Assembly (NCBI RefSeq): GCF_029946145.1
Contig: NZ_JAQSDY010000012.1
Span: 178,806 to 242,805 of the forward strand
Origin: Brevundimonas sp.
Lineage (GTDB): Bacteria; Pseudomonadota; Alphaproteobacteria; Caulobacterales; Caulobacteraceae
DNA: 64,000 bases
Direction: 5' to 3'
In this document: piece by piece, positions 1-64,000 of the stretch
How positions within the stretch are numbered: the stretch's first letter is position 1
Layout of the letters: every line of letters starts with the position of its first letter
Position numbers and translations under genes: made by a program
The notes under the pieces: model-generated
The model's database searches: none
The model's input: the letters and a program-made list of their open reading frames with translations, nothing else
What the model was told of the DNA's origin: nothing

Positions 1-1
1 T

Positions 2-454
2 TTCCGCATCCCGCTGGTGATCCTGACGCCCATCCCCCTGACCCTGATCGGCATCGTCATCGGGCACATGCTGTTCGGCGCGCCCTTCACCGCCACCTCG
101 ATGATCGGTTTCATCGCCCTGGCGGGGATCATCGTGCGAAACTCGATCCTGCTGGTCGATTTCATCCGCCACGCCCGAACGCCGGGGCGGCCCTTGCGCG
201 AGGTATTGCTGGAGGCCGGGGCCATCCGCTTCAAGCCGATCCTGCTGACCGCCCTGGCGGCCATGATCGGCGCGGCGGTGATCCTGTTCGACCCGATCTT
301 CCAGGGTCTGGCGATCTCCCTGCTGTTCGGCCTGATCTCCTCGACGATTCTGACGGTGCTGGTGATCCCGGCCATCTATATTGCGTTGAAGGACGATGGC
401 CGGCCCCTGGCCTCGCCCGAGCCCGCGCCCGAGCCCGCGCATGAGACGCCATGA
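2..454 (+). CDS. RND efflux permease (AcrB/AcrD/AcrF family), C-terminal fragment, truncated by the window edge
   Basis: Frame is open from position 2. TM segments with GIIVRNSILLVDFI and AIRFKPILLTALAAMIG (RND TM10/TM11 signatures). Ends in a PEPAPEPA tail. Confidence 0.9.
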   Translation, partial: FRIPLVILTPIPLTLIGIVIGHMLFGAPFTATSMIGFIALAGIIVRNSILLVDFIRHARTPGRPLREVLLEAGAIRFKPILLTALAAMIGAAVILFDPIFQGLAISLLFGLISSTILTVLVIPAIYIALKDDGRPLASPEPAPEPAHETP

Positions 455-795
455 CCGACGCCTTGCCCACGCCGAACGCGGCCACCCTGGCCGAGCTTGA
501 GGCCAACGCCGCCCCGGCGGCCCGGCTGATGCGGCTGTTCGCCAACGAGCAGCGGTTGATGCTGATGTGCCGGCTCAGCGAGGGCGACTGCGCCGTCGGC
601 GACCTGGCGACCTTCGTCGGCCTGTCGCAATCGGCCTGTTCGCAGCACCTCGCCCGTCTGCGCGACGCCGGCGTCATCGCTCCGCGGCGCGAGGCGCAGA
701 CCATCTACTACGGCATCGCCGACCCGGCCGCCGCCCGGGTCATCGCCCTGCTTTGCGACATCTACCGCGACAAACCGAAGGAACGGACTTCATGA
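451..795 (+). CDS. ArsR/SmtB-family repressor, BigR/SqrR-like
   Basis: ANEQRLMLMCRL...SQHLARLR...RREAQTIYY winged HTH; Cys in LMC and LLCDIY; ATGA overlap with the RND gene. Confidence 0.9.
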   Translation: MTDALPTPNAATLAELEANAAPAARLMRLFANEQRLMLMCRLSEGDCAVGDLATFVGLSQSACSQHLARLRDAGVIAPRREAQTIYYGIADPAAARVIALLCDIYRDKPKERTS

Positions 796-1175
796 CCTAT
801 TTCCACGCCCGCACCATCGAGGGCGACTTCGATGCGATCGTCGAGCGGACCCGGGCGGCGCTTCAGAAGCACGGCTTCGGCGTCCTCACCGAGATCGACG
901 TTCAGGCCACGCTCAAGACCAAGATCGGGCAGGATTTCCGCCCCTACCGCATTCTCGGCGCCTGCAATCCGGTCATGGCCCATGAGGCTCTGAAGCTGGA
1001 GCCGCACGTCGGTGTCATGCTGCCCTGCAATGTCGTGGTCCAGCAGGCCGAAGGGGGCGTTGAGGTCTTCGCCGTCGATCCGTCCGCATCGATGAGCGCC
1101 ATCGACAATCCTGACCTCCTGGGCCACGCGCGAACCGTGGGTGAGCATCTGCGAGCGGCCGTCGACGAAATCTGA
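792..1175 (+). CDS. DUF302 domain protein
   Basis: GFGVLTEIDV...YRILGACNP...GVMLPCNVVV pattern; true start ATG 792 overlaps the ArsR stop (ATGA). Confidence 0.88.
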   Translation: MTYFHARTIEGDFDAIVERTRAALQKHGFGVLTEIDVQATLKTKIGQDFRPYRILGACNPVMAHEALKLEPHVGVMLPCNVVVQQAEGGVEVFAVDPSASMSAIDNPDLLGHARTVGEHLRAAVDEI

Positions 1176-1268
1176 AGCCAGCGGTTTCGGCCCGTCTTGA
1201 TCCAGATCACGGGCCTGGGTCTGCTGTCTGCCACCGTGTGGACTGGCTGACCTGGATCACCGCCGCCC

Positions 1269-2072
1269 ATGCCCTTGCGGATCAAGCAATCAACGCCGCC
1301 CGGGGGGCAAGGGCCCGGCCCGGGACGGGCGTCCGGAACCGGAGCCGGAACCGGGGCATCGGCATCGTCCGGGCTCTGCTTCCGGGCCCGCGCGGTGACC
1401 AGAGTCTATGGGTCAGGTGCGGCGGCGGTCCACGCCCTGCGCGGCGTTGATCTCGACCTGCCGGACGGGGAGATGGTCGTGGTGCTGGGCGCGTCCGGCA
1501 GCGGCAAGTCGACCTTTCTCAACATTCTCGGCGGTCTGGACACCGCGACCGGCGGCGAGGTTCTGTTTCGGGGCGAGGACATCAGTCGGGCGGACCAGCG
1601 GCGCCTGACCGAATACCGTCGCAGGCACGTCGGGTTCGTCTTCCAGTTCTACAATCTGATGCCGAGCCTGACTGCGCGCGAGAACGTCGCCCTCGTCACC
1701 GAAATCGCCGAGGCCCCGCTCCGCCCCGAAGACGCCCTCGCCATGGTCGGCCTGGAGAACCGTCTGGATCATTTTCCGGCCCAGTTGTCGGGCGGCGAAC
1801 AGCAGCGCGTAGCGATCGCGCGCGCCGTGGCCAAGCAGCCGTCGGTCCTGCTGTGCGACGAGCCGACGGGCGCGCTGGATTCCGCCACCGGTGTGCGGGT
1901 GCTGGAGGCGCTCAAGACCGTCAACGACAGCCTGGGGGCCACGACGCTGCTGATCACACACAACGCCGCCATCGCAGCCATCGCCGACCGCGTGGTGATA
2001 TTCGCCGACGGACGGGTGCGCGAAGTTCGCGAGAACGCAGACAAACGGCTCCCCGGGGAGATTTACTGGTGA
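1269..2072 (+). CDS. ABC transporter ATP-binding protein (LolD/MacB-like); start uncertain
   Basis: Walker [17 protein letters not shown], signature LSGGEQQR, Walker B LLCDEPT, H-loop ITHN. Confidence 0.92.
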
Positions 2073-4453
2073 ACCGGCTGCCGGCCTGGATGGGCGCGCT
2101 GGACCGCAAGCTGGTGCGCGAGCTCTGGCGCATGAGGACCCAGGCGCTCGCGATCGCCTTCGTCATCGCGGGGGGCGTCGCCGTCCATCTGCTCGCCGCG
2201 GGGATGCTGAGTTCGTTGCAGGACACCCGGCGCGCCTACTACGAACGCTATCTGTTCGCCGACGTCTGGGCGCCCGTGGTGCGCGCGCCGCAGCGTCTGA
2301 TCGCCGACATCCGGGCGATCGAGGGAGTTCAGGCCGCGGCGACCCGTATCCGGGTTCCGGCGATCTTCGCCATGGAGGGCATGAGCGCCCCCGCCACCGG
2401 CGAAGTCCTGTCGTTGCCGGACCTGGGAGAGGCGGCGGTCAATCGCCTTCACCTGGTCCGCGGTCGCCTTCCGACCGCCGGGCAGCGGGATGAGGCGGTG
2501 GTGCTTCAAGCGTTCGCCGACGCCCACGGGCTCGAGATCGGCGACACGGTTCCGGCCACCCTTTACGGCGGTCGCCGGCAGTTGACCGTGGTCGGGATCG
2601 CGCTGTCGCCAGAACACGTCTACGCTATCGGCCCGGGCCAGTTCGTTCCCGATGACCGGCTGTTCGGCGTCCTGTGGATGCGGCGCAACGCCCTGGCGCA
2701 GGCCGTCAATCAGGACGAGGCCTTCAACGAGGCGGTCGTCCGCCTCTCACGTGATGCCTCCGAGCCGGCGGTGATCGCCCGGCTGGATCGCCTTCTGGAG
2801 CCTTACGGAGCGCCGGGCGCCTATGGCCGCGCCGACCAGATTTCGGACGCCTTCGTGTCCAGTGAGATCGACCAGCTGGCGACCATGGGGCAGGTGCTGC
2901 CGCCGGTTTTCCTGCTGGTGGCGGCCTTCCTCGTCAATGTCGTGGTTTCAAGACTGATCGCCGTCCAGCGGGCGGGCATCGGACTGTTGAAGGCCTTCGG
3001 CTACCGCGACCGCGACATCATCGGCCACTATCTCAAACTGGTCGCCGTCATCGCGGCGACGGGGGTGCTGATCGGGGGAGCGGCGGGGATCTGGCTCGGT
3101 CGGGGCATGGCGGAGCTCTATATGGAGTATTACCGCTTCCCCTTCCTGTTGTTCCAGGCGGACCCGGCCGACTACGCCACCGTGGTCGGCGTAGCGATGC
3201 TGACGGTGATGGGCGGCGCGGCCCTGGCGGTGCGGCGGGCCGCGGCCCTGAACCCGGCGGAAGCCATGACGCCCGCGCCCCCGCCCGACTATTCCCGCGC
3301 CGCGGGGGCGTGGATCACCCGGATCAAGGTCCTCGACCAGCAGTCGCGCATGATTTTGCGCCAGATCATCCGCTGGCCCTGGCGCGCGGCCCTGACCGTG
3401 GCCGGGATCGCGGCGTCCGGCGCCTTGCTGATCGGCACGATGTCGATGATGGACGGGATCAAGGTGATGATCGATTCCAGCTTCACCGTATCGAACCCCC
3501 ACGACGTGTCGGTGAGCTTTGTCGAGCCCCGGTCGCGCGCCGCCCTGTTCAGTCTGGCCCGCGAGGACGGGGTGCTGGCGGCCGAGCCCTTTCGCGTCGT
3601 CCCGGTCCGCCTGCGCCATGGCGCGCGCGAGGAGCGGGCGGTGATCACCGGCGCGCCGCTGGACGGCAGCCTGTCGAGGATGGTCGATACCCACAACCGG
3701 CCGGTCCAGCCGCATCCCGGCGGCCTGGTCCTGTCCAGCGACCTGGCCGCCAGACTCCGGATCGAGGCGGGTGACATCGTCGAGGCGCAGGTCACGGAGG
3801 GCCGCCGGCCTCTGCTCGCGCTTCCGGTCTCGGCCGTCACCACCAGCTATGTCGGGTCCGGCGCGAGGATGGGGATCGAGGACCTGAACCGGGCGATGGG
3901 CGAAGGGGCGCTGGTGTCAGGCGCCTGGCTTACGATCGACGCCGACCGGACCGGGAGCCTCTACGCGCGTTTGAAGGAGGCGCCCTCGGTGGTTGGCGTG
4001 GGCCTGCAGGGGGACGCCGTCAAACGCCTGGCCGCCATGCTCGACGAGAACCTCGGTCGATCCATCCTGACCTTCTTCCTCTTCGCCGGCCTGATCGCCT
4101 CGGGCGTGGTCTACAATACGGTGCGCATCTCCTTCGCCGAGCGCCAGCGCGAGCTGGCGTCGCTGCGGGTGCTCGGCTTCTCGCGCGCCGACGTGTCCTA
4201 CATACTGCTCGGCGAGGTCGCCTTTCTGATGCTCCTCGCCCTGCCGCTGGGCGCGGCGGCCGGCGCCGGTCTCGCCTGGTATCTGGCCCGGGCCATGAGT
4301 TCGGACCTGTTCCGGCTGCCTTTCGCCGTCGCTCCCGCGACCTTCGGCATGGCCGGGGCGGTGGTGTTGGTCATCACGGTCGTGACGAGCCTGATGGTGC
4401 GGCGTCAGATCGACCGGCTGGATCTGGCCGAAGCCTTGAAGACCGGAGAATAG
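2069..4453 (+). CDS. FtsX/MacB-like ABC permease (duplicated MacB periplasmic + FtsX halves)
   Basis: GTG 2069 overlaps the ATPase stop. Two repeats of periplasmic domain plus TM block, with IGLLKAFGY and [11 protein letters not shown] motifs. Confidence 0.9.
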
Positions 4454-4457
4454 CCCA

Positions 4458-5666
4458 GTGAAGATCAACCGGTTCAATCTCAAATTCCGGACCCTGTTCT
4501 GGGTCGCCGCCGCGCTGGCGGTGGCGGTGCTGCTGGTCTTCGCCTTCCGGCCGCGGCCGGTCCTGGCGGACCTCGGCGAGATCAGCCGCGGCCCTCTCAC
4601 GGTCGCGGTTCGCGACGAGGCGCGGACCCGGGCCCGGAACGTCTATGTGGTGTCCGCGCCCGTCGCGGGCCGGTTGCTGCGGGTCGGCAACCGCGCGGGC
4701 GAACGGGTCGAGGCCGGGGCGGTGATCGCGATCATCCAGCCGGCGCCGGCGACCTTCGTGGACGAACGGTCCCGCCAGGAAATCCAGGCCGGGGTTCGTT
4801 CGGCCGAAGCCGCCCTCGCCCTCGCGCGCGCCGAGCTGGAAGGCGCCGAAGCCCGGCTGGCCCATGCCCGGATCGAGGCCGAACGGACCGAGACCCTGTT
4901 CGCCGTGGATGTCGCGTCGAGGAGCGCCCTGGACCGCGCCCGTCTCGACGTGCGCACCGCCGCCGCCGTTGTCGCCAACGCCCGCGCCGGCGTTGGCGTC
5001 CGGCAGGCGGCGCTCGAGGCGGCCCGCGTGCGTCTGGTCGAGCCAGCGGCCGCGAGTTCCGGGGGGCGCACGGTGACGATCCGGGCCCCCGTGGCCGGGC
5101 GGGTCCTGCGGGTGTTCCAGGAGAGCGAAAACGTGGTCGCCCAGGGCGCGCCGGTGATGGAGATCGGCGACCCTGGCGATCTCGAGGTGGTCGCTGAACT
5201 GCTCTCGAGCGATGCGGCGCGGATTTCCGTCGGGGCGCCGACCGTGATCGACGCCTGGGGGGACGGCCCGGCGATCCCGGGTCGGGTCCGGCAAGTCGAA
5301 CCCTATGGCTTCCTCAAGGTCTCGGCCCTCGGCGTCGAGGAACAGCGGGTCAATGTGATCATCGATCCGGTCGACCCTCCCGTGGCCTGGGCGTCGGTCG
5401 GCCATGGCTATCGGGTCGAGGTGGCGGTCACGATCTGGCGCGGGGAGGCGGCGGTCCGGGCGCCCGTAGCCGCCCTGTTCCGGCATCAGGGGAAGTGGGC
5501 GGTGTTCAAGGTCGAGGGTGGCCGCGCCCGTTTGCAGCGGGTCGAAATCGGCCAGAACAACGGGGAATTCGCGGAGGTTCGGTCCGGGCTCAAGCCGGGC
5601 GAGCGAGTGGTGCTCCATCCGGGGCAGTCGATCTCCGATGGCGGCCAGGTCCGGGCCCGGCCCTAG
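4458..5666 (+). CDS. Periplasmic adaptor (membrane fusion protein, HlyD/MacA family)
   Basis: N-terminal TM, VSAPVAGRLL and IRAPVAGRVL lipoyl half-motifs around an Ala-rich helical hairpin, C-terminal VEIGQ...GLKPGERVV. Confidence 0.9.
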   Translation: MKINRFNLKFRTLFWVAAALAVAVLLVFAFRPRPVLADLGEISRGPLTVAVRDEARTRARNVYVVSAPVAGRLLRVGNRAGERVEAGAVIAIIQPAPATFVDERSRQEIQAGVRSAEAALALARAELEGAEARLAHARIEAERTETLFAVDVASRSALDRARLDVRTAAAVVANARAGVGVRQAALEAARVRLVEPAAASSGGRTVTIRAPVAGRVLRVFQESENVVAQGAPVMEIGDPGDLEVVAELLSSDAARISVGAPTVIDAWGDGPAIPGRVRQVEPYGFLKVSALGVEEQRVNVIIDPVDPPVAWASVGHGYRVEVAVTIWRGEAAVRAPVAALFRHQGKWAVFKVEGGRARLQRVEIGQNNGEFAEVRSGLKPGERVVLHPGQSISDGGQVRARP

Positions 5667-5701
5667 AATCAGGGCGCGCGTCGGGAACGTGAGGACGGGG
5701 T

Positions 5702-5988
5702 GTGACCGCCAAGAAGAAGCTGTTCGACGCCGTGATCGCGCGGTGGGCGGGGGTGACCATCGCCTACCGGATGGAGGCGCTCGACAAGTATGACGCCGAA
5801 ACCAGGGGCAGCCCACGGTCGAGGGGGCCCTGCGCGCCTTCCTCGATACCGACCTCGACCTCTACAGCCAGGGCGGCGAGAACTGGAAGAATTACGGAGC
5901 GCTCGGCGCGCAGGTTTCAAACACCCCCTATGGCGCCGAGTTGTCTACGGTTCCCCTCCGCGCCTCACGACACCGTCGCGGAATCTGA
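5702..5988 (+). pseudogene. TetR/AcrR-family regulator remnant (no HTH, frameshift, 3' truncated)
   Basis: KKKLFDAVIARW...RMEALDKYDAET in one frame continues after the G-run at 5805-5808 in the -1 frame as QPTVEGALRAFLDTDLDLYSQGGENWKNYGALGAQVSNTPYGAEL. This resembles the middle of an alphaproteobacterial TetR subfamily (recalled similarity). Confidence 0.7.
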
Positions 5989-6065
5989 TCGTCGTCCGAC
6001 AGGGCGACGTCCCCGCGTCCGCACCCTCGGGGATGATCTGCTCGCCGGAGTGCTCCGCGAGCTGG

Positions 6066-6389
6066 TCAGTCCTGCGATGTAACGTCGTCCGAGTTGGCTT
6101 TTCGGGGAGACCCGGCATCGGGTGGGTTCGTGACCTCGACCAGGAGCGCCAGCAACCGCTCCACATCAACTCCGGAGATTTCGCGACCGTCACGCATCCG
6201 TTGATCGATCACGAGCGCGGCCCGGCTGATGTCCGGGAATCCGAATGAGCCCGCCGCTCCGGCGAGGCGATGCACGATCCCGCACACTGCGTCCGTATCG
6301 GCCTGGTCGCGAAGGCGCCGGAGTTCCCGAAGGTCATCCCGGCAGCGCTCCACGAAGAGCGACCTGAGCGCCGCAAGGGGGTCCGTCAC
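6066..6389 (-). CDS. Hpt (histidine phosphotransfer) domain protein
   Basis: VHRLAGAAGSFGF Hpt motif in a 107-aa helical protein; ATGA overlap with the upstream receiver. Confidence 0.88.
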   Translation of the reverse strand: MTDPLAALRSLFVERCRDDLRELRRLRDQADTDAVCGIVHRLAGAAGSFGFPDISRAALVIDQRMRDGREISGVDVERLLALLVEVTNPPDAGSPRKANSDDVTSQD

Positions 6390-6763
6390 GGGCAGCCGCT
6401 CCCCAACAGGCCCTTCACGCGGTCCGGCAGCGTCAAGGGGTCGAATGGCTTGATAATGACGCCGATGCCGCCGAGGGCGACGAGGCGGTTCAGTTCGTGA
6501 TCCTGGGTCTGGGCGGTCATGAAGATCACCGGGGTCTCGTCGTGGCCTTCCAGCCTCCGGATCCGGGTCAGGACGCCGGGTCCGTCGAGCACGGGCATCA
6601 TGACGTCCAGAAGGATTACGTCTGGCCTGAACCCGGATTCCAGCGCCGAGATCGCTTCGGCTCCAGACGCGGCCGAGCGCACGGTTCCGTGGCCGCCAAG
6701 GGAGAACGCCAGCTCGGTGAGGGCGCGGATGCCTTCGTCGTCATCGACGTGGAGGATCAGCAT
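6386..6763 (-). CDS. Single-domain response regulator (receiver only)
   Basis: HVDDD, ILLDVMMP (phospho-Asp), IFMTA, IIKPF. Confidence 0.93.
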   Translation of the reverse strand: MLILHVDDDEGIRALTELAFSLGGHGTVRSAASGAEAISALESGFRPDVILLDVMMPVLDGPGVLTRIRRLEGHDETPVIFMTAQTQDHELNRLVALGGIGVIIKPFDPLTLPDRVKGLLGSGCP

Positions 6764-8808
6764 GGCATGGCTCCTGCCGCCGTATCGCGCTTGAGAGGAA
6801 ACTCGAACCAGAATTCCGATCCCTGCCCGGGGGTGCTGTGGACGCCGATGGCGCCGCCCATCATCTCGACCAGCTGGCGCGATATGGCCAGACCCAGTCC
6901 GGTGCCGCCGAACCGGCGTGTGGTCGACTCGTCGGCCTGGACGAAGCGCTCAAAGAGCGTGGCCGCTACCTCCGGCGCGATCCCGATTCCGGTATCGGTC
7001 ACCGTCACCCGGACAAGGGAGCGGCCATCCGGGGCGGTCCTCGACCGCACGGAGACGCTCACGCCGCCGCGTTCCGTGAACTTGATGGCGTTGCTCATGA
7101 GATTCAGCAGGACCTGCCGCAACCGGGCGGCGTCGCCGATGAGAACGGCGGGCACATCCTCACCCACGTCCTCGGCGTAGGTGAGGCCCTTGTCCTCGAT
7201 CTGGCCGAGCACGATCTCGGCGGTCTCGCGGAACAGGGTGCGGATTGCGAACGGCTGCGCTGCGAGCACCATGGCGCCGGCCTCGAGCTTCGAATAATCC
7301 AGCACGTCGTTGATGACGTTGAGCAGGGCCTGTGCCGACACGCTGATCCGGTCGGCGCACTGCCGCTCGACCACGCCGAGACCTTTGCGCGCCTGAAGCA
7401 GTTTCGAGAAGCCGATGATGCTGGTCAGGGGAGTCCGGACCTCGTGGCTGATGTTGGCCAGGAACCGGGTCTTGGCTTCGGACGCCGCCTCGGCCTTGTC
7501 ACGGGCGTCGCGGAGCTCTTCCTCGAGCGTGTGCCGTTCGGACACATCGCGGATCACAGCGATCACCTCGGTGGGCCGACCCTCACTGTCCAGCACTGCC
7601 TGGAAGGTTGTTTCCACCCAGACGATGTGGCTGTCGCGATGCACGGCGCGGTGCTGGAGGACGCACCGGCGCTGGCCGCCCGCGATGCGGGCGAAGGCGT
7701 CGAGAAGCCCGGCCTGGTCGTCGGGATGAAGAAAGGCCTGGGCCGGACGTCCCTCCATCTCCTTGGGCGTGTAACCCAGCAACCCCCGGATAGCCGGCGA
7801 GATGTAGCGACTCGAGCCGTCCAGCTTCAAGCGCGTGACGACGTCGCCCATATGGTCCGCAAGCAGGCGGAACTGCGCCTCGCTGCGACGGACCCGCTCC
7901 TGGGCCCTGTGCCGGTCGGTCACGTCCTGCACCACGCCGAACAGGGCCTCGACGCGGCCCGATTTGTCCAGCTGGCGGCGCGCGCTGACCACCACCTGGC
8001 GCAGCTTGCCGTCGGGCCGGGTGATGGACGTCTGGAACTCGTCAGTCGCGTCCTGATCCATCGCACGGTCCAGGAAGGCATCCAGCCGCGCTCTCTGGTC
8101 ACCGTCGTAGGCGGAACGGACGATGTCCATGGGGACCGGCGTGCCGGGCTTCCGGGGGGGCAGGCCGAAAATCCGGTAGACCTCCGTCGACCAGGTGGTC
8201 TCGCCCTCCGCCGTACGCCGCCAGTGACCGACGTGGGAAACCGACTCTGCCAGTTCGAGGAGCCGCCGCTTCTCCTCGGCCTCCAGCCGCTCGGTGGTCA
8301 GCTCCAGTTGTTCGATGATCAGGTCGCCGAGTTCGCGCAGCAAGGCGCGCTCCGCCTCCGAGAATCGTCGCGGTTCGGTATCCACGATGCAGAGCGTGCC
8401 CAGGTTGTGGCCGGATGCGGTGGTCAGCAGCGCGCCCGCGTAGAATCGCACATGATCTGCGCCGGTGACGTGCGGATTCCGGGCGAAGAGCGGGTCTTTC
8501 GTCGCGTCCTCCACGACCATGACGCTGCCGCCGGGCAAGAGGAGGGCGCTACTGCAGAAGGCGTCGCCCCGTGAGGTCTCGCAGGCGTCGAACCCGTGCC
8601 GCGACTTGAACCATTGCCGCTCGGCGTCGATCAGCGAAATCAGCGCCGTCGGCGCGTTGAACAGGGTGGCGGCAAGGCGGGTGAGCCGGTCGAACCGCGG
8701 TTCGGGCGGTGTGTCGAGCACCCTCAGCGCGTACAGGGCATCGAGGCGCTCCCGTTCGTTGTCGGGCACGGCGGATTCGATACCCAACTGCACGGGATCC
8801 TTGCTCAT
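6757..8808 (-). CDS. Soluble sensor histidine kinase, GAF-PAS-PAS-HisKA-HATPase
   Basis: GAF (ERERLDAL...RFYAGA...GTLCIVD), two PAS/PAC, H-box FLANISHEVRTPL, N-box NLMSNAIKFT, G1 DTGIGI, G2 GGTGLGL. No TM segment and no fused receiver. Confidence 0.93.
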   Translation of the reverse strand: MSKDPVQLGIESAVPDNERERLDALYALRVLDTPPEPRFDRLTRLAATLFNAPTALISLIDAERQWFKSRHGFDACETSRGDAFCSSALLLPGGSVMVVEDATKDPLFARNPHVTGADHVRFYAGALLTTASGHNLGTLCIVDTEPRRFSEAERALLRELGDLIIEQLELTTERLEAEEKRRLLELAESVSHVGHWRRTAEGETTWSTEVYRIFGLPPRKPGTPVPMDIVRSAYDGDQRARLDAFLDRAMDQDATDEFQTSITRPDGKLRQVVVSARRQLDKSGRVEALFGVVQDVTDRHRAQERVRRSEAQFRLLADHMGDVVTRLKLDGSSRYISPAIRGLLGYTPKEMEGRPAQAFLHPDDQAGLLDAFARIAGGQRRCVLQHRAVHRDSHIVWVETTFQAVLDSEGRPTEVIAVIRDVSERHTLEEELRDARDKAEAASEAKTRFLANISHEVRTPLTSIIGFSKLLQARKGLGVVERQCADRISVSAQALLNVINDVLDYSKLEAGAMVLAAQPFAIRTLFRETAEIVLGQIEDKGLTYAEDVGEDVPAVLIGDAARLRQVLLNLMSNAIKFTERGGVSVSVRSRTAPDGRSLVRVTVTDTGIGIAPEVAATLFERFVQADESTTRRFGGTGLGLAISRQLVEMMGGAIGVHSTPGQGSEFWFEFPLKRDTAAGAMPC

Positions 8809-10253
8809 GGAACGCCGGCTCCCTGCCCAGCCACCGGCGCGCCGAAGCCTTTCCGCGTCATGGTTCCCCAGGACTGGCTGCGCCGGAGATATTGCCAGAC
8901 CCCGCGCAGCCGCCAGAGGTTGTTGAGCTGCCGGTAGCCGAAGTTTTCAAGGACCGCGACCAGGGTCAACAGCACAAGATCGCGGGCCCGCGGGAAGCGA
9001 CGCAGGCTGGATTCTTCCAGCGCCAGCGACCCGACAGAGATCACCACGCCAAAGGTGAAGGTCACGGCGGCGAAAGCCAGCAGATACTCGATCGACAGCA
9101 GGCCGGTCAGCCAGAACAGCGGGATCAGGAAATATCCCAGCAATTCGACAACAGGCCCCAGCACGTCGACGAGGAAGATATACCCGAACCCGACGACACC
9201 GACCCGCCCGTATTTCCGCTGGAACATCATGTCCCAGTGACGTTCGAAGGTCTCGAGCGAGCCACGATGCCAGCGGGCGCGCTGGCGACCCAGGACGCGG
9301 ACGTCCTCCGGCGCCTCGGTCCAGCATACCGGTTCGGGCACGAAGGCGACCCGATAGGGCAGGCCCTTGTCCCGCATCAGCCGGTGCAGTTTGACGACCA
9401 GCTCCATGTCCTCCCCGACCGTGCCCTGCGTGTAGCCCCCGGCCTCGATTACGCGGTTGCGCCGGAACAGGCCGAAGGCGCCCGATATGATGGTCAGGGT
9501 GTTGATACGGCTCCAGGCCAGGCGGGCCATCAGGAAGGCGCGCAGATATTCCACAGTCTGCAGAAGGGCCAGAAGGTTTCGCGGCGGCCGGATTTCCAGC
9601 ACGCGGCCGTGTTCGATGCGGCACCCGTTGGCGATGCGTACCGTGCCACCCACCGCCACCGTCCGTTCGGGGTCCTCCACGAAAGGTCTGACCGCTCGCA
9701 GCAATGCGTCTGGTTCGAGCAGGGAATCGGCATCCATGGAGCAGAAGATCGGCGCGCGCGAGATGTTGATGCCGGCATTGAGGGCGTCCGCCTTCCCGCC
9801 GTTCTCCTTGTCCACGATGATCAGTCGCGGCTGGTGTTTCGCGCCGTAGATCCCCCGGATCGGCTTGTGATCAATCGGCAGATCGTAATGGCGCTTGATG
9901 GGGCGGAGGCCAAAGCTGTCGATCAGGACCTGAAGGGTGTCGTCGCTGGATCCGTCATTGATGACGATCACCTCGAAGCTCGGGTACTGTAGTGACAGCA
10001 GCGAACGGACGCTTTCGGCGATCGTCAGGGCTTCATTGCAGGCGGGCGCCAGCAGGGCGATGGGCGGGGAGGCGTCGGCATATCGCCTCCACAGCAGGCC
10101 GCCCGACGGGGTCGGCGGAGTCTGGATCAGCGCCGCCGCCGCGAGACCTAATTGCACGAGATAGACGAGGTTCTGAAGCAGGCCGGTCACGATGACAAAG
10201 GTCGCGATGGACTGGGCGAATACCGTCAGCCAATGGGTGATCACCCCGCTCAT
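8805..10253 (-). CDS. Processive family-2 glycosyltransferase (PgaC/IcaA/cellulose-synthase-like)
   Basis: Start reassigned to ATG 10253 (ATGA overlap). N-terminal TM, INDGSSD, KENGGKADALNAG, DAD, TVGEDMEL, QRARW (QxxRW), C-terminal TMs. Confidence 0.92.
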   Translation of the reverse strand: MSGVITHWLTVFAQSIATFVIVTGLLQNLVYLVQLGLAAAALIQTPPTPSGGLLWRRYADASPPIALLAPACNEALTIAESVRSLLSLQYPSFEVIVINDGSSDDTLQVLIDSFGLRPIKRHYDLPIDHKPIRGIYGAKHQPRLIIVDKENGGKADALNAGINISRAPIFCSMDADSLLEPDALLRAVRPFVEDPERTVAVGGTVRIANGCRIEHGRVLEIRPPRNLLALLQTVEYLRAFLMARLAWSRINTLTIISGAFGLFRRNRVIEAGGYTQGTVGEDMELVVKLHRLMRDKGLPYRVAFVPEPVCWTEAPEDVRVLGRQRARWHRGSLETFERHWDMMFQRKYGRVGVVGFGYIFLVDVLGPVVELLGYFLIPLFWLTGLLSIEYLLAFAAVTFTFGVVISVGSLALEESSLRRFPRARDLVLLTLVAVLENFGYRQLNNLWRLRGVWQYLRRSQSWGTMTRKGFGAPVAGQGAGVP

Positions 10254-11311
10254 GCGGCCGTCATCGCCAGACCGCGTTCCGCCAGCGCCAGGGACGCTGC
10301 CCTGCGCGGCCGGTCGCCGGGCCCGGTCGCCGCCGCTTGCAGGCCCCGCACTCCGGTCGGCCCCAGGGCGGACAACGCCTCCCCGGCGCGGAACCGGACC
10401 CACCAGACGGGATCGGAGAGTTGAGTGATGAGCAGGGGCACGGCCGTCCTGAGCCCGATCCGTCCGGCTGCTTCGCAGGCGGCCGACCGCACCATCCAGA
10501 CGGGATCCTCCAGCGCCGCGAGAATTCGCCCCTCGGCGGCCGGATGGCCCATGGCGGCGAGACCTCGCACGGAGGCGATTCTCAGTTCGAAGTCGGGTGC
10601 GCCGGTCGTGATGCATAGGGGCCGAAGGGCGCGAAAGTCCCCGCTGGCCCCGAGCGCCTCGGCGAGGATCACCCGCGCTCGTGGTGGTGTGTCCGGGTCG
10701 CCGAAGGCGCGCAGAGCCGCCCTTGTATCGCCGTTCACAAGCCGCCCCATCAGGGGAAGGTAGAGCAGGGACTCCGGGCCCCGACTGCGATGGACATCCT
10801 GCAGGACCTGCGCCAGCGGAGGCGCGGCGTCGAGTTCAATCAGCGACCGCATGAGCGCCACCCGCAGGTTGCCGTTGCGCGTCTGATCAAGGGCGGCGCG
10901 CAAAGCCCTCACCGTTTCCGGCCCCGGGAAGATCGACAGGGCCTCCGCGGCCACCATGCGGCCTGCGATCCGCCCCTTGAACAGTCGTCGTCGCAATCGG
11001 TCGTCCAGCTGTATCGACCGAAGCGCGGTTATCAGCCGTTCCCGCTCCACGCCCCGCACCATGGCCAGCAATTCCAGAAGGCTCTCGCCCATCAGCCGCG
11101 CGCGATGATCCACGCCCCGCAACCGCCCCAACGCGTCTCCCGAACCATTCATGACATCAAGAAAGGCGTCGCAGGCCCTGTTCCGATCGCGCGCCCGCCG
11201 GGCATCCTTCTGCTCACGGAAAAGCCGGCCGATGACGAGGGCGGATATCCACGCGAGCGAGCCCGCGGCCAGCGAGATCGACGTCCACCACAGGAGCAGC
11301 AGGCCGCTCAT
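10250..11311 (-). CDS. Membrane-anchored HEAT-repeat protein
   Basis: N-terminal TM; repeats such as ELRIASVRGLAAMG, WMVRSAACEAAGRIG and WWVRFRAGEALSALG. Confidence 0.85.
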   Translation of the reverse strand: MSGLLLLWWTSISLAAGSLAWISALVIGRLFREQKDARRARDRNRACDAFLDVMNGSGDALGRLRGVDHRARLMGESLLELLAMVRGVERERLITALRSIQLDDRLRRRLFKGRIAGRMVAAEALSIFPGPETVRALRAALDQTRNGNLRVALMRSLIELDAAPPLAQVLQDVHRSRGPESLLYLPLMGRLVNGDTRAALRAFGDPDTPPRARVILAEALGASGDFRALRPLCITTGAPDFELRIASVRGLAAMGHPAAEGRILAALEDPVWMVRSAACEAAGRIGLRTAVPLLITQLSDPVWWVRFRAGEALSALGPTGVRGLQAAATGPGDRPRRAASLALAERGLAMTAA

Positions 11312-12375
11312 CAGAAACGAAGGCCGAGGCCGACAGAGGCTTCCTGGCGCTCATAGGCCCCGCGATCCTCGAATACGGCTCCGACGCGCAGCGTCAGCCG
11401 GTCGGTCAGACCAATATCGGCGCCGACGTTCCAGGCCGCCACCTGAACGGTGAATCCTTCCGAGCTTTCCGGCGCGTCTGCGTAGCCCAGCCGCAGGCCG
11501 ACCCGTTCGGACGCCTGCCAGCGCGATTGAAGGGCATAGCCGTGACGGAGATCGTCAGTCTCGTCGCGGACGACGATCCATCGGGCCGCCAGTTGCAGCC
11601 GGTCGGGCACGATCTCGACGAGAACCCCGGGCTGGATCGCGGTTACGGCGCCGGTCGGATATCGAGCCGCCGACGCGTCCAGCGTCGCCGACAGTCGATC
11701 CGTCAGGCGCGCCTGACCGCCCAGGCCCAGAACCAGCTCCGGCCGGTAGTCCGCGTCCGGCGCGCCGCCCAGGGCGAAGTAGACGGCGCCGCCATCCAAC
11801 CGCCGGTCAAGACGGAGCTCGCCATAGGTGTCGCGGTTGTCAAACCGTTCGGTCGCCTCGAGCGCAAGCGCGACGTTCCAGCGGTCTCCCAGGGCTCTCG
11901 ACACTGCAATGCGCGCCTCGGCCCAGTCCGGGAGTCCGCCTGACAACGCGCTGCGCGAGGCGGCGATGTCCAGGCGCCATCGAGGTCCCAGCTCGAGCGA
12001 TCGAACCAGCGCCGCCACCTCCGTGTCCGTGGGAGCCAGCCGCGAGGCCTCCGCCGATTCCCGGCGCGCGGTCGCCAGGTCGCCACGCCGCTGGGCGACC
12101 CGGGCCAGACCAACCCGGGCGTCCACATAGTCCGGCGCCCGCGAGATCACGTCGGCGAAGGCGGCCTCGGCTTCGTCGAGTCGGTCCAGCGCCATCAGGG
12201 CCAGGCCAAGGTTGAGCCTTGCGTCGACATCGTCCGGGCGAGCTGCCAGCACGAGCTGCAATTTCGCCACGGCGTCGGCCGCCCGGCCCGCCCGGCGGTC
12301 CGCTACGGCTGCGCGGTAGAGCGTCTGGGAATCGGCTTGTGCGAGAGCCTGGGCCTCAGGCGCGATCACGATCAT
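11311..12375 (-). CDS. TPR + YaiO-family outer-membrane beta-barrel protein
   Basis: GGAGG SD; TPR helices (PDDVDARLNLGLAL, PDYVDARVGLARV) followed by amphipathic beta strands; C-terminal GLGLRF beta-signal. Confidence 0.8.
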   Translation of the reverse strand: MIVIAPEAQALAQADSQTLYRAAVADRRAGRAADAVAKLQLVLAARPDDVDARLNLGLALMALDRLDEAEAAFADVISRAPDYVDARVGLARVAQRRGDLATARRESAEASRLAPTDTEVAALVRSLELGPRWRLDIAASRSALSGGLPDWAEARIAVSRALGDRWNVALALEATERFDNRDTYGELRLDRRLDGGAVYFALGGAPDADYRPELVLGLGGQARLTDRLSATLDASAARYPTGAVTAIQPGVLVEIVPDRLQLAARWIVVRDETDDLRHGYALQSRWQASERVGLRLGYADAPESSEGFTVQVAAWNVGADIGLTDRLTLRVGAVFEDRGAYERQEASVGLGLRF

Positions 12376-12769
12376 TCCGGTCCTCCTGTGGCGGGGAGGA
12401 TGCCGGAAGCAGAAGCCGCCGCACGCGCTGGCTCAGCTCGTCGGGGATGAAAGGCTTGACCAGATAGTCCGCGGCGCCGAGTTGCAGCGCTCCCACGATA
12501 TCCTGTTCACGCTTCAGCGCCGTAAGCATGATGACCGGCGCACTGGACAGGTTGCCGCTTTTCAGGCGGCGCAGGACCTCGAAGCCGTCCATGATCGGCA
12601 TCAGGGCGTCGAGGACAATGAGGTCGGGGTTCTGCTCGGCGATCGCGACGAGCGCCTGGGCGCCATCTTCGGCGACCAGAACATGGTGGCCGTCAGCCGA
12701 AAGCTTGTGGACCAGCAAGGACCGCAACAGTGGATCGTCGTCGGCGATCAGGATGCGGCTGGTAGTCAT
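12356..12769 (-). CDS. Single-domain response regulator (receiver only)
   Basis: ILIADDD, IVLDALMP, IMLTA, YLVKPF; no output domain. Confidence 0.93.
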   Translation of the reverse strand: MTTSRILIADDDPLLRSLLVHKLSADGHHVLVAEDGAQALVAIAEQNPDLIVLDALMPIMDGFEVLRRLKSGNLSSAPVIMLTALKREQDIVGALQLGAADYLVKPFIPDELSQRVRRLLLPASSPPQEDRNDRDRA

Positions 12770-12992
12770 GGAAGGTCAGAACTCCGACGTCTGCGCCCCC
12801 ATCCGCAGGATGCTCCCGCGGAGTGAATCAAACGCTACCGACCAAGGGGGCGCACGACGTGACAGCGGCATCTGAACGACCCTGCGTTCGGCGGGTTCCT
12901 GTTGGTCCAATGTCATGGGCATGGGGGCGTTGCCCGGCGCGTGGCGGTGCGGGCAGTCCAGCGCGGCCGTGACAGGCGCCCTGTCAATGAAT

Positions 12993-14255
12993 TCAGGGGC
13001 GAACCGCCCCCTGCGCGCGGACCAGGTACTTGTAGGTGGTCAGCTGGGCCGCGCCGACGGGACCCCGGGCGTGCAGGCGCCCGGTGGCGATCCCGATCTC
13101 GCCGCCGAACCCGAACTGGCCGCCATCCGCGAACTGGGTGGAGGCGTTATGCATGACGATGGCGCTGTCGACGCGGTCCAGGAATTCGGCGGCGGCGGCC
13201 GGATCCTCCGTCACGATGGCGTCGGTGTGACCCGAGCCGTGCCGGGCGATATGCGCCAGGGCCTCGGCCATTCCGTCCACCACCCGGATGGCCAGGATCG
13301 GCGCCAGATGTTCAGTGGTCCAGTCGGCTTCGACGGCGGGCGTCGCCTCCGGCAAGATCGCACACGTCCGGGCGTCGCCGCGCAGGACGCAGCCGGCCGC
13401 CAGCAGGTCGTCGGCCACGGGCCGCAAGAGCGCATCCGCCACCGAGGCGTCGACCAGCAGGGTCTCGGTCGCGCCGCAGACCGTGACCCGCCGCATCTTG
13501 GCGTTCAAAACGATCCTGCGAGCCTTTTCCGGATCGGCGGCGGTGTGAAGGTAGGTGTGGCAAAGGCCCTCCAGATGTCCAAGCACGGGAGCCCGGGCCT
13601 CACTCTGGACCCGCTGCACCAGGCTGCGTCCACCGCGCGGGACGATGAGGTCGATGGCGCCGTTCAGGCCGGTCAGGAGGGCGCCCACCGCAGCACGGTC
13701 GGGGGTGCTGACCAACTGGACCAGGTCGCCCGGCAGTCCTGCCTTGGTCAGTCCCTCCACGAGGGCGGCGTGGATAGCGATGGCGCTGGCCAGCGCGGCT
13801 GAGCCGGACCGGAGGATCAGGGCGTTGCCGGAGCGCACGCACAGGGCCGCGGCGTCGACGGTGACATTCGGCCGGCTCTCGTAGATGACCGCCAGCACGC
13901 CGATCGGCACCCGGACACGGGCGATGTCGAGACCGCTGGGCGGCGTCCAGCGCTCGTCCTCGACACCCACGGGATCGGTTTGGCCGGCGATCTCCCGAAG
14001 GCCGTCGGCCATCCCCGCGACGCGGTCTCGGGTCAGCGCCAGTCGATCGAGCATGGCGTCGGCCATGTCCCCCTGACGCGCACGGGCCACATCGTCCTCA
14101 TTGGCCGCGAGGATTTCGTCGGCGCCACGCTCCAGGGCGTCCGCCATGGCGTGGAGGGCGGCGGTGCGGGCAGCCGCAGGTGTCATGCGCACAGACTCGA
14201 AGGCGGCGCGGGCGCGGTCGCCCATCGCCTGCATCGCGCCCTCGATCATTGTCAT
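12993..14255 (-). CDS. proA: Glutamate-5-semialdehyde dehydrogenase
   Basis: [69 protein letters not shown]. Start ATG 14255 overlaps the proB stop. Confidence 0.96.
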
Positions 14256-15415
14256 GACGTCAGCACCAGATCGTCGCGATGGATCGCAACGCCGGGACCC
14301 TTCCAGCCGAGCAGGGCCTCGAAATCGCGGCTGTTGCGGCCCTGGATCCGTCGACAATCACCGGCGGCGTAGGCGGCCAGGCCCATGCCGAGCGGTCCCG
14401 ACGGTCCGACTACCCGAACGCAGTCGCCGGAGTCGAAGTCACCCCGCACCTCGGAAACGCCCGAGGCCAGCAGGCTTTTGCCCCGGGCCAGCGCGACGGC
14501 GGCGCCGTCGTCAACAACCAGGACGCCGGCAGGCTCGAGGCTCCCGGCGATCCACTGCTTGTACGCGGTCATCGGTGTGCCGGGGGCGGCGATCAGGGTG
14601 GCCCTGGCGCCTCGTTCGAGGGCCGACAGTGGCGCACGGGCGGCGCCGGACAGGATCAGGGTCGAACAGCCGGCCGAACGGGCGATGCGGGCCGCCATCA
14701 GCTTTGTGACCATGCCGCCGGATCCGACGCCTGTCTGACTATTCGGGCCCTCTGCCGCCGCGAGGGCTTCGGGGGTCAGGTCAGCCAGAAACGGGATGTG
14801 GATCGCGCCCGGGTCGCGGCGTGGATCCGCAGTGTAGAGGCCGTCGACGTCCGACAGGAGCACCAGCAGGTCGGCTCTGGCGAGTTGCGCGGTGCGGGCG
14901 GCGAGCCTGTCGTTGTCGCCGTAGCGGATTTCCTCGGTGGCCACGGTGTCGTTTTCGTTGACCACGGGCACGACGGCGAGGGTCAGAAGCGCTTCGAGAG
15001 TGGCGCGGGCGTTCAGCCAGCGCCGCCGACGCTCGGTGTCTTCCCGGGTCAAGAGCACCTGGCCGGCGACGAGGTCGTGAGCCGTCAGCGCGGCGGACCA
15101 GGCCTGCATCAATATCGATTGCCCGACGGCGGCGGCGGCCTGCTTCTCGTCCAGTCGGGCGTCGGCGGAGAGGCCGAGACGTCGGCGCCCCAGGGCCACG
15201 GCGCCGGATGAGACGACGATGATCGCCTTGCCCGCCGTCCGGAGCCGGGCGACGTCTCCGGCCATGGCGTCAAGCCAGGCTTTATCAACATCGCCGCTGG
15301 CGGAATCGACGAGCAGCGACGACCCGATCTTCACCACCACCCGGCGCGCGGCGTCCAGGACCTGGCCCGCGTTCTGAACGCCGACTTCCGGCATGGATGT
15401 GGTGCTGGGGAGCAT
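14252..15415 (-). CDS. proB: Glutamate 5-kinase (with C-terminal PUA domain); start could be the second Met
   Basis: [46 protein letters not shown]. Confidence 0.96.
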
Positions 15416-15582
15416 GTCGCCAGCATGGCGGTCCCACCGGGCGATGCCAAGGCGTGCTGCGGGCTGTCAGGATGATTCTGCGATTGCCGCCGGCTGATGC
15501 TTTCACGCCGCCAGTAGCTGTTGCATCGTTCCGGGGGAGGCGATCAAATGTCGACGGCCGCGCACGGCCGGATGGAACGCTG

Positions 15583-16977
15583 ATGGCCGCCTCGCCCTTC
15601 CCCGCCTACGTCAGTACGCGCGGGTCCTCGCCGGATGTGGATTTCGTCGGCGCGCTACTGGCGGGAGTGGCCCCGGATGGTGGTCTGTATGTCCCGACGT
15701 TCTGGCCGCAGCTGACGGAGACGGCGGCCGCCGCCACGGGGACCGCTGATCTCGCCGCCGCGATCCTGGCTCCATTTGTCGGCGACTCCTTGCCGGCCGG
15801 GACGTTGGACCGCGCGGCGGCGCGGCTGACGGACCAGTTCAGCCACCCGGATACGACGCCGCTGGTGGAGCTGGAGTCCGGCCTCTTCGTGCTTGAGCTG
15901 TTCCATGGCCCCACGGCGGCCTTCAAGGACTATGCCATGCAGATGGTCGCCGTGCTGGCGGAGGCCGCACTCGGGGCGAGGGGCGAACGACTGTTGTTGG
16001 TGACCGCAACCAGCGGCGATACGGGCGCGGCGGCGGTGCGGGCTTTCGGCGGCGTGGACCGGATCGACCTCGTGGTGCTGCACCCCCTGGGGCGGGTGTC
16101 GCCGGTGCAGCGGCTGCAGATGACGACCTCCGGCGCCGCCAATGTGCTGAACCTGGCGGTGCGGGGCGACTTTGACGACTGCCAGCGGCTGGTGAAGGGA
16201 CTTCTGGCCCATCGCGCCCTGACGGCCGGGCGGCGTGTGAGCTCGGTGAACTCGATCAACTGGGCGCGCCTGGCCGGGCAGATCCCGTACTACGTCAGCG
16301 CGGCGCAGGCGTTGGGGCGCTCGGCGGGCAAGGCGACCTATGTCGTCCCGACGGGCAATTTCGGAGACGCCTTCGCGGGCTGGGCGGCGCGGCGGATGGG
16401 CCTGCCAATGGGCGGACTGGTGGCGGCCACGAACCGGAACGACGCCCTGGTGCGGGCGCTGGAGACCGGCGTCTACGAACGCATCCAGGCCGAGCCGACG
16501 GCGAGCGTCAGCATGGATGTGCAGGCGCCGTCCAATTTCGAGCGGCTGGTGTTCGAGGCCTCGGGTCGGGACAGCGCCCTCACGCGCGGTCTATTCGAGG
16601 ATTTCTCCCGCCACGGACGGGTGACCCTGCCCTCCGAGCTCCTGGCGGCGCTGCGGCGCGAGGTCTCGGCGGTTTCGGTCAGCGAGGCGGAAACCCGTCA
16701 TGAGATGGCGCGGACCCATGCGGAAACGGGACGCGTGATCTGTCCACACACGGCTGTGGCTCTCCACGCCGCGCGGCGGCTGGACCGGTCAGCGGGTCCC
16801 GTGGTCGCGCTGTCGACGGCCCACCCCGCCAAATTCCCGGAGGCGGTCGAGGCGGCCCTGGGTTTCGCCCCGGAACGCCCGCCTCAGCTGGAGGGGCTGG
16901 AAGGCCGGACCGAAGTGTTCGACACGATCGACCCGTCCCTCGACGCTGTTCTGGCCGCGATCGGCCGCGTCGACTGA
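15583..16977 (+). CDS. thrC: Threonine synthase
   Basis: YVSTRG, GVAPDGGLYVP, LELFHGPTAAFKD (PLP Lys), ATSGDTG, SVNSINWARL, VPTGNFGD, STAHPAKF. Confidence 0.96.
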   Translation: MAASPFPAYVSTRGSSPDVDFVGALLAGVAPDGGLYVPTFWPQLTETAAAATGTADLAAAILAPFVGDSLPAGTLDRAAARLTDQFSHPDTTPLVELESGLFVLELFHGPTAAFKDYAMQMVAVLAEAALGARGERLLLVTATSGDTGAAAVRAFGGVDRIDLVVLHPLGRVSPVQRLQMTTSGAANVLNLAVRGDFDDCQRLVKGLLAHRALTAGRRVSSVNSINWARLAGQIPYYVSAAQALGRSAGKATYVVPTGNFGDAFAGWAARRMGLPMGGLVAATNRNDALVRALETGVYERIQAEPTASVSMDVQAPSNFERLVFEASGRDSALTRGLFEDFSRHGRVTLPSELLAALRREVSAVSVSEAETRHEMARTHAETGRVICPHTAVALHAARRLDRSAGPVVALSTAHPAKFPEAVEAALGFAPERPPQLEGLEGRTEVFDTIDPSLDAVLAAIGRVD

Positions 16978-16979
16978 GG

Positions 16980-17927
16980 TCAGGCCGCCAGGCTCAACTC
17001 CGTCCACCAGTCCAGCCGTCGCAGGAACGGGGCGGGGTCCTTGGGCGTCACCAGGGCCCGGGTGTCGTGGAAAAGCCGGTCGTGCAGACGGGTGAGGATG
17101 AAGCGGACGGCGGCGACGGCGCCGAGGCCGGGCAGGGCCGCTTGCTCGGCGGCGGTGAGTGGGCGGATGGACTCATATCCAGTCTGGAACGCCTGGATGG
17201 CCGCCGGCAGCGGGGCGCCGTTCTCGTCGAAACCCCAGGCGGAGAGGGCGATGGCGAGATCGTAGGCCAGAGAGTCGACACAGGCGAAATAGAAGTCGAT
17301 CAGTCCGCTGACCGAGCCGCCTTCGAACAGGATGTTGTCGGGGAAATAGTCGGCGTGGATGGGCCCGCGCGGCAGGCCGGGGGCGGGATCGGGCGCGCCT
17401 TCGCCGACCCAGGGCGCGACCCGCTCGAGCAGACTTCGGTCAGAGCCCGTCGCGCGGCCGCTGCAGCGATCGAACAGCGCCCGCTGGCCCGCCAGTCCGA
17501 CGGGGTTGTCGCGGTGCGCGGGATAATCGGCGGCGGCGAGATGAAGGCGCGCGAGCATCACCCCGGCGGCTGTCTGGTCCGCCAGGGTCGGCCTGGCCGT
17601 GGACGCGCCAGGCAACCAGTTGAGGATGGCGGCCGGCCGGTCGTTCAGGCGGCCGATCGCGCGCCCGTCTTCATCGGTCAGGGCCCGGGCGCAAGGCAGG
17701 CCGCGCTCCGCCGCGTGCCGGGTCAGGCCGAGGCAGAAGGGCAGGGCGGCCGCGTCGGTGCGGCCCTCGAACAGGGTCAGGACGAATGACCCCTGATCGA
17801 CGTCGAGCCGGTAGTTGGTGTTCTCCACCCCTTCGGCGATGGGCGTCAGCGCGCGCAGCGGCCCAAGACCGAAGCGGCTAATGAAGGGCTCGGCGTCGGC
17901 TTCGTCCACGGGGGTGAAGACGGCCAT
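16980..17927 (-). CDS. thrB: Homoserine kinase, type II (APH-like)
   Basis: MAVFT, IAEGVENTNY, FVLTLFE, IHADYFPDN, IDFYFAC, KDP. Confidence 0.93.
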   Translation of the reverse strand: MAVFTPVDEADAEPFISRFGLGPLRALTPIAEGVENTNYRLDVDQGSFVLTLFEGRTDAAALPFCLGLTRHAAERGLPCARALTDEDGRAIGRLNDRPAAILNWLPGASTARPTLADQTAAGVMLARLHLAAADYPAHRDNPVGLAGQRALFDRCSGRATGSDRSLLERVAPWVGEGAPDPAPGLPRGPIHADYFPDNILFEGGSVSGLIDFYFACVDSLAYDLAIALSAWGFDENGAPLPAAIQAFQTGYESIRPLTAAEQAALPGLGAVAAVRFILTRLHDRLFHDTRALVTPKDPAPFLRRLDWWTELSLAA

Positions 17928-17928
17928 G

Positions 17929-19671
17929 TCAGGCGTTCCGGAGCGCGAGACGGCGGGCGGCGAGATCGGACAGGTCGGCCAACAGGCTTTCGGCCGTGGC
18001 CCAACGCCCGGCGCCCCGGCCCCGGCAACGAACGGCTGATCCGTCGGCGGCGATGACCTTCAAGGCGTTCTCCTCTCCCTTCAGCGCGGCGAACAGGGGG
18101 TCCACCGCATCGGCCACGAGGCGAACCTCGGCGACCAGCCGGCCGTTGTCCATCCGGCAGCGACACAGTTGCCGGGTCCCGATGGCGGCGGGGCTGTCGG
18201 CCGACAGGATGTCGCGCGGGATGTCGGCCTCGTCCGGCATGACGCCGAAGGCTTCGAAGGCCAGCAGGCGCACCTTGGCGGCGGCGTCGAGGCCTTCCAG
18301 ATCCGAAGACGGGTCCTCCTCGGCGAAACCGGCGGCGCGCGCCTCGGCCAGGGCGGTTTCGAATGAAGCGCCGCCGCCCAGCCGCTCGAGCATGAAGTTG
18401 ACCGTGCCGTTCAACACCGCTTCGAAAGCTGCGACCGGCCCTTGGGCGCGGGCCGCGCGCAAGGCCTCGACCATCGGCGCACCGCCGCCGACGGAGGCGG
18501 ACCACAGCAGTCTGGCGCCGTGCGCTTCCGCCAAGGCCAGCAGGCCGGCGGGATCGCGGCTGACGGCCTGTTTGTTGGCGCTGGCGACATCGACGCCGCG
18601 CTGGAGCGCCGCACGGATCAGGGCGTGGCCCGCCCCGGCCTCGGACAGGGCTTCCAGAAGGATGTCGGGCTCCCGATCCAGCAGGGCCGGGATGTCGGAC
18701 ACGAGCAACGGGGCGAGCGCTTCGGCGGAGACGCCCGGCACGTCGCGTGGCCGCGCGGGGTCGCGGACCAGCACGCCGACCACCTCGACGCGGCGGTCGG
18801 CGATCAGTCGGGCGAGAGCCCCGCCGCCGACCACGCCGCAACCGGCGACGGCGACCTTGAGCGGTCTGGAGGGCTGGACCGGGCGGGGCGGGGCGCTCCC
18901 GGCGCCGATGACCGTGCGGTGGCCGTCGGCGTGGTTGCGAACCTCGACGCGCAGGCGGCGGGCCTCGGCCAGATCCAGCGCGTCCGGCTGGACCAGTCCG
19001 CCGCCCAGCGTCTTGGCCTCGGCCCAGCTGGCGCGGTCGTAGCGCCGCGCCGCCGGGTCGGCGTTGGGGTCGCGGTCGTAGAGGCCGTCGACGTCCTTCA
19101 CCAGCTGGACGTGGTCCAGCCCCAGTTCGGCGGCGAGGAACAGGGCGGTCAGGTCGGACCCGCCGCGCCCCATCAGCACCACCCGCCCATCGGCGGTCAT
19201 GGCTCCGAATCCGGGAACAACCACGACTTCGTGCCGGTCGAGCGCCCGGTCCAGGGCTCCGCGGTTCAGGGTGACGGGACGGGCGTGCTCGCCGGGGCCC
19301 TCGGCCGCGATGCCGAGGTCGCGCACCGACAGGGTGGTGGCGCTGAGACCGATGCGGTCGCAGGCGAGGGCGGCGAGGGCGGCGGACCGTTCCTCGCCCT
19401 GGACGACACAGGCGGGCAGCAGGGGATTGTCGTGGGCGAGGCCGAGGGCTCGCGCTTCGGCCAGCAGCCGGTCGGTCTCGCCGGCGAAGGCGGACACCAC
19501 CGCGATGACCCGGCGGCCACGGCGCACCTCGGCGTAGATGTCCGAGGCGACAGCGGGTGCGTCGGCGGGCCCGGTGAGGACGGAGCTGCCGAATTTCATC
19601 ACCACGACGGGGACGTCGCGAGCGACGACGGCGGGAAGCGGTTCGGGGCGGAGGAGGGCGAGACCAGGCAT
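17929..19671 (-). CDS. Aspartate kinase - homoserine dehydrogenase fusion lacking ACT domains
   Basis: AK half: MKFGSS, VVSAFAGETD, GRGGSDLTA, KDVDGLYDRDP. HSDH half: GCGVVG, ASANKQ, ASVGGGAP, LNGTVNFML, GFAEEDPSSDLEGLDAAAK. Confidence 0.9.
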   Translation of the reverse strand: MPGLALLRPEPLPAVVARDVPVVVMKFGSSVLTGPADAPAVASDIYAEVRRGRRVIAVVSAFAGETDRLLAEARALGLAHDNPLLPACVVQGEERSAALAALACDRIGLSATTLSVRDLGIAAEGPGEHARPVTLNRGALDRALDRHEVVVVPGFGAMTADGRVVLMGRGGSDLTALFLAAELGLDHVQLVKDVDGLYDRDPNADPAARRYDRASWAEAKTLGGGLVQPDALDLAEARRLRVEVRNHADGHRTVIGAGSAPPRPVQPSRPLKVAVAGCGVVGGGALARLIADRRVEVVGVLVRDPARPRDVPGVSAEALAPLLVSDIPALLDREPDILLEALSEAGAGHALIRAALQRGVDVASANKQAVSRDPAGLLALAEAHGARLLWSASVGGGAPMVEALRAARAQGPVAAFEAVLNGTVNFMLERLGGGASFETALAEARAAGFAEEDPSSDLEGLDAAAKVRLLAFEAFGVMPDEADIPRDILSADSPAAIGTRQLCRCRMDNGRLVAEVRLVADAVDPLFAALKGEENALKVIAADGSAVRCRGRGAGRWATAESLLADLSDLAARRLALRNA

Positions 19672-19721
19672 GAACGGGGCTTTCGGTGCAGGGCGGGGAG
19701 GGAAAGGCGTGGGGCGGAATG

Positions 19722-19752
19722 AAAAACCCCGCCCGGGGGTCCGGGCGGGGTT
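19722..19752 (-). terminator. Intrinsic terminator of the thr attenuator
   Basis: Minus strand AACCCCGCCCGG-ACCC-CCGGGCGGGGTT then TTT: 12-bp GC-rich stem with U-tract, between the leader and the AK-HSDH start. Confidence 0.9.
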
Positions 19753-19783
19753 GGGTTATTGCGATCCTGAGCTTCGGTGCGCG

Positions 19784-19837
19784 CTAACCTGTCCCCGCCG
19801 TCGGCGTGGTGATGGTGGTGATGGTCATGGTGGTCAT
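19784..19837 (-). CDS. thrL: Thr/Ile(/Met)-rich leader peptide MTTMTITTITTPTAGTG
   Basis: 17 codons with 9 Thr, 2 Ile and 2 Met, ending just 5' of the terminator. Its 3' part (GGCGGGG...GGTTA) is complementary to the terminator 5' arm region. Confidence 0.88.
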   Translation of the reverse strand: MTTMTITTITTPTAGTG

Positions 19838-19983
19838 GCCGAGCCCGCCGAGGCGCACGATCTCGCCGCCGCGCGAAGCGGGCGAGAGGGCGGCGAAGGC
19901 TGCGGCGGAACGGATCACGGGACCAGGCTCACATTGAAGTGCAGGCGGCAGGCTGCGGGGCGCCACGGGCTTTCGTCAAGTCG

Positions 19984-20004
19984 TCCGGCAATATTATTGC
20001 CGGA
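19984..20004. promoter_or_regulatory. Inverted repeat TCCGGCAAT-ATT-ATTGCCGGA just upstream of a minus-strand TTGACG (-35-like)
   Basis: 9-bp perfect arms; TTGACG at 19979-19974 on the minus strand; the -10 element is poor. Confidence 0.45.
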
Positions 20005-20082
20005 TGGGCGCGAGTTGATCTGTTCAGGGCTTCGAGGAGCCATGTTGTGCGCTTTGGACGACACGGTTTCACTCATCATCGC

Positions 20083-21183
20083 TCAGGCCCAGTGCATCTG
20101 GACGCGATGCGCGGCGGCCCAGTGGATGGCGCGCAGACCGTCGATCACGGCATTGGCGGCGTCGCGCGTGCCCATGGTCCCCCCGAGGTCCTCGGTTGTC
20201 GCGCCGGCCGAGAGCACGGCGGCGACGGCGGCCTCGATCGAGGCCGCCTCGTCCTCCAGTCCGAGGCTGTGGCGCAGCATCAGGGCGGCGGACAGGATGG
20301 TCCCGACTGGATTGGCCTTGTCCTGGCCGGCGATGTCCGGCGCCGAGCCGTGGATCGGCTCGAACAGGCCGGGACCGTCGGCGCCCAGCGAGGCCGAGGG
20401 CAGCAGACCGATCGAGCCGCCCAGGACCGAGATCTCGTCCGACAGGATGTCGCCGAACATGTTCTCGGTCAGGATGACGTCATATTCGCGCGGCTTGCGG
20501 ATCAGATGCATGGCCATGGAGTCGACCAGGGCGTGCTCCAGTTCGATGCGGGGGAATTCCTCGGCGTGGACGCGGGTGACGACCTCGCGCCACAGGCGGC
20601 TGGTCTCCATCACATTGGCCTTGTCCACCGAGGTCACCTTGCCGCGCCGCAGCTGGGCGGTCCTGAAGGCGGCGCGGGCGATGCGTTCGATCTCGGGCGT
20701 GGTGTAGACACACAGGTCGGTGGCGCGGTCGGCGGTGCGGGTCTTCTCGCCGAAATAGATGCCGCCCGTCAGCTCGCGGAACACGATCAGATCGACGCCC
20801 TCGACGATCTCCTGCTTCAGCGGCGAGCGGTGGGCCAGCACCGGCGACACCTGCAGCGGCCGCAGATTGGCGAACAGACCCATGGCCTTGCGCAGGCCCA
20901 GCAGGCCTTCCTCGGGCCGGCGCGCGCCGCCGTCCCATTTGGGACCGCCGACCGCGCCCAGCAGCACGGCGTCGGCGGCGAGGCAGGCGCTGACCGTTTC
21001 CGGCGGCAGGGGATCGCCGGTCGCGTCGATCGCCGCGCCGCCGATCAGATGCTCGTGGAAGCGGAATTTATGCTCGAAGAAGTCGCCGATGACCGCCAGC
21101 ACGGCGCGGGCGGCGTGGACGACCTCGGGGCCGACCCCGTCGCCGGGCAGGACGACGATGTCGAAGGTGCGGGGAGCGGGCAT
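20083..21183 (-). CDS. leuB: 3-isopropylmalate dehydrogenase
   Basis: IVVLPGDGVGPEV, LGAVGGPKWD, FANLRP, FRELTGGIYFGE, VDKANVM, NMFGDILSD, EPIHGSAPDIAG. Start ATG 21183. Confidence 0.97.
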   Translation of the reverse strand: MPAPRTFDIVVLPGDGVGPEVVHAARAVLAVIGDFFEHKFRFHEHLIGGAAIDATGDPLPPETVSACLAADAVLLGAVGGPKWDGGARRPEEGLLGLRKAMGLFANLRPLQVSPVLAHRSPLKQEIVEGVDLIVFRELTGGIYFGEKTRTADRATDLCVYTTPEIERIARAAFRTAQLRRGKVTSVDKANVMETSRLWREVVTRVHAEEFPRIELEHALVDSMAMHLIRKPREYDVILTENMFGDILSDEISVLGGSIGLLPSASLGADGPGLFEPIHGSAPDIAGQDKANPVGTILSAALMLRHSLGLEDEAASIEAAVAAVLSAGATTEDLGGTMGTRDAANAVIDGLRAIHWAAAHRVQMHWA

Positions 21184-21773
21184 CAGGCGGTTTCCATTTC
21201 GTGAGCGGCCTCCCAGGCCGCGATGTCGGGCAGGCGGGCTTGCAGCCAGCCCAGGGTGTCGACGCCGTCCAGCAGGCAGCGGCGGGCGAACAGCTCGACC
21301 GTGAAGGGCGTGGGGGCGGCGTTGCCGCGGCGGATTTCTCCGGCCTCCAGATCGATGGTCACCGGCTGGTCGGGGAAGGCGGCGAGGTCGTCCCACGTCG
21401 CCTGATTGACCTCGATGGGCAGCAGGCCGGTCTTGAGGGCGTTGGAGGTGAAGATGTCGGCGATCGAGGTCGAGATCACCGCCTGGAAGCCGTAGTCGAC
21501 CAGCGCCCACGGGGCGTGTTCGCGCGACGAGCCGCAGGCGAAATTCGGCCCAGCCAGCAGGATGCGCCGCTCGGCCGGATCGATGCGATTCAAGACCGCC
21601 TCGGGCTTGGGCGAGCCGTCGGTCTCGTAGCGCCAGTCGTAAAAGGCCGCCTTGCCCAGTCCCTCGCGCGAGGTGGTGGTCAGGAAGCGCGCGGGGATGA
21701 TCTGGTCGGTGTCGATATTGGCCTGGCTGAGAACCACGGCCTTTGACGTCAGGGCTTGAAAGGCTTCAGGCAT
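21183..21773 (-). CDS. leuD: 3-isopropylmalate dehydratase small subunit
   Basis: [28 protein letters not shown]. Confidence 0.97.
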
Positions 21774-23178
21774 CGACGGCCTCCTTCAGATAGACGCGCG
21801 GGTCCCTCAGCACACCGGCGACGGCGCTGGCGGCGGCGGTAGCGGGGCTGGCCAGGATGGTGCGCGCGCCCTTGCCCTGACGGCCCTCGAAATTGCGGTT
21901 CGAGGTCGAGACGGCCAGCTGGCCCGGGGCGACGAAATCGCCGTTCATGGCGATGCACATCGAACAGCCGGGCAGGCGCCATTCGGCCCCGGCCTCGATG
22001 AAGACCCGGTCCAGACCTTCGGCCTCGGCGTCGCGTCGCACGGCCTCGGACCCGGGCACCACCAGCATGCGGACGCCGGGGCTGACCTTGCGGCCGCGCA
22101 GGACCTCGGCGGCGGCGCGCAGATCGGGCAGGCGGCCGTTGGTGCAGCTTCCGACGAAGACGACATCGACCGGATGGCCGGTCGTCGCCTCCCCGGCGGC
22201 GAAGCCCATGTAGGCCAGCGCCTTCTCGTCGGAGGCGTCGCGCGGGGCGGGGACGAGGGTCCCGATCGGCGAGCCGGCGTCGGGCGTGGTGCCCCAGGTG
22301 GCCATCGGCCGGATCGCCGCGCCGTCGATCTCGATCTCGGAATCGAACACCGCCCCGGGATCGCTCCTCAGGGTCAGCCAGTCGGCCGCCGCGCGTCCGA
22401 AGGCCTCGCCCTTCGGCACGTGCCGACGACCCTGCAGCCAGTCGATGGTGACCACGTCGGGGGCGATCATGCCGGCCCGGGCTCCGGCCTCGATCGACAT
22501 GTTGCAGACCGTCATCCGGCCTTCCATGTCCAGCGAGCGGACGGCCTCGCCGGCGTATTCGATGACATGGCCCGAACCGCCGCCGAAGCCGAGGCGGGCG
22601 ATGACGGCGAGGGCCACGTCCTTGCCCGACACGCCCGGTTGCAGCCGGCCCGTGACGGTGACCCGCATTGCCTTGGGCTTGCGCTGCAGCAGACACTGGG
22701 TCGCCAGCACATGGCCGACCTCCGAGGTGCCGATGCCGAAGGCCAGGGCTCCGAAGGCGCCGTGCGTCGCCGTATGGCTGTCGCCGCAGACGACGGTCAT
22801 GCCGGGCCGTGTCAGGCCCAGCTCCGGGCCCATGACATGGACCACGCCGCGATCGTCGCTGTCCCATCCGGCCAGCCGGACGCCATGGCGGGCGCAATTG
22901 GCCTCCAGCCGCTCGACCTGCGACCGCGCCGCCGCCGTCACATAGGGCCGTTCGCCGTCGGCGCCGGCGGGCAGGGTCGGGGTCGAATGGTCGAGGGTGG
23001 CGAAGGTGCGGTCGGGACGGCGCACGGCCAGGCCGCGCGCCTCGATCTCGCTGAAGGCCTGCGGGCTGGTGACCTCATGCACCAGATGCAGGTCGACATA
23101 GAGCACGCCCGGCGTGTCCACCGTTTCCGGCGTGACCACGTGCCGGTTCCAGACCTTGTCGAACAGGGTCTCACGCAT
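21766..23178 (-). CDS. leuC: 3-isopropylmalate dehydratase large subunit
   Basis: [62 protein letters not shown]. Confidence 0.97.
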
Positions 23179-24136
23179 GTTCGACCTCGCGTTTCGGTGC
23201 GGCGGCGGGCGCGGCGATGGGCTCCAGCCAGCCGAACCGGTCGGGCGTGGTTCCGTCGAACAGGCCGCGGAAGGCGGCGTTGACCGCCTTTGTCACCGGT
23301 CCCGGACCGGCGCAGCGGGTCGGAATGCCGTCGACCGAGCGCACCGGCGTGATCTCGGCCGCCGTGCCGGTCATGAAGATCTCGTCGGCGACATACAGGG
23401 CCTCGCGCGGCAGGATCTGTTCGCGGGTCTCATAGCCGAGGCCGCGAGCCAGCTTCAGCACGCTGTCGCGGGTGATGCCCATCAGGATGGAGGCGGCGGC
23501 GGGCGGGGTGATGATCTCGCCGTCCTTGACGAGGAACAGGTTCTCGCCGGCGCCTTCGGACAGGCGGCCGTCGGTGCCCAGGGCGATGCCCTCGCCGAAG
23601 CCGCCGACCCGCGCCTCGCGACCGATCAGATAGGAGGACAGATAGTTGCCGCCCGCCTTGGCACCCGAGGGCACGGTGTTGGGGGCGATGCGCGACCAGC
23701 TGGCGACGCAGGCGTCGACGCCCTTTTCCAGCGCCTCCTCGCCCAGATAGGCCCCCCACGGGAAGGCGGCGATGGCGACGTCGATGTTCATATTGTCGGG
23801 CGAGGGCGTCACCCCCATGCCGCACTGGCCGAGGAAGGCGATGGGCCGGATATAGGCGCTGCGCAGGCCGGTGGCGCGGACCGTCGCCTTGCAGGCCTCG
23901 ACCAGTTCGTCCTCGGTCCAGGGCAGCTGGAAATGGTACATCCGCGCGCTGTCGAACAACCGCCGCACATGGTCGGTCAGACGGAAGCCGCGCGGCCCGT
24001 CGGGGGTGTCATAGACGCGGATGCCCTCGAACACCGAGGTGCCGTAGTGGAGCGCGTGGCTCATGACGTGAATCTTCGCGTCGGCCCAGGGCGTCAGCTC
24101 GCCGTTGATCCAGATGTGTTCAGCCAGCGGCCGCAT
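23171..24136 (-). CDS. ilvE: Branched-chain amino acid aminotransferase
   Basis: [28 protein letters not shown] (PLP Lys), [25 protein letters not shown]. Confidence 0.96.
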
Positions 24137-25346
24137 AGGCGGGCTCCTCTTGATGGGTGACGGGTCGGGCGGCCTCGATGATGGCCAGCAGTTCGTGGTC
24201 GTTGATCTCGCCGATCTGGTCGGCGCGGGCCTTGAAGCCGGCGAAGGCGGCGGCCAGGTGCAGACCGGTCACCGGCTGGCCCAGCGTTTCGGCGCGCTTT
24301 GCGACGGCATGGCGGCCCGAATGTTTGCCCAGCACGAACCAGGTGCCTTCGAAGCCGACGTCCTGGGGGCGCATGATCTCGTAGGTCGAGGGATCGGCCA
24401 TCATGCCGTGCTGGTGAATGCCGGCCTCGTGGGCGAAGGCGTTGAGGCCGACGATGGCCTTGTTGCGGACCACCGGCGTGTGGGTGATCTCGCTCAGCAG
24501 ACGGCTGGCGCGGACCAGATGAGTGGCGTCCACGCCGGTGTGCAGGCCGTAGCGGTCCGACCGGGTGCGGATGGCCATGACCATCTCCTCGATCGAGGCG
24601 TTGCCGGCCCGCTCGCCGATGCCGTTGATGGCGCCCTCGACCTGACGCGCCCCGGCCTCGACGGCCGACAGGGAGTTGGCGACGGCCATGCCCAGGTCGT
24701 TGTGGCAGTGGGCGGAGAAGACGACCTGCGGGAAGCGGGCGCGGACGGTCGAGATCAGGGTGCGGAAGATGTCGCCGATCTCGCCCGGCGTGGAATAGCC
24801 GACGGTGTCGGGGATGTTCAGCGTCGTGGCCCCCGCCGCGGCGGCGACCTCGCACACCTCGGCCAGGAACTCCGGCTCGGTGCGGATGGCGTCCTCGGGG
24901 CTGAACTCCACGTCCTCGAAGCGGGTGCGGGCATAGGCGACGGCGCGCCCGGCGACCGACAGAACCTCGGCCTTCGACATTCTCAGCTTGGCCGAGCGGT
25001 GGATGGGGCTGGTCCCCAGAAAGATGTGGCAGCGCCGTTCCTCCGTCCCGCGCAGGGCGCGGTACGCCGCGTCGATGTCCGCCTCGCTCGCGCGGGCCAG
25101 CGAGCAGAAGACCGGGCCTTCCACCTCGCCGACCACGCGCCGGACACCTTCCTCGTCGCCGGGCGAGGCGGCGGCGAAGCCGGCCTCGACCACATCGACC
25201 TTCAGCGCGGCCAGCGCCCGGGCCATGCGCACCTTGTCGTCCGGCCCCATGGAGAAGCCCGGCGCCTGTTCCCCGTCGCGCAGGGTGGTGTCGAAGACGA
25301 CGACCCTGTCCGGGTCGGCGGCGACGGCGGTCTGAACCCGGGTCAT
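24120..25346 (-). CDS. leuA: 2-isopropylmalate synthase, short form (about 408 aa, no C-terminal regulatory domain)
   Basis: DTTLRDGEQAPG, HCHNDLGMAVANSL, GIGERAGN, AHEAGIHQHG, LGKHSGRHA, then a stop. Start ATG 25346. Confidence 0.92.
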   Translation of the reverse strand: MTRVQTAVAADPDRVVVFDTTLRDGEQAPGFSMGPDDKVRMARALAALKVDVVEAGFAAASPGDEEGVRRVVGEVEGPVFCSLARASEADIDAAYRALRGTEERRCHIFLGTSPIHRSAKLRMSKAEVLSVAGRAVAYARTRFEDVEFSPEDAIRTEPEFLAEVCEVAAAAGATTLNIPDTVGYSTPGEIGDIFRTLISTVRARFPQVVFSAHCHNDLGMAVANSLSAVEAGARQVEGAINGIGERAGNASIEEMVMAIRTRSDRYGLHTGVDATHLVRASRLLSEITHTPVVRNKAIVGLNAFAHEAGIHQHGMMADPSTYEIMRPQDVGFEGTWFVLGKHSGRHAVAKRAETLGQPVTGLHLAAAFAGFKARADQIGEINDHELLAIIEAARPVTHQEEPAYAAAG

Positions 25347-25606
25347 GCCGCTACCTCGGGATGGAAGGCGGCGGCCGGAGCCACGATGCGGGTGACGCCG
25401 AACAGCTTGTCTATCTGCCGGCCCAGGGTGTGGGGACAACGGCCGTCGTCGCGGCCGCGCACGGCCAGTTCGACGCGCCGGCCATGGCCCTCGTCGCTCA
25501 GGGTCATGCCGTCGATGTGGAAACCGCGGCGCTCGACGAGACCGATCAGGCGCTGGAGCGAGCCGTCGGCGCGGTCGATATGCAGGTGCAGGGTGTCAGC
25601 GGTCAT
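25343..25606 (-). CDS. ilvM: Acetolactate synthase II-type small subunit (ACT only, IlvM-like)
   Basis: 87 aa, LQRLIGLVERRGFHIDGM...RQIDKL; lies directly after the catalytic subunit. Confidence 0.8.
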   Translation of the reverse strand: MTADTLHLHIDRADGSLQRLIGLVERRGFHIDGMTLSDEGHGRRVELAVRGRDDGRCPHTLGRQIDKLFGVTRIVAPAAAFHPEVAA

Positions 25607-25607
25607 G

Positions 25608-27314
25608 TCAGGCGCCTTCCATCATTTCGGCGTTGTTCTTTCCGGGCGGGACCAGCGGCCACACATTCTCCCGGGGATCGATGATGACGTGGGCGAGGCA
25701 GGGGCCGTCGGCGGCCAGCAGGCGGGCGATTCCGGCCGGAACCTCCTCGCGCCGGCTAATTCGGAAGGCCTCTATGCCGAAGGCCTCGGCGACCCTGACG
25801 AAGTCCGGATTGTCGGACAGGTCGATCTCCGAATAGTTGCCGGCGAAGAACAGCTCCTGCCACTGGCGGACCAGTCCCAGGGAGCTGTTGTCCAGCAGCA
25901 GGATCTTCACCGCCACGCCATAGCGGCGCAGGGTGGCCAGCTCCTGGACGTTCATCATGAAGCCGCCGTCGCCGGCGATGACGACGACCGTCGCCTCCGG
26001 ATCCGCCAGCTTGGCGCCGATGCCGGCGGGCAGGCCGAAGCCCATGGCTCCCAGTCCGCCCGAGGTGATGTGGGCCTCCGGCTTTGAGAAGCGGCAGTGC
26101 TGGGCGGCCCACATCTGGTGCTGGCCGACGTCGCAGGCGGCGACGAAGGAGTCGCCGGCGGCTTCGGACACGGCTTTCAGCAGGGCCGGGGCGAAGACGC
26201 CCTCGCCCGGCGCGTCGTCGTAGCGGAAGGCGGTGCGTTGCACGCGGACGGCGCAGTGGATCATCCACGGATCGATGGTCAGGGTCTGGCCCGCCAGATG
26301 CGCGGTCAGCGCCTCGACCCCGGGCGCCAGTTCGCCCGCGACCGGAATCCAGGTCTCGCGCAGTTTGCCGATCTCCGAGGCGTCGATGTCGAAATGGATG
26401 ACCCGGGCGTGCGGGGCGAACTCGGCCAGCTTGCCGGTGGCGCGGTCGTCGAACCGGGCCCCGAAGACGATCAGCAGATCGGTCTCCTGCACCGCCTCAT
26501 TGGCCGCGCGCGCGCCGTGCATGCCCAGCATGCCCTGGAAGCCTGGGGCGTCCGTGGGGATGGTGCCCAGGGCATTCAGGGTCGCGACCGACGGAATGCC
26601 GGTGGCGTCGGCGAAGGCCCGAACCTGCTCGGTGGCCCGGCCGATCTTCACCCCGCCGCCGACATAGATCAGCGGCCGCCGGGCCTCGCGGATCGCCTGT
26701 GCGGCGGCGGCGATGGCGTCGTGATCGATCGTTGCGACCGTATTCGGATACGGGAAGCCGAAGTCCTCGGTGGTCTGGCCGACCTGGACATCCTTGGGCA
26801 GGTCGATCAGGACCGGGCCGGGTCTGCCCGAGGCGGCGATGTGGAAGGCTTCCTCGACCGCCGCCGGGATGTCGGCCGGGTCGCGCACCAGGATGGAGTG
26901 TTTCACGATCGGCAGGGTGACGCCCAGGATGTCGATCTCCTGGAAGGCGTCGGTCCCCATGACGCCCTGGGCGACATTGCCCGTGATGCAGACGATGGGG
27001 ACGGAATCCATCATCGCATTGGCGATGCCGGTGATCAGATTGGTGGCCCCCGGGCCGGAGGTGGCCAGGCAGACCCCGACCTTGCCGCTACGCCGGGCCC
27101 AGGCGTCGGCGGCGAAGGCGGCGGCCTGTTCGTGCCGGACCAGGATGTGGCGCAGCTTCGATCCGGCCAGGGCGTCATAGACCGGCATGATGGCGCCGCC
27201 CGGATAGCCGAACACCACCTCCACCCCCAGCCGCTCCAGGGTGGAGACGAGCAGGCGCGCGCCGCTACGGGGGGCGGCGACGGGTTCGGAAACGCGGACA
27301 GCGGCGGCGTTCAT
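25608..27314 (-). CDS. ilvG: Acetolactate synthase catalytic subunit (AHAS II/IlvG-like)
   Basis: FGYPGGAIMPVYDAL, RHEQ, TSGPGATN, FQEID, GARFDDRATG, DVGQHQMW, GDGGFMMN, VRQWQ. Confidence 0.9.
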   Translation of the reverse strand: MNAAAVRVSEPVAAPRSGARLLVSTLERLGVEVVFGYPGGAIMPVYDALAGSKLRHILVRHEQAAAFAADAWARRSGKVGVCLATSGPGATNLITGIANAMMDSVPIVCITGNVAQGVMGTDAFQEIDILGVTLPIVKHSILVRDPADIPAAVEEAFHIAASGRPGPVLIDLPKDVQVGQTTEDFGFPYPNTVATIDHDAIAAAAQAIREARRPLIYVGGGVKIGRATEQVRAFADATGIPSVATLNALGTIPTDAPGFQGMLGMHGARAANEAVQETDLLIVFGARFDDRATGKLAEFAPHARVIHFDIDASEIGKLRETWIPVAGELAPGVEALTAHLAGQTLTIDPWMIHCAVRVQRTAFRYDDAPGEGVFAPALLKAVSEAAGDSFVAACDVGQHQMWAAQHCRFSKPEAHITSGGLGAMGFGLPAGIGAKLADPEATVVVIAGDGGFMMNVQELATLRRYGVAVKILLLDNSSLGLVRQWQELFFAGNYSEIDLSDNPDFVRVAEAFGIEAFRISRREEVPAGIARLLAADGPCLAHVIIDPRENVWPLVPPGKNNAEMMEGA

Positions 27315-27317
27315 GGG

Positions 27318-28331
27318 TCAGGCGGCTTCCGACTTGGGTGCGTGCAGCCAGGCCATCCGCTCTCGCAGCTTCGCCCCGGTGATCTCGATGGGCTGCTCGC
27401 CGTCGACCTTGACCCAGGCGTCGTAGCGGGGCTTGCCGGCCTCGTTCTCGGCGATCCATTCGCGGGCGAACTGACCCGACTGGATCTCGTCCAGGATGGT
27501 CTTCATCCGGGCGCGGGTCTCGTCGGTGATGACGCGCGGGCCGGACTTGACCGAGCCCCATTTCGCCGTCTCCGAGATGAACTCGTTCATCCTGGTTATG
27601 CCGCCTTCGTAGAACAGGTCCACGATCAGCTTCAGCTCGTGCATGCATTCGAAATAGGCGATCTCGGGCTGGTAGCCGGCCTCGACCAGGGTGTTGAACC
27701 CGGACATGACCAGCTCCTTGGCGCCGCCGCACAGGACGGCCTGTTCGCCGAACAGATCGGTCTCGGTCTCCTCGCGGAAGGTGGTTTCCAGCAGGCCGCC
27801 GGTCGCCCCGCCATTGCCTCGGGCGTAGCCCATGGCGCGGTCGCGGGCCTTGCCGGTGGCGTCCTTCTCGATGGCGAACAGGGAGGGGACGCCCCGGCCG
27901 CGCTGGAACTCGCGACGGACCAGATCGCCCGGCCCCTTGGGCGCGACCAGGATGACGTCCATATCCGCGCGCGGCGTGATCCGGCCGTAGATGATCGAGA
28001 AGCCGTGGGCGAACAGGATGGCGGCGCCCGGTTTGGCGTTGGGCTCGATGACGTCGCGATAGACCTCGGCCTGGATCATGTCCGGGGTCAGGATGGCGAT
28101 GATGTCCGCGTCCCGGACGGCCTCGTCAGGTTCGGCGGTCGGAACGCCGTCGGCGGTGGCATTGCGCCAGCCCTTGCCGCCGTGGCGAACGCCGGCGACC
28201 ACATCGTGGCCGGAGTCCTTCAGGTTCTGGGCGTGGGCCCGGCCTTGCGAGCCGTAGCCGATGATGGCGATGCGCTGGCCGGCGATGGCGCCGGGGCGAA
28301 TATCGTCATTGGTGTAGATGGTGATGGCCAT
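27318..28331 (-). CDS. ilvC: Ketol-acid reductoisomerase (short, class I)
   Basis: [44 protein letters not shown]. Confidence 0.97.
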
Positions 28332-28334
28332 GGT

Positions 28335-30089
28335 TCAGGCGTCCTCTCGGGCGGATCGGGTTTCGGTTTCAGCGGGACGCTGCACCGGCGGCGGATCGGG
28401 AATGGTCACGGCGCCCTGGGCGGCGGAGGCCACCGAGGCGCGATATTTGGCGAAGACTCCGTGCGCCGGGCGGATCGATCGGGGGACGAAGTCCGCCCGG
28501 CGCTTCACCAGATCGGCGTCGACGTCGATCCGGCGGTTGCTGACGTCGATGGCGATGCGGTCACCGTCGCGAATGAGAGCGATCGGGCCGCCGACCGCCG
28601 CCTCGGGCGAGACGTGGCCGGCGACAAAGCCGTAGCTGGCCCCCGAGAAGCGGCCGTCGGTGATCAGGGCGACGTTGTCGACGCCGCGACCCTTCAGGGC
28701 GGCGGTGACCTGCAGCATCTCGCGCATCCCCGGACCGCCCTTGGGGCCTTCGTAGCGGATGACGATGACGTCGCCCTCGCCGACCGAGCCGTCCTGGACC
28801 GCGTGGAAGGCGTCTTCCTCGCTGTCGAAGACGCAGGCCGGGCCCTCGAACCGGTCGACCTTGTGGCCGGTCAGCTTGATGACCGCCCCGTCGGGGGCGA
28901 TGTCGCCATAGATGACGGCGTAGCTGCCGCGATCCATGACCGGGGCGGCGAAGTCGGCGACGACCTGCTGGCCCGGGGTCTCCTCGGCCTCGGCGGCCTC
29001 GGCGAACAGGCTGCGGCCGCTGACGGTGGGGGCGTTGACGATCTTGCCCGCCGCCGCCATTCGCTGGGCGACTAGCCGCGTGCCGCCGGCCGCGAACAGG
29101 TGCGAGGCCAGGAAGCGGCCGCCCGGCTTCAGGTCGCAGATGACCGGGGCGTCGACGCAGGCTTGGTGGCAGTCCTCGATGCCGAACTCCACGCCCGCCT
29201 CGGCGGCGATGGCGGTCAGGTGCATGACGGCGTTGGTCGAGCCGCCCGAGGCGGAGACGGCGACGGCGGCGTTTCTCAGGCTTGCCCGGGTGATGTATTT
29301 GCGGGCCGTGTCGCCGGCGAACACCCGCTCGACGATCAGCCGGCCGCAGCGCTCGCCCTCGGCGCCCTTGGCCGGATCGACGGCGGGCACGTCATTGGCG
29401 CCCATGGGCGACAGGCCCATGACCGTCAGGGCCATGGCCATGGTGTTGGCGGTGAACTGACCGCCGCAGGCTCCCGCGCCGGGGCAGACGGCGCTCTCGA
29501 CGGCCTGCAGCCCGGCGTCGTCCAGCGCGCCCGCGGCGTGGGCGCCGATGGCCTCGAAGATGTCCTGGACCGAGACTTCCCGCGCGCCGATGCGGCCGGG
29601 CAGGATGGTGCCGCCGTAATAGACCAGACCGGGGATATCCATCCGCGCCAGGGCCATGGCGGCGGCGGGAATGGTCTTGTCGCATCCGACGATGCAGATG
29701 ACGCCGTCCAGCTGGTGGCCCTCGACGGCCAGTTCGATGGAGTCGGCGACGACCTCGCGGCTGATCAGCGAGGCCTTCATCCCCGCCGTGCCCATGGAGA
29801 TGCCGTCGGTGACGACGATGGTGTTGAAGTCGACCGGCCAGCCGCCCGCCGCGATGATCCCGGCGCGAACATCCTTCGCCAGCCGGTCCAGGTGCATGTT
29901 GCACGGGGTGACCGACGACCAGGTGTTGACCACCGCGATCATCGGCTTGTCGAAGTCGGCGTCCTGCATGCCGGCGGCGCGCAGATAGCTGCGCGCGGCG
30001 GCCCGGCTGGGACCGGCCGTGACGGCGCGGCTGCGCGCATTCGGCGGGCGGCCGTCCGGTCCGGGGCGTGAGGTGAAATCTTGCGTCAT
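28335..30089 (-). CDS. ilvD: Dihydroxy-acid dehydratase
   Basis: [60 protein letters not shown]. Start ATG 30089. Confidence 0.97.
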
Positions 30090-30130
30090 GGCGGGCGTCG
30101 GTTCCGGGAGTGGTCCGGACCGCGCGCAAC

Positions 30131-30159
30131 AAAAAACCCGCTTCCTTTCGGGAGCGGGT
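30131..30159 (-). terminator. Intrinsic terminator of the ilv/leu attenuator
   Basis: Minus strand ACCCGCTCCC-GAAA-GGAAGCGGGT-TTTTT (one mismatch, GAAA loop, U-tract), about 40 nt before the ilvD ATG. Confidence 0.9.
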
Positions 30160-30189
30160 GGCTGCGGGCGATCCTGAAGGGGCTTGGGT

Positions 30190-30288
30190 TCAGGTTGCGT
30201 GCATCCACACCGCTCCGGGGAGCAGCACAAGCGATACAACGAGAATAAGGGTTCTAGGGGCGATCAGGACGTTCGACTCGCGCGCCAT
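30190..30288 (-). CDS. ilvL: Leu/Ile/Val-rich leader peptide [32 protein letters not shown]
   Basis: 32 codons with an [10 protein letters not shown] run. An in-frame GTG at 30342 with a GGAG SD is an alternative start. GGAGCGG-T-GTGG is complementary to CCAC-CCGCTCC at the terminator 5' arm. Confidence 0.85.
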
Positions 30289-30368
30289 CGCAGTCGCCGA
30301 AACGGCGATGGTGCGATCAGCGATGCGGGCGCTGTTGGCCACGTGAATCTCCAGTTCGATTGAAGACT

Positions 30369-30416
30369 ACCCACATTTTGCTGCGGTGCACAAGGTAGTT
30401 TCGCAACAATATTGCG
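30369..30416 (-). promoter_or_regulatory. Putative sigma70 promoter of the ilv leader with upstream CGCAA-N5-TTGCG palindrome
   Basis: TTGTGC (30393-30388), 18 nt spacer, TAGTCT starting at 30369; palindrome at 30402-30416. Confidence 0.4.
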
Positions 30417-30808
30417 CAACTTCGCAGAAACCTTGCTCCCGCCGCAAGAATCATCCCGAACGGGGCGCGGCAGTCTTTCCCGCGAAGGCGCCGCCATACG
30501 GAAATCGGGCCAGCGCCAATACGCCTGAGGACTCGGCAGCCGTCACGAACGTCCTGAGTCACAAATCGATGGGGATGTCGGAGAGGGTGCTGTTACCATC
30601 AAAGCCTTGCCACCCCAGCCGACCGAAGCTGAGGTGGGCGGGAGCTGCTCAGGTGCTTCCACTGCGCGCCCGCCGAACTCCCAATCAGGTTACAAGAATG
30701 GCGATCAAAGCCATTGGCGAAGGGATGGCCGCCTTGACGTTGCGGACAGTCATTGAGGCCGCGCCGTGCCACGGGCCGGATCACCCGTTGAGCGGGCCCG
30801 GCAGGCGC

Positions 30809-31462
30809 CTAATCCCGATCCGGCGCGCCGAGTGGAAAATATGAGCGATACTTCCGCCCTTCTTCCACCGCCCGCGCGAATGACGGTCGCGCCAGCAATC
30901 GCGTGCGATAGGCGCGAAGCTGAGGGTAGGCATCGCTGATCTGATTTACCCAGTCGCCGTAGAAGAGAGACGGCGCCGCAGCGCAATCGGCCAACGAGAA
31001 GTCGTCGCCGGCTGCCCACTCGCGCCCGTCCAGTCGCTTTTCCAGCCAGCCATAGGCCACGTCCAGCGCCCTCGCCGCATTCTCCGTTGCCTCTTGCAGC
31101 CGGTCAGGCGTCTTCCGTAGCGCTTCGCCTACCACCCCCGACGCGGCGTTCATCACATATTGATCGAAGAAGCGGTCGAGCAGTCGCACCTCCAGGGCCG
31201 TTGCAGGGTCGTCCGGGAGGAAACGCACTTTCCCCGGATGCTGCAGATCCAGATGCTCGATAATGATGCTGGTCTCGGCAATGGCGCGACCCTCATCGAC
31301 CAGAACGGGGAATTTCGCGATCGGCCAGAGTTTGGCCAGGTCGTCGCCCACCCCCGGCTCTTCCATATGTCGGTAGGCGAATGGAGTATCGTTTTCCCAC
31401 AGCGCCACGAGCACCTTCTGACAGTAGGAAGAGAAGGGGTGAGCATAAAGCGTCAGCGACAT
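30809..31462 (-). CDS. Glutathione S-transferase family protein
   Basis: HPFSSYCQKV, KFPVL (cis-Pro), AETSIIIEHL, FSLADCAAAP. Confidence 0.92.
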   Translation of the reverse strand: MSLTLYAHPFSSYCQKVLVALWENDTPFAYRHMEEPGVGDDLAKLWPIAKFPVLVDEGRAIAETSIIIEHLDLQHPGKVRFLPDDPATALEVRLLDRFFDQYVMNAASGVVGEALRKTPDRLQEATENAARALDVAYGWLEKRLDGREWAAGDDFSLADCAAAPSLFYGDWVNQISDAYPQLRAYRTRLLARPSFARAVEEGRKYRSYFPLGAPDRD

Positions 31463-31472
31463 CAGTGTTCTT

Positions 31473-31973
31473 TCATTTCATGAGTTTCGCGACGTGAGCG
31501 GCCAGTTTCGCCATGGTCTGCCCCCCATATTCGACAGCGCCGAAACCGATCGCCCAATCTCGTCGCGCTTTGGAGGGGTGCATCTGCCGGAGCGTCAGAA
31601 CGGTTTTGCCGTCCTCTTGCTCGTCGAAGGTGACGAGCATTCTGAACTTGTCGGGGTCGTTTTCCTGATCCGAACCGTGCTCGACTTCGATCAGCGCTGG
31701 CGCCACCATACGGAGGAACACCATACGGCTGCTGTAGCGGACGTCATCAGGAGCGACCATGTCGAACTGCCAGACCCCGCCCGGCCTAAGGTCGATTTCG
31801 CGGGTTTCGATCGACATGCCGTCAGGCCCGAACCACTCCTGGATTTGTTCGGGATCCGTCCAGGCGGAGTAGACGACGCTCCGAGGCGCGTCGATGACCC
31901 GAGCGAGGACGATTTCGCGATCGATGGGCCAATCCCGCCAGGGGGAATTGGGGGTTTTGAATGGGTCGACCAT
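31473..31973 (-). CDS. SRPBCC (AHA1/START-like) domain protein
   Basis: IVLARVIDAPRSVVYSAWTDP..IQEWFGP...IDLRPGGVW. Confidence 0.9.
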   Translation of the reverse strand: MVDPFKTPNSPWRDWPIDREIVLARVIDAPRSVVYSAWTDPEQIQEWFGPDGMSIETREIDLRPGGVWQFDMVAPDDVRYSSRMVFLRMVAPALIEVEHGSDQENDPDKFRMLVTFDEQEDGKTVLTLRQMHPSKARRDWAIGFGAVEYGGQTMAKLAAHVAKLMK

Positions 31974-31977
31974 GATC

Positions 31978-32313
31978 TCAATGCTTCCTCTTCATGCGTT
32001 CGATGTGGGCTTCCATACGATCCAGGCGGCTCTCCCAGGCAGAGATATGCTGGTGCAACCACGCCTCGGTGGCCCGAAGGGCGTGCGGCTCGATCCTGCA
32101 GGTTCGAACGCGTCCGATCTTCTCGGAGCTGATGAGCCCGCTTTGCTCAAGCACGCGCACATGTTTGAGCAGCGAGGGAAGAGCAAGTTCGAACGGCTCG
32201 GAAAGTTCGCTGACGGATTTCGGTCCGTCACACAGACGGCTCACGATCGCCCGCCGGGTCGGATCTGCGAGCGCCGAAAAAGCGCTATTCAGTTCGGTCG
32301 GAAACTTAGCCAC
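31978..32313 (-). CDS. ArsR/SmtB-family regulator (SRPBCC-linked type)
   Basis: FSALADPTRRAIV, SLLKHVRVLEQSGLI, KIGRVRTC, C-terminal WESRLDRM helix. Confidence 0.92.
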   Translation of the reverse strand: MAKFPTELNSAFSALADPTRRAIVSRLCDGPKSVSELSEPFELALPSLLKHVRVLEQSGLISSEKIGRVRTCRIEPHALRATEAWLHQHISAWESRLDRMEAHIERMKRKH

Positions 32314-32781
32314 GACGGAAAGTATCTAGTGACGCACGGCGTCGTCAAGAAAACTTTCACAGCCGGCTAACTTTTGGGCGGATGTCCGTCTCTTCAGTGC
32401 TGACTCGCGACGCCGCCCCGGTAGCTTCCGGCTCGGGAGGATCAGGCCGATCAGGAGGCGCCGGTGCGACAGGGATCGAGGTGCACTCGGCTCTCGCGCC
32501 TGTCCCGCTCCAGAATGTTCAGCCTGAGTTTCCGGGACACGGAGGCCGATTCGAAGCGCTCCGGCGCCTGCTCCATGGCCAGCGGTGGAGCCGGTGATGA
32601 TCACGGCCGACGGCGTCGATGGCGCCGCCCTCGATCAGCTGGATCTGCGCCATTTGCACAGGCCAGGTCGTCTTCGGGAGAACAATCGGGCGGAAATCTC
32701 CGATTCGACGACGAGAACGACGGCTGCCAAGCTGACAGCGCCGGCTGGACACAAGCGTTCGCGGCACGCGAAGATCGCCGC

Positions 32782-34602
32782 ATGTCGTCACCGCTTTTCT
32801 TCCTTGATCCTGGCAGCGACCTTGGTCTCCAGGATCAGGTGCGCCGGAAACTGGTCGACGCCGCCTGCGCCGGCGCGTTTCCGCCGGGGCGCCGGCTGCC
32901 CTCCTCGCGGGCCCTGGCCGCCCAGCTGGGAATCGCCCGCAATACGGTGACGCTGGCCTATCAAAAGCTGGTTGACGAGGGTCTGTTCATCAGCCGCGAG
33001 CGCAGCGGGATCTATGTCGACCACGACATGCTGCGCGGCCGCGCCGCCGTGGAGTCCGTGGCAGGCGGCCGGGAGCCGCTTCGGTCGTCACGCTGGACGG
33101 ACCGGTTCAAGACCGGGGAGGGGGACGTCCCCACGGCCCGCCGGGCGCCCAACTGGCGCCAGTATCCCTTTCCCTTCATCGATGGGCTGTTTGACGCCTC
33201 GCTGTTCCCGGTGACGGAATGGCGCGAGGCCAGCCGCCAGGCCCTGACGGTGGGCGACATCAGCCAGTGGTCCATGGATAGCGGCGACGCCGACGACCCG
33301 ATGCTGATCGAGGAGATACGCACCAAGGTGCTGCCGCGCCGCGGCATCCGGGCCCGGCCGGACGAAATCCTGATCACCGTCGGCGCCCAGCAGGCGCTGG
33401 CCCTGGTCAGCCAGATGCTGATCGATCGGGACAGCACCGTCGCCGTCGAGAATCCCGGTTATCCCGACATGCGCCGGCTGGTCGCGGATCGCGGGGCCCG
33501 GCTCGTCTTCCAGCCGGTGGATGACGAGGGGCTGGTGGTCGATCGCCGGCTCGACGATTGCGATCTGGTCTATGTGACGCCCAGCCACCAGTTCCCCACC
33601 GGGGTCATGATGACCCAGGCGCGCCGCGAGGCCCTCCTGAAGAAGGCGGCGTCCCGGGACATGGTCATCATCGAGGATGATTTCGCCTGCGAGACCAACT
33701 ACCTCGACCAGGCCTGTCCGGCGCTGCGCAGCCTCGATCAGGATGACCGGGTGATCTATGTCGCCGGCCTGTCCAAGGTGCTGGGGCCGGGCCTGCGGCT
33801 GGGCTTCATCGTGGCCTCGCCCGAGGTGATCGCCGAAGCCCGGCGGCTGCGTCATCTCGCGGTGCGGCATCCGCCCCTGAACAATCAGCGCACCGCGGCG
33901 CATTTCCTGGGCATGGGTCATTACGATGCGACCATGATACGGCTGGGGCGGCTGTTCCGCGAGCGGCGCACGGCGCTGCGCGACGCCCTCAACCACTACC
34001 TCCAGCAGTCGGTGGCCATTGCCCCGCTGCGCGGCGGCGCGACCTACTGGGTGCGGGGGCCGGACCACCTGGACGTCGAGGAATTCGCGGCCCAGGCCGA
34101 GCGGCGGGGGGTGCTGATCGAACCGGTCGGACCCTATTTCGCCGACGGCAAGGGGCCGCGGAACATCTTCCGCCTGGGGGTCACCAGCCTGCCGATCGAT
34201 CGCATCCGCGAGGGCGTGGCCGTGCTGGCCGACCTGATGCGTGATCTGCCGGTCGCCGCCCGGACCTTTCCCTATTCGGTCGAACAGCGGCTTGAAGGCG
34301 AAGCGCTGCAGGCGGCGATGTCGGGCTCGGTCCTCCTGTGCAAGACCATCTACGGCGATCCCTGCACCATCGAACTTCTGCCGGACGGTCAGATGGTCGG
34401 CCGCGCAGGCTATGCGAACGAGGACTGCGACGTGGGGCGCTGGTGGGTCGAGGGCGAGGTCTGGCGGCGGCAATGGACGCGCTGGTCCTACGGCGAGGTC
34501 TCCAGTCTGAGAACCGTCATCGTCGGCGACCGGATCGGCTGGTTCGACGCGGGCGGGCGGCTGCTGGACTCGGCGGTCATCCGACGGGCGGATACGGATT
34601 GA
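32782..34602 (+). CDS. MocR/GabR-family regulator (GntR HTH + PLP aminotransferase-like domain) with an extra C-terminal domain
   Basis: LPSSRALAAQLGIARNTV, GAQQAL, VENPGYP, YVTPSHQFPTG, IIEDD, GLSKVLGPGLRLGF, then about 110 extra residues. Start ATG 32782. Confidence 0.92.
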   Translation: MSSPLFFLDPGSDLGLQDQVRRKLVDAACAGAFPPGRRLPSSRALAAQLGIARNTVTLAYQKLVDEGLFISRERSGIYVDHDMLRGRAAVESVAGGREPLRSSRWTDRFKTGEGDVPTARRAPNWRQYPFPFIDGLFDASLFPVTEWREASRQALTVGDISQWSMDSGDADDPMLIEEIRTKVLPRRGIRARPDEILITVGAQQALALVSQMLIDRDSTVAVENPGYPDMRRLVADRGARLVFQPVDDEGLVVDRRLDDCDLVYVTPSHQFPTGVMMTQARREALLKKAASRDMVIIEDDFACETNYLDQACPALRSLDQDDRVIYVAGLSKVLGPGLRLGFIVASPEVIAEARRLRHLAVRHPPLNNQRTAAHFLGMGHYDATMIRLGRLFRERRTALRDALNHYLQQSVAIAPLRGGATYWVRGPDHLDVEEFAAQAERRGVLIEPVGPYFADGKGPRNIFRLGVTSLPIDRIREGVAVLADLMRDLPVAARTFPYSVEQRLEGEALQAAMSGSVLLCKTIYGDPCTIELLPDGQMVGRAGYANEDCDVGRWWVEGEVWRRQWTRWSYGEVSSLRTVIVGDRIGWFDAGGRLLDSAVIRRADTD

Positions 34603-34603
34603 G

Positions 34604-34673
34604 TCTGGCGCCAGATTGCTACTCCTGCGCGCCATGAGCCAGAACTGGCTCCATTGAAGCGTCGCCACTGGCG
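34604..34673. promoter_or_regulatory. Three CTGG/CCAG-type inverted repeats, candidate MocR operator
   Basis: TCTGGCGCCAGA (34604-34615), GAGCCAG-AA-CTGGCTC (34636-34651), CGCCA-C-TGGCG (34663-34673), between the MocR stop and the first operon gene. Confidence 0.45.
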
Positions 34674-34744
34674 CTATGTGACGATCTCCGCCGCCGTCAC
34701 TCTCCTGTCACAGGGTCCGGGAGGATCCGTGACCGGGAGACGAC

Positions 34745-35611
34745 ATGCGGCCGTTTGGTATCGTGGGCTTGCAGCTTCAGCTGGCCAAGGGCGACAACAC
34801 CGCGCGGATCGCCGCCGAGGTCGCGGCCGTGAAGGCGCGCATGCCATGGGTGGAGATGGTCGTGCTGGGCGAACTGGCGCTGTTTGGCGCCTCGACGGCT
34901 GACGCCCAGCCGATGCCCGGCGACGCCGAAGCGAAGATGTGCGAGGCGGCCCGGGCGGCGGGGGTCTGGCTGATACCCGGCACCCTGTTCGAACGGGACG
35001 GCGAGCGCATCTACAACACCGCCCCGATCATCGATCCAAATGGTCGCGTGGTGGATCGCTACCGCAAGATTTTTCCGTTCCACCCCTATGAGCAGGGCGT
35101 CTCCAGCGGCGATCGCTTCGTGGTGTTCGATGTCCCCGGCGTCGGGCGGTTCGGTCTGTCGATCTGCTACGATATGTGGTTCCCGGAAACCATCCGGACC
35201 CTGGCCTGGATGGGGGCCGAGGTGATCCTTCATCCGGGCATGACCAACACCGTCGACCGCGAGGCGGAGCTCGCCATCTCCCGCGCCAGCGCGGCGACCA
35301 ACCAGGTGTATTTCGTCGATATCAATGTCGCCGGACCGCTGGGCGTGGGACGGTCTGGCGTGTTCGGCCCCGGCGGCGAGGTGATCCACCAGGCCGCCTC
35401 CGGCCACGAGGTGATCGCCATTGAACTCGACCTGGACCAGGTGACCCGGGTTCGCGAGCGCGGCTGGCACGGTCTCGGACAGCCGCTGAAGAGTCTGCGG
35501 GACACGCCGATCGTGTTCCCGCCCTACGCAAAGGGTTTCCCGGCCTCGCCGGCGTTCGCCGGACTGGGGCCGTTGGAAAAGCCGCAGGTTGAACGGACGA
35601 AGAAACCGTAA
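34745..35611 (+). CDS. Carbon-nitrogen hydrolase (nitrilase superfamily amidase)
   Basis: Catalytic triad contexts VLGEL (Glu), YRKIFPF (Lys) and ICYDMWFPE (Cys); IYNTA. Confidence 0.92.
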   Translation: MRPFGIVGLQLQLAKGDNTARIAAEVAAVKARMPWVEMVVLGELALFGASTADAQPMPGDAEAKMCEAARAAGVWLIPGTLFERDGERIYNTAPIIDPNGRVVDRYRKIFPFHPYEQGVSSGDRFVVFDVPGVGRFGLSICYDMWFPETIRTLAWMGAEVILHPGMTNTVDREAELAISRASAATNQVYFVDINVAGPLGVGRSGVFGPGGEVIHQAASGHEVIAIELDLDQVTRVRERGWHGLGQPLKSLRDTPIVFPPYAKGFPASPAFAGLGPLEKPQVERTKKP

Positions 35612-35705
35612 CCCAGGGGCAGGATCCAGGACGCGGCCCTGGCGCGCCGAATGCGCCAGACAGAAAAAGCACAGCAGAGTCTGTGTTCAAGGAGGGGGTT
35701 TCAGG

Positions 35706-38054
35706 ATGAACAAGTCACACCTTAGGGGCGCCGCGTCGATGGGCTCCCTGCTACTGGCCCTGGCCGCCCACGGCGGCGCCATGGCCCAGGAGAGTCAGCA
35801 GTCGCAGCTGGACGACGTCGTGGTCACGGCCACGCGGCGCGCGCAGAGCGTGCTCGACGTGCCGTACAATATCTCTGCCGTGTCAGGCGAGGCGATCGAG
35901 GACGCCAAGATGACCGACGCCGCCGAGCTGATGCGCGGCATTCCAGGCGTGTCTGTGGTCGATCGCGGCTACCGCAATTCCGGTGTGATCAACAACGTCC
36001 TGATGCGCGGCATCAACGTCGACAGCAATGCGCTGGGCGACTACGCCGTCTCCAGCGTCGCGCCGGTCTCGACCTATATCAACGACACGCCGGTGTTCGC
36101 CGGCTTCCTGCTCAAGGACCTGGAACGCGTCGAGATTCTGCGCGGGCCGCAGGGCACCCTGTACGGCTCCGGGTCGCTCGGCGGCACCGTCCGCTACATC
36201 ACCCGCGCGCCGAAGCTCGGCGTCTTCGAGGGCGCGGCCAACCTGACCGGCAGCAATGTCAACGGCTCCGAAAGCATCGGCTGGGGCGCAGACCTGACCC
36301 TGAACGTGCCGCTGGGCGACACGCTCGCCTTCCGCGCGACGGTCACGCGGCTCGATTACCCGGGCCTCACCGACTACGTGAACCTCTATGTGCTCGACAG
36401 TACGGGCGCGCCGTCCGCGCCCGGCGGAATTCTGTCGCCGGACGCCGCCTACCGCAGCCAGGAAGACGCCGATACGGTCGACATCTGGTTCGGCCGGGCG
36501 GCCCTGCGCTGGGTTCCCAATGAGTGGTTCGACGCGACAGCCACCTACGCCCGGCAGTCGGACGAGATCGGTGGGCGGCGCCAGGTGACCCGCGGCGTCG
36601 ACGGTTTCGGCAACGCCTACGGCGACTACGAAAACGGCTCGGTCCAGCTGGAGCCGTCCTCCCGGGACGTGAGCCTGGGCAGCCTGGAAATGAACGTCGA
36701 CCTCGGCTTCGCCACCTTGACCTCCTCGACCTCGCACTACGAGCACGAGGGCAGCAGCGTCAGCGAGAACACCGGCTTCTACGCCAAGGCCGGCTTCCTC
36801 AGCTTCTATTATAATTATCCGCGTCCGATGGCCTCGGCCGAGCGCGCCTATTCGGACGAAGCGACCATCCAGGAACTCCGGCTGGTCTCCCGGACCGGCG
36901 GCGATTTCGACTATGTGGTCGGGGCCTTCTATAACGACAACACCCTGATCGTGACGCAGGACAGCTATCTGCGCGGGTTCAAGCGCTGGTGGGATCTCCT
37001 GACCGGCTTCCCGTCGGCCGTGTCAGGGGATCGGGACTTCATCTATCGCCGCCACGAAGAGTTCACCGACAAGGCGGTCTTCGGCGAGCTGACCTGGCAC
37101 GCCACCGACACCCTCGCCCTGACTGGCGGCGTCCGCTGGTTCGAGAACGAGGCGGTCAACAACACCTTCATCGACGTGCCGCTCTACACGTCCCTGAGCC
37201 AGCCGGTGACGGCGACGTTCCGCTCGTCCGAGAGCAAGGCGCTGTTCAAGGGCAACCTGTCCTGGGCCTTCAGCGACGACGGACTGTTCTATGCGACGGT
37301 GTCCGAAGGCTACCGCCGCGGCGGCTCCAACGCCGTGCCGCTGTCCGGCAATTTCGCCGAGGATCCGCGCTGGCAGGTCTACACCTCGGACTCGGTGGTC
37401 AACTACGAGGCCGGCGTCAAAGGCCGGCTCGGCTCCATCACCTATGACGCCGCGCTGTTCTACGTCGACTGGGAGGACATCCAGCTCAATACGGCCACGC
37501 CCGCCTGGGGCTTCTACGTGGTCCAGAACGGCGGCACGGCCCGGACCTACGGGCTCGAGACCGCCATCGACGGGCGGCCGACCGACGCCCTGCACTACAG
37601 CCTCGGCTACACCTATACCAACGCCCGGCTGAGCGAGAACGTGGTCAGTCCGCTTGGCACGATCCTCGCCCTGGACGGCGCGAGCCTTCCGGGCACGCCC
37701 GAGCACGCGATCACCGCGGCGGCGGACTACACCTGGCAGCTGGGCGGCGACGTCAATCTGGTCGCCCGGACCAGCGGCTACTACCAGTCGGGCACCCGCA
37801 ACGCGATCGGGGGGCCGACCTTCAACACCCCGCTCGCGGGCTTCCAGATCTGGAACGTCTCGGCGACCCTGGCGCGCGGGCCGTGGGCCGCGACCCTGTT
37901 CGTCAAGAACATCTTCAAAGAAGAGGGCGTGACCGGCGAGTTCACCGAGGCCTACATGGGCACGGCGCCCGCGGCGGGCTACTACGGCAACGGATCGAAG
38001 GAATTCATCTCGCTGCCGCGGACCATCGGCCTGTCGCTCGACTACAGCTTCTAG
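35706..38054 (+). CDS. TonB-dependent receptor
   Basis: Signal peptide, TonB box DDVVVTATRR, plug ERVEILRGPQGTLYG, C-terminal PRTIGLSLDYSF. Start ATG 35706. Confidence 0.95.
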   Translation: MNKSHLRGAASMGSLLLALAAHGGAMAQESQQSQLDDVVVTATRRAQSVLDVPYNISAVSGEAIEDAKMTDAAELMRGIPGVSVVDRGYRNSGVINNVLMRGINVDSNALGDYAVSSVAPVSTYINDTPVFAGFLLKDLERVEILRGPQGTLYGSGSLGGTVRYITRAPKLGVFEGAANLTGSNVNGSESIGWGADLTLNVPLGDTLAFRATVTRLDYPGLTDYVNLYVLDSTGAPSAPGGILSPDAAYRSQEDADTVDIWFGRAALRWVPNEWFDATATYARQSDEIGGRRQVTRGVDGFGNAYGDYENGSVQLEPSSRDVSLGSLEMNVDLGFATLTSSTSHYEHEGSSVSENTGFYAKAGFLSFYYNYPRPMASAERAYSDEATIQELRLVSRTGGDFDYVVGAFYNDNTLIVTQDSYLRGFKRWWDLLTGFPSAVSGDRDFIYRRHEEFTDKAVFGELTWHATDTLALTGGVRWFENEAVNNTFIDVPLYTSLSQPVTATFRSSESKALFKGNLSWAFSDDGLFYATVSEGYRRGGSNAVPLSGNFAEDPRWQVYTSDSVVNYEAGVKGRLGSITYDAALFYVDWEDIQLNTATPAWGFYVVQNGGTARTYGLETAIDGRPTDALHYSLGYTYTNARLSENVVSPLGTILALDGASLPGTPEHAITAAADYTWQLGGDVNLVARTSGYYQSGTRNAIGGPTFNTPLAGFQIWNVSATLARGPWAATLFVKNIFKEEGVTGEFTEAYMGTAPAAGYYGNGSKEFISLPRTIGLSLDYSF

Positions 38055-38055
38055 G

Positions 38056-39444
38056 ATGGACATGGCCAGCCTGGCGGCGGAAGACGATGCAATGGCGGCG
38101 CTGGGCGGGATCTCCCCGCTCATTCGTGACGGCCGCATCGGCGATGCCCTGTCCAGGCTGGTCGTGATCGAGGCGGGGGCGGGCGACGACGCCCGCCTGC
38201 TGCAGCACCTGGGCGAGCACTATACCCACTGCGGAAAGCCGGACGCCGCCGCCCGCTGCTACCGGCGCGCGGTCGCCTTGGCCCCTGACGATCCCGGCTG
38301 CCTCTACAATCTCTCCGCGGCGCTGATCGCGCTTGGACAGATCGTCGAGGCCGAGGCGCTGCTGGATCGGGTCATCGCCCTGGCTCCGCACGACGCCGAT
38401 GCCTGGCAGAACCGCTCGACGCTTCGTCGCCAGACCCCGGAAGCCAACCATGTTCCCGGCCTGCTGAAGGCTGTGGAACAGGTCCGGTCCGGGCCCGCCG
38501 AGGTCGCGCTCTGCTACGCCCTCGCCAAGGAACTGGAGGATCTGGGCGACCCGGATCACAGCTTCGCCTGGCTCAAGCGCGGCGCCGACCGGCGGCGCAG
38601 CCTGCTCAGCTACCGCGTCGAGGCGGATGTTGCGGCCATGGCGGAGATCGCCCGGGTGTTCGACACCGCCCTGTTCGACCACCCGCCGGCTGGTTGCCCG
38701 GAGACCGGTCCCGTCTTCGTGATGGGCCTGCCGCGCAGCGGCACCACCCTCGTAGATCGCATCATCAGCTCGCACAGCGATGTGGAGAGCCTGGGCGAGA
38801 TCAATGATTTCGCGCTCGCCCTGACGCGGCTGGCGGGGGCCGCGGGCGGCAAGGGCGACCTGATCCGCCGATCCGCCGATCTCGATCCGGCCGCGCTGGG
38901 CCGGGCCTATCTGGACAGCGTCGCCGGCTATGGCCGGACCCGGCCGATGTTCATCGACAAGACGCCGGCGAATTTTCTCTACATCGGCCTGATCACCCGG
39001 GCCCTGCCCAACGCCCGGATCATTCATCTGCGTCGTCATCCGCTCGACAGCGGCTATGCGCTGTACAAGACGCTGTTTCGCATGGGTTGCCCCTATTCCT
39101 ATGATCTGGAGGATCTGGCGGCCTATATGCTGGCGCATCGTCGCCTGATGGACCACTGGCGCGCGGTGGCGCCGGGCCGGATTCTGGACGTCGACTACGA
39201 GGCGCTGGTCGCCGATCAGGAAACCGTCAGTCGACGGATCATCGACCATTGCGGCCTCGACTGGCAGGACGCCTGCCTGACCTTCCACGAAAACACCGCG
39301 CCGGCCGCCACCGCCAGCGCGGCCCAGGTTCGCCAGCCGATCCATGCCCGATCCGTCGGCCTGTGGCGGCGGTACGCCGGCCAGCTTGAGCCTCTCGCCG
39401 TGGCGCTGAGAGCGGGCGGCGTCGATCCGATGGAGTTGGTCTGA
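38056..39444 (+). CDS. TPR-containing sulfotransferase
   Basis: N-terminal TPRs; PAPS 5'-PSB loop VMGLPRSGTTL, IDKTP, HLRRHPLD, QVRQPI. Confidence 0.9.
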   Translation: MDMASLAAEDDAMAALGGISPLIRDGRIGDALSRLVVIEAGAGDDARLLQHLGEHYTHCGKPDAAARCYRRAVALAPDDPGCLYNLSAALIALGQIVEAEALLDRVIALAPHDADAWQNRSTLRRQTPEANHVPGLLKAVEQVRSGPAEVALCYALAKELEDLGDPDHSFAWLKRGADRRRSLLSYRVEADVAAMAEIARVFDTALFDHPPAGCPETGPVFVMGLPRSGTTLVDRIISSHSDVESLGEINDFALALTRLAGAAGGKGDLIRRSADLDPAALGRAYLDSVAGYGRTRPMFIDKTPANFLYIGLITRALPNARIIHLRRHPLDSGYALYKTLFRMGCPYSYDLEDLAAYMLAHRRLMDHWRAVAPGRILDVDYEALVADQETVSRRIIDHCGLDWQDACLTFHENTAPAATASAAQVRQPIHARSVGLWRRYAGQLEPLAVALRAGGVDPMELV

Positions 39445-41615
39445 TGCGCAGTATCTGGCCGGGGGGCGTCGTCCTGACGACGGCCCTGACCCTCGCGACC
39501 TCCGCCCTGTCGGCGCCGATCTTCGTCGACGATTTCCAGGACGGCCAGGCGGACGGATGGGGCGCGGCCGGCGTCGGCGATGTGCGCCTGTCGACCTGGC
39601 AGGGCAATGTGGCGCTCCGGCTGACCGGCGGGGCCACCGCCACGACGTCCGTCTCGACTGCCGGATACGGGCAGGTGACGATCGCCGCCTCGCTGGCGGC
39701 CCTGTCGCTGAGCCGGAACGATGCCTGCGTCGCGGAAGTCTCCACGGATCTGGGCGCGACCTGGCGTGAGGTCGTCTCGGTCCGCGCCGGCGCCGACGAC
39801 GGCGTCACCCTGCACAGAGGAGAAACCGCGCCGACAGGCGCCGACGACAATCCTCGCCTGATGCTGCGTTTCAGGGCCGCCGGCGGCCGCGACGCCACCT
39901 GCTGGGGCGACGGCGTCACGGTCACCGGCCAGCCTCTCGTGGCTGCGACCGCCGCCTCGGCGGCGAGAACCGACCTGACCTTCGATACCCTGATGCCGGG
40001 GTCCGGTTTCGCCGCCCCCGTCGACCTGTCCGCCTTCGCCCCGCCGCCCGCCGCCGGGGCGCCGTCCGGGCGGCTCGAGGGACGGCTGATCCTGGACGTT
40101 TCCGGCGTCTCGCTGAACCTCACGGTGCTGAAGGACGACACCGCCGACACGGCCGCCGCCCGCGCCGCGCGGGCCACCCTGCCGGCCTTTGATTTCGCCT
40201 TCGTCCAGGAGGGGGCCGCCCTGATCCCGCTGCAGCGCGGACCCGTGGCCGCGACGCATTCCGAATGGGAGTGGGTGCTGGAACCCGGCCGGGTCTGGCG
40301 CGAGGAGGGCGACCACGGCTGGCTGCGGGCCGCCGTGCCGTTCGCCCTGGCGGAGCGCAACGCCAACTGTCTGCACAACGGGGTGCTGACCTTCCTGCTT
40401 CAGCCCGACGGCGCGGTGTCGCGGGTCGCCCTGGAAGTCGCCTCCGAGACCTGCGCCTATCTGAAGTTCGACGCCTGGGGCATGGCCCCCGCGCGCTTCG
40501 TCCCGGGGCCCGTGGCGGGGAGCGAGGCGGCGGCGACCGCCTGGCGCGAGGAGGTTGCGGCGCGTCTGCCGGTGCGGCCCGTCGCGGACCTCGCCGGCCT
40601 GTATCCGGGCGTCGACCTCGGGCGGCTTGATCTGATGACCCCGGCCGACGGCGATCCGGCTTCGGCCTGGGGTCTGGTCGTGGACGGCGTCCACTATGCC
40701 GGCCCCTGCCGGACCCGCCACGGGGACTATCCGTTCTGCGAGGTTCTGGCCCTGCCGTCCTATTCCACCGCCAAGTCGATCGTCGGCGGCGTCGGGCTGA
40801 TGCGGCTGGAAGCGATGTATCCGGGAACCGCCGCCGACCTCATCCGCGATCACGTGCCGGCCTGCGCGCGCGGCGAGGCCTGGGCCGGGGTGACGCTGGG
40901 CCATGCGGCCGACATGGCCACGGGAATCTACGGATCGACCGTCTTCGAGGCGGACGAGAACGCGCCTTCCATCCAGGCCTTCTTCGAGGCCCCCGATCAC
41001 GCCGCCAAGGTCGCCTACGCCTGCGGCGAATACCGGCGGCGAACCGGGCCGGGGCGCACCTTCGTCTATCACACGACCGACACCTATCTGCTGGGCGTCG
41101 CCATGGCCGATATCCTCGAGGACCGGACAGGGGGCGATCTCTACGACGATCTGGTCGCGCCGCTGTGGCGGTCGCTGAGCCTCAGCCCGACCATCCTGGA
41201 GACGCGCCGGACCGCCGACGCGGTGCGCCAGCCGTTCACCGGCTGGGGCCTGATCTATCACAGCGACGATATCGTCCGCGTCGCGGGGTGGCTCGACGAC
41301 GGGGCGCCGGTGGACGGACGTCCGGCGCTGGACGCGGCCATGCTCAAGGCGGCCCTGCAGCGCGATCCGGCCCCGGCCGGCCTTCCCGGCGGCGGCCCCG
41401 ACTACCGCTACAAGACCGGCTTCTGGGCCCGCAATCTGGCCGGGCCGCTCGGCTGCGACCAGCCGCTCTGGACGCCCTTCATGTCCGGATATGGCGGCAT
41501 CTCGGTGGTCATGCTGCCGGGTGAAATGACCTTCTACTATTTCGGCGACAGCGGGATCTTCGACTGGTCCCCGGCCGCGGTCGAAGCCGCGAAGATCAGG
41601 GGACTGTGCCGATGA
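39444..41615 (+). CDS. Secreted multidomain serine hydrolase (beta-lactamase/AmpC fold at the C-terminus)
   Basis: Signal peptide; YSTAKS (SxxK), FVYHT (YxN-equivalent), MSGYGG; about 430 aa of N-terminal beta-rich and middle domains. Confidence 0.75.
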   Translation: MRSIWPGGVVLTTALTLATSALSAPIFVDDFQDGQADGWGAAGVGDVRLSTWQGNVALRLTGGATATTSVSTAGYGQVTIAASLAALSLSRNDACVAEVSTDLGATWREVVSVRAGADDGVTLHRGETAPTGADDNPRLMLRFRAAGGRDATCWGDGVTVTGQPLVAATAASAARTDLTFDTLMPGSGFAAPVDLSAFAPPPAAGAPSGRLEGRLILDVSGVSLNLTVLKDDTADTAAARAARATLPAFDFAFVQEGAALIPLQRGPVAATHSEWEWVLEPGRVWREEGDHGWLRAAVPFALAERNANCLHNGVLTFLLQPDGAVSRVALEVASETCAYLKFDAWGMAPARFVPGPVAGSEAAATAWREEVAARLPVRPVADLAGLYPGVDLGRLDLMTPADGDPASAWGLVVDGVHYAGPCRTRHGDYPFCEVLALPSYSTAKSIVGGVGLMRLEAMYPGTAADLIRDHVPACARGEAWAGVTLGHAADMATGIYGSTVFEADENAPSIQAFFEAPDHAAKVAYACGEYRRRTGPGRTFVYHTTDTYLLGVAMADILEDRTGGDLYDDLVAPLWRSLSLSPTILETRRTADAVRQPFTGWGLIYHSDDIVRVAGWLDDGAPVDGRPALDAAMLKAALQRDPAPAGLPGGGPDYRYKTGFWARNLAGPLGCDQPLWTPFMSGYGGISVVMLPGEMTFYYFGDSGIFDWSPAAVEAAKIRGLCR

Positions 41616-42808
41616 CCGACGATGTTCTGGCCGCCGCGCCGCCGCGCCGCCGCCTGCCGCACATCCCCGAGGACAGCCTGCTGGCCAGCGTCCTGTTGTC
41701 CTTCCTGGCCACCGCCGGACTGTTCTATGTGAACATCATGGCCGCGCTGGTCGACGGCCTGATCAGCGGCGCCGGTCTGACGCCGAAGCAGGCGGGCCTG
41801 GTCGCCTCGGCCAATGTCTATGGCGCGGCGCTGGGCGCGCTGATCGCCGTCCTGATCATCCGCCGCCTGCCCTGGCGACCGACGGCCCTTTCGGTGTTGT
41901 GCGGTCTGATCGTCGTCGATCTGATCTCAACCCTGATCAAGGCGCCGGAGGCGTTGATCGGGTTGCGGTTCTTCCACGGCATGATCGGCGGCCTGCTCGT
42001 CGGGGTGGCTTTCGCGGTCATCGCGCGGACGAAGACCCCGGATCGCACCTTCGGCATGCTGCTGGTGGTCCAGTTCGGACTGGGCGGGCTCGGCCTGATG
42101 TTCCTGCCCAGGCTGGTGCCGGTCTTCGGTCATGGCGTGCTGTTCCTGGCGCTGGCCGCGTTCAGCGCCGTGACCCTGGCCATGACGCCGTTCCTGGGCG
42201 TCTATGCGCCCCGGCCGGCGCCTTCGCCGCTCGCCGCCAGGGCGGTGACCCGCTGGGTCCCGCTGATCCTCGCCTTTGCCGCGATCTTCCTGTTCCAGGC
42301 CGCCAACATGGGTCTGGCCGCCTACATCATCGGGCTGGGCAAGGCCGCGGGTCTGGGGCTCGGATTGATCACCGGCACCCTCGGCGCGGCCAACTGGATC
42401 GGCGCCCTCGGCTCCATGCTGGTGGTGGCGATCGGGGTCAGGTTCGGCCGCTTCTGGCCGCTGATGGCGGGACTGGCCCTGACCTTGGGCGGGACCTGGG
42501 CGTTCCATTTCAGCGGCCTGCCGTGGATTTTCCTGATCGCCAACATCGGGACGGCCGTCACCTGGGCCTTCGTCATCCCCTATCTGCTCGGCATGTGCGC
42601 CGCCTTCGACACGGTTGGCCAGATGGCGGCGCTGGGCGGCTTCTTCTCCAAGATGGGCCTGGCGTCCGGCCCTGCCCTGGCCGCTTTCGTCGTCGCCGGC
42701 GGGCGGTACGACGGCCTGATCAATCTGGCCGTGGCCGGCTTGTTGCTCAGCGGCCTGGCCTCGATCGCCCCGGCCCTGGCGCTGGACCGACAGCGTCCAC
42801 CGGCCTGA
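41612..42808 (+). CDS. MFS transporter
   Basis: About 12 hydrophobic segments; ATGA overlap with the hydrolase. Confidence 0.88.
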   Translation: MTDDVLAAAPPRRRLPHIPEDSLLASVLLSFLATAGLFYVNIMAALVDGLISGAGLTPKQAGLVASANVYGAALGALIAVLIIRRLPWRPTALSVLCGLIVVDLISTLIKAPEALIGLRFFHGMIGGLLVGVAFAVIARTKTPDRTFGMLLVVQFGLGGLGLMFLPRLVPVFGHGVLFLALAAFSAVTLAMTPFLGVYAPRPAPSPLAARAVTRWVPLILAFAAIFLFQAANMGLAAYIIGLGKAAGLGLGLITGTLGAANWIGALGSMLVVAIGVRFGRFWPLMAGLALTLGGTWAFHFSGLPWIFLIANIGTAVTWAFVIPYLLGMCAAFDTVGQMAALGGFFSKMGLASGPALAAFVVAGGRYDGLINLAVAGLLLSGLASIAPALALDRQRPPA

Positions 42809-42866
42809 TTCCCACCCTCAACGCGGTCCGCAACGACCGCCCCTTGTCCTTCGCCTATCGGAGCTG

Positions 42867-44156
42867 ATGCCCATGTCCACCAATGCTGACCTGCACGCCC
42901 GTCGCCTGGCCGCCGTGCCGCGCGGAGTCGCCACCGCCACCCAGATCTTCGCCGCCCGCGCCGAGAACGCCGAGCTGTGGGATGTCGAGGGCCGCCGCTA
43001 TGTCGATTTCGCCGGCGGCATCGCCGTCCTCAACACCGGCCACCGCCATCCCCGGGTGCTGGAGGCCGTGCGGGCGCAGTTGGAAGCCTACACCCACACC
43101 GCCTTCCAGGTGGTCGCCTATGAACCCTATGTCGAACTGGCCGAGCGGCTGAATGCGCTGGCCCCGTTCGACGGACCGGCCAAGACCATCTTCTTCACCA
43201 CCGGCGCCGAGGCGGTGGAGAACGCCGTGAAGATGGCCCGCGCCGCCACCGGCCGTTCCGCGGTCATCGCCTTCACCGGCGGCTTCCACGGCCGGACCCT
43301 GCTGACCATGGCCATGACCGGCAAGGTGGCGCCGTACAAGCGGCTGTTCGGCCCGCTGCCCGGCGAGGTGTTCCACGCCCCGTTCCCGGTTCCGCAGTAT
43401 GGCGTCACCGTCGAGGACAGCCTGCGGGCGCTGGACTTCCTGTTCCGGGCCGATGTCGAGCCGGAACGGGTGGCGGCGATCATCATCGAACCGGTGCAGG
43501 GCGAGGGGGGCTTCCAGCCGGCCCCGCCCGAACTGCTGCGGGCGCTGCGCGAGATCTGCGACCGGACCGGCATCCTGCTGATCTCGGACGAGGTGCAGGC
43601 CGGCTTCGCCCGCACCGGCAAGATGTTCGGCATCGAGCACAGCGGGGTGCAGCCGGACATGATCACCGTAGCCAAGTCGCTGGCCGGCGGCTTCCCCCTG
43701 TCCGGGGTCATCGGCCGGGCGGCGATCATGGATGCGGCCGAGCCCGGCGGGCTGGGCGGCACCTATGCCGGCCCGCCGATCGCCTGCGCCGCCGCCCTGG
43801 CGGTGCTGGATGTGATCGCGGACGAGAAGCTGATGGCCCGGGCCGACGCCCAGGGCGAGCGGATCAAGGGCCGGCTGCAGGCCATGAGCCGGCGCAACGA
43901 TCTGGTTCCCGTCACCGCCATTCGCGGTCCCGGCGCGATGGTCGGCTTCGACATCGTCCGGACGCACGGCGGCGGCGAGCCCGACGGCGCCGAGGCCAAG
44001 GCGGTGACCGTGCGCGCGCTGGAGAAGGGACTCATCCTCCTGTCCTGCGGCGTCTACGGCGAGACCATTCGCCTGTTGGCGCCCTTGACGACGCCCGACG
44101 CCATCCTCGACGAAGGGCTGGATATCCTGGAAGCCTCGCTGGAGCGTCTGTCTTGA
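42867..44156 (+). CDS. gabT: 4-aminobutyrate--2-oxoglutarate transaminase
   Basis: DFAGGIAVLNTGH, TTGAEAVENAVK, FHGRT, EPVQGEGGF, DEVQAGFARTG, VAKSLAGG. Confidence 0.93.
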   Translation: MPMSTNADLHARRLAAVPRGVATATQIFAARAENAELWDVEGRRYVDFAGGIAVLNTGHRHPRVLEAVRAQLEAYTHTAFQVVAYEPYVELAERLNALAPFDGPAKTIFFTTGAEAVENAVKMARAATGRSAVIAFTGGFHGRTLLTMAMTGKVAPYKRLFGPLPGEVFHAPFPVPQYGVTVEDSLRALDFLFRADVEPERVAAIIIEPVQGEGGFQPAPPELLRALREICDRTGILLISDEVQAGFARTGKMFGIEHSGVQPDMITVAKSLAGGFPLSGVIGRAAIMDAAEPGGLGGTYAGPPIACAAALAVLDVIADEKLMARADAQGERIKGRLQAMSRRNDLVPVTAIRGPGAMVGFDIVRTHGGGEPDGAEAKAVTVRALEKGLILLSCGVYGETIRLLAPLTTPDAILDEGLDILEASLERLS

Positions 44157-45655
44157 GCCATCCGCATGATCCGGCCGAGCGCGCGCGTCTGGCCCTCAAA
44201 CGCCCCGACCTGCTGCGCGAGGCGGCCTGGATCAACGGCGCCTGGGTGACCGGCGAGACGCTGATCGAGGTGACCAACCCGGCCACCGGCAAGGTGCTGG
44301 GCGTCGTCCCGGCGCTCGGCGAGGCGGAGACGCAGGACGCGGTGGCCGCCGCCGCCGCGGCCTTCCCGGCCTGGGCCGCGCGCTCGGCCCGGGAGCGGTC
44401 GCTGATCCTGCGCCGCTGGTACGAGCTGGTCATGGCCCACCGCGACGACCTCGCCCGGCTGATGACGGCCGAACAGGGCAAGCCGCTGGCCGAGGCCCAG
44501 GGCGAGGTGGCCTACGCCGCCGGCTTCATCGAGTGGTTCGGGGAAGAGGCACGTCGGGCCTATGGCGAGGTGATCCCCGGCCATCTGGCCGACAAGCGGA
44601 TCGTGGTGCTCAAACAGCCGGTGGGGGTCGTCGCCGCGGTGACGCCGTGGAATTTCCCCGCCGCGATGATCACGCGCAAGGTCGCCCCGGCCCTGGCCGC
44701 CGGCTGCACCGTGGTGCTCAAGCCGTCGGAGCTTACGCCCTTTTCGGCCCTGGCCCTGGCGGTGCTGGGCGAGGAGGCGGGGCTGCCGGCCGGGGTGTTC
44801 AACATCGTCACCGGTCCGCCGGCGCCGATCGGAGCCGTGCTGACCACCGATGCGCGGGTCGCCAAATTCACCTTCACCGGCTCGACCCCGGTGGGCAAGA
44901 TGCTGGCCGCCGCCTGCATGGGCACGGTCAAGCGGGTGTCGCTGGAGCTGGGCGGCAATGCGCCCTTCATCGTCTTCGACGACGCCGATCTCGACGCGGC
45001 CGTGGAGGGGGCGATCGCCTCGAAATTCCGCAACACCGGCCAGACCTGCGTCTGCGCCAACCGGCTGCTGGTCCAGTCGGGCATCCATGACGCCTTCGCC
45101 GCCCGGCTGGTGGCGCGGGTCGAGGCCCTGCGGGTCGGCGACGGGCTGGACGGTCCGACCGATCAGGGGCCGCTGATCAACGCCGCCGCCGTGGCCAAGG
45201 TGGAGGCGCACATCGCCGACGCCCTGGCCGGCGGGGCGGCCGTCATGACCGGCGGCGCGCGGCGCGGCGATCAGGGGACCTGGTTCGAGCCGACGGTGCT
45301 GTGCGATGTGGCGCCGGCGGCCTTGCTGAACCGGGAAGAGACCTTCGGGCCGGTCGCGGGCCTGGTGCGGTTCGAGACCGAGGCCGAGGTCCTGGCCATG
45401 GCCAATGACACCCGTGCAGGTCTGGCCTCCTACGTCTTCACCCGTGACCTCGACCGGGCCTGGCGGATGGGCGAGGGACTGCAGTACGGCATGGTCGGCC
45501 TGAACACCGGCCTGATCTCCACCGAGGTGGCCCCGTTCGGCGGGATCAAGGAATCGGGCCTCGGCCGCGAGGGTTCGCACTTCGGTCTGGATGAATATCT
45601 GGAGCTGAAGATGATGTGCCTGGGCCTGAGGCCGACCCAGCTTCAGGACTCATAG
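44153..45655 (+). CDS. gabD: NAD(P)-dependent succinate-semialdehyde dehydrogenase
   Basis: PWNFPAAMITRK, FTGST, ELGGNAP, SKFRNTGQTCVC, EETFGP, KESGLGREGS. Confidence 0.93.
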   Translation: MSHPHDPAERARLALKRPDLLREAAWINGAWVTGETLIEVTNPATGKVLGVVPALGEAETQDAVAAAAAAFPAWAARSARERSLILRRWYELVMAHRDDLARLMTAEQGKPLAEAQGEVAYAAGFIEWFGEEARRAYGEVIPGHLADKRIVVLKQPVGVVAAVTPWNFPAAMITRKVAPALAAGCTVVLKPSELTPFSALALAVLGEEAGLPAGVFNIVTGPPAPIGAVLTTDARVAKFTFTGSTPVGKMLAAACMGTVKRVSLELGGNAPFIVFDDADLDAAVEGAIASKFRNTGQTCVCANRLLVQSGIHDAFAARLVARVEALRVGDGLDGPTDQGPLINAAAVAKVEAHIADALAGGAAVMTGGARRGDQGTWFEPTVLCDVAPAALLNREETFGPVAGLVRFETEAEVLAMANDTRAGLASYVFTRDLDRAWRMGEGLQYGMVGLNTGLISTEVAPFGGIKESGLGREGSHFGLDEYLELKMMCLGLRPTQLQDS

Positions 45656-45870
45656 GATCTGAGCCACAGCCGGGGTGGTGCGAGCAGGACGGCGGCGCGG
45701 CAATGTGCGGGTAATCCCTGAATACGGGACCCGGCAGCTACCCGGGAAGTGCGTGGCGGTGCTGTCAGGCAAACGCTAAAAGGTCTCCGCTGAGTGGCTT
45801 GGAATAGTCGCTGAAGGCAGGGGACAAGCGGAGGATGCGGCGGGGCAGCGCTATTGAACCGCAGCCTTCT

Positions 45871-47307
45871 CTAACCGCCGGGTGACAGAAGAACCCCGGG
45901 ATTCATGCGCCAGGACGGGTCAATGGCCGACTTGATCCGCCCGAACAGATCCAGCTCGACGGCGTCGACGACGCGATGGAACTCGTCACGCTTGTAGGTC
46001 CCGACCCCGTGTTCCGCGCTGATCGAACCACCCAAGGCAAGCGCGATGTCGTGCACGCGCGCCATGACCTCCGGAGCGTGTTTGAGGAAGGACGGCGGTT
46101 CATCGCCGGATGGCTGGATCACCGTGAAGTGGATGTTGCCATCTCCGATATGGCCGAACGACAGCGGCCGGCAGCCAGGCACGATTGTCCGCGCTACAGT
46201 GGAAGCTCGATCTATGAACTCGGGGACCGCCCCCAGCGGTACGGAAACGTCATGCTTGATGGACGCGCCCGCGCGCCGCTGCCCGTCGACGACGCCTTCG
46301 CGCAGGCGCCAGAGCTGGCTGCGTTGGCCTTCATTTTCGGCGAGCACAGCGTCGAGCGCGGCGCCCTTCGAAAGGGCCTGACCGATACCGGTCTCGAAGG
46401 CCGCCCGGAGGGAGCCCTGGTCCGCAGCTGTCGCGGCTTCGATCAGTACGTACCAAGGGAAGTCGCCCGGCAAAGGGTCCTGGGCGTCGAGAATGGCGGA
46501 AAGCGCGAGCTCCATTCCGATCCCCTCGATGAGTTCGCACGCCACGACGGCGTCGCCACAGGCCCCACGGACCTCGTTCAGAAGCGTCATGGCGGACGCC
46601 GGATCCGGCGTCGCGACAAGCGCGGTTTCGATCTGGCGCCAGGCGGGCGTCAGGCGCATCACCGCCGCCGTCACCACGCCAAGACCGCCCTCGGCGCCGA
46701 TGAAGAGCTGCTTCAGATCGTAGCCCATGTTGTGCTTGCGCAGGGCGCGCAGCCCGTTCCAGATCGAACCGTCCGGAAGGACTACCTCGAGGCCCATCAC
46801 ATTTTCGCGGCAGTTGCCGTAACGAAGGGCCCGGATGCCGCCGGCGTTGGTCGAGATGACCCCGCCGAGGGTGCAGCTTCCTTCCGCGCCCAAGCCCAGC
46901 GGAATGGCGAACCCCGCCTCGCGCGCCGCGGCCTGCAGGTCGGCGAGGACGCACCCCGCCTCGGCCGTGATCGAGGGCGTGAAGGCGTCCATAGAACGGA
47001 CGGCGGTCATGCGATCCAGGGAGAGCAGCAGGCATCTCTGCCGGCTTCTGGGGACCGACGCGCCGGTCAGCCCCGTATTGCCGCCCTGCGGAGTCACCGC
47101 GAGATCGTGCTCACAGGCCACCCGCAACAGCGAGGAGACTTCAGCCGTGGATGCGGGGCGGGCCACAGCGATCGCATCGCCCGTTTCCTTGCCCGTCCAG
47201 TCGGACAGGTAGGGAGCCATGGCGTCGGCGGCGTCCAGAAGGGCACCGGGGCTCACGCAGGCCGCGAGGGCTGCGAGCGAATCCGTGGTTGAATATTTCA
47301 TCGTCAC
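45871..47307 (-). CDS. FAD-linked oxidase (D-2-hydroxyglutarate dehydrogenase/GlcD-like)
   Basis: PQGGNTGL, TNAGG, GYDLKQLFIGAEG, HDVSVP, GHIGDGNIH, SAEHGVG. GTG 47307 overlaps the SDR stop; ATG 47301 is an alternative start. Confidence 0.9.
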   Translation of the reverse strand: MTMKYSTTDSLAALAACVSPGALLDAADAMAPYLSDWTGKETGDAIAVARPASTAEVSSLLRVACEHDLAVTPQGGNTGLTGASVPRSRQRCLLLSLDRMTAVRSMDAFTPSITAEAGCVLADLQAAAREAGFAIPLGLGAEGSCTLGGVISTNAGGIRALRYGNCRENVMGLEVVLPDGSIWNGLRALRKHNMGYDLKQLFIGAEGGLGVVTAAVMRLTPAWRQIETALVATPDPASAMTLLNEVRGACGDAVVACELIEGIGMELALSAILDAQDPLPGDFPWYVLIEAATAADQGSLRAAFETGIGQALSKGAALDAVLAENEGQRSQLWRLREGVVDGQRRAGASIKHDVSVPLGAVPEFIDRASTVARTIVPGCRPLSFGHIGDGNIHFTVIQPSGDEPPSFLKHAPEVMARVHDIALALGGSISAEHGVGTYKRDEFHRVVDAVELDLFGRIKSAIDPSWRMNPGVLLSPGG

Positions 47308-48083
47308 CTCATGACTCCGCCGCCGTCCACGACCAGCGTCTGGCCGGTCACGAACCCGCTCTCGTCGCCGGCGAAGAATGCGACCGCGCCCAGCAGATCC
47401 CGGGGCTCCTGATCGCGTGGGATGGCGCGCGCGGAGCGGGCCCGGGCCGACTGGACCTCGAGACCTTCCGCCCGGTGCAGGCGCACGCCGGAACTCAATG
47501 TGAAACCGGGCGCCACCGCGTTCACGGTGATTCCGTCGACGCCGACCTCGCGCGCCAATGCGGAGGTCATCGCCGTCACCGCCCCCTTGCTGGTGACGTA
47601 GTGAAGCATCGACGGAGGCGTCGAGAAGGCGGTCGCGGAGGTGATGTTGACGATGCGCCCGCGCCGTTGCGCTCGCATCGGAGCCAGGACGGCACGGCTG
47701 AACAGCCAGGTTCCCGTGACATTGACGTCCATGACTCGACGCCACTCCTGCGGATCGATAGCGTCGGCGGCGCCGCGGGTCAGGGTGGTGAACAGGCCGG
47801 CATTGTTCACCAGCACATCGATCCGACCGAAGCGCCTCAATGACTCCTGCACCGCGGCGTCGACGGCGGCCTGGTCCGCCACATCGGCCCGAATGCACAG
47901 GGCTTCGCCGTCCGCCCCACGAATGCGCTGGATCGCTTCGTCTGGCCAGGCGATGTCGCAAGCGGCGATCCTGTATCCGCGAGCGGCGAGATCGATCGCG
48001 ATCTCCAGTCCGATGCCTGACGCGGCTCCAGTGACCACGGCGACCGGGCTGGCGGCCTTTCGGCCGGCGTCAGAGGCGTTCAC
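47304..48083 (-). CDS. Short-chain dehydrogenase/reductase
   Basis: TGAASGIG, NNAG, YVTSK (YxxxK), TGQTLVVDGG. Confidence 0.93.
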   Translation of the reverse strand: MNASDAGRKAASPVAVVTGAASGIGLEIAIDLAARGYRIAACDIAWPDEAIQRIRGADGEALCIRADVADQAAVDAAVQESLRRFGRIDVLVNNAGLFTTLTRGAADAIDPQEWRRVMDVNVTGTWLFSRAVLAPMRAQRRGRIVNITSATAFSTPPSMLHYVTSKGAVTAMTSALAREVGVDGITVNAVAPGFTLSSGVRLHRAEGLEVQSARARSARAIPRDQEPRDLLGAVAFFAGDESGFVTGQTLVVDGGGVMR

Positions 48084-49309
48084 GCGGCCGGACTCGGCTC
48101 TAACCCGACCGCCTTCATCGAGACCGTCGGGTCAGCCAGCCGACCAGGGTCGATCGGTGTGCGCCGGCCGATCAGCTGTTTGCCGGCGATGAACTCCGGC
48201 GGGGCGTTGGCGGCCTCGACACAGACGATGCGATCGCCGCACAGGTGGAAGACCGCGAAGCGGCCGCTGTCGGTGTCGCCGCGAACGACCATGCGGTCGC
48301 CTTCGAACGGCAGGCCGGCGATCTGCAGCTTGATGTCGTACTGGTCGGACCAGAACCACGGGACTTCGGGCGGGGGCGGGGTCTTGCCGGTTATGGCGAA
48401 GGCGGCCTGACGGGCCTGCTCCAGCGCGTTCGGAACGCTCTCCAGCCGGAAGTGAAGGGCGTGGGCGGGGATGGGCCGGAAGGCCACGTCGCCGATGGCG
48501 TAGATGGACGGGTCCGAGGTCCGGCAGGCTTCGTCGACCACGACGCCGCCGGAGCCGCCGGCTTCGCAGGTCAGGCCGGCGTCGCGGGCGAGCGCGTCGT
48601 TCGCCAGGGCGCCGACACCGACCAGGATGACGTCGGCCTCGACCAGCTCGCCATCGGCCAGGCGCACGCCGCCATCTTCGAAACCCGTCGCCTCGACGCC
48701 GACCCGCACGTCCACGCCTTCGGCGCGATGGCGGGCGGTGAAGAAGGCCGACAGCGGTTCCGACGCCACACGCTGGAGGACGCGATCCATGCGCTCCAGG
48801 ATGACCACCTCGGCGCCGAGGGCGCGTGCGGAGGCGGCGGCCTCAAGCCCGACATGGCCGCCGCCGACGACGACCAGTCTGCGGCCCGGGCCCAGACTGG
48901 CCTTCAGCCGTTCGGCGTGGGCGATGGTGCGCAGCTCAAGGAGTTCCGGCCGGTCCGCTCCCGCGATCGGCAGGCGACGGGCCGTCGAGCCAGTGGCGAT
49001 GATCAGGACATCGTAGGGTTCGACCGATCCATCGTCGAAGGTCACGACGCGGGCCCCGGCGTCCAGCGAGGTCGCGCGAACGCCTGTGCGCAGTTCGATC
49101 GTGTGTTCGGGATAGAAGGTCTCGGGGCGAAGGAGGAGGGCGTCGAGATCGGCCTCGCCCTTGAGCCAGGCCTTGGAGAGCGGGGGGCGTTGGTAAGGCG
49201 CAACCGGCTCCTCGCCGGCCAGCACGATCCGTCCTTCGAATCCGGAACTGCGCAGGAACGCCGCCGCCGAACCGCCCGCATGACCCGCGCCGAGGATGAG
49301 CACCTTCAT
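48080..49309 (-). CDS. Glutathione-reductase-type ferredoxin reductase (LigXd/putidaredoxin reductase-like)
   Basis: GAGHAG, YQRPPLSK, GGGHVGLE, AIGD, LESV, PWFWSDQY. Confidence 0.92.
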   Translation of the reverse strand: MKVLILGAGHAGGSAAAFLRSSGFEGRIVLAGEEPVAPYQRPPLSKAWLKGEADLDALLLRPETFYPEHTIELRTGVRATSLDAGARVVTFDDGSVEPYDVLIIATGSTARRLPIAGADRPELLELRTIAHAERLKASLGPGRRLVVVGGGHVGLEAAASARALGAEVVILERMDRVLQRVASEPLSAFFTARHRAEGVDVRVGVEATGFEDGGVRLADGELVEADVILVGVGALANDALARDAGLTCEAGGSGGVVVDEACRTSDPSIYAIGDVAFRPIPAHALHFRLESVPNALEQARQAAFAITGKTPPPPEVPWFWSDQYDIKLQIAGLPFEGDRMVVRGDTDSGRFAVFHLCGDRIVCVEAANAPPEFIAGKQLIGRRTPIDPGRLADPTVSMKAVGLEPSPAA

Positions 49310-49318
49310 CGGCGGTTC

Positions 49319-49948
49319 CTATTCCGCGTCCGGTTGGCGATCCGGCCGGGCGTCGATGAAGGCGGGCAGGGCGGCGCAGGCGGCGTCGGCCCGCTCCAGC
49401 GACGGCCAGCGCATCTCGACCCCAAACCGTCTCGCGTTGCCGATCTGAGGGGCAAGGCAGACGTCCGCCAGGGTCGGACGGTCGCCAAAGGCGAACGGGC
49501 CGGCACGGTGCGCGATGAGGGCCTCAAGGGCGTCGAAGCCGCCCTCGATCACCGTGCGCGCCCAGGCCTGGACCTCATCTTCCGACTGATCGGACGCGGC
49601 CAGGGCTTTGAGCACCTTGAGATTCTGAAGCGGATGGATGTCGCAGGCGATAACCTGAGCGAAGGCGCGAACCTGAGCGCGTTGCACGGGATCGGCCGGG
49701 AGGAGGGGCGGCTCAGGATGCCGCTCATCCAGATATTCGCATATCGCCAGCGACTGGGTCAGGACCGAGCCGTCGTCGAGGGCGAGGCTGGGCAGGAGCC
49801 CCTGCGGATTGACGGCGAGATACTCCGGCCGGCGATGTTCGCCTTTCCGCAGGTGATGGTAGCGCCTGTCCGCCGTCAGCCCTTTCAGGTTCAGGGCGAT
49901 CCGAACGCGCCACGCCGCTGAAGAACGGAAATAGCCGTGCAGGAGCAT
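49319..49948 (-). CDS. maiA: GSH-dependent maleylpyruvate/maleylacetoacetate isomerase (zeta GST)
   Basis: YFRSSAAWRVRIAL, NPQGLLP, QSLAI, CDIHPLQNL. Confidence 0.92.
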   Translation of the reverse strand: MLLHGYFRSSAAWRVRIALNLKGLTADRRYHHLRKGEHRRPEYLAVNPQGLLPSLALDDGSVLTQSLAICEYLDERHPEPPLLPADPVQRAQVRAFAQVIACDIHPLQNLKVLKALAASDQSEDEVQAWARTVIEGGFDALEALIAHRAGPFAFGDRPTLADVCLAPQIGNARRFGVEMRWPSLERADAACAALPAFIDARPDRQPDAE

Positions 49949-49958
49949 CGTGATGTCC

Positions 49959-50651
49959 TCAGGCCGCGGGCGGGCCGATGGTGACGGTCAGCTCGCCCAG
50001 CCCGGCGATCGCGCCAACCAGCACATCGCCCTGCACGACCGCGCCGACGCCGGCGGGGGTGCCGGTGTAGATCAGGTCACCCGGCTCCAGCCGGTAGAAG
50101 CGGGACACATGGGCGATCACCTCGGGCACCGACCAGATCAGTTCGGACAGGTCGCCGGTCTGTTTGCGGTCGCCGTTCACGGTCAGGGTGATGGCGCCCT
50201 TGGAGGCGTCGATCCCGGCTGCCGGATGGATCGGGCCGAGGGGCTTGGACTGTTCGACGTTCTTGCCGGTATCCCACGGCCGGCCGGCGTCGCGGGCGAC
50301 CAGCTGGAGATCGCGGCGGGTCATGTCGAGACCGACGGCATAGCCGTAGACCAGGCTCATCGCGTCGTCAGTCGAGACCTCGCGACCTGACCTGCCGATC
50401 GCGACCACCAGTTCGATCTCGTAGTGGTAGTTGGCCGTTTCTTGCGGATAGGCGATGACGCTGCCATCCGGGACGACGGTCTCGGCCCAGGCGGTGAAGA
50501 AGAAGGGCGGTTCGCGGTCCGGGTCCCTGCCCATTTCGCGCGCGTGGGCGGCGTAGTTGCGGCCGATGCAGAAGATGCGGCGGACCGGAAACGCCTTGCC
50601 GTCCGTGGTCGGGGCGAGAACGGGCGGCTGGGGTTCGAAGGTGAGGGTCAC
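49959..50651 (-). CDS. Fumarylacetoacetate-hydrolase family, fumarylpyruvate hydrolase (NagK-like)
   Basis: RRIFCIGRNYAAHAREMG, HYEIELVV, LDMTRRDLQ, GDLIYTGTPAGVG. GTG 50651 overlaps the gtdA stop. Confidence 0.9.
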   Translation of the reverse strand: MTLTFEPQPPVLAPTTDGKAFPVRRIFCIGRNYAAHAREMGRDPDREPPFFFTAWAETVVPDGSVIAYPQETANYHYEIELVVAIGRSGREVSTDDAMSLVYGYAVGLDMTRRDLQLVARDAGRPWDTGKNVEQSKPLGPIHPAAGIDASKGAITLTVNGDRKQTGDLSELIWSVPEVIAHVSRFYRLEPGDLIYTGTPAGVGAVVQGDVLVGAIAGLGELTVTIGPPAA

Positions 50652-51703
50652 GCGTTTTCTTCCCTGAAGAGGTTCAGTTTTTCCTGGCAGGCCCGGTCCG
50701 AGTAGCCGAACAAAACCAGGGTCTCTTCGGCCTCGAAGCGCAGACTGGTCCACGACGGCACGACGACCACGTCGCGCGACGCGAGCGACATCGGCTGGTC
50801 GTCGAGCCAGGCCCGGCCGGACCCCTCGACGACGACATAGATCGTGGCGTCGGTCGAACGGCGGGTCTTTGTCGCGAAGCCCTTTGGCAACAGCCGGACG
50901 TGGGCCGAAATCGTGGGCATGATCGAGCCGCCGTCGGCGGGGTTCAGGAACTCGAGGGCATGGCCCAGGTGCGGATCGGGTTCGGCCGCGCTCGCTAGCC
51001 GGTCAAGCGCAGGCCGCCATTCCGCGTAGGGATAGTGGAACAGGGGCTGATGCGCGGGGCGACGATCGGCGGCGCTACCGCGAAGGGGGCGCAGATTGTG
51101 GCCGTATCGGCTGGATGTGTCGCCGGGCGGGACAGTCTCGGGATGCTGATCCGCGCCGAGCTTCTCGGAGAAGCTGGCGTCGAAATGGCTGACGGTTGGA
51201 ATGTCGAGGCCGTCCAGCCAGATCATCGGACCGTCGGTCGGATTGCCGTGATCGTGCCACTGACCGCCTGGCGTCAGGACTAGGTCGAAGGGCCGCATGA
51301 CGGCTTTTTCGCCGTCGATGGCCGTATAGGCGCCTTCGCCCTCCATGACGAAACGCAGCGCGCACTGGGTGTGGCGATGGCAGGGCGCGACCTCGCCCGG
51401 CAGGATGAGCTGGAGCCCGGCGTAGAGGCTGGTGGTGATCCGCGAGGCGCCGGGCAGGCCGGGGTTCTCAAGGATCAGCACGCGGCGTTCGGCCTGGGCC
51501 GCGCTGATCAGGTCGCCGGCGCGCATCAGATAGCCGCGCGCGTCGTCGTAGCGCCAACGGTGCGCGACGACCGCCGAGGTCGGCTCAGGCGTCACAAGCG
51601 AGCTGAGCACTTCCCACAGCGGCGTCAGGCTGGCCGGGCGCATTTCGTCGTAGAGCGCCTGGAGCTGGCTGGACTGTTCGTTGCTGAGGACGGCGTGCGA
51701 CAT
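50648..51703 (-). CDS. gtdA: Gentisate 1,2-dioxygenase
   Basis: PLWEVL, AERRVLILENPG, LYAGLQLILPGEVAPCHRHT, WHDH, WLDGLDIP, MPTI. Confidence 0.93.
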   Translation of the reverse strand: MSHAVLSNEQSSQLQALYDEMRPASLTPLWEVLSSLVTPEPTSAVVAHRWRYDDARGYLMRAGDLISAAQAERRVLILENPGLPGASRITTSLYAGLQLILPGEVAPCHRHTQCALRFVMEGEGAYTAIDGEKAVMRPFDLVLTPGGQWHDHGNPTDGPMIWLDGLDIPTVSHFDASFSEKLGADQHPETVPPGDTSSRYGHNLRPLRGSAADRRPAHQPLFHYPYAEWRPALDRLASAAEPDPHLGHALEFLNPADGGSIMPTISAHVRLLPKGFATKTRRSTDATIYVVVEGSGRAWLDDQPMSLASRDVVVVPSWTSLRFEAEETLVLFGYSDRACQEKLNLFREENA

Positions 51704-51715
51704 GATCCGATCCGG

Positions 51716-53011
51716 TCAGATTTCGATGACGATGCGGTCGTCAATCGCCTTCACCCCGCCGATGCCCATGGCGTCGCAATAGGCGTCCCAGACCTGGGCC
51801 GGCTGTCCCGCCTGGAACATGAAGCGCTCCAGGTGTTTGCTCATCACAGGGTGCGCCCGATAGGTGTCGAGAGAAACTCCTTCGATCAGCAGGTCGCGCT
51901 CGGCGATCGGCAGGGATACGAAGGCGGCGACCTCGGGGTCGCGAATGACGCCCTTGGGGTCCTCGCCGTTTTCCACCGCGTCCATGTCGGTCATCAGCTG
52001 TTTGCGCAGCATCTGGATGCCGCGGTCGCTCAGGCCCAGCTTTTCCTTGGTGCGGTCGGCGACGACGCCCTGACCGACCCAGGCGATGAAGTCCTGGTTG
52101 ATCACATGGGTGCTGATCCAGCGGCCGGTTTCAGGGTCCTTGATCGGGCCGTGCCAGGTCGGGATGGTTTCCTGCACATAGGGCTCGGCGTCGTTCGGAA
52201 CCCGCGTATAGACCCACGAGATGCTGAGCGTGTTCTCATCGTCGATCGGCACGCGCCATTCGAAGTGATCGCCCAGGAAGAAGCAGTTGGGCAGCAGGCA
52301 GACGCGACCCACGGTCCACATCGAATGGTCCTCGGGCAAATCCTCGCGCTGGCGGCGGTAGATCAGTCCGTATTCGAACTCGTCGAACGCGACCTGCAGG
52401 TGTTTCGGACCCAGCTCGGCCATGGCGTCCGTCTGGCGCCGCGACCAGTTGGTGTGCATCCACTCGAAGTGGACCGGATCGATCGAGTTCTCCTGGCATT
52501 GCAGCCAGTTGCAGGGGATTTCGGAGATGATGATCTGGGTGAAGCCATTGGCCCAGGTGAAGGGCTCCCAGTTCGGCAGCTCAGGGGCCGGCAGGGGCCC
52601 CATATAGGTCCACAGCATGCCGGCGTGTTCGCGCACCGGATAGGCGGTGATCCGCACCTTGTCCTTGTACTTGGCGCGGGCGGCGACGGTGTCCTCGTAG
52701 GGCATTTCCACGCACTGGCCGGTCTCGTTGTAGGCCCAGCCGTGATAGTTGCAGCGCAGGCCGCACTTCTCCACGAAGCCGTACGACAGGTCGGCGCGGC
52801 GGTGGGCGCAGGCGCGCTGGACGAGGCCGTATTGTCCGGACAGGTCGCGATAAAGGACCAGGTCCTCGCCCATCAGGCGGATCGCCTTGATGCGGGTCTT
52901 GTCGTCGAACTCGGTGGCGCCGGCGATGGGAGTCCAGTGCCGGCGCAGCACGGCGCCCATGCGCGTGCCGGGGCCGACCCTGGTAAGCATTTCGTTGGTT
53001 TCAGCGTCCAA
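51716..53011 (-). CDS. ligXa: Rieske non-heme iron oxygenase, phthalate/VanA clade, LigXa (DDVA O-demethylase)-like
   Basis: Rieske CAH...CNYH, Fe site ENSIDPVHFEWMH, NQD. Long stretches (GEDLVLYRDLSG, KYKDKVRITAYPVR, GPLPAPELPNWEPF, DAEPYVQETIPTWHGPIKD) match my recollection of Sphingobium SYK-6 LigXa. Confidence 0.85.
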   Translation of the reverse strand: MDAETNEMLTRVGPGTRMGAVLRRHWTPIAGATEFDDKTRIKAIRLMGEDLVLYRDLSGQYGLVQRACAHRRADLSYGFVEKCGLRCNYHGWAYNETGQCVEMPYEDTVAARAKYKDKVRITAYPVREHAGMLWTYMGPLPAPELPNWEPFTWANGFTQIIISEIPCNWLQCQENSIDPVHFEWMHTNWSRRQTDAMAELGPKHLQVAFDEFEYGLIYRRQREDLPEDHSMWTVGRVCLLPNCFFLGDHFEWRVPIDDENTLSISWVYTRVPNDAEPYVQETIPTWHGPIKDPETGRWISTHVINQDFIAWVGQGVVADRTKEKLGLSDRGIQMLRKQLMTDMDAVENGEDPKGVIRDPEVAAFVSLPIAERDLLIEGVSLDTYRAHPVMSKHLERFMFQAGQPAQVWDAYCDAMGIGGVKAIDDRIVIEI

Positions 53012-53025
53012 AGCCAGGCTCCCTG

Positions 53026-54261
53026 TTACTTGGCAGCAGCCAGATCAACGGTGAATCCGGCCACGCGCTTGTAGTTCTCCGACAACAGGCGGAGTTCGTC
53101 ATGTGTGATGTAGTCGTCCAGGTTCTCGAAGGGTCGGTCGCCCGTCAGTTCCTCAACGCGCAGATTGATGATGTCGGGCGGAGCCGTACGGTTCGTCTGT
53201 ACGATCCGGGCGGTGGGTTCCAGCCTCGCGGCCTCATAGGCGATGAGCGCCTGTTGAGGATCGCCGCCGGCGGCCAGGAGGTCGGCCAAGGTCCGCGCGT
53301 CGATAAGGCCTTGGGCGGAACCGTTCGAGCCCCGGGGATACATAGGGTGGGCGGCGTCGCCGGCCAGGGTCACGCGGCCGAAGGTCCATCGCTCGAGCGG
53401 ATCCTTGTCCACCATCGGATACTCCAGCAGCGTGTCGGCGCTGCGGATCAGGTCGCCGACGTCCAGCCAGTCGAACCGCCAGCCCTCGTAAGTCGGCAGG
53501 AAGTCTTCCAGGCGGCCGCCCCGGTTCCAGTCGTTCATCGTCGAGGTCGGCCGTTCGATCTCGGCGACCCAGTTGATCAGTTGATTGCCTTCGCCGTCGA
53601 CGTCGTCGGTGATGGGATAGATCACGATCTTCCCGGTCCGGATCGAACCGATCCGGAAATAGGTGCGCCCGTCCAGGATGGGCTTGCGGCGCGTCACGCC
53701 CCGCCAGGTGTTTATGCCCGTGAAGACGACCTTGTCGTCGGGATAGAAGACCTTGCGGGTCGCCGAGTTGACCCCGTCGCAACCGATCGCGATGTCAGCC
53801 CGAGCCGGCGGCAATGCGGAACCGGTGGACGTCTCCGTGAACTGCAGGGTCACACCGGCGTCGTCCTGGCTCAGGCCGGCAAGCGTCCTGTCCGTGAGGA
53901 CGCGGTCCTGGCCGAGGCGGGCAAGCGCTTCCCGGTACAGCACCGAATGCAGCTTGCCGCGGTTGATCGCGACCTCGGGCAGGTCGTACCCGGCTGCGAC
54001 GCCGCGAGGCTCGCTGTAAAGCTTTTGACCGAAGCGATTGTAGAACTCGCTGGTGCGGGTTTCGACGCCGCTGGACCGGATGGCGTCCTGCAGACCCAGG
54101 GCGGCGATCTCGCGCATGGCGTGGGGCAACAGGGTGATGCCGACCCCGATCTCGCGGACTTGGCGCGCGGCCTCGAAGACCCGGCTTTCAATACCGCGCT
54201 GATGCAGACCGATGGCCAGCGCCAGCCCCGCGATTCCGCCGCCGATAATCGCGATCTCCAC
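53026..54261 (-). CDS. Group A flavin monooxygenase, PhzS/salicylate-hydroxylase-like clade
   Basis: GGGIAG, SEPRGVAAGY, NRGKL, CDGVNS, GDAAHPMYPRGSNG. GTG 54261 has a GGAGG SD. Confidence 0.88.
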   Translation of the reverse strand: MEIAIIGGGIAGLALAIGLHQRGIESRVFEAARQVREIGVGITLLPHAMREIAALGLQDAIRSSGVETRTSEFYNRFGQKLYSEPRGVAAGYDLPEVAINRGKLHSVLYREALARLGQDRVLTDRTLAGLSQDDAGVTLQFTETSTGSALPPARADIAIGCDGVNSATRKVFYPDDKVVFTGINTWRGVTRRKPILDGRTYFRIGSIRTGKIVIYPITDDVDGEGNQLINWVAEIERPTSTMNDWNRGGRLEDFLPTYEGWRFDWLDVGDLIRSADTLLEYPMVDKDPLERWTFGRVTLAGDAAHPMYPRGSNGSAQGLIDARTLADLLAAGGDPQQALIAYEAARLEPTARIVQTNRTAPPDIINLRVEELTGDRPFENLDDYITHDELRLLSENYKRVAGFTVDLAAAK

Positions 54262-54324
54262 GTCGCCTCCTTCACCGCTTTGATCCGGCTCCACTCGATG
54301 TGGGACGGCGTCCAGTCATCAGAG

Positions 54325-54353
54325 GTCATACCAATGGAAAGACGTCTGTTCAA
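54325..54353 (-). promoter_or_regulatory. Sigma70 promoter TTGAAC-N17-TATGAC overlapped by operator AGACGTCTG (54336-54351)
   Basis: Direct reading of the minus strand upstream of the monooxygenase-ligXa-gtdA operon. Confidence 0.75.
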
Positions 54354-54507
54354 TTGCCCTTTCAAAAAAATGCGGCCGCCCGGAATCCGCCCCATGAAGG
54401 GTTCTCATTTTATGGTGCTAGAATCCTCGCGTTATCAGCAATTTTGTGTGCCGGAGCTGCATATGAGCCTCCGCCGAAAATCGGACTAGCCCTCGAAGTT
54501 CGCGGAA

Positions 54508-54523
54508 TGTAATACGTCTGATT
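54508..54523. promoter_or_regulatory. Operator copy TGTAATACGTCTGATT upstream of the RraA/LigK-like gene
   Basis: The right 10 nt are identical to the perfect palindrome at 63611-63626. Confidence 0.6.
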
Positions 54524-54589
54524 AGTCGCTGAATCTGACGTGAAGTCGAAAGTCGCATCGTTCGTCGCGTATCAACGGGAAACCCAGCC

Positions 54590-55264
54590 ATGTCCCCATC
54601 GGCAGAAACCATCACCGAAGCGCGCCGGCTCGGAACCGCGACGTTGCACGAGGCCGCGGGGCGCATTGGCGCGCTCCCCTCCGTGATCAAGCCGGTTGAT
54701 CCGGCCATGACACTGGCGGGACCTGCCTTCACCGTGCACTGCCCGGCGCTGTCCAACCTGCAGATCCACCACGCGCTCTACCACGCGCAACCGGGAGACA
54801 TCCTGGTGGTCCATGTCAGCGGAGGCGTGGAAGCGGGCTATTGGGGCGACATCCTGAACGAGGCGGCTCTGGCGCGGGGCTTGGGCGGCCTGGTGATCGA
54901 CGGCGGCGTTCGAGACAGCGCGGGCCTGACGAAGATGGCCTTCCCGGTCTTTTCCAATGGCATCTGCATCCGCGGCACGGGCAAGGACTATGACGCCACG
55001 GCATGGCTGCAACAGCCGGTGCGGATGGGTGAGGTGCTGATCCAGCCCGGCGACCTGATCGTCGGCGACCGGGACGGCGTCTTCGCCCTGTCCATGGCGC
55101 GGGCTGAGGAGGTGGTCGAAGCCGGACAGCGACGTGAAGCGGACGAGACCGCCAAGATCGCGGCCATTCGGCGAGGAGAGCGGACCCTGGATCTTTATGG
55201 TTTTGCGAAGGGAGCGCCGACGGAGATCGCCGCGGGCCTGCCGTTCACGGGGCGCACACGCTGA
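54590..55264 (+). CDS. RraA-family HMG/CHA aldolase (LigK/GalC-like), paralogue 1
   Basis: GTATLHEA, LAGPAFTV, GYWGDIL, IDGGVRD, GDLIVGDRDGV. Confidence 0.9.
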   Translation: MSPSAETITEARRLGTATLHEAAGRIGALPSVIKPVDPAMTLAGPAFTVHCPALSNLQIHHALYHAQPGDILVVHVSGGVEAGYWGDILNEAALARGLGGLVIDGGVRDSAGLTKMAFPVFSNGICIRGTGKDYDATAWLQQPVRMGEVLIQPGDLIVGDRDGVFALSMARAEEVVEAGQRREADETAKIAAIRRGERTLDLYGFAKGAPTEIAAGLPFTGRTR

Positions 55265-55276
55265 TCGGGGTCGGCG

Positions 55277-55777
55277 TCAGTCGTCGTCGAGGACGATGGG
55301 CGCGCGGGTCACGCCGTTGAAGCGGTCCACGAACTTCCCCAGCAGGCGCAGGAACTCCGCTCCTTCTTCCGGCGTGAAGGCCGACAGCGCGCGCTCCTGA
55401 GCGGTCCGCGCGGCGTGACGCAGGTTCTCCAGCTTCCTCTCGCCCTTGCCGGTCAGGACGATGACCTTGCGGCGACGGTCGGCGCGGTCCTCGACTCTCA
55501 CGATCAGGCCTTCGCTTTCGAGGCGCTTGACCACGAGGCCGGTGGTCGACCGGTCCAGCCCGACCTTCTTCGACAGGCCGATCTGGTCCAGGTCCTCGCA
55601 GCACCGGAGGATCACCAGGACGCCGTACTGGGTCGTCGTGACGTTGAACTCGGCGCTCTCTTCCATGAACAGCGAGACGCTGATCTGGTGCGCCCGGCGC
55701 AGCAGGAAGCCGGGGCGTTTGTAGAGTGCGTCGACGCTGTTGATGTCGGATGCGCTTGTCGCGGAACGTGCAGGCAA
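55277..55777 (-). CDS. MarR-family regulator (start uncertain; TTG 55777 chosen)
   Basis: PGFLLRRAHQ, TTTQYGVL, GLDRST...RLESEGLIVR...DRR. Confidence 0.88.
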   Translation of the reverse strand: MPARSATSASDINSVDALYKRPGFLLRRAHQISVSLFMEESAEFNVTTTQYGVLVILRCCEDLDQIGLSKKVGLDRSTTGLVVKRLESEGLIVRVEDRADRRRKVIVLTGKGERKLENLRHAARTAQERALSAFTPEEGAEFLRLLGKFVDRFNGVTRAPIVLDDD

Positions 55778-55889
55778 GTCGGAGCCCCGGTTTCTCGAAC
55801 TCGCGCCAGATAGACGCTTCGATTCAAGGCGATCAGTACACTGCGTCTGTGACACTGTCGAATGCGGCGAGGCGGCGCGGGGACGGCCT

Positions 55890-57281
55890 TCAGGGTTCGA
55901 CATGGACGATCTCCGTCGGCCCCAGGGCTCTCTGGCGGGCCCCTCTGAACAGATTGACAAGGGAGAAGCCGGCCGAGGTCAGGGCGAGACCCGCCGCGGC
56001 GAAGGCGGGCGTCGGCCCGGCTCCGAACGCGGTGGCGAGGAGGGCCGAAGCCATCGCCGCGCCCAGCGCCTGTCCGACGAAACGCGTGGCCGAGACGAGC
56101 GCGCCTGCGGACGCCGCCCGATCGCGGGGAGCCGCGCCGATGATCAGGTGGGCGGTGGGGGCCATGAACAGGCCGAAGCCGACGCCGCCCAGCGCCATCG
56201 GGATCGCCAGAACGGCGACGCCGCTGTCAGGAGAAAGGATGCCGGCGGTCGCCAGTCCGGTCGCCGCCAGGATCATCCCGATCGCGCCGGGCAGGCCCCT
56301 GGGCGCGCGATCGGCCAACAGACCCGCGACAGGTGCGGCGATCATCATCGCCAAGGGCCAGACCGCCAGCACGAGCCCGATCTCGGCCGGCTGAAGGCCT
56401 GCGGTCTGCAGGCGGAAGGGCAGGGCCACCATGAAGGCCACCGAGGCCGAGAAGGCGAACAGCGCCGCCGCGGCGGGCAGGGCGAAGGTCGCGCGCGCCA
56501 GAAGATCCACCGGCAGTATGGGACGCGCCGATCGCATCTCGCGCCGCACGAAAATGATGGCGACGGGAATTCCCACGGCGACCAGGGCCGCGCCGATCGG
56601 GCCGTCGCCGTGCAGCAGCAGGCTGAGACCGCTCATCAGCAGGCCGAACATCAAGGCGCAGAGGAGGGCGCCGGCTGCATCGAACCGGTCGCTGTGCGCC
56701 TTGGGGTCGGGAAGAACCTGGCCCAGGGCCAGCGAGAGCAGGGCGAAGGGGGTGGCGGCCGCGAACACCCAGCGCCACGACCCCGCGCCGAGAATCAGCC
56801 CGCCGAGGCTGGGGGCCGCCGCGGCCGCCACGGCGATGACCAGGCTGTTGAACGCCATACCTCGCCCGAGCCTGGCCGAGGGATAGGTCGCACGCAGGAG
56901 CGCGGAGCTGACGCTCAGGGCCGCCGCGACGCCCAGCGCCTGAAGGCAACGCGTGGCCAGAAGCATGGGCAGATTGGTCGCCAGCGCGCTGCCCAGGCTG
57001 GCGATCAGGAAGACCAGCTGTCCCGACTGATACATGCGCCGATGCCCGACCCGATCCCCCAGGGCGGAGAAGGGCAGCAGCGCCATCAGCATGGCGACCT
57101 GGTAGACCGTGACGACCACCACGGCGCTGGCGGAGGAGATGCTCAGCGCGCGCGCGATCGTGGGCAGGGCGACCGTGGCGATCGCGTTGTCGACGACCAG
57201 CATACCGGTGCCCAGCGACAAGGCCAGGACGGCGACGTGCCGTCGCGGCGCCGTCAGGCCCACATGCGTCTCAGCCGTCAC
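55890..57281 (-). CDS. MFS transporter (DHA2/EmrB-QacA-like)
   Basis: DNAIATVALPTI, motif A LGDRVGHRR, RCLQALG, PSLGG, WRWVF; about 14 TMs. Confidence 0.88.
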   Translation of the reverse strand: MTAETHVGLTAPRRHVAVLALSLGTGMLVVDNAIATVALPTIARALSISSASAVVVVTVYQVAMLMALLPFSALGDRVGHRRMYQSGQLVFLIASLGSALATNLPMLLATRCLQALGVAAALSVSSALLRATYPSARLGRGMAFNSLVIAVAAAAAPSLGGLILGAGSWRWVFAAATPFALLSLALGQVLPDPKAHSDRFDAAGALLCALMFGLLMSGLSLLLHGDGPIGAALVAVGIPVAIIFVRREMRSARPILPVDLLARATFALPAAAALFAFSASVAFMVALPFRLQTAGLQPAEIGLVLAVWPLAMMIAAPVAGLLADRAPRGLPGAIGMILAATGLATAGILSPDSGVAVLAIPMALGGVGFGLFMAPTAHLIIGAAPRDRAASAGALVSATRFVGQALGAAMASALLATAFGAGPTPAFAAAGLALTSAGFSLVNLFRGARQRALGPTEIVHVEP

Positions 57282-59011
57282 TCGGATATGATGTTCAGCA
57301 GAACCTGTCGCCGATCCTCGCGGACCATGCGGATGGCGCGTCGGATCGCGTCGGGAACGGCGGCCGGATCCTCGATGCGTTCGCCGTAGCCGCCGGACGC
57401 TTCGACGTACTTCTCGAAGTCGGGGATGGGGCGCAGATCGCTGAGCGGAGCCGGTTTGGGTCCGCGCGCCGCATGGCCTTCGGGGAAGACGCCGATGGTC
57501 GAGGATTGCACCGCGCCCCAGCGGGCGTTGTTGCAGATGATCGTCAGCAGGGGCGTCTCATGCATCGCGATGGCCTGGTGGCAGGCCGCGGGATTGCAGA
57601 ACAGATATGCGCCGTCGCCCATGGTGCAGACGACCGGCCGGTCGGGGGCGGCGAGGGCGGCGCCGATGGCGGCGGGCATGCCCCAGCCAAGGCCTGCCGC
57701 CGGAGAGTGCATGTAGAAGCTGCCGGCCGTTTTCGCGTCGAATATCTCGCGGTCGACCCAGTACTCGTTCACGACGATCGCGTCGGCGGGAAGCGCCTCG
57801 TTGAGGCAGAGGTTCAGCCAGTCCTTGTTCATTCGCGGGGTGTCGGCCAGCGGGGCGAGACGTTTGCGCCGACGCTCCCGCCGACCTTCGGCAAGCGTGG
57901 CGATCTTCGCCGCCCGGTCAGAGAGGCGTTTTTCCTCCACGATCTCGGCTAGGGCCTCGGTCAGCGGTCCCAACAACTGGCCGGCGGAGCTCGTGACCCA
58001 CAGCTCGCCGCGGAAGGACCGCAGCGGATAGTCGAGGAACAGCGGATCGACGCCCACATGGACGATCCGGGTCTCCGCCCGGGGCTCCCGCGTTTCCGGC
58101 AGCCAGGGCACCTCAGTCTCCAGACAGATCAGCAGATCGGCCTCGCCGAGATACGGATGCACCGACTGGCCGAGGTGATAGGGATGATCGGACGAGGCGC
58201 AGACATACCGGGACTTGGCCTCCACGATGCCGATGCCGAATCGTTCGCAGAGCTCGCCTAGCGGCGCGACGGTTTCCGGGTCGCGACCCGAGGCAGACGT
58301 CACCAGCAGTGGGCATTTGGCGGCGTCGATCATCTCCGCTAGCTTCCGGATTGCTTCGGGATCCGGAGCGGCGCGGCTGGTCGGAGCCAGCGGCTTGGCC
58401 TCGACGGTGTGGGGTTCGGACTGCGCCGACAGCACCTCGCGCGGGAGGGTCAGATAGACCGGTCCGGCGGGCGCGGCCTGGGCGGTCATCAGTCCGCGAT
58501 CAAGGACGTCCTCGAGGTTCAGGCCTGAACGCAGTTCGTAGTCCCACTTGACCAGTTCGCGCAGCATACCGGCCTGGTCGTACATTTCCTGCGCCCAGTG
58601 GATCGCGCCGCTGCGGGCGCCCAAGGGACCCTTCTCGTAGAGAGGCGTGCGGCCGGCCATGAACAGCATGGGTATTTCGTCGCGCTTGGCGTTCATCACG
58701 CCGCAGACGGCGTTGGCGGCCCCCACGCTGACGTGAACCATGACCGCCTGCGTCCGACCCGTGATCATGGTGTAGCCATGGGCCATGCCGACGACGAGAT
58801 TCTCGTGCGTGCCAATGATCGGCGCCGGGAAGTCGAGGTGGGAGAGCGACTGGCGAGCGTAGGCCTCAGCGATCGGGGCCGCGTCCGTGCCACTGTTGAT
58901 GAAGAGGTAGTCGACGCCCTTCTGTTTCAGCAGCGCCAGGAAGGTTTCCGCGACGGCTTCGGATTGCGGCAGAACTTGCGTGTCGCGCCGTTCCTTGGAC
59001 TGTACGGGCAT
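57278..59011 (-). CDS. Thiamine-diphosphate-dependent enzyme (decarboxylase/lyase superfamily)
   Basis: THENL (catalytic Glu), GDGAY...NN ThDP/Mg motif, GLGWG. ATG 59011 has a GGAGG SD. Confidence 0.9.
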   Translation of the reverse strand: MPVQSKERRDTQVLPQSEAVAETFLALLKQKGVDYLFINSGTDAAPIAEAYARQSLSHLDFPAPIIGTHENLVVGMAHGYTMITGRTQAVMVHVSVGAANAVCGVMNAKRDEIPMLFMAGRTPLYEKGPLGARSGAIHWAQEMYDQAGMLRELVKWDYELRSGLNLEDVLDRGLMTAQAAPAGPVYLTLPREVLSAQSEPHTVEAKPLAPTSRAAPDPEAIRKLAEMIDAAKCPLLVTSASGRDPETVAPLGELCERFGIGIVEAKSRYVCASSDHPYHLGQSVHPYLGEADLLICLETEVPWLPETREPRAETRIVHVGVDPLFLDYPLRSFRGELWVTSSAGQLLGPLTEALAEIVEEKRLSDRAAKIATLAEGRRERRRKRLAPLADTPRMNKDWLNLCLNEALPADAIVVNEYWVDREIFDAKTAGSFYMHSPAAGLGWGMPAAIGAALAAPDRPVVCTMGDGAYLFCNPAACHQAIAMHETPLLTIICNNARWGAVQSSTIGVFPEGHAARGPKPAPLSDLRPIPDFEKYVEASGGYGERIEDPAAVPDAIRRAIRMVREDRRQVLLNIISE

Positions 59012-59046
59012 GTTGGCCTCCCGGGCTGTATCGAGTTTCGCCCTAT

Positions 59047-59073
59047 ATGATAAGACGTCTGCCTGGTTGCCAA
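59047..59073 (-). promoter_or_regulatory. Operator GATAAGACGTCTGCCT (59049-59064) between TTGGCA and TATCAT boxes of the ThDP-MFS operon
   Basis: AGACGTCTG core; the promoter spacer is short (15 nt), so the promoter call is weaker than the operator call. Confidence 0.6.
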
Positions 59074-59114
59074 GGAAAAACTGCCGCCGCACCCGATTGT
59101 GAAGCGAGAAAGCC

Positions 59115-59155
59115 TTGCAAGCTCCGGTTCAGGCTGGATATACAGACGTCTGCGC
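59115..59155 (+). promoter_or_regulatory. Promoter TTGCAA-N18-TATACA overlapped by operator CAGACGTCTG (59143-59152)
   Basis: Perfect 10-bp palindrome about 55 nt before the ligY-like ATG. Confidence 0.7.
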
Positions 59156-59207
59156 AATCACGTCGTGATGGGTGCTAAGCTTACGAAGAGCGGGTGCGGA
59201 GACAACA

Positions 59208-60212
59208 ATGATCATCGATTGCCATGGCCACGTCAGCGCTCCCGCGGAACTGTGGGCCTACAAGGCGTCGGTGCTGTCGCATCGGGGCTCCCATGGTCGA
59301 GGCGGCGTCCGCGTCTCCGACGATGACATCCGTCGCGCCGTCAACAAGGTCGAAATGGCGCCCTGCGGCCACCTCGACATGCTGGAGCGCCATGGCACCG
59401 ACCTGCAGCTGATTTCCCCGCGTCCCTTCCAGATGATGTCCAGCTTCGAGCCGGGCCGGGTGGTCCACTGGTTCGTGGAAGAGTGCAACACGATCATCCA
59501 TCGCCAGACGCAGCTGTTCCCGGACAAGTTCGTCGGCGTCTGCGGGCTGCCCCAGGTGGCGGGCGAGCCGATAGAGAATACCTTCGCGGAACTGGATCGC
59601 TGCATCGGCCTGGGCTTCAAAGGCTGCCTGCTGAACCCCGACCCATATGAAAATACGCGGACTGACCAGCCGGGCCTCGGCGATCGCTACTGGTATCCGC
59701 TCTACGAGAAGCTCTGCGAACTGGATATTCCAGCGCACATACACGCGACGGGGTCGCGGTCAGACCGGACGCCCTACAGCCTGCACTTCATCAATGAGGA
59801 GACGATCGCCGTCTTCAACCTCGTGAACTCCAGCGTGCTGGACGACTTCCCCTCGCTGAAGATCGTGGTCAGCCACGGCGGCGGCGCCATACCCTATCAG
59901 CTGGGCCGGTTCGAGGCAGGTTCGATCCATCCGGGATCAAAGCGCCGGTTCTCAGAGGGGATGCGCAAGCTCTACTACGACACAGTGCTCTACACCGAGG
60001 GCGCGCTGCGGTTGCTGATCGAGACGGTCGGCGTGGACCGGTGTCTGTTCGGGTCGGAATGCCCGGGCGTAGGCTCCAAGGTCGTGGACGGTCACGACCA
60101 CACCATGGACCACATCGCACCGACCATCGCGAAGTTCGATTTCCTGAGCGACGCCGACAAGAAGAAGATCTTCGAGGACAACGCCCGCGCCGTCTTCCGG
60201 CTGGACCAGTAG
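59208..60212 (+). CDS. ligY: Amidohydrolase-superfamily meta-cleavage compound hydrolase, LigY-like
   Basis: MIIDCHGHVSAP..LWAYKAS..HRGSHGRGG, ISPRPFQMM, LPQVAGEPIEN, PYSLHFINEETIA, SHGGGAIPYQLGRFE, LFGSECPGVG match my recollection of SYK-6 LigY throughout. Confidence 0.85.
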   Translation: MIIDCHGHVSAPAELWAYKASVLSHRGSHGRGGVRVSDDDIRRAVNKVEMAPCGHLDMLERHGTDLQLISPRPFQMMSSFEPGRVVHWFVEECNTIIHRQTQLFPDKFVGVCGLPQVAGEPIENTFAELDRCIGLGFKGCLLNPDPYENTRTDQPGLGDRYWYPLYEKLCELDIPAHIHATGSRSDRTPYSLHFINEETIAVFNLVNSSVLDDFPSLKIVVSHGGGAIPYQLGRFEAGSIHPGSKRRFSEGMRKLYYDTVLYTEGALRLLIETVGVDRCLFGSECPGVGSKVVDGHDHTMDHIAPTIAKFDFLSDADKKKIFEDNARAVFRLDQ

Positions 60213-60221
60213 GGGGCCCTG

Positions 60222-61250
60222 ATGGCCGAGATCGTTCTGGGCGCCTGGACCACACACGGGCCAACTCTTTCGACGACGCCCGAAGAGTGGCTGCTGCGCC
60301 TGCCCGCCGACAAGGCGCGCAAGGACCACCCGTTCCGGGGGGCAACCTATGACTTTCCCGCCCTCGTCGAACTGCGCAAAGACGAGGACCTGGCCGCCCA
60401 GGCGACCCTGGAAGAGCGCACCCGGCGGTCGCTCCTCTGTCGCGCCGCCATCGATCGGCTGGCGGACATCTATGAGAAAGCTCGCGTCGATGTGGCGGTC
60501 ATCTTCGGCAACGATCAGCACGAAATCTTTCTGGATGACCTCATCCCGGCCCTGACCGTCTTCAACGGCGAGACCATCTGGAACGCCCCGGCGACCGAGG
60601 CGCAGGCCGCCATATCGCCACCGGGCATCCACGTATCGGAGTGGGGGCATAAGCCGCCTCAGTACACCGAATATCCCGGCCACCCCGAGCTGGCCAATCG
60701 CATCATCCGGCAGGCCATCGCAGACGGATTCGACGTGGCCAAGTCGTCGAAGCTGCCCGAGAATCCGGGTAATTGGCATAGCGGTATCGGGCACGCCTTC
60801 GGCTTCATCTATCGCCAGATCATGCGCGACAAGCCGGTCGCCAACGTTCCGTTGTTCGCCAACACCTTCTTCCCGCCCAACCAGCCGACGGCGCGGCGGT
60901 GTTTCGCTTTCGGCCAGGCGGTCGGCCGGGCGATCCGCGCCTGGGACTCCGATGCTCGCGTCGCGGTTTTCGGGTCGGGCGGCATGACGCATTTCGTCAT
61001 CGACGAGGCCTTCGACGCCAAGATCATCGACGCGATCCAGGCTCGCGATGCCGAAACACTCTGCTCCATCGGCGAGGAATACTTCCAGGCGGGAACCTCC
61101 GAGCTGAAGAACTGGATCGCGGCTGCGGGCTGTCTCTTCGAGACCGACCTGAGCGGCGATCTGGTCGATTATGTGCCCTGCTATCGCTCGGAGGCGGGGA
61201 CCGGCACGGCCAACGGCTGGATTGCGTGGAACAAGAAGGCGGGAGCATGA
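60222..61250 (+). CDS. ligZ: Class III (LigB-fold) extradiol dioxygenase, LigZ-like
   Basis: MAEIVLG..THGP, GNDQ, HAFGFIYRQIMRD, PPNQPT.RRC, SGGMTHFVIDE, FQAGTSELKNWI, YVPCYRSEAGTG match my recollection of SYK-6 LigZ; no LigA-type subunit nearby. Confidence 0.85.
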   Translation: MAEIVLGAWTTHGPTLSTTPEEWLLRLPADKARKDHPFRGATYDFPALVELRKDEDLAAQATLEERTRRSLLCRAAIDRLADIYEKARVDVAVIFGNDQHEIFLDDLIPALTVFNGETIWNAPATEAQAAISPPGIHVSEWGHKPPQYTEYPGHPELANRIIRQAIADGFDVAKSSKLPENPGNWHSGIGHAFGFIYRQIMRDKPVANVPLFANTFFPPNQPTARRCFAFGQAVGRAIRAWDSDARVAVFGSGGMTHFVIDEAFDAKIIDAIQARDAETLCSIGEEYFQAGTSELKNWIAAAGCLFETDLSGDLVDYVPCYRSEAGTGTANGWIAWNKKAGA

Positions 61251-61909
61251 GCGACGAAATCCTTATCCGCCTGGCGCGCCTTGACGCCTGCGCCGTTTCC
61301 GACGCTCTCGATCAGGTCGGGGCGCCGCCATCGGTGACGGGACTGAAGGCCCTGTCCGCGCGGCAGCGCATTTCCGGTCGGGTCACGACCGTCCGTCTGG
61401 CCGCCGGCAAACCGCTTGAGGGTGCGCCGTCCAGACACTTGTGCACGACGGCGATCGACAGCTCGGACGCCGGCGCTGTGATCGTGGTCGAACAGCGCAC
61501 GGGCGTCGAATGCGCCGGCTGGGGCGGCATCCTGTCGAACGCGGCGCGCGGCCGGGGTATTTCAGGCGTCATCGTCGAGGGTCTGGCCCGCGACATCGAC
61601 GAGGCGGCCGACATCGGCTTCCCGGTCTATGCGCGCGGCGGTACGGCACGCACAGCACGCGGCCGCATCCATGAGGCGGAGACCGGCGGGACGATCCAGG
61701 TCGGCGATACCACGGTCTCGAACGGCGACTATGTCGTCGCCGATTCCAGCGGCGCGGCCTTCGTGCCGGCCGACCGGATCGAGGCGGTGCTGGCGGCGGC
61801 CGAGCGGATCGCGGTCAAGGAAGCGGCGATGACCAAGGCGGTCATGTCCGGTCAGCCGGTCAGCGACGTGATGGGCGCCAGCTACGAACACCTTCTGGAA
61901 CAGGGCTGA
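61247..61909 (+). CDS. RraA-family protein (HMG aldolase-like), paralogue 2
   Basis: DACAVSDALD, AGWGGILS, EGLARD, GDYVVADSSG. ATG 61247 overlaps the ligZ stop. Confidence 0.88.
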   Translation: MSDEILIRLARLDACAVSDALDQVGAPPSVTGLKALSARQRISGRVTTVRLAAGKPLEGAPSRHLCTTAIDSSDAGAVIVVEQRTGVECAGWGGILSNAARGRGISGVIVEGLARDIDEAADIGFPVYARGGTARTARGRIHEAETGGTIQVGDTTVSNGDYVVADSSGAAFVPADRIEAVLAAAERIAVKEAAMTKAVMSGQPVSDVMGASYEHLLEQG

Positions 61910-61910
61910 T

Positions 61911-62564
61911 ATGACCGACGCCAACGTAGAACGGGTCGGCCGCATCGACACAGCGACCCTCAGCGACGCGCTCGACAAGCTGGGGATCCCCGGCCAGTGC
62001 CTGGGCGTGAAGCCGCTGGACCACGGGTTCCGGCTCGCGGGTCGCGCCTTCACCGTCACCTACGCCCCGGCGGCGCCGGGTGGGACGGTCGGCGACTTCA
62101 TCGACGACGTGCCGGACGGTCATGTGGTCATGATCGACAACGGCGGACGGCCCGATGCGACTGTCTGGGGGGACATCATGACCCTGTGCGCGCATCAGCG
62201 AAAACTGGGCGGGACGGTGATCGACGGCGCGTGCCGCGATACTCATCTGGCGCTCGATCTCGGCTATCCGATGTACAGCCGCAGCTATTCGATGCGGACC
62301 GGCAAGGACCGGGTCCAGCTGGAAGCGGTCGGTCAGGTCGTCAACATCGGCGATGCGCGCGTCAGTCCCGGCGACCTGGTGCGGGGCGATTCCGACGGGG
62401 TCGTGGTCATCCCGCGCGCCCGGGAGGCCGAGGTGCTCGACATCGCCGAGGCGATCGAGGTGGCGGAGGGCCGTATTCGCGAGCTGATCTCGTCCGGCAT
62501 GCGGCTGGATGACGCCCGCAAGCAGCAGGGCTATCACCTGCTCCAGCGCCGCGAGAAGCCCTGA
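61911..62564 (+). CDS. RraA-family protein (HMG aldolase-like), paralogue 3
   Basis: DTATLSDALD, LAGRAFTV, TVWGDIM, IDGACRD, GDLVRGDSDGV. Confidence 0.9.
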   Translation: MTDANVERVGRIDTATLSDALDKLGIPGQCLGVKPLDHGFRLAGRAFTVTYAPAAPGGTVGDFIDDVPDGHVVMIDNGGRPDATVWGDIMTLCAHQRKLGGTVIDGACRDTHLALDLGYPMYSRSYSMRTGKDRVQLEAVGQVVNIGDARVSPGDLVRGDSDGVVVIPRAREAEVLDIAEAIEVAEGRIRELISSGMRLDDARKQQGYHLLQRREKP

Positions 62565-62566
62565 CC

Positions 62567-63601
62567 ATGGCCTGGCGGGTCGTCGCAACAGCGAGCCTGG
62601 GCCCACACGAGGGCGTGATCGCGCGCCTGGTTGAGGCGGGCTGCGAGATCGACCGGCTGCCGGCCGCCGCCACGACGTGGACTCCCGAACTGATCGCCCG
62701 CTACGCCTCCACCGCCGACGCCTATGTCGGAACCTTCCGGGGGATCGGACTGCCCCGCGAGGTGATCGAGGCCTCGCCCCGGGCCCGCGTGATCACCTCG
62801 CCGATCATCGGCACCGAATATATCGACGTCAAAGCGGCGACCGAGGCGGGCGTTCTGGTCGCACACGGGGCCATGTCAGAGAATTTCGACGGCATGGCCG
62901 AGGCCGGCGTCATGCTGATCGCCGCGACCCGCAAGGCGCTGGCCGGCAAGACCGCCGCCGTAAGGGCGGGAGAATGGAAGACCGCTCCGGCGGGCCGCCT
63001 GGTGCTGGAATCCACCATCGGCATCCTGGGCCTGGGCCGGATCGGGCAGGGGGTCGCGCGCCGGCTGAACGGCTGGGACTGCGAGATCATCGCCTGCGAC
63101 CCCTATGTCGATCCCGCGGCGGCGGCGAAGCTGGATGTGGAGCTGGTCGGCATCGACGACCTGTTCCGCCGGTCGGATGTCGTGGTCATCCTTGTGACCC
63201 TGACGCCGGAGACACGGCACATCGTCAACGCCGACAGGATCGCCGCGATGAAGCGCGGAAGCGCCATCGTCAACATCGGCCGGGGCGGGTGCATGGACGA
63301 GGCAGCGGTTATCGCCGCGCTCGACTCCGGCCAGCTCGCGGCGGTCGCCATCGACGCCTGGGAGTCCGAACCGCCGGCGCCCGACAATGCGCTGCGCAGC
63401 CATCCGGCGGTCATCGCCACCTCGCACGACGTCGGCCATTCCACGGACCTGTACGCCCGTATTCCGGTCGTGGCCGCCGAGAACACCCTGGCCGCGCTCG
63501 AGGGGCGGCGGCCCGACTACCTGCATAACCCGGCGGCGTTGCCGGCCTGGCGCGAACGCTGGAACGACGCGCCCCAACCCGCCGCAGCCGGAGCCTTATG
63601 A
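62567..63601 (+). CDS. D-isomer-specific 2-hydroxyacid dehydrogenase family
   Basis: GILGLGRIG, DPY, VNIGRG (Arg), DAWESEP (Glu), TSHDVG (His). Confidence 0.88.
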   Translation: MAWRVVATASLGPHEGVIARLVEAGCEIDRLPAAATTWTPELIARYASTADAYVGTFRGIGLPREVIEASPRARVITSPIIGTEYIDVKAATEAGVLVAHGAMSENFDGMAEAGVMLIAATRKALAGKTAAVRAGEWKTAPAGRLVLESTIGILGLGRIGQGVARRLNGWDCEIIACDPYVDPAAAAKLDVELVGIDDLFRRSDVVVILVTLTPETRHIVNADRIAAMKRGSAIVNIGRGGCMDEAAVIAALDSGQLAAVAIDAWESEPPAPDNALRSHPAVIATSHDVGHSTDLYARIPVVAAENTLAALEGRRPDYLHNPAALPAWRERWNDAPQPAAAGAL

Positions 63602-63607
63602 CGTCCC

Positions 63608-63626
63608 TATAATCAGACGTCTGATT
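63608..63626. promoter_or_regulatory. Perfect 16-bp palindromic operator AATCAGACGTCTGATT (63611-63626) overlapping TATAAT (63608-63613)
   Basis: Direct reading; upstream of the final aldehyde dehydrogenase gene. Confidence 0.8.
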
Positions 63627-63689
63627 TCTTGATTGACCAGCCGCTGTGAGCGTCGCGACCTGACGACGAAGCGGGAAAAGGAAACGCCA

Positions 63690-64000
63690 GTGACCGACGC
63701 CTTCACCTATCCGGCCCCCAAGCTCTTCATCGCGGGCGTGTGGCGCATGGCCGGCGACGGCGCGACCCAGCCGGTCCTGAACCCCGCGACCGGGGAGACC
63801 ATCGGCGACCTGCCCGTCGCCGGTGAGGCCGACCTGGACGAGGCGCTGGCCGCCGCCGACGCGGGCTTCAAGGTGTGGCGCAAGACCTCGGCCTACGACC
63901 GCGCCCGCATACTGCATGACGCCGCGCGGCTGATGCGCGAACGCAGCCGCTACATCGGTTCGGTCAGCACGACCGAACAGGGCAAGCCGCTGGCGGAATC
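63690..64000 (+). CDS. NAD-dependent aldehyde dehydrogenase (SSADH/KGSADH-like), N-terminal part, truncated by the window edge
   Basis: GTG 63690 after an AAGGA SD: KLFIAGVW...VLNPATGETIG...ADLDEALAAA..GF..W...SAYDRARIL...TTEQGKPLAE. Confidence 0.9.
   Translation, partial: MTDAFTYPAPKLFIAGVWRMAGDGATQPVLNPATGETIGDLPVAGEADLDEALAAADAGFKVWRKTSAYDRARILHDAARLMRERSRYIGSVSTTEQGKPLAE

Follow-up and report, generated by a model that had tools for sequence, protein, structure and literature searches.

Positions 45871-64000 of the 64-kb stretch of DNA analysed here (the window) are probably a regulon under MarR control that serves breakdown of a DDVA-type (5,5'-linked, 2,2'-dihydroxy) lignin biphenyl, with a gentisate branch. 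The host is a Brevundimonas-like alphaproteobacterium (Caulobacterales), which supports the Caulobacteraceae-like host proposed by a first-pass annotation of the sequence. To that annotation, we add a putative operator, AGACGTCT, common to both modules of the island, a recurrent link between Lig and gentisate genes, an RraA pair accompanying LigY/LigZ, and the accessory status of five genes.

Profile searches (Pfam and NCBIfam) found each gene family that the first-pass annotation had named in this region, at the places that it had given, and its coordinates for LigXa, LigY, and LigZ were exact (Table 1). Because the E-values of the domain matches span 1e-18 to 1e-180, chance is of no concern for these gene calls. 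Within each operon, genes overlap or are separated by 0-15 nt. The RraA2 ATG overlaps the LigZ stop, the FAH hydrolase GTG start at 50651 overlaps the GDO stop, the SDR start overlaps the reductase stop, and the GlcD-like oxidase ATG at 47301 is 3 nt past the SDR stop. The left edge of the island is real, with a GABA transaminase and SSADH encoded by 42867-45655. Amidohydro_2, Rieske, and LigB genes are each present only once across the 64 kb, and LigW is absent. The window also contains no ferredoxin gene, which in relatives is placed past the point matching the window end, so that the route, described earlier as self-contained, is not so within the window.

Table 1. Features of the island (window coordinates)
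Feature	Position	Strand	Evidence or context
GlcD-like FAD-linked 2-hydroxyacid oxidase/dehydrogenase	45871-47301	-	PF01565 + PF02913; last gene of minus-strand operon
SDR (short-chain dehydrogenase)	47304-48083	-	adh_short, 178 bits
Ferredoxin-NAD+ reductase	48080-49309	-	Pyr_redox_2 + Reductase_C
MaiA-type GST, maleylpyruvate/maleylacetoacetate isomerase	49319-49948	-	TIGR01262, 264 bits (cut-off 171)
FAH-family hydrolase	49959-50651	-	PF01557, 193 bits
Gentisate 1,2-dioxygenase (GDO)	50648-51703	-	TIGR02272, 539 bits (cut-off 442)
LigXa-family Rieske oxygenase	51716-53011	-	Rieske + LigXa_C
PhzS-like class A flavin monooxygenase (FADMO)	53026-54261	-	PRK07538, 526 bits, over cut-off
Palindrome AGACGTCT, operator-like	54340-54347		FADMO/RraA1 divergent promoter region
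RraA1, HMG/CHA-aldolase-like	54590-55264	+	NF006731, 176.8 bits (cut-off 179)
MarR-family regulator	55277-55903	-	PF01047
DHA2-type MFS transporter	55890-57281	-	MFS_1, 174 bits; EmrB subfamily, 178 bits
ThDP-dependent enzyme	57278-59011	-	PRK08327, 607 bits
Palindrome AGACGTCT, operator-like	59053-59060		42 nt upstream of ThDP start
Palindrome AGACGTCT, operator-like	59144-59151		57 nt upstream of LigY start
LigY	59208-60212	+	SYK-6 LigY (PDB 5VN5/6E6I), 568 bits, 73.6% identity
LigZ-like class III (LigB-fold) extradiol dioxygenase	60222-61250	+	PF02900
RraA2, first of RraA-like pair	61247-61909	+	PF03737
RraA3, second of RraA-like pair	61911-62564	+	PF03737
D-isomer-specific 2-hydroxyacid dehydrogenase	62567-63601	+	PF02826, 176 bits
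Palindrome AGACGTCT, operator-like	63615-63622		right after TATAAT box, upstream of ALDH
Aldehyde dehydrogenase (ALDH), 5' part, cut by window end	~63690-64000	+	PF00171

As judged by alignment, the three core proteins are true relatives of SYK-6 LigXa, LigZ, and LigY, as had been claimed. The LigY assignment is solid: the match to the SYK-6 enzyme is full length (331 aa) and the next-best family, LigJ, scores 196 bits. By comparison with L081, a sphingomonad locus serving as proxy for SYK-6 (its LigY is 90% identical to SYK-6 LigY and its gene order is LigZ-RraA-RraA-LigY-LigXa), island LigZ is 60.5% identical to the gene in the LigZ position and LigXa is 58% identical to its counterpart. LigXa is also 50% identical to an old, apparently frameshifted, deposited SYK-6 entry, "LigX [Sphingomonas paucimobilis]". 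The equivalents of LigB His195 and Glu242 are kept in LigZ, and the CxH...CxxH and DxxHxxxxH motifs are present in LigXa, which probably O-demethylates DDVA or a similar biaryl. Relatives of LigXa (60-88% identity) adjoin LigY/LigZ in 9/9 loci with enough flanking sequence. The reductase is of HcaD/AndAa type (326 and 300 bits) and conserved in L168 (84%) and L088 (73%); we infer that it is the electron donor of the Rieske oxygenase, i.e. that it has the LigXd role.

The same logic could serve a substrate other than DDVA, namely a 2,2'-dihydroxy-3,3'-dimethoxy biaryl without 5,5'-carboxyls or with other side chains, from which LigY would release 3-methoxysalicylate, with FADMO then performing a plain 5-hydroxylation. 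We consider this unlikely, although LigXa and LigZ are just 50-60% identical to the sphingomonad enzymes, the LigXa family is a continuum of thousands of sequences, relatives have FerA/FerB-like genes as neighbors or, in L082, a BenAB-like dioxygenase, and the accessory ThDP enzyme and ALDH may point to reactions on side chains. LigY, being 74% identical to a DDVA-pathway enzyme, suggests a very similar cleavage product, and the nearest structural relatives of FADMO are decarboxylating hydroxylases, both of which favor a DDVA-type substrate.

Gene position bears on the step catalyzed by LigXa. The LigXa gene of the window, like those of L083 and L085, is in or beside the FADMO/GDO operon, away from LigY/LigZ, as might be expected if the oxygenase O-demethylated a single-ring product (5-carboxyvanillate or methoxygentisate) and another enzyme made the catechol that LigZ cleaves. 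Such a role would explain the methoxy group as well, but it is improbable. LigXa is the last gene of a LigY-LigZ-RraAx3 operon in L172 and abuts LigY in L081, L015, L086, and L171. Moreover, the minimal island in L168 contains no other oxygenase able to make the LigZ substrate. Demethylation of the dimer by LigXa is the favored reading.

Within the gentisate module, GDO and MaiA exceed the curated equivalog cut-offs of NCBI, and the FAH hydrolase (230 aa in L082 and L168) is probably a (substituted) fumarylpyruvate hydrolase. GDO is 91% identical to its counterparts in L082, L088, and L168, 57% in L085, and 52% in L172. The monooxygenase was ruled out as a 3HB6H equivalog (148 bits, cut-off 459). 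Its best PDB match is PhzS (2RGJ/3C96; 261 bits, a moderate score), followed by several decarboxylative hydroxylases. We found no characterized member of its own family, PRK07538, which is highly conserved and widespread and yields no substrate call because copies 63-68% identical to FADMO are mostly in unrelated contexts. Island-linked copies cluster in a neighbor-joining tree (without support values), and Lys91 is specific to their clade. We propose that FADMO hydroxylates the salicylate-type product of LigY at the para position, perhaps with decarboxylation, and that the gentisate-type module may replace the known downstream DDVA route.

There are four copies of the 8-bp palindrome AGACGTCT in the window (0.52 expected; 0/100 shuffles reached four), each in a promoter gap of the island. 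The copy at 54340 precedes the FADMO start by 79 nt, and a one-mismatch copy, TACGTCTG, at 54513 precedes RraA1 by 70 nt. Sites are kept in L082 (where the ALDH-upstream site is at position 14409), L088, L089, L168, and L001, and the motif is present upstream of LigY in L085. In L172, where gene order differs from the window, it precedes both LigY and a GDO-FAH-FADMO-MarR operon. MarR orthologues (49-91% identity) are encoded in each AGACGTCT-bearing locus long enough to show the gene, and the palindrome is missing from the four loci that lack a MarR orthologue. AGACGTCT is a likely repressor binding site common to the LigY and gentisate modules; its pairing with the MarR protein is correlative. 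The regulator has a putative DdvR role and the MFS transporter a putative DdvK role. MFS relatives (35-38% identical) adjoin LigY/LigZ in Acidobacteriota and Verrucomicrobiota loci.

These data bear on whether the island houses two independent pathways that are adjacent without functional meaning: LigXYZ, with products passing to LigW/protocatechuate genes elsewhere, and a standard gentisate route that serves 3-hydroxybenzoate or salicylate. The gentisate trio has canonical scores, the FADMO family is located mostly away from Lig genes, the genome is known here from the 64-kb window alone, and the module is present in only about 4/7 independent LigXa-type lineages, LigXYZ occurring without GDO in L170, L086, and SYK-6-like L081. 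Yet the gentisate operon has LigXa and the reductase built into it, with gaps of 0-15 nt, and both modules have AGACGTCT at their promoters, in the window as well as, despite the different gene order, in L172. LigXYZ is linked to GDO/FAH/FADMO in four lineages (the Brevundimonas-like group, a Bordetella MAG, Polymorphobacter, and L172), and in a fifth, L012, the arrangement is rebuilt from non-orthologous LigZ-like, LigY, FAH, GDO-like, and 3HB6H-like monooxygenase genes. The failure of FADMO as a 3HB6H equivalog also argues against an ordinary gentisate pathway, and we find independent pathways quite unlikely. The common operator and recurrent synteny lend direct support, at the sequence level, to the co-regulation and gentisate tie of the first-pass annotation.

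RraA1 falls narrowly under its NCBI cut-off; it matches the HMG/CHA aldolase 3NOJ over its full length (120 bits) and retains the catalytic Arg-Asp pair (GVRD). A distinct RraA subgroup includes RraA2 and RraA3, and its sole solved member, 3K4I, is uncharacterized; 3K4I is the best PDB match of RraA2 and scores 154 bits with RraA3. They are 59 and 61% identical, respectively, to their L081 counterparts, RraA3 is 60-69% identical across phyla, RraA2 is found with LigY in about 16/23 loci, and the pair occurs with LigY across phyla. For SYK-6, the CHPD hydratase is given as unidentified in PMC12673573, and RraA2/RraA3 are candidates for this hydration step.

It had been suggested that all genes of the island serve one route. 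The ThDP enzyme, SDR, GlcD-like oxidase, 2-hydroxyacid dehydrogenase, and ALDH are accessory, outside the conserved unit: L168, with a 95% identical LigY, does without them. The GlcD-like oxidase (220 bits with the GlcD model, under cut-off) is also missing from L088, and the SDR is 62% identical to an L082 SDR located after the BenAB-like genes. The ThDP enzyme, found in L001, L082, L088, and L089, scores only 100-108 bits against 2-hydroxyacyl-CoA lyase and benzoylformate decarboxylase. The ALDH is 95% identical to a 480-aa ALDH of L082.

By homology, LigXa, the island reductase, and a ferredoxin encoded past the window end would O-demethylate one ring, LigZ would cleave the resulting catechol, and LigY would hydrolyze the product to CHPD and a salicylate-type acid, 5-carboxyvanillate in the case of DDVA. 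Gene linkage suggests the subsequent steps. The three RraA-like proteins would hydrate CHPD and cleave it to two pyruvates, RraA2/RraA3 providing the missing hydratase or tautomerase step and RraA1 acting as HMG aldolase. Rather than undergoing LigW decarboxylation, the aromatic acid would be hydroxylated para to the phenol by FADMO; 5-carboxyvanillate would lose CO2 to give 3-methoxygentisate, which GDO, the glutathione-dependent isomerase, and the FAH hydrolase would convert to pyruvate and a methoxy-C4 diacid. We infer the route via 3-methoxygentisate, and with it a distinct chemistry for the other half of the dimer, from sequence and linkage only. LigW, LigAB, or a vanillate demethylase could be encoded elsewhere in the genome.

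The closest known system is the DDVA system of Sphingobium lignivorans SYK-6 (LigXa/Xc/Xd, LigZ, LigY, LigW/LigW2; DdvK, DdvR, DdvT), which has a homologous Rieske O-demethylase, LigB-fold extradiol dioxygenase, and amidohydrolase-type C-C hydrolase. Its cluster has MarR and MFS genes (PMC6874591), as does the island, and a TonB-dependent receptor is found in the island relative L168. In SYK-6, the locus tags (ligZ 07720, ligY 07750) would accommodate two genes in between (PMC12997858), and in L081, as in the island, an RraA-like pair lies between or next to ligZ and ligY. In contrast to SYK-6, the window has no LigW, LigXa and the reductase belong to the same operon as a flavin monooxygenase and all three gentisate-pathway enzymes, the reductase gene is part of the cluster (in SYK-6, ligXc and ligXd are located apart), the host belongs to the Caulobacterales, and identities are 50-74%. 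The AGACGTCT operator is in the island but not in L081. Similar clusters are widespread, with LigY/LigZ/RraA examples from Beta- and Alphaproteobacteria, Acidobacteriota, and Verrucomicrobiota. Given these and the published Paenibacillus DDVA route (PMC12673573), a location outside the sphingomonad model is no rarity. That route, proposed for mhqPOD of Paenibacillus sp. B2, also operates without LigW and removes CHPD via a hydratase and an RraA-family HMG aldolase, but uses an azoreductase-type demethylase, MhqO dioxygenase, UbiD decarboxylation to vanillate, and UxuA hydratase (PMC12673573); except for the RraA aldolase family, there is no homology to island genes.

Like nag/xln-type gentisate clusters, the island has GDO, a glutathione-dependent maleylpyruvate isomerase, and a fumarylpyruvate hydrolase. 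Unlike them, its feeder hydroxylase is PhzS-like, neither a 3-hydroxybenzoate 6-hydroxylase nor a NagGH-type salicylate 5-hydroxylase, its gentisate operon also holds a LigXa oxygenase, and its gentisate substrate is likely 3-methoxy-substituted. The best structural-database relatives of FADMO, which are PhzS, vanillate 1-hydroxylase 8X38, 6-hydroxynicotinate 3-monooxygenase, and salicylate hydroxylase, are decarboxylating class A flavin hydroxylases, whose ipso-hydroxylation with CO2 loss is the chemistry proposed for FADMO. RraA1 resembles HMG/CHA aldolase (3NOJ; LigK/ProA/GalC), and its expected substrate, HMG, is what hydration of CHPD yields. In the dibenzofuran/2,2',3-trihydroxybiphenyl route, a BphC-type dioxygenase and an alpha/beta-hydrolase act on a substrate without methoxy or carboxyl groups, and the salicylate released by the hydrolase is degraded via gentisate or catechol. 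The logic proposed for the island is the same: an extradiol dioxygenase would open a 2,2',3-trihydroxybiphenyl core, a C-C hydrolase would free a salicylate, and para-hydroxylation would lead to gentisate-type cleavage. Its LigB-fold and amidohydrolase-fold enzymes, however, are unrelated to those of the dibenzofuran route.

Pfam and NCBIfam searches located 18 closely packed genes at window positions 45871-64000 (the island), and each gene family named in the first-pass annotation was found among them. In operon 1, intergenic gaps measure 0-15 nt or are replaced by overlaps. The left border is sharp, and the layout is summarized in the table. G+C content is 0.64-0.65 at positions 52000-56000 and 58000-60000, versus about 0.69-0.71 in the flanks, which would fit horizontal acquisition of the core. 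Neither an integrase nor an IS element nor a tRNA was found at the island borders, and the 64-kb window contains no tRNA gene and no Rfam family.

Organization of the island and its left border, with positions in the window
Feature	Position	Strand	Content or location
Left border	42867-45655		GABA transaminase and succinate-semialdehyde dehydrogenase genes
Operon 1	54261 to 45871	-	FADMO (PhzS-like class A flavin monooxygenase), LigXa, gentisate 1,2-dioxygenase (GDO), FAH hydrolase, MaiA-type isomerase (GST), ferredoxin reductase (FdR), SDR, GlcD-like FAD oxidase
SDR	47304-48083		in operon 1
RraA1	54590-55264		divergent from operon 1
Operon 2 (ThDP operon)	59011-55277	-	ThDP enzyme, MFS transporter, MarR
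LigY, LigZ, RraA2, RraA3, 2-hydroxyacid dehydrogenase			divergent from the ThDP operon
RraA2	61247-61909		
RraA3	61911-62564		
ALDH			downstream of the 2-hydroxyacid dehydrogenase; separate promoter; truncated by window end
AGACGTCT palindrome	54340		FADMO/RraA1 gap
AGACGTCT palindrome	59053		5' of ThDP operon
AGACGTCT palindrome	59144		5' of LigY
AGACGTCT palindrome	63615		immediately 3' of TATAAT box, 5' of ALDH

On sequence grounds, the assignment of LigY is secure, as the first-pass annotation had proposed. The predicted protein aligns end to end, over 331 residues, with the solved LigY of Sphingobium SYK-6 (5VN5/6E6I; 568 bits, 73.6% identity) and keeps the His6/His8 motif MIIDCHGH. Other families score far lower, the next best being LigJ hydratase with 196 bits, and LigW reaches 24 bits. 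Because neither LigZ nor LigXa has a solved structure, and SYK-6 is not among the LigY matches listed in our GTDB scan, we took as references the PDB sequence of LigY and, for these two proteins, L081, a sphingomonad metagenome locus used as a proxy for SYK-6. Its LigY is 90.3% identical to that of SYK-6 and its gene order is LigZ-RraA-RraA-LigY-LigXa. Full-length identities between island and L081 proteins are 75% for LigY, 58% for LigXa, 59% for RraA2, 61% for RraA3 and 60.5% for LigZ, the last figure being relative to L081 and not to SYK-6 SLG_07720 itself. LigZ, whose gene adjoins that of LigY, belongs to PF02900 and keeps in alignment the equivalents of LigB His195 and Glu242.

LigXa, a candidate orthologue of SYK-6 SLG_07770, consists of Rieske and LigXa_C domains, with the Rieske motifs (CxH/CxxH) and those for iron binding preserved. 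Its 50% identity to the database entry 'LigX [Sphingomonas paucimobilis]' (P0276) is a lower bound, because that entry, as if frameshifted, departs from all its relatives around residues 125-135 and 265-300. The LigXa family does not divide into two clean clades but forms a large continuum, within which the island protein falls. Members 60-88% identical to it adjoin LigY/LigZ homologues in every locus with sufficient flank, and in L172 (one of the relative loci from our genome and metagenome scans, designated by L numbers) LigXa is the last gene of a LigY-LigZ-RraA-RraA-RraA-LigXa operon. In Pigmentiphaga (L086:14404-15683), a LigXa-like gene next to a LigB-fold gene is split into Rieske (218 aa) and LigXa_C (208 aa) frames and is probably a broken copy, with two intact copies close by. 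Separately, the LigZ of L168 (L168:11015-12040) is just 74% identical to that of the window, versus 90-95% for the neighbouring proteins (95% for LigY), which hints at recombination inside the operon.

The MarR and MFS proteins of the island have as putative SYK-6 counterparts, by family, the repressor DdvR and the importer DdvK. Four copies of an 8-bp operator-like palindrome, AGACGTCT, are present in the 64 kb versus 0.52 expected, a count reached in 0 of 100 shuffles, and all four fall in promoter gaps of the island. Sites are kept at corresponding places in L082, L088, L089, L168/169 and L001. L168 has two extra copies between its second MFS gene and a TonB receptor gene, and the Polymorphobacter locus L085 has a copy 53 nt 5' of LigY. 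In L172, proteins are 49-82% identical to those of the window and gene order is different, yet the palindrome is kept 5' of the LigY operon and 5' of a separate GDO-FAH-FADMO-MarR operon. Overall, it is found in 8/8 loci with an orthologue of the island MarR and in 0/4 without (L081, L170, L171 and L086). A copy in L083 was rejected as an operator, since it sits in a long hairpin between convergent genes that we read as a terminator. Only the exact 8-mer was informative, a relaxed 10-mer version with two mismatches occurring at chance level; scans for sigma-70 sites and terminators did not exceed the counts from shuffled controls. This distribution is the pattern that would be expected of an operator, bound by MarR, common to biphenyl and gentisate modules.

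In the gentisate module, GDO scores 538.9 bits against TIGR02272 (equivalog cut-off 442.1), the isomerase 263.7 bits against TIGR01262 (cut-off 171) and the FAH hydrolase 193 bits against PF01557, and the three genes are contiguous. Linkage of FADMO, GDO and FAH, in some cases with GST, to LigXa, LigY and LigZ recurs in four lineages that differ in gene order: the Brevundimonas-like group (window, L082, L088, L089 and L168), a Bordetella MAG in which the locus is interrupted by the contig end (L083), Polymorphobacter megasporae (L085) and L172. The common palindrome and this recurrent synteny support both the co-regulation claimed in the first-pass annotation and the tie of the biphenyl cluster to the gentisate module. 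In a Pseudomonadota MAG (L012:2116-15075), genes for a LigZ-like protein and LigY (65%) are accompanied by those for a peptide-type ABC importer and a distant Rieske oxygenase. The locus also encodes a GDO-like cupin (214 bits), a 3HB6H-like monooxygenase (292 bits) and an FAH protein. Since these last three are not orthologous to those of the window, the biphenyl-to-gentisate logic has seemingly been assembled independently there.

The nearest named relative is L082, on a 3.4-Mb contig of Brevundimonas sp., in which gene order is the same and protein identity is 71-95%, which bears out the earlier suggestion of a Caulobacteraceae-like host. Among the matches listed, LigY-type genes (at least 55% identity) accompanied by LigZ and the RraA pair are also present in genomes of Cupriavidus, Paraburkholderia, Ramlibacter, Hydrogenophaga, Hyphomonadaceae, Caenibius, Acidobacteriota and Verrucomicrobiota. 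Many such loci are labelled as genes for 5,5'-dehydrodivanillate (DDVA) by JGI automatic annotation. With LigY-type clusters in several phyla, a location outside sphingomonads is thus nothing unusual at the sequence level; we know of no such cluster that has been characterized. FerA/FerB-like genes (NDP-forming acyl-CoA synthetase and enoyl-CoA hydratase) adjoin LigXa or LigY in L081, L083, L085 and L170, where they may connect 5-5' diferulate-type substrates to the pathway; there are none near LigXa/LigY in the window.

Comparison of related loci separates core from accessory genes. L168 and L169, whose LigY is 95% identical to that of the window, have a shorter island, arranged as FdR-GST-FAH-GDO-LigXa-FADMO, RraA1, MarR-MFS and LigY-LigZ-RraA2-RraA3, together with a Fer2 ferredoxin, a second MFS and a TonB-dependent receptor. 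They have no ThDP enzyme, 2-hydroxyacid dehydrogenase, ALDH, SDR or GlcD-like oxidase, which are therefore accessory; SDR and GlcD-like genes are missing from L088 as well. In L082, the region 3' of ALDH (L082:14483-21011) encodes BenA/BenB-like subunits of an aromatic-acid 1,2-dioxygenase (463 and 140 bits, short of equivalog level), followed by an SDR, a 253-aa protein without family, a TauE-like permease, a Fer2 ferredoxin of 105 aa and then another MFS. Because RraA3 in L168 is directly followed by Fer2-MFS and the TonB-dependent receptor, the BenAB-to-permease block of L082 is an insertion. The SDR of the window is 62% identical to the one 3' of the BenAB-like dioxygenase (L082:17849-18607), which suggests a duplicated or relocated gene of the diol-dehydrogenase type.

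Of the partners that LigXa has in SYK-6, the ferredoxin LigXc and the ferredoxin reductase LigXd, operon 1 supplies a counterpart of the reductase (FdR), and the 64-kb window has no ferredoxin gene. The 105-aa Fer2 gene lies 3' of the cluster in both L082 and L168. The window most probably continues past position 64000 as L082 does, in which case its ferredoxin gene would lie ∼6 kb beyond the window end. The first-pass view of a self-contained 18-kb route is therefore only partly upheld: the LigXYZ cluster tied to a gentisate module is supported, but five genes are accessory, the ferredoxin is probably encoded outside the window and the downstream chemistry is putative.

RraA2 and RraA3 lie 3' of LigZ, with codons that overlap or abut. 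Their homologues (44-59% and 60-69% identity, respectively) are found alongside LigY in most LigY-type loci, across several phyla, and between LigZ and LigY in L081 and L002, whereas three consecutive RraA genes are present in L011, L013, L016 and L172. In SYK-6, the locus tags of ligZ and ligY are 07720 and 07750 (PMC12997858), a numbering from which we infer space for exactly two genes in between. RraA1 comes close to the cut-off of 179 for HMG/CHA aldolase (NF006731, 176.8 bits) and keeps the catalytic Arg-Asp pair relative to 3NOJ. RraA2 and RraA3 also keep the pair, with scores (61-81 bits) far under this cut-off, and their nearest structure is the uncharacterized 3K4I. The SYK-6 enzyme hydrating 4-carboxy-2-hydroxypentadienoate (CHPD) is listed as not identified, the final step being that of 4-hydroxy-4-methyl-2-oxoglutarate (HMG) aldolase (PMC12673573, 2025). 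In view of this missing enzyme and of the linkage to LigY, RraA2/RraA3 is a candidate for the step, by gene linkage alone and possibly with an earlier mention in the SYK-6 literature. The pair would turn CHPD into HMG within the same regulon.

As for the entry into the gentisate module, FADMO does not qualify as a canonical feeder hydroxylase of the 3-hydroxybenzoate 6-hydroxylase (3HB6H) or salicylate 5-hydroxylase kind, scoring 147.8 bits against the 3HB6H model (cut-off 459). Its best family is PRK07538 and its best structural match is PhzS (261 bits); vanillate 1-hydroxylase, 6-hydroxynicotinate 3-monooxygenase and salicylate hydroxylase come next, and these four enzymes are all decarboxylating hydroxylases. 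We rejected the idea of a Lig-specific enzyme family, because 75/80 metagenome relatives (62-68% identity) are in contexts unrelated to Lig genes, so that the family by itself is uninformative on the substrate. Most of these relatives (L092-L167) adjoin ECF sigma/anti-sigma-like, carboxymuconolactone-decarboxylase-like and DUF1080-like genes, as read from neighbour sequences, and this widespread and highly conserved PRK07538-type family appears to have no characterized member. The island-linked copies cluster in an NJ tree without support values and have few specific residues in common, with Lys91 present in 6/6 linked and 0/78 unlinked copies. A ThDP enzyme 36-44% identical to that of the window is encoded beside FADMO (65-68%), without Lig genes, in the metagenome loci L090, L105, L106, L121, L131, L134 and L136, in some cases also with MarR. 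It is directly 5' of FADMO, on the same strand, in L106, L121, L131 and L136. A ThDP-FADMO pair seems to be older than the island.

Searches by phmmer found no LigW/LigW2 and no second Amidohydro_2 protein of any other kind in the 64-kb window, and the 21-kb loci of L082, L168 and L085 contain no LigW-type or Amidohydro_2 protein besides LigY. The extra Amidohydro_2 protein of L172 was rejected as LigW, with no PDB match at 1e-10. Whenever a LigY-type hydrolase acts on the cleavage product of a 2,2'-dihydroxybiphenyl, a salicylate is released, and 5-carboxyvanillate (5CVA) is 3-methoxy-5-carboxysalicylate. The gentisate linkage is therefore chemically sensible, since para-hydroxylation of a salicylate yields a gentisate-type acid. 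FADMO would catalyze ipso-hydroxylation of 5CVA at the position para to the phenol, releasing the 5-carboxyl as CO2 and giving 3-methoxygentisate. This is a plausible GDO substrate, whose ring would be opened and processed by the dedicated GDO, isomerase and hydrolase to a final product that, by derivation, would keep the methoxy group as a methoxyfumarate-type diacid. Taken together, these findings support a LigXYZ-type biphenyl cluster tied to a gentisate module in a Brevundimonas-like host, with putative downstream chemistry. An undescribed oxidative 5CVA route via FADMO and the gentisate set, combined with RraA2/RraA3 as the CHPD-to-HMG enzyme, is a tentative proposal that we consider possible rather than probable.

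The 5-5' biphenyl bonds are among the most recalcitrant in lignin, and 5CVA is a major monomer from oxidatively depolymerized kraft lignin. For lignin-catabolism research, the outcome is two directly testable enzyme hypotheses and one candidate regulator-operator pair. If true, the gentisate branch would offer a second, oxygen-dependent means of 5CVA removal, as a compact, ∼13-gene set that brings its own regulator and operator and could be transferred to production hosts. For the enzyme missing in the model pathway, the RraA pair provides a concrete candidate, and the AGACGTCT/MarR pair might serve as a biphenyl-responsive biosensor. LigY-type clusters, common across several phyla of soil and freshwater bacteria, are relevant to the question of who degrades condensed lignin. 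To our knowledge, the only well-studied bacterial route for lignin biphenyls is that of one Sphingobium strain. Our literature search, which covered key SYK-6 papers incompletely, returned no paper connecting 5CVA to gentisate in bacteria. The fates of 5CVA that it did return are decarboxylation by LigW/LigW2 and, as proposed for Paenibacillus, decarboxylation by UbiD (PMC12673573). Unlike the LigW-dependent route, the gentisate route would need neither LigW nor vanillate demethylation nor the protocatechuate 4,5 pathway.

Follow-up and report, generated by a model that had tools for sequence, protein, structure and literature searches.

The question raised by this locus is how 5-carboxyvanillate would be disposed of where the genes for its formation lie beside a gentisate operon. 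The window, i.e., the whole stretch of DNA that was analysed, is 64 kb of a Brevundimonas contig. LigXa, the enzyme known to begin the breakdown of a lignin-derived biphenyl, shares one operon with a PhzS-like hydroxylase and the complete gentisate pathway. This arrangement suggests a new means of 5-carboxyvanillate disposal, and the island is tentatively read, with a probability of roughly 0.45, as a catabolic unit in which a para-decarboxylating monooxygenase (MO) and gentisate cleavage would form that route. The operon and its promoter region contain the following features.

54325..54353, minus strand: promoter-like TTGAAC-N17-TATGAC, containing the palindrome AGACGTCT
54340-54347, minus strand: operator-like palindrome AGACGTCT, within the promoter-like element 5' of the MO gene
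53026..54261, minus strand: PhzS-like flavin monooxygenase of group A (MO), 411 aa, opening the operon (PRK07538, 526 bits vs. a cutoff of 400)
51716..53011, minus strand: LigXa-family Rieske oxygenase, O-demethylase oxygenase component
50648..51703, minus strand: gentisate 1,2-dioxygenase (GDO; TIGR02272, 539 bits vs. 442)
49959..50651, minus strand: FAA-hydrolase-family protein (FAH), 230 aa (PF01557, 193 bits)
49319..49948, minus strand: glutathione-dependent maleylpyruvate/maleylacetoacetate isomerase (MaiA; TIGR01262, 264 bits vs. 171)
48080..49309, minus strand: ferredoxin-NAD(+) reductase (HcaD/AndAa-type models, 300-327 bits; Pyr_redox_2 and Reductase_C domains)
47304..48083, minus strand: SDR oxidoreductase, translationally coupled to the reductase gene (GTGA overlapping the reductase stop)
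45871..47301, minus strand: FAD-linked oxidase (GlcD-like), final gene of the run (FAD_binding_4 and FAD-oxidase_C domains)

The first-pass annotation had listed the order monooxygenase–ligXa–gtdA–NagK-like–maiA, and both content and order were borne out by the minus-strand run MO–LigXa–GDO–FAH–MaiA, in which gaps between genes are at most 14 bases. Spacers along the tight run from MO are 14, 12, -4, 10, and 9 nt, with the GTGA start of FAH overlapping the GDO stop codon, and the run extends past maiA. Since the tight spacing carries on through the reductase, SDR, and FAD-linked oxidase genes, the operon probably comprises eight genes, not five; no minus-strand terminator-like site was found inside the eight-gene run. 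A GTG start codon at 54261, with the ribosome-binding site GAAGGAGG lying 5 nt ahead of it, is likely the true MO start, as the end coordinate annotated earlier had it. The promoter-like element is kept 5' of the MO gene in six loci (the window, L081, L083, L084, L164, and L167), and a second, related site is located at 54505-54523.

The enzyme names given earlier to the gentisate genes agree with the TIGR02272, PF01557, and TIGR01262 matches. The GDO scores 335 bits against the E. coli GDO 2d40 and carries HRH and HDH motifs, and FAH, whose orthologue in L081 is likewise 230 aa, is a probable (substituted) fumarylpyruvate hydrolase. The earlier LigXa call also holds: the protein has the Rieske CXH/CXXH and DxxHxxxxH iron motifs and 58% full-length identity to the LigXa orthologue of L163, a SYK-6-like locus (its LigY and that of SYK-6 share 90% identity). 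No ferredoxin for LigXa was found within the 64-kb window. The ferredoxin-NAD(+) reductase, kept in L081 and L083, is a candidate electron donor for LigXa, in the LigXd role; the FAD-linked oxidase is kept in L081, and the SDR gene is missing from it. Upstream of the operon are the following genes.

54590..55264, plus strand: LigK-like RraA-family aldolase / oxaloacetate decarboxylase (PRK09262, 177 bits, just below the cutoff of 179)
55277..55960, minus strand: MarR-family regulator (coordinates of the maximal ORF; translation probably starts at 55777 or 55855)
55890..57203, minus strand: DHA2-type MFS transporter
57278..59011, minus strand: thiamine-diphosphate enzyme of family PRK08327 (607 bits vs. 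456)
59208..60212, plus strand: LigY (crystallised SYK-6 LigY, PDB 5vn5/6e6i, E 5e-170; 74% identity to LigY of L163 by tblastn)
60222..61250, plus strand: LigZ-like LigB-type extradiol dioxygenase (LigB domain; 60.5% identity to the LigZ orthologue in L163)
61247-61909 and 61911-62564, plus strand: RraA-like gene pair, 60-61% identical to the L163 pair between ligZ and ligY
62567..63601, plus strand: D-2-hydroxyacid dehydrogenase
from ~63690, running off the window: aldehyde dehydrogenase, next after the D-2-hydroxyacid dehydrogenase

The LigY and LigZ genes lie ~5 kb from the operon, and the RraA-like pair beside them is present in most ligY loci. The LigK-like gene is divergent from the MO gene and stands beside it in nine related loci, and the PRK08327 gene is kept beside LigY or MO in L001, L081, L083, L084, and L169.

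With these genes, the island would degrade lignin fragments of the 5,5'-dehydrodivanillate type (5-5 linked) in Brevundimonas. LigXa, served by the downstream-encoded reductase, would yield the O-demethylated biphenyl, LigZ would open the catechol ring, and LigY would release 5-carboxyvanillate and a C6 acid that the RraA-like proteins would take to pyruvate. MO would then hydroxylate 5-carboxyvanillate para to the phenol, with the carboxyl at that position leaving as CO2, and the resulting 3-methoxygentisate would be cut by GDO, isomerised by MaiA, and split by FAH into pyruvate and a methoxy-C4 diacid. We infer purely by reasoning the substrate of MO (5-carboxyvanillate vs. the biphenyl), the para regiochemistry, and the methoxy fate, and likewise infer when MO acts relative to biphenyl cleavage, when the methyl group is lost, and whether LigW is replaced or supplemented.

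No simpler chemistry than that proposed would lead from the LigY product to a gentisate-type substrate. The carboxyl of a GDO substrate would have to sit ortho to the phenol; among expected lignin-derived monomers, a carboxyl so placed would be a feature of 5-carboxy-guaiacyl compounds, and 5-carboxyvanillate would be the obvious lignin-derived compound to become a gentisate by a single para oxidative decarboxylation. PhzS, the nearest characterised relative of MO, performs decarboxylative hydroxylation, and group A flavoenzymes that do so para to a hydroxyl include 4-hydroxybenzoate 1-hydroxylase and vanillate 1-hydroxylase (PDB 8x38). HpaM, also of group A, catalyses the same type of para reaction (bioRxiv 10.1101/171595). 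No obvious enzyme candidate for disposal of methoxyfumarate or methoxymaleate was found in the island, and no paper describing a 5-carboxyvanillate-to-gentisate route was found in the literature searched.

The identity of MO as a PhzS-like monooxygenase, as first annotated, was confirmed by its PRK07538 match and by PhzS (2rgj) being its best solved relative (E 1.5e-76, 38.7% identity), with the GXGXXG, DG, and GD motifs all intact. Within this enzyme class, 38.7% identity would be too low for the reaction type to be transferred. Island MOs form one neighbour-joining clade inside a larger family, and homologues with 63-68% identity occur in dozens of metagenome loci without LigXa, GDO, or LigY. 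Island and such "orphan" MOs have 130 invariant positions in common and only ~8 semi-diagnostic differences, mostly conservative, so that no sign of a new specificity is visible from the alignment. The MO of a GDO-FAH-MO operon at L114 branches basally in the family, and by this analogy the product of the family is plausibly a GDO substrate.

The gentisate operon might instead be an ordinary pathway for 3-hydroxybenzoate, salicylate, or 4-hydroxyisophthalate, served by an unusual hydroxylase, that shares the island, with a LigW encoded elsewhere making vanillate from 5-carboxyvanillate. Such an arrangement, which we consider somewhat unlikely, would fit the canonical GDO, MaiA, and FAH, the size of an MO family mostly unlinked to lignin genes, the lack of distinctive substitutions in the island MOs, and the usual separation of LigW from ligY (PMC12997858). 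Against it, MO falls far under the NCBIfam cutoffs for 3-hydroxybenzoate 6-hydroxylase (3HB6H; 148 vs. 459 bits) and salicylate hydroxylase (106 vs. 446 bits), and the LigXa gene is part of the operon, flanked by those for MO and GDO.

LigW itself was looked for in the window. The earlier statement that the only amidohydrolase is LigY-like holds across the whole 64 kb: the protein is a genuine LigY, and no second amidohydrolase-2 gene was found by phmmer and tblastn, nor was a vanillate demethylase or protocatechuate dioxygenase found in the 64 kb. At least 70 of 80 ligY loci have no second amidohydrolase-2 gene within 10 kb, and in SYK-6 ligW2 is far from ligY (PMC12997858). Because LigW seldom adjoins ligY, its absence from one window means little, and it may be encoded elsewhere in the Brevundimonas genome. 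The proposal that the operon stands "in place of LigW" is thus upheld for the absence of LigW from the window and not for its replacement. The wider interpretation is partly supported: the enzymes, their co-transcription, and the recurrent linkage are supported, while LigW replacement and a new MO specificity in the sequence are not.

Recurrence was assessed in 12 inspected loci carrying the island MO clade. LigXa adjoins MO in 11 of them, GDO, FAH, and GST are complete in nine (two more are truncated contigs), and LigY is at most 10 kb away in seven; in three, MO and ligY are adjacent and divergently transcribed. At least four gene orders were seen (Brevundimonas type, Polymorphobacter megasporae, L165, and L168), and the linkage recurs across several bacterial orders (Brevundimonas, Polymorphobacter, a Bordetella MAG, and other metagenome contigs). 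The LigXa partners of island MOs form one clade, and the MO and LigXa clades co-vary. The linkage joining MO and LigXa to the gentisate genes and LigY/LigZ is recurrent and co-evolving, and its persistence over gene orders and bacterial orders argues further against an ordinary gentisate pathway. So do two betaproteobacterial loci, L012 and L008, where a trio of FAH, GDO-like bicupin, and 3HB6H-like flavin monooxygenase genes comes just downstream of ligY. This trio is non-orthologous, its monooxygenase being only 30% identical to the island MO, and represents a convergent case.

The same survey bears on when the methyl group is lost. The LigXa-clade oxygenase could also, or only, demethylate 5-carboxyvanillate or 3-methoxygentisate, after which GDO would cleave 2,3,5-trihydroxybenzoate to pyruvate and oxaloacetate and the LigK-like decarboxylase would finish. 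MO-LigXa adjacency (11/12) is tighter than the linkage of either gene to LigY/LigZ (7/12), and Type II modules (L164, L167, L170, and L171) consist of MO, LigXa, GDO, FAH, GST, and RraA-like genes. Neither these four modules nor L169 have LigY/LigZ within 10 kb, which weakens the case for the preferred 5-carboxyvanillate route. In the alternative order, a dead-end methoxy-C4 acid would be avoided, and the LigK-like gene, next to the MO gene and divergent from it, is a constant feature. We nevertheless hold this to be unlikely, since by sequence the Rieske protein groups with LigXa as an orthologue (58%) and is the sole Rieske oxygenase near LigZ/LigY in the islands, so that no enzyme would remain for DDVA demethylation unless LigXa were bifunctional, and the conserved MaiA would be needless if the 3-hydroxy ring-fission product tautomerises freely.

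The near-obligate adjacency and co-evolution of MO and LigXa would also suit an MO acting on DDVA or OH-DDVA, at the carboxyl of the surviving ring, LigY then freeing 3-methoxygentisate and 5-carboxyvanillate never being formed. Each ring of DDVA carries its carboxyl para to the phenol, and the end product and GDO requirement would be the same as in the preferred 5-carboxyvanillate route. This order of events is very unlikely, as LigY (74%) and LigZ (60%) are close to SYK-6-type enzymes, pointing to the usual dicarboxylated substrates, and "orphan" MO homologues occur where biphenyl genes are not nearby.

Removal of the ortho carboxyl, as by salicylate hydroxylase and HipH, would give 3-O-methylgallate for meta-cleavage of the protocatechuate/gallate type, leaving the gentisate genes to serve otherwise. 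As cited in PMC13599478, HipH turns 4-hydroxyisophthalate, the unmethoxylated analogue of 5-carboxyvanillate, into protocatechuate in this way, unlike the proposed MO taking off the other carboxyl. The island is rich in RraA/LigK-like aldolases of the 4,5-cleavage type, but the window has no 3-O-methylgallate, gallate, or protocatechuate dioxygenase, LigI, or LigJ, its sole LigB-type enzyme is LigZ-like, and the conserved GDO-FAH-MaiA trio would be left unexplained; ortho attack is thus highly improbable.

Among known systems, PhzS (5-methylphenazine-1-carboxylate 1-monooxygenase of P. aeruginosa; PDB 2rgj/3c96) shares with MO the PRK07538 subfamily and all FAD/NADH motifs. It differs in its low identity and in context, phenazine genes being absent here and the setting being aromatic-acid catabolism with a hydroxy-isophthalate as the proposed substrate. 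With 4-hydroxybenzoate 1-hydroxylase, vanillate 1-hydroxylase, HpaM, and NicC, MO has in common the class (group A, FAD_binding_3) and the proposed reaction type, yet it is distant in sequence from vanillate 1-hydroxylase 8x38 and NicC (80-84 bits). None of the para-decarboxylating flavin hydroxylases, nor HipH, is known to supply a gentisate dioxygenase with substrate derived from a lignin biphenyl. Gentisate modules of the NagI/K/L type (GDO of E. coli O157, PDB 2d40) resemble the island in the equivalog-level GDO and MaiA and the FAA-family hydrolase, and the layout of these genes matches classical operons fed by 3-hydroxybenzoate 6-hydroxylase. The feeding hydroxylase here is not 3HB6H, however, an O-demethylase lies inside the operon, and the expected GDO substrate would be a 3-methoxy- or 3-hydroxy-substituted gentisate. 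The DDVA pathway of SYK-6 (Sphingobium (Parasphingobium) lignivorans) uses LigXa/Xc/Xd, LigZ, and LigY, followed by LigW/LigW2, and the island resembles it in LigXa, LigZ, and LigY (58%, 60%, and 74% identical to the orthologues of SYK-6-like L163), the RraA-like pair by ligZ/ligY, the MarR regulator, and an MFS transporter (PMC6874591; PMC12997858). In contrast to that pathway, the window has no LigW-type decarboxylase; compared with the SYK-6-like locus, the MFS transporter is non-orthologous, and the operon around LigXa also encodes a flavin monooxygenase and the gentisate pathway, both missing from that locus.

Open reading frames across the 64-kb window (G+C about 69%) were chosen with GC3 guidance, followed by family scans. 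The window is Brevundimonas DNA: for both IlvC and the gentisate dioxygenase, every named protein in the 90% cluster is from Brevundimonas sp. The lignin-biphenyl catabolic genes, referred to here as the island, are listed below.

Genes of the catabolic island (coordinates, strand, assignment; the first eight rows were assigned by family scans)
53026-54261, minus, flavin monooxygenase
51716-53011, minus, Rieske oxygenase
50648-51703, minus, gentisate 1,2-dioxygenase (GDO)
49959-50651, minus, FAA-family hydrolase (FAH)
49319-49948, minus, MaiA
48080-49309, minus, ferredoxin reductase
47304-48083, minus, SDR
45871-47301, minus, FAD-linked oxidase
54590-55264, divergent from the monooxygenase gene, LigK-like RraA-family gene
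Beyond the RraA-family gene, minus, in order: MarR regulator, MFS transporter, PRK08327 thiamine-diphosphate enzyme (57278-59011)
59208-60212, plus, LigY
60222-61250, plus, LigZ-like dioxygenase, adjoining LigY
61247-62564, plus, two RraA-like genes, after the LigZ-like gene
Window end, plus, 2-hydroxyacid dehydrogenase, then the start of an aldehyde dehydrogenase

Spacers within the run from the monooxygenase to the FAD-linked oxidase are -4 to 14 nt, and no terminator-like site was found on the minus strand inside it. Together with the family scans and curated cutoffs, these spacers bear out the operon content and order of the first-pass annotation, which had ended at maiA; the run extends further, into the reductase, SDR, and FAD-linked oxidase genes. 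The monooxygenase most likely starts at a GTG at 54261, preceded by GAAGGAGG, which coincides with the end coordinate of that annotation. Palindromes of the form AGAC-N(0-4)-GTCT (AGACGTCT sites, 54340-54347 and 54505-54523) are conserved between the divergent monooxygenase and LigK-like genes, in their promoter region, and one of them falls between the -35 and -10 hexamers; they are likely operators for the neighbouring MarR regulator.

Elsewhere in the window, positions 12993-30239 hold an unusually dense run of amino-acid biosynthesis genes, of which nearly all are minus-strand genes. The run comprises proA- and proB-like genes, thrC (plus strand), a homoserine-kinase-like APH protein, an aspartokinase-homoserine dehydrogenase fusion, leuB, leuD, leuC, ilvE, a leuA-like gene, ilvB, ilvC, and ilvD. 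This run is divided from a MocR/PdxR-like regulator gene by a stretch (30240-32460) with a G+C content of about 62% versus 69%, a weak coding signal, and a GST-like ORF (30809-31462) as its only ORF. The region 32464-45655 encodes the MocR-type regulator, a nitrilase/amidase-family protein, a TonB-dependent receptor, a TPR protein, an MFS-like protein, GABA transaminase, succinate-semialdehyde dehydrogenase, and a 723-aa protein for which no family match was found; these genes may together serve the uptake and breakdown of an amino or amide compound.

The monooxygenase (411 aa) passes the PRK07538/NF005720 subfamily cutoff (526 bits versus 400, over maximal-ORF residues 13-418) and has the FAD/NAD(P)H fingerprints GGGIAG at 7, DGVNS at 162, and GDAAH at 301. 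Its closest solved structure is PhzS at 38.7% identity, and the earlier label "PhzS-like" stands. It scores under the cutoffs for 3-hydroxybenzoate 6-hydroxylase (NF006021, 148 bits versus 459) and salicylate 1-monooxygenase (TIGR03219, 106 bits versus 446). A phenazine-modifying PhzS proper was ruled out by the 38.7% identity and the lack of phz genes in the 64 kb.

The GDO passes the equivalog model TIGR02272 (539 bits versus 442), matches the E. coli enzyme 2d40 with 335 bits, and carries the His motifs HRH at 109 and HDH at 150, while MaiA passes the equivalog model TIGR01262 (264 bits versus 171), so that both names given in the first-pass annotation are sound. The FAH, encoded between the two, matches PF01557 (193 bits) and passed no specific curated model.

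For the upper part of the island, a Sphingobium lignivorans SYK-6-like reference locus, L163, was reached via SYK-6 LigY (read off the PDB alignment) and then its 90% identical relative P0180. The gene order at L163 is that of SYK-6 (ligZ, RraA, RraA, and ligY, then ligXa on the other strand). The window LigY matches the SYK-6 LigY structures 5vn5/6e6i (E 5e-170, 568 bits) and is 74% identical to the LigY of L163, itself 90% identical to SYK-6 LigY; the window LigZ is 60.5% identical to its L163 orthologue. An RraA-like pair, often with a third LigK-like gene, accompanies ligZ/ligY in nearly every lineage (most of comparison loci L002-L061) and lies between ligZ and ligY in L163 (8662-9989); the RraA-like enzymes probably convert CHPD, the C6 compound that LigY releases, to pyruvate.

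The window Rieske oxygenase is 58% identical (75% positives, 417 residues) to the Rieske protein beside ligY in L163, has its iron ligands in CAH at 68, CNYH at 87, and DPVHFEWMH at 178, and groups by neighbour-joining in the LigXa family clade with the L163 type. Pfam LigXa_C covers only 54 of its residues; the ligY-adjacent Rieske proteins of Rudaea, Paraburkholderia, and Cupriavidus have a full-length LigXa_C match, and those of beta- and gammaproteobacteria are about 34% identical to L163 LigXa and 25-34% identical to the window protein. The name LigXa, as first assigned, is correct because L163 LigXa is 58% identical to the window protein over its full length and 34% to the other type; a doubt raised by the partial LigXa_C match was dropped on this comparison. 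Two Rieske families adjoin ligY/ligZ, with the SYK-6 LigXa type having only a match of about 50 residues to LigXa_C. The second type, found in beta- and gammaproteobacteria and actinobacteria (L016 8701-9966, L013 4540-5817, L005 7650-8870, L012 2122-3339), fits LigXa_C along its full length and is likely a non-orthologous O-demethylase of 5,5'-dehydrodivanillate (DDVA). The ferredoxin reductase of the operon is a possible LigXa partner; no ferredoxin gene was found in the 64-kb window, and a Fer2 gene lies near the module in two relatives, L165 and L167.

Searches for a LigW/LigW2-type amidohydrolase-2 in the 64 kb (phmmer at E <= 1e-3, and tblastn with an ACMSD/LigW-like query) detected only LigY, as the first-pass annotation had stated. 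Its further claim, that the gentisate pathway stands in place of LigW, holds as to the missing gene in the 64 kb; replacement does not follow from this, since a second amidohydrolase-2 gene is equally missing within 10 kb in at least 70 of 80 ligY loci. The sole such gene adjoining ligY among the loci listed (L017) is ACMSD-like and not clearly LigW. In SYK-6, ligY is located ten genes away from ligW and far from ligW2 (PMC12997858).

Gene linkage was compared across 80 genome loci around LigY homologues (among the matches listed), 80 metagenome loci around monooxygenase homologues, and contigs encoding close LigXa, LigY, and monooxygenase homologues. The monooxygenase homologues split by identity into a set at 70% or more, of which 12 loci were inspected, and a set at 63-68%. 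In 11 of these 12 loci, the monooxygenase gene is directly upstream of LigXa; in the exception, Polymorphobacter, it adjoins ligY, and LigXa is 8 kb off. GDO, FAH, and the GST gene are complete in nine, two more being truncated contigs, one of which already includes part of the FAH gene along with the GST gene. In 7 of the 12 loci, LigY is located within 10 kb. Several gene orders were found. The Brevundimonas type occurs in the window, L081, L083, and L084; L165 has LigY-LigZ-RraA x3 divergent from monooxygenase-LigXa, and its gentisate genes follow an IclR gene in a rearranged order; and L168 and Polymorphobacter megasporae (L082) have further distinct orders.

A "type II" order was found in L164 (Bordetella MAG), L167 (B. 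vesicularis CP118634), L170, and L171, where the module is accompanied by a FerA-like ADP-forming acyl-CoA synthetase, an enoyl-CoA hydratase, two acyl-CoA dehydrogenases, MarR and IclR regulators, a TonB receptor, and a ferredoxin. LigY/LigZ were not found within 10 kb of these four modules. They could be fed by 5-carboxyvanillate from elsewhere, e.g., from 5-carboxyferulate or diferulate with the help of the FerA/FerB-like genes, or the LigXa clade could act as an O-demethylase on the monomer and not on the biphenyl.

By neighbour-joining, the island monooxygenases form one clade nested in a larger family. The LigXa proteins that partner them likewise form a single clade, whose sister contains the SYK-6-type and other ligY-linked LigXa. 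Many further monooxygenase, LigXa, and LigY homologues have longest contigs of identical length, a proxy for location on a common contig. At L012 (Pseudomonadota MAG), one co-directional run contains the second-type Rieske gene, an ABC transporter, LigZ, and LigY, and then a trio (11033-15081) of an FAA-family hydrolase, a GDO-like bicupin (with 214 bits, under the GDO cutoff of TIGR02272), and, after a TctC receptor, a 3-hydroxybenzoate 6-hydroxylase-like flavin monooxygenase only 30% identical to that of the window. The same trio is located 3 kb downstream of ligY in Paraburkholderia sp. LEh10 (L008, 14018-17072). This trio is non-orthologous to the window genes; therefore, the same three enzyme classes were recruited beside LigY twice, from unrelated sets. 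Another locus, L114, has the order GDO-FAH-monooxygenase, its monooxygenase being a basal member of the island family. The linkage of monooxygenase, LigXa, gentisate genes, and LigY is, in our judgement, quite probably functionally meaningful.

LigY releases 5-carboxyvanillate (4-hydroxy-5-methoxyisophthalate). A gentisate-type dioxygenase requires a substrate whose phenolic OH has a carboxyl in the ortho and another OH in the para position, and other GDOs tolerate 3-substituted gentisates. In 5-carboxyvanillate, the ortho carboxyl is already in place, with the other carboxyl exactly para to the OH. The monooxygenase would swap this para carboxyl for OH to give 2,5-dihydroxy-3-methoxybenzoate, i.e., 3-methoxygentisate, and the (methoxy/hydroxy)gentisate ring would then yield pyruvate and a C4 acid via the gentisate-type dioxygenase, isomerase, and hydrolase. 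An enol ether would be a ring-fission product whose cis double bond is locked, and the retention of MaiA would fit such a product. Replacement of COOH by OH is known from PhzS and from the group A flavoenzymes 4-hydroxybenzoate and vanillate 1-hydroxylases, HpaM, and NicC (bioRxiv 10.1101/171595; PMC6692525).

Para-decarboxylation to a gentisate is the simplest scheme employing every conserved gene. Direct cleavage by the GDO of unhydroxylated 5-carboxyvanillate, which is a 5-substituted salicylate, was rejected in view of a canonical GDO, a product on which neither MaiA nor FAH, both conserved, would act, and a monooxygenase that would be left without a role. Alternatively, the monooxygenase could attack DDVA or its O-demethylated form, OH-DDVA, ahead of cleavage, with the final ring unchanged. 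The odds appear slightly short of even for the scheme in general terms, in which the para carboxyl is removed oxidatively to leave a (methoxy/hydroxy)gentisate for cleavage by the GDO, and they are somewhat lower for the exact version first proposed, with 3-methoxygentisate as the product and the gentisate pathway replacing LigW. No gene evidently disposing of a methoxy-C4 acid was obvious in the island. The boldest reading, at a rough probability of 0.4, is that some Alpha- and Betaproteobacteria (Brevundimonas, Polymorphobacter, and the Bordetella-like MAG) may convert 5-carboxyvanillate, to which 5-5 and beta-5 lignin dimers both give rise, via the PhzS-like enzyme to 3-methoxy- or 3-hydroxygentisate and on to pyruvate and a C4 acid, by an undescribed route avoiding LigW, vanillate, tetrahydrofolate- or VanAB-type demethylation, and protocatechuate.

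Soil and freshwater metagenomes are rich in the 63-68% identical homologues, here called "orphan" monooxygenases, which have no island neighbours. Their surroundings (78 loci) showed no shared catabolic context and contained ECF sigma factors and AhpD-like, DUF1080, and efflux genes. Island and orphan enzymes have 130 invariant positions in common and differ at about eight weak, mostly conservative positions only; therefore, the residue comparison gives no argument on specificity. Either the PhzS-like family as a whole would carry out such chemistry, or the island enzyme would be without special specificity. The PRK08327 enzyme is conserved beside LigY and LigXa (window 57278-59011, L166 7982-9733, L017 12813), and relatives 36-41% identical to it adjoin orphan monooxygenases in L085, L101, L116, L126, L129, and L131.

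5-Carboxyvanillate is a bottleneck monomer of condensed lignin (5-5 and beta-5 units), and oxidatively depolymerised kraft lignin contains it. If the proposed route is true, it would be a second, independent funnel for this compound with no vanillate O-demethylase or protocatechuate pathway, it would explain what the very large family of PhzS-like proteins listed without a name as "flavin-dependent oxidoreductases" does physiologically, and it would make a compact five- to six-gene set available to the engineering of strains for lignin conversion. Full-text literature searches found no link between 5-carboxyvanillate and gentisate, no 3-methoxygentisate, and no non-LigW fate, and nothing relevant on PhzS with gentisate. 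The described consumers of 5-carboxyvanillate are the decarboxylases LigW and LigW2 only (2026 review PMC12997858; 2026 preprint bioRxiv 10.64898/2026.08.18.745639). The upper part of the island (LigXa, LigZ, LigY, the RraA pair, and MarR) matches the DDVA pathway of SYK-6, and the lower part matches the textbook gentisate pathway. What is new here is the junction, in which a PhzS-like hydroxylase joins the DDVA and gentisate parts and LigXa is transcribed with the gentisate genes.

Follow-up and report, generated by a model that had tools for sequence, protein, structure and literature searches.

The window, by which we mean the whole stretch of 64,000 nucleotides analysed, contains a series of gene units with predicted roles in aromatic catabolism, each preceded by one copy of a palindromic motif (S1 to S5). 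On the minus strand, the seven-gene unit under S1 (47304..54294; assigned from Pfam, ORFs, PDB matches and NCBIfam PRK07538) codes for a PhzS-like FAD monooxygenase, a LigXa-like Rieske oxygenase, a gentisate-type bicupin dioxygenase, an FAH-family hydrolase, a GST/isomerase, a ferredoxin reductase and an SDR. The plus-strand gene under S2 (54590..55264) is RraA-like (LigK/HMG-CHA aldolase-like) by Pfam and scores 176.8 against NCBIfam PRK09262, which has a cut-off of 179. Pfam, NCBIfam PRK08327 and synteny define a minus-strand unit under S3 (55890..59011), with a ThDP-dependent enzyme (57278-59011) and an MFS transporter (55890-57281), to which marR is joined as the last gene after a 110-bp spacer. 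The plus-strand operon under S4 (59208..63601) comprises a LigY orthologue (59208-60212), a LigZ-like LigB-family dioxygenase (60222-61250), two RraA-like genes (61253-61909, 61911-62564) and a D-2-hydroxyacid dehydrogenase (HADH, 62567-63601). The aldehyde dehydrogenase (ALDH) gene under S5, identified by Pfam, is cut by the window end (63690..64000, plus strand); its full-length product in locus L002 has 480 residues.

The LigY orthologue matches LigY of Sphingobium sp. SYK-6 (PDB 5VN5/6E6I) over residues 1-333 with 568 bits (E = 4.5e-170) and 73.4% identity. With this amidohydrolase 73% identical to its SYK-6 counterpart, the initial annotation was right in calling the genes ligYZ.

The candidate repressor gene marR (55277..55780, minus strand) is the sole regulator gene between 44 and 64 kb in the window. 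Its likely start is the TTG at 55780; an ATG start at 55903 is unlikely, since in L004 the added upstream stretch carries an indel whose length is not a multiple of three. The product belongs to the MarR family by its scores to PF01047 (44.8 bits, cut-off 24.6) and PF12802 (31.5, cut-off 27), and the winged helix-turn-helix and the wing are invariant in the alignment of its orthologues. Two NCBIfam models, NF053777 (Saro_0803 family regulator; 71.4 bits, cut-off 200) and TIGR02337 (HpaR; 47.0 bits, cut-off 121.2), matched below their cut-offs. A profile of the clade matches 71 solved MarR-family structures, with PcaV and BpsR as the best solved relatives, and sequence comparison places the protein in a PcaV/NicR-like clade. 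Half-sites had been noted before marR itself; ACAGACGC and GCGTCTAT are indeed present about 26 nt apart at 55810-55850, but four close relatives have not kept them. Transcription of marR probably comes from the ThDP-MFS unit under S3 and, as it is the last gene of this unit, autoregulation would run via S3.

A palindromic motif at five intergenic sites

The five operator strings reported in the initial annotation are all present at the coordinates given there and share the palindrome core CAGACGTCTG. In the 64-kb window, AGACGTCT has four exact occurrences against 0.52 expected, and 0 of 100 dinucleotide shuffles contained four or more copies; the fifth site, S2, is a variant. S1 (54336..54351, GGAAAGACGTCTGTTC, core AAGACGTCTG) lies in the promoter of the operon running from the FAD monooxygenase to the SDR, and S2 (54508..54523, TGTAATACGTCTGATT), in the variant form AATACGTCTG with two core mismatches, before the RraA-like aldolase gene at 54590. 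The intergenic region between the ThDP-MFS(-marR) unit and the ligY-ligZ-rraA-rraA-HADH operon holds two sites, S3 (59049..59064, GATAAGACGTCTGCCT, core AAGACGTCTG) before the former on the minus strand and S4 (59140..59155, ATACAGACGTCTGCGC, core CAGACGTCTG) before the latter on the plus strand. S5 (63611..63626, AATCAGACGTCTGATT), upstream of the ALDH gene, is a perfect 16-mer palindrome. The gene map thus bears out one site per transcription unit, all of them intergenic. In our ORF set, coding sequence takes up about 85% of the window, and the chance that all five sites should fall into non-coding gaps, as they do (5/5), is at most ~0.15^5. The proposed operator is an extended palindrome of about 22 bp, with the consensus aAT-N3-CAGACGTCTG-N3-ATt; outside the palindrome, different sites have no flanking sequence in common. 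This operator consensus is new.

Promoter hexamers can be named here as E. coli-type guesses, the host probably being a member of the Caulobacteraceae, and those proposed initially are found at S1, S3, S4 and S5. On the minus strand, S1 lies within the 17-nt spacer between TTGAAC (54353-54348) and TATGAC (54330-54325), and S3 between a -35 box TTGGCA (59073-59068) and a -10 box TATCAT/TCATAT (59052-59045). S2 overlaps a -10-like TGTAAT (54508), S4 abuts the -10 box TATACA (59139-59144), which has TTGCAA at 59115 as its -35 box across an 18-nt spacer, and S5 comes directly after TATAAT (63608-63613). A strict sigma-70 scan, requiring at least 9 of 12 matches to E. coli-type boxes, calls no promoter at S1-S5. 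No RNA run contains this sequence. The positions of the sites relative to the promoter-like boxes argue for the repressor geometry that had been suggested.

In phylogenetic footprints, S1-S4 stand out as invariant islands amid divergent intergenic DNA. A block of about 30 bp around S1, CAATTGAACAGACGTCTTTCCATTGGTAT, is near-invariant in five genomes, where the intergenic DNA averages 61% identity, and the S2 variant is kept as TCAGACGTAWTAC in 5/5 close genomes. S3, as CAGACGTCT, is preserved together with its flanking -35/-10 boxes in seven genomes, some of which have a MarR 71-75% identical, and S4, as CAGACGTCTGTATATCC, is unchanged in seven genomes. S5 is a lineage-specific insertion: it forms part of about 35 bp that L002 alone has in common with the window and that are absent from L005, L010 and L017. 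In one relative, a variant site precedes a TonB receptor gene. The description of the five sites as a complete regulon is therefore not borne out, given that it covers one window only, that S5 is lineage-specific and that the relative has this additional variant site. That S1-S5 behave as a real, selected operator is supported.

Co-occurrence of the motif with a MarR clade

The loci of our comparison set, from about 80 other genomes, were picked via MarR, and the co-occurrence is thus one-directional. Of the 43 loci with a MarR at least 44% identical to that of the window, 25 held the exact core, with 49 sites or 0.69 per 10 kb; of the 37 loci whose MarR is more distant, 3 did, at a density of 0.046 per 10 kb (Fisher p = 1.9e-6; 1.7e-5 without near-relatives of the window). 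Site density is 15-fold higher near the window MarR clade. In other genomes, the gene downstream of a site is marR or codes for the FAD monooxygenase (FADmo), LigY, ThDP enzyme, ALDH, HADH, gentisate-type dioxygenase (GDO) or MFS transporter, at a distance of 12-150 bp, and the motif tracks the clade through Caulobacterales, Sphingomonadales, Rhodospirillales and one Burkholderia.

Minimal distant loci (L041, L039, L029) contain little besides MarR and the site. In L041, a perfect palindrome of 20 bp, ATCGTCAGACGTCTGACGAT, directly precedes the ribosome-binding site of marR, and an MFS gene points the opposite way; the order is FADmo-GDO-FAH-GST, site, marR in L039 (Burkholderia) and marR, site, FADmo in L029. 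On a Polymorphobacter plasmid, genes for an FADmo (67% identity) and a MarR (56%) are divergent from a LigY operon, and a single site, TATAATATCAGACGTCTGACAAT, lies in the gap; this locus also carries a second MarR and FCD/GntR, LysR and TetR regulators.

As a negative control, LigZ-RraA-RraA-LigY loci under a different MarR, FCD/GntR or LysR regulator (L082-L086) were searched and gave no site; LigZ/LigY loci with regulators of another kind thus lack it in four independent types. Within the clade, no exact site falls inside 10 kb at 18 of the 43 loci; the site-less loci include contigs that end early (L007, L009), and one-base variants occur in L027 (CAGATGTCTG, three times), L018, L036 and L009. 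Three Sphingopyxis loci with a MarR 72-73% identical have no site nearby and unrelated neighbours. In a reverse scan, the 14-mer ATCAGACGTCTGAT was common by chance in metagenomes.

The number and position of the sites, their conservation and their co-occurrence with the MarR clade are computed observations. As the motif tracks this clade and is absent from LigZ/LigY loci with other regulators, the resident MarR, named as binder in the initial annotation, is by far the best candidate. Co-regulation of the FAD-monooxygenase/gentisate, LigY-LigZ, ThDP-MFS and ALDH units, which had been linked into one pathway, is supported by the genomic comparisons, in which they are repeatedly syntenic.

Comparison with characterised regulators

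The best match among solved structures is PcaV of Streptomyces coelicolor (PDB 4FHT/4G9Y; 54.6 bits, 77.9 with the clade profile), a protocatechuate-responsive repressor. The two proteins have the α1 motif PG-LxRR in common, including an arginine that in PcaV reportedly contacts the ligand carboxylate; Arg28 of the window MarR presumably aligns with this residue, Arg15 in PcaV. Their identity is low, however, and PcaV controls pca genes, whereas the candidate targets here are LigY/gentisate-type genes.

Arg28 is invariant in the clade and also aligns with Arg26 of BpsR. Like NicR, BpsR (PDB 6PCO/6PCP) is a MarR-type regulator of nicotinate catabolism; its effector, 6-hydroxynicotinate, is bound by Arg26, and its recognition sequence is stated as unknown (PMC6837509). 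Many orthologues of the window MarR carry the JGI label 'lower aerobic nicotinate degradation pathway regulator' and, as in the NicR/BpsR systems, the marR gene is found beside a decarboxylating, NicC-like FAD monooxygenase, followed by ring-cleavage genes. We rejected an assignment as a NicR/BpsR-type nicotinate regulator because the window has no nic genes and the ligand residues are mostly lost, the alignment showing Arg26 kept and Tyr15, His23 and His32 not conserved. Bordetella-type (BpsR) loci, with a MarR 41-42% identical, have no AGACGTCT site. The match of Arg28 to the ligand arginine of BpsR, and presumably to that of PcaV, is the sole and an indirect indication that a small phenolic or aromatic-acid ligand may relieve DNA binding by the window MarR. 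In Paraburkholderia xenovorans LB400, the MarR-type gene mhbR is likewise divergent from gentisate-pathway genes, and the MhbR site was predicted as ATTGTTTCACAAACTAAT (PMC3572157), a sequence that bears no relation to CAGACGTCTG.

DdvR of Sphingobium sp. SYK-6 is a MarR-type repressor of ligXa and ddvT that is relieved by DDVA (PMC6874591). It has already been used as a biosensor, and its surroundings resemble the window in having a MarR-type gene amid LigXa-, LigZ- and LigY-type genes, two RraA-like ORFs, an MFS transporter and an ALDH; the order is ligZ-rraA-rraA-ligY in the DdvR cluster and ligY-ligZ-rraA-rraA in the window. For comparison we used L082, a SYK-6-like locus (its LigY is 90% identical to that of SYK-6) though not SYK-6 itself, whose MarR beside ligXa we presume, from position only, to be DdvR. 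The window MarR was rejected as an orthologue, having 23% identity to this protein over 103 residues (E = 4e-5), and tblastn with the window MarR (E-value limit 1e-5, minimum coverage 50%) gave no match in L082-L086. L082 and L083 contain no CAGACGTCTG site at up to one mismatch. The analogy drawn initially to the SYK-6 MarR repressor thus holds by function, but extends neither to orthology nor to the motif in the SYK-6-like locus.

Alternative explanations

The palindrome might be bound by a factor encoded outside the window while the resident MarR recognises something else. The site-less surroundings of the Sphingopyxis orthologues, or the further MarR, FCD/GntR, LysR and TetR regulators of the Polymorphobacter locus, could be read in this sense, but the site-bearing loci have no other regulator in common, MarR alone adjoins the site in L041, L039 and L029, LigZ/LigY loci without a window-type MarR are also without the site, and no second regulator is encoded in 44-64 kb of the window; we consider this explanation improbable. 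Some MarR-family proteins activate transcription, and we give a similarly small chance to a MarR that binds but activates or acts dually at some sites, such as S2, S4 or S5. The direction of regulation is deduced from geometry only, with weak promoter calls, yet S1 and S3 inside conserved -35/-10 spacers and S4 on the -10/+1 region are in occluding positions. PcaV, too, is generally known as a repressor. The same is reported of the other closest characterised relatives, BpsR and NicR (PMC6837509) and DdvR (PMC6874591).

Very improbable, in our view, is an origin of the sites by chance or as a non-regulatory repeat, for example a GACGTC restriction-type palindrome or a small mobile promoter cassette. 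Such a repeat would fit the insertion that carries S5 and its TATAAT box, which indicates that at least one copy arose by recent insertion, and the frequency of ATCAGACGTCTGAT in metagenomes. It would not fit the excess of sites over expectation, all of them intergenic, the invariance of S1-S4 in diverged spacers, the specificity of the 15-fold density to the surroundings of the MarR clade, or flanks that differ between sites beyond the palindrome. Overall, S1-S5 probably serve as operators for the product of marR (55277-55780), a MarR-family protein.

A model of the proposed regulon

From the above we infer MarR binding and repression, and also an effector and a pathway chemistry. A MarR dimer would bind the extended palindrome and, with S1 and S3 in the -35/-10 spacer and S2, S4 and S5 on or just after the -10 box, would block RNA polymerase until released by an aromatic carboxylate of the pathway. 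The likeliest effector would be the compound on which the neighbouring PhzS/NicC-like FAD monooxygenase acts, such as 5-carboxyvanillate or a 4-hydroxyisophthalate-type acid, with the biphenyl substrate itself as an alternative. The regulon would comprise a LigXa/LigZ/LigY-type module for biphenyl (DDVA-like) cleavage, RraA-like aldolases, the ThDP enzyme and MFS transporter, the ALDH and a gentisate-type ring-cleavage operon. Co-transcription of marR behind the ThDP-MFS genes would give negative autoregulation through S3, and the 110-bp spacer, which is conserved, may supply an extra constitutive promoter.

Tentatively, and as a reading that we hold less likely than not, the genes of the regulon would form a lower route, so far undescribed, for 5,5'-biphenyl (DDVA-type) lignin fragments. 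Following LigXa, LigZ and LigY, the 5-carboxyvanillate or 4-hydroxyisophthalate-type product would, unlike in SYK-6, not be decarboxylated by LigW; instead, the FAD monooxygenase would hydroxylate the acid with loss of the carboxyl group to (methoxy)gentisate, and cleavage of that ring would be the work of the gentisate-type dioxygenase, GST isomerase and FAH hydrolase. The acid substrate of the hydroxylase would also be the MarR effector, comparable to 6-hydroxynicotinate, NicC and NicR.

Repression by a MarR protein seated on a promoter-overlapping palindrome is a textbook principle, and the site set, though well supported, represents an ordinary type of switch in bacteria. It provides a computed operator and candidate regulon for an uncharacterised, widespread MarR clade (Caulobacterales, Sphingomonadales, Rhodospirillales and some Burkholderiales), whose candidate targets are genes for the catabolism of lignin-derived biphenyls and of gentisate-type aromatics. 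The repressor/operator pair may serve as a biosensor or inducible promoter, and the motif may help to find lignin-dimer transporters, the site being carried by MFS genes and by a TonB receptor gene of one relative, and to separate regulon members from bystanders in metagenome bins. Across lineages, the LigZ/LigY module is found under at least four unrelated regulators. If the proposed lower route is true, the conserved cross-phylum core would be the pair of MarR and decarboxylating hydroxylase, to whose operator the biphenyl module would have been recruited.

Five palindromic sites and their putative promoters

The operator strings named in the initial annotation are present in the window at 54336 (S1), 54508 (S2, a variant), 59049 (S3), 59140 (S4) and 63611 (S5, a perfect palindrome). 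All five are non-coding in our ORF set, though coding sequence makes up about 85% of the window, and the gene map, based on Pfam, ORFs, NCBIfam and PDB matches, bears out the claim of one site per transcription unit. S1 belongs to unit 1 on the minus strand (54294 to 47304), which encodes a PhzS-like FAD monooxygenase, a LigXa-like Rieske oxygenase, a bicupin gentisate-type dioxygenase, an FAH hydrolase, a GST/isomerase, a ferredoxin reductase and an SDR. S2 stands before unit 2, a plus-strand gene for an RraA/LigK-like aldolase (54590-55264), and S3 before unit 3 on the minus strand (59011 to 55890), which comprises a ThDP-dependent enzyme and an MFS transporter, followed by marR at 55780-55277. 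S4 is the site of unit 4 (59208-63601, plus strand), with a LigY orthologue (568 bits and 73% identity to PDB 5VN5), a LigZ-like LigB-family dioxygenase, two RraA-like genes and a D-2-hydroxyacid dehydrogenase, and S5 that of unit 5, a plus-strand ALDH gene running from 63690 onward and cut by the window end.

The 64-kb window holds four exact copies of the 8-mer AGACGTCT (54340, 59053, 59144, 63615), against an expectation of 0.52 in dinucleotide-preserving shuffles, of which none (0/100) reached four. The fifth site, at 54508, reads ATACGTCT. Allowing up to two mismatches in the operator core CAGACGTCTG gave extra matches in the window only in coding or GC-rich sequence or without the ACGT centre. 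One candidate, CCGACGTCTG at 12784-12793, stands beside a response-regulator gene on the minus strand (12356-12775), 9 bp from its start; given its GC-rich flanks and imperfect left half, we judged it a chance occurrence.

On the minus strand, S1 occupies the 17-nt spacer beside the -35 box of TTGAAC/TATGAC, and S3 lies between TTGGCA and TATCAT/TCATAT. The first base of S4 is the last base of TATACA, itself 18 nt past TTGCAA, S5 follows directly 3' of TATAAT, and the deviant left half of S2 is itself a -10-like TGTAAT. Judged by these positions, all five sites would occlude RNA polymerase. This part of the proposed repressor geometry stands, but the promoter hexamers are only partial matches, and a strict sigma-70 scan, using an E. 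coli-type consensus that may not be the host's, called a promoter at none of the five sites. Because the hexamers are partial and fail the strict scan, and because Caulobacteraceae promoters differ from the E. coli consensus, we gave conservation more weight than the hexamers.

MarR is the only regulator encoded at 44-64 kb of the window. The sole other one is a MocR-type GntR at 32.4 kb; this GntR/aminotransferase fusion (32425-34602), behind which lie genes for a nitrilase-family protein (CN_hydrolase) and a TonB receptor, has no connection with the operator finding. Pfam searches returned no matches for the ORF at 45976-47292 (438 aa; in the stretch 45655-47304) or for a 741-aa ORF at 39390-41615, which stands after genes for a TonB receptor (35490-38054) and a TPR-sulfotransferase (37933-39444). 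The window encodes three RraA-like paralogues (54590-55264, 61253-61909 and 61911-62564), and the tandem RraA pair adjoins LigZ/LigY in every locus type examined, the SYK-6-like one included. An identical-protein search for the dehydrogenase of unit 4 found no contig, and a search of RNA-seq runs for the region gave no match.

Conservation among relatives

The palindrome behaves as a real, well-conserved operator. The resident MarR has many orthologues at 60-99% identity, and scanning genomes with the alignment of these gave 80 loci, the closest from a Brevundimonas MAG (95%). The spacer between the monooxygenase and RraA genes has a mean identity of only 61% in four close relatives; despite this divergence the S1 block CAATTGAACAGACGTCTTTCCATTGGTAT is invariant in them, as is the S2 block TCAGACGTAWTAC, which keeps the same deviation from the consensus. 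In the LigY/ThDP spacer, S4 (CAGACGTCTGTATATCC) and S3 (CAGACGTCT), together with the -35 and -10 boxes on either side of S3, show no change across seven genomes, two of which have a MarR of 71-75% identity and a spacer 100 bp longer.

S5 and its TATAAT form an insertion of about 35 bp between the dehydrogenase and ALDH genes, common to the window and locus L002 only; in three loci without it (L005, L010, L017), ALDH directly follows the dehydrogenase. From the comparison (window 63585-63626; L005:2097-2215, L010:676-770, L017:724-825), the insertion has the look of a recent gain, an internal promoter-operator cassette dividing an older operon.

The half-sites noted before marR were rejected as functional operators because they are not conserved. 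In five genomes, the 110-bp MFS-marR spacer (55781-55889) contains the strongly conserved blocks TTCGACAG, GTGTACTGAT, CGAATCGA and TTTCGA...ATCGGGGC; the spacer holds no operator, and these blocks may represent marR's own constitutive promoter or leader. In locus L004, the long ATG-initiated N-terminal extension of MarR carries an indel whose length is not divisible by three, which makes the TTG at 55780 the likely start of marR; the 207-208 aa protein that gene callers begin at an upstream ATG is probably wrong.

Co-occurrence with the MarR clade

Among the compared loci, all of which were picked through MarR, exact AGACGTCT is found in 25 of the 43 with a MarR at least 44% identical to the resident one (49 sites, 0.69 per 10 kb), as against 3 of the 37 with more distant, mostly NicR/BpsR-like, betaproteobacterial MarRs (0.046 per 10 kb; Fisher p = 1.9e-6, or 1.7e-5 without the window's near-relatives). 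Nearly every site precedes marR or a homologue of window genes by 12-150 bp, and MFS transporters and one periplasmic-binding-like gene also carry sites. In one minimal, distant locus (L041), a 20-bp perfect palindrome, ATCGTCAGACGTCTGACGAT, directly precedes the ribosome-binding site of marR, and an MFS gene is divergent from it; a second such locus, from Burkholderia (L039), has the order FAD monooxygenase-dioxygenase-FAH-GST, site, marR, and a third (L029) marR, site, FAD monooxygenase. A plasmid search found the Polymorphobacter locus alone, where LigY-LigZ-RraA-RraA-aldolase-ALDH runs divergently from the monooxygenase (67% identity) and MarR (56%), and the gap between the two sides holds a single site, TATAATATCAGACGTCTGACAAT. 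No site occurs in four distinct LigZ-RraA-RraA-LigY locus types whose regulator is another MarR, an FCD/GntR or a LysR protein. The motif tracks the MarR clade, not the catabolic genes.

On the same Polymorphobacter plasmid (NZ_CP081849, L001:26153-26175), a TonB-dependent receptor gene has a one-mismatch site, gatcgaCAGACATCTGacaataat, 88 bp upstream; by analogy, this receptor may be a regulon member there, much like DdvT in SYK-6.

Pooling 50 distinct sites yielded the symmetric consensus aAT-N3-CAGACGTCTG-N3-ATt. In MarR-DNA complexes, the recognition helices lie in two major grooves and the wings in A/T-rich flanks, an arrangement that this consensus fits. These sequence comparisons make the resident MarR, acting as a repressor, the most probable binder of the operator.

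Of the 43 clade loci, 18 have no exact site within 10 kb; two of these are truncated contigs (L007, L009) and several carry one-base variants. A Rhizomicrobium MAG (L027; MarR 51% identical) has CAGATGTCTG three times (6058, 7889, 12869), adjoining GST, dioxygenase, FAH and monooxygenase genes; with the central CG replaced and the outer half-sites kept, it looks like a lineage-specific operator variant. Three Sphingopyxis loci (L012-L014; MarR 72-73% identical) have neither site nor pathway gene within 10 kb, their marR (around 10001) standing alone beside XdhC/MobA-like and sigma-54 activator/PspA genes. In the reverse direction, ATCAGACGTCTGAT matched at least 120 stretches of metagenome contigs; among the matches listed, pathway genes were found beside none and a MarR relative beside a single one (44% identity, 4.7 kb away). 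Since this 14-mer is expected thousands of times by chance there, the reverse scan speaks neither for nor against the MarR link. That the regulon is complete, as initially claimed, is not supported.

Known systems and the proposed pathway

The analogy drawn with SYK-6 DdvR is apt in function and fails as orthology. DdvR, a MarR-type protein, represses ligXa and ddvT, and DDVA relieves this repression (PMC6874591). A locus with a LigY 90% identical to that of SYK-6, however, has in the DdvR position beside ligXa a MarR only 23% identical to the resident one, lacks the operator motif, and has the gene order ligZ-rraA-rraA-ligY instead of ligY-ligZ-rraA-rraA. The literature found mentioning DdvR gives no operator site. 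With loci L082-L086 taken into account, the LigZ-RraA-RraA-LigY module is seen to be paired, depending on the lineage, with one of at least four regulators that are unrelated to one another (the resident MarR clade, the DdvR-position MarR, FCD/GntR and LysR).

The nearest solved relatives of the resident MarR are PcaV and BpsR, many of its orthologues bear a KEGG-derived NicR label, and none of the curated NCBIfam families claims it. In PcaV, the arginine equivalent to a ligand-binding one of BpsR binds the ligand carboxylate. In BpsR, this arginine does so (PMC6837509), and it is invariant in the resident MarR clade. Conservation does not extend to the remaining ligand residues of BpsR. The MhbR site of LB400 is unrelated in sequence. 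Literature searches yielded nothing relevant on CAGACGTCTG as a MarR operator, on 5-carboxyvanillate with gentisate or on hydroxyisophthalate with gentisate.

DDVA-type biphenyls are converted to a 5-carboxyvanillate-type acid and 4-carboxy-2-hydroxypentadienoate (PMC6874591). In the window, the LigXa-like oxygenase, LigZ and LigY would carry out this cleavage and the RraA/LigK-like proteins would dispose of 4-carboxy-2-hydroxypentadienoate, whose processing is a possible role of the tandem RraA-like pair. Since the locus has no LigW-type decarboxylase nearby, the acid may instead be hydroxylated with carboxyl loss by the PhzS/NicC-like monooxygenase, giving a gentisate-type ring that would pass to the bicupin dioxygenase, the GST isomerase and the FAH hydrolase. 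MarR and this monooxygenase form the core pair, retained even in the most distant loci, and they mirror NicR and NicC with 6-hydroxynicotinate; this persistence and parallel suggest the monooxygenase substrate as the MarR effector. While this kind of MarR system is already known, the operator consensus aAT-N3-CAGACGTCTG-N3-ATt is new and comes with a useful candidate regulon.
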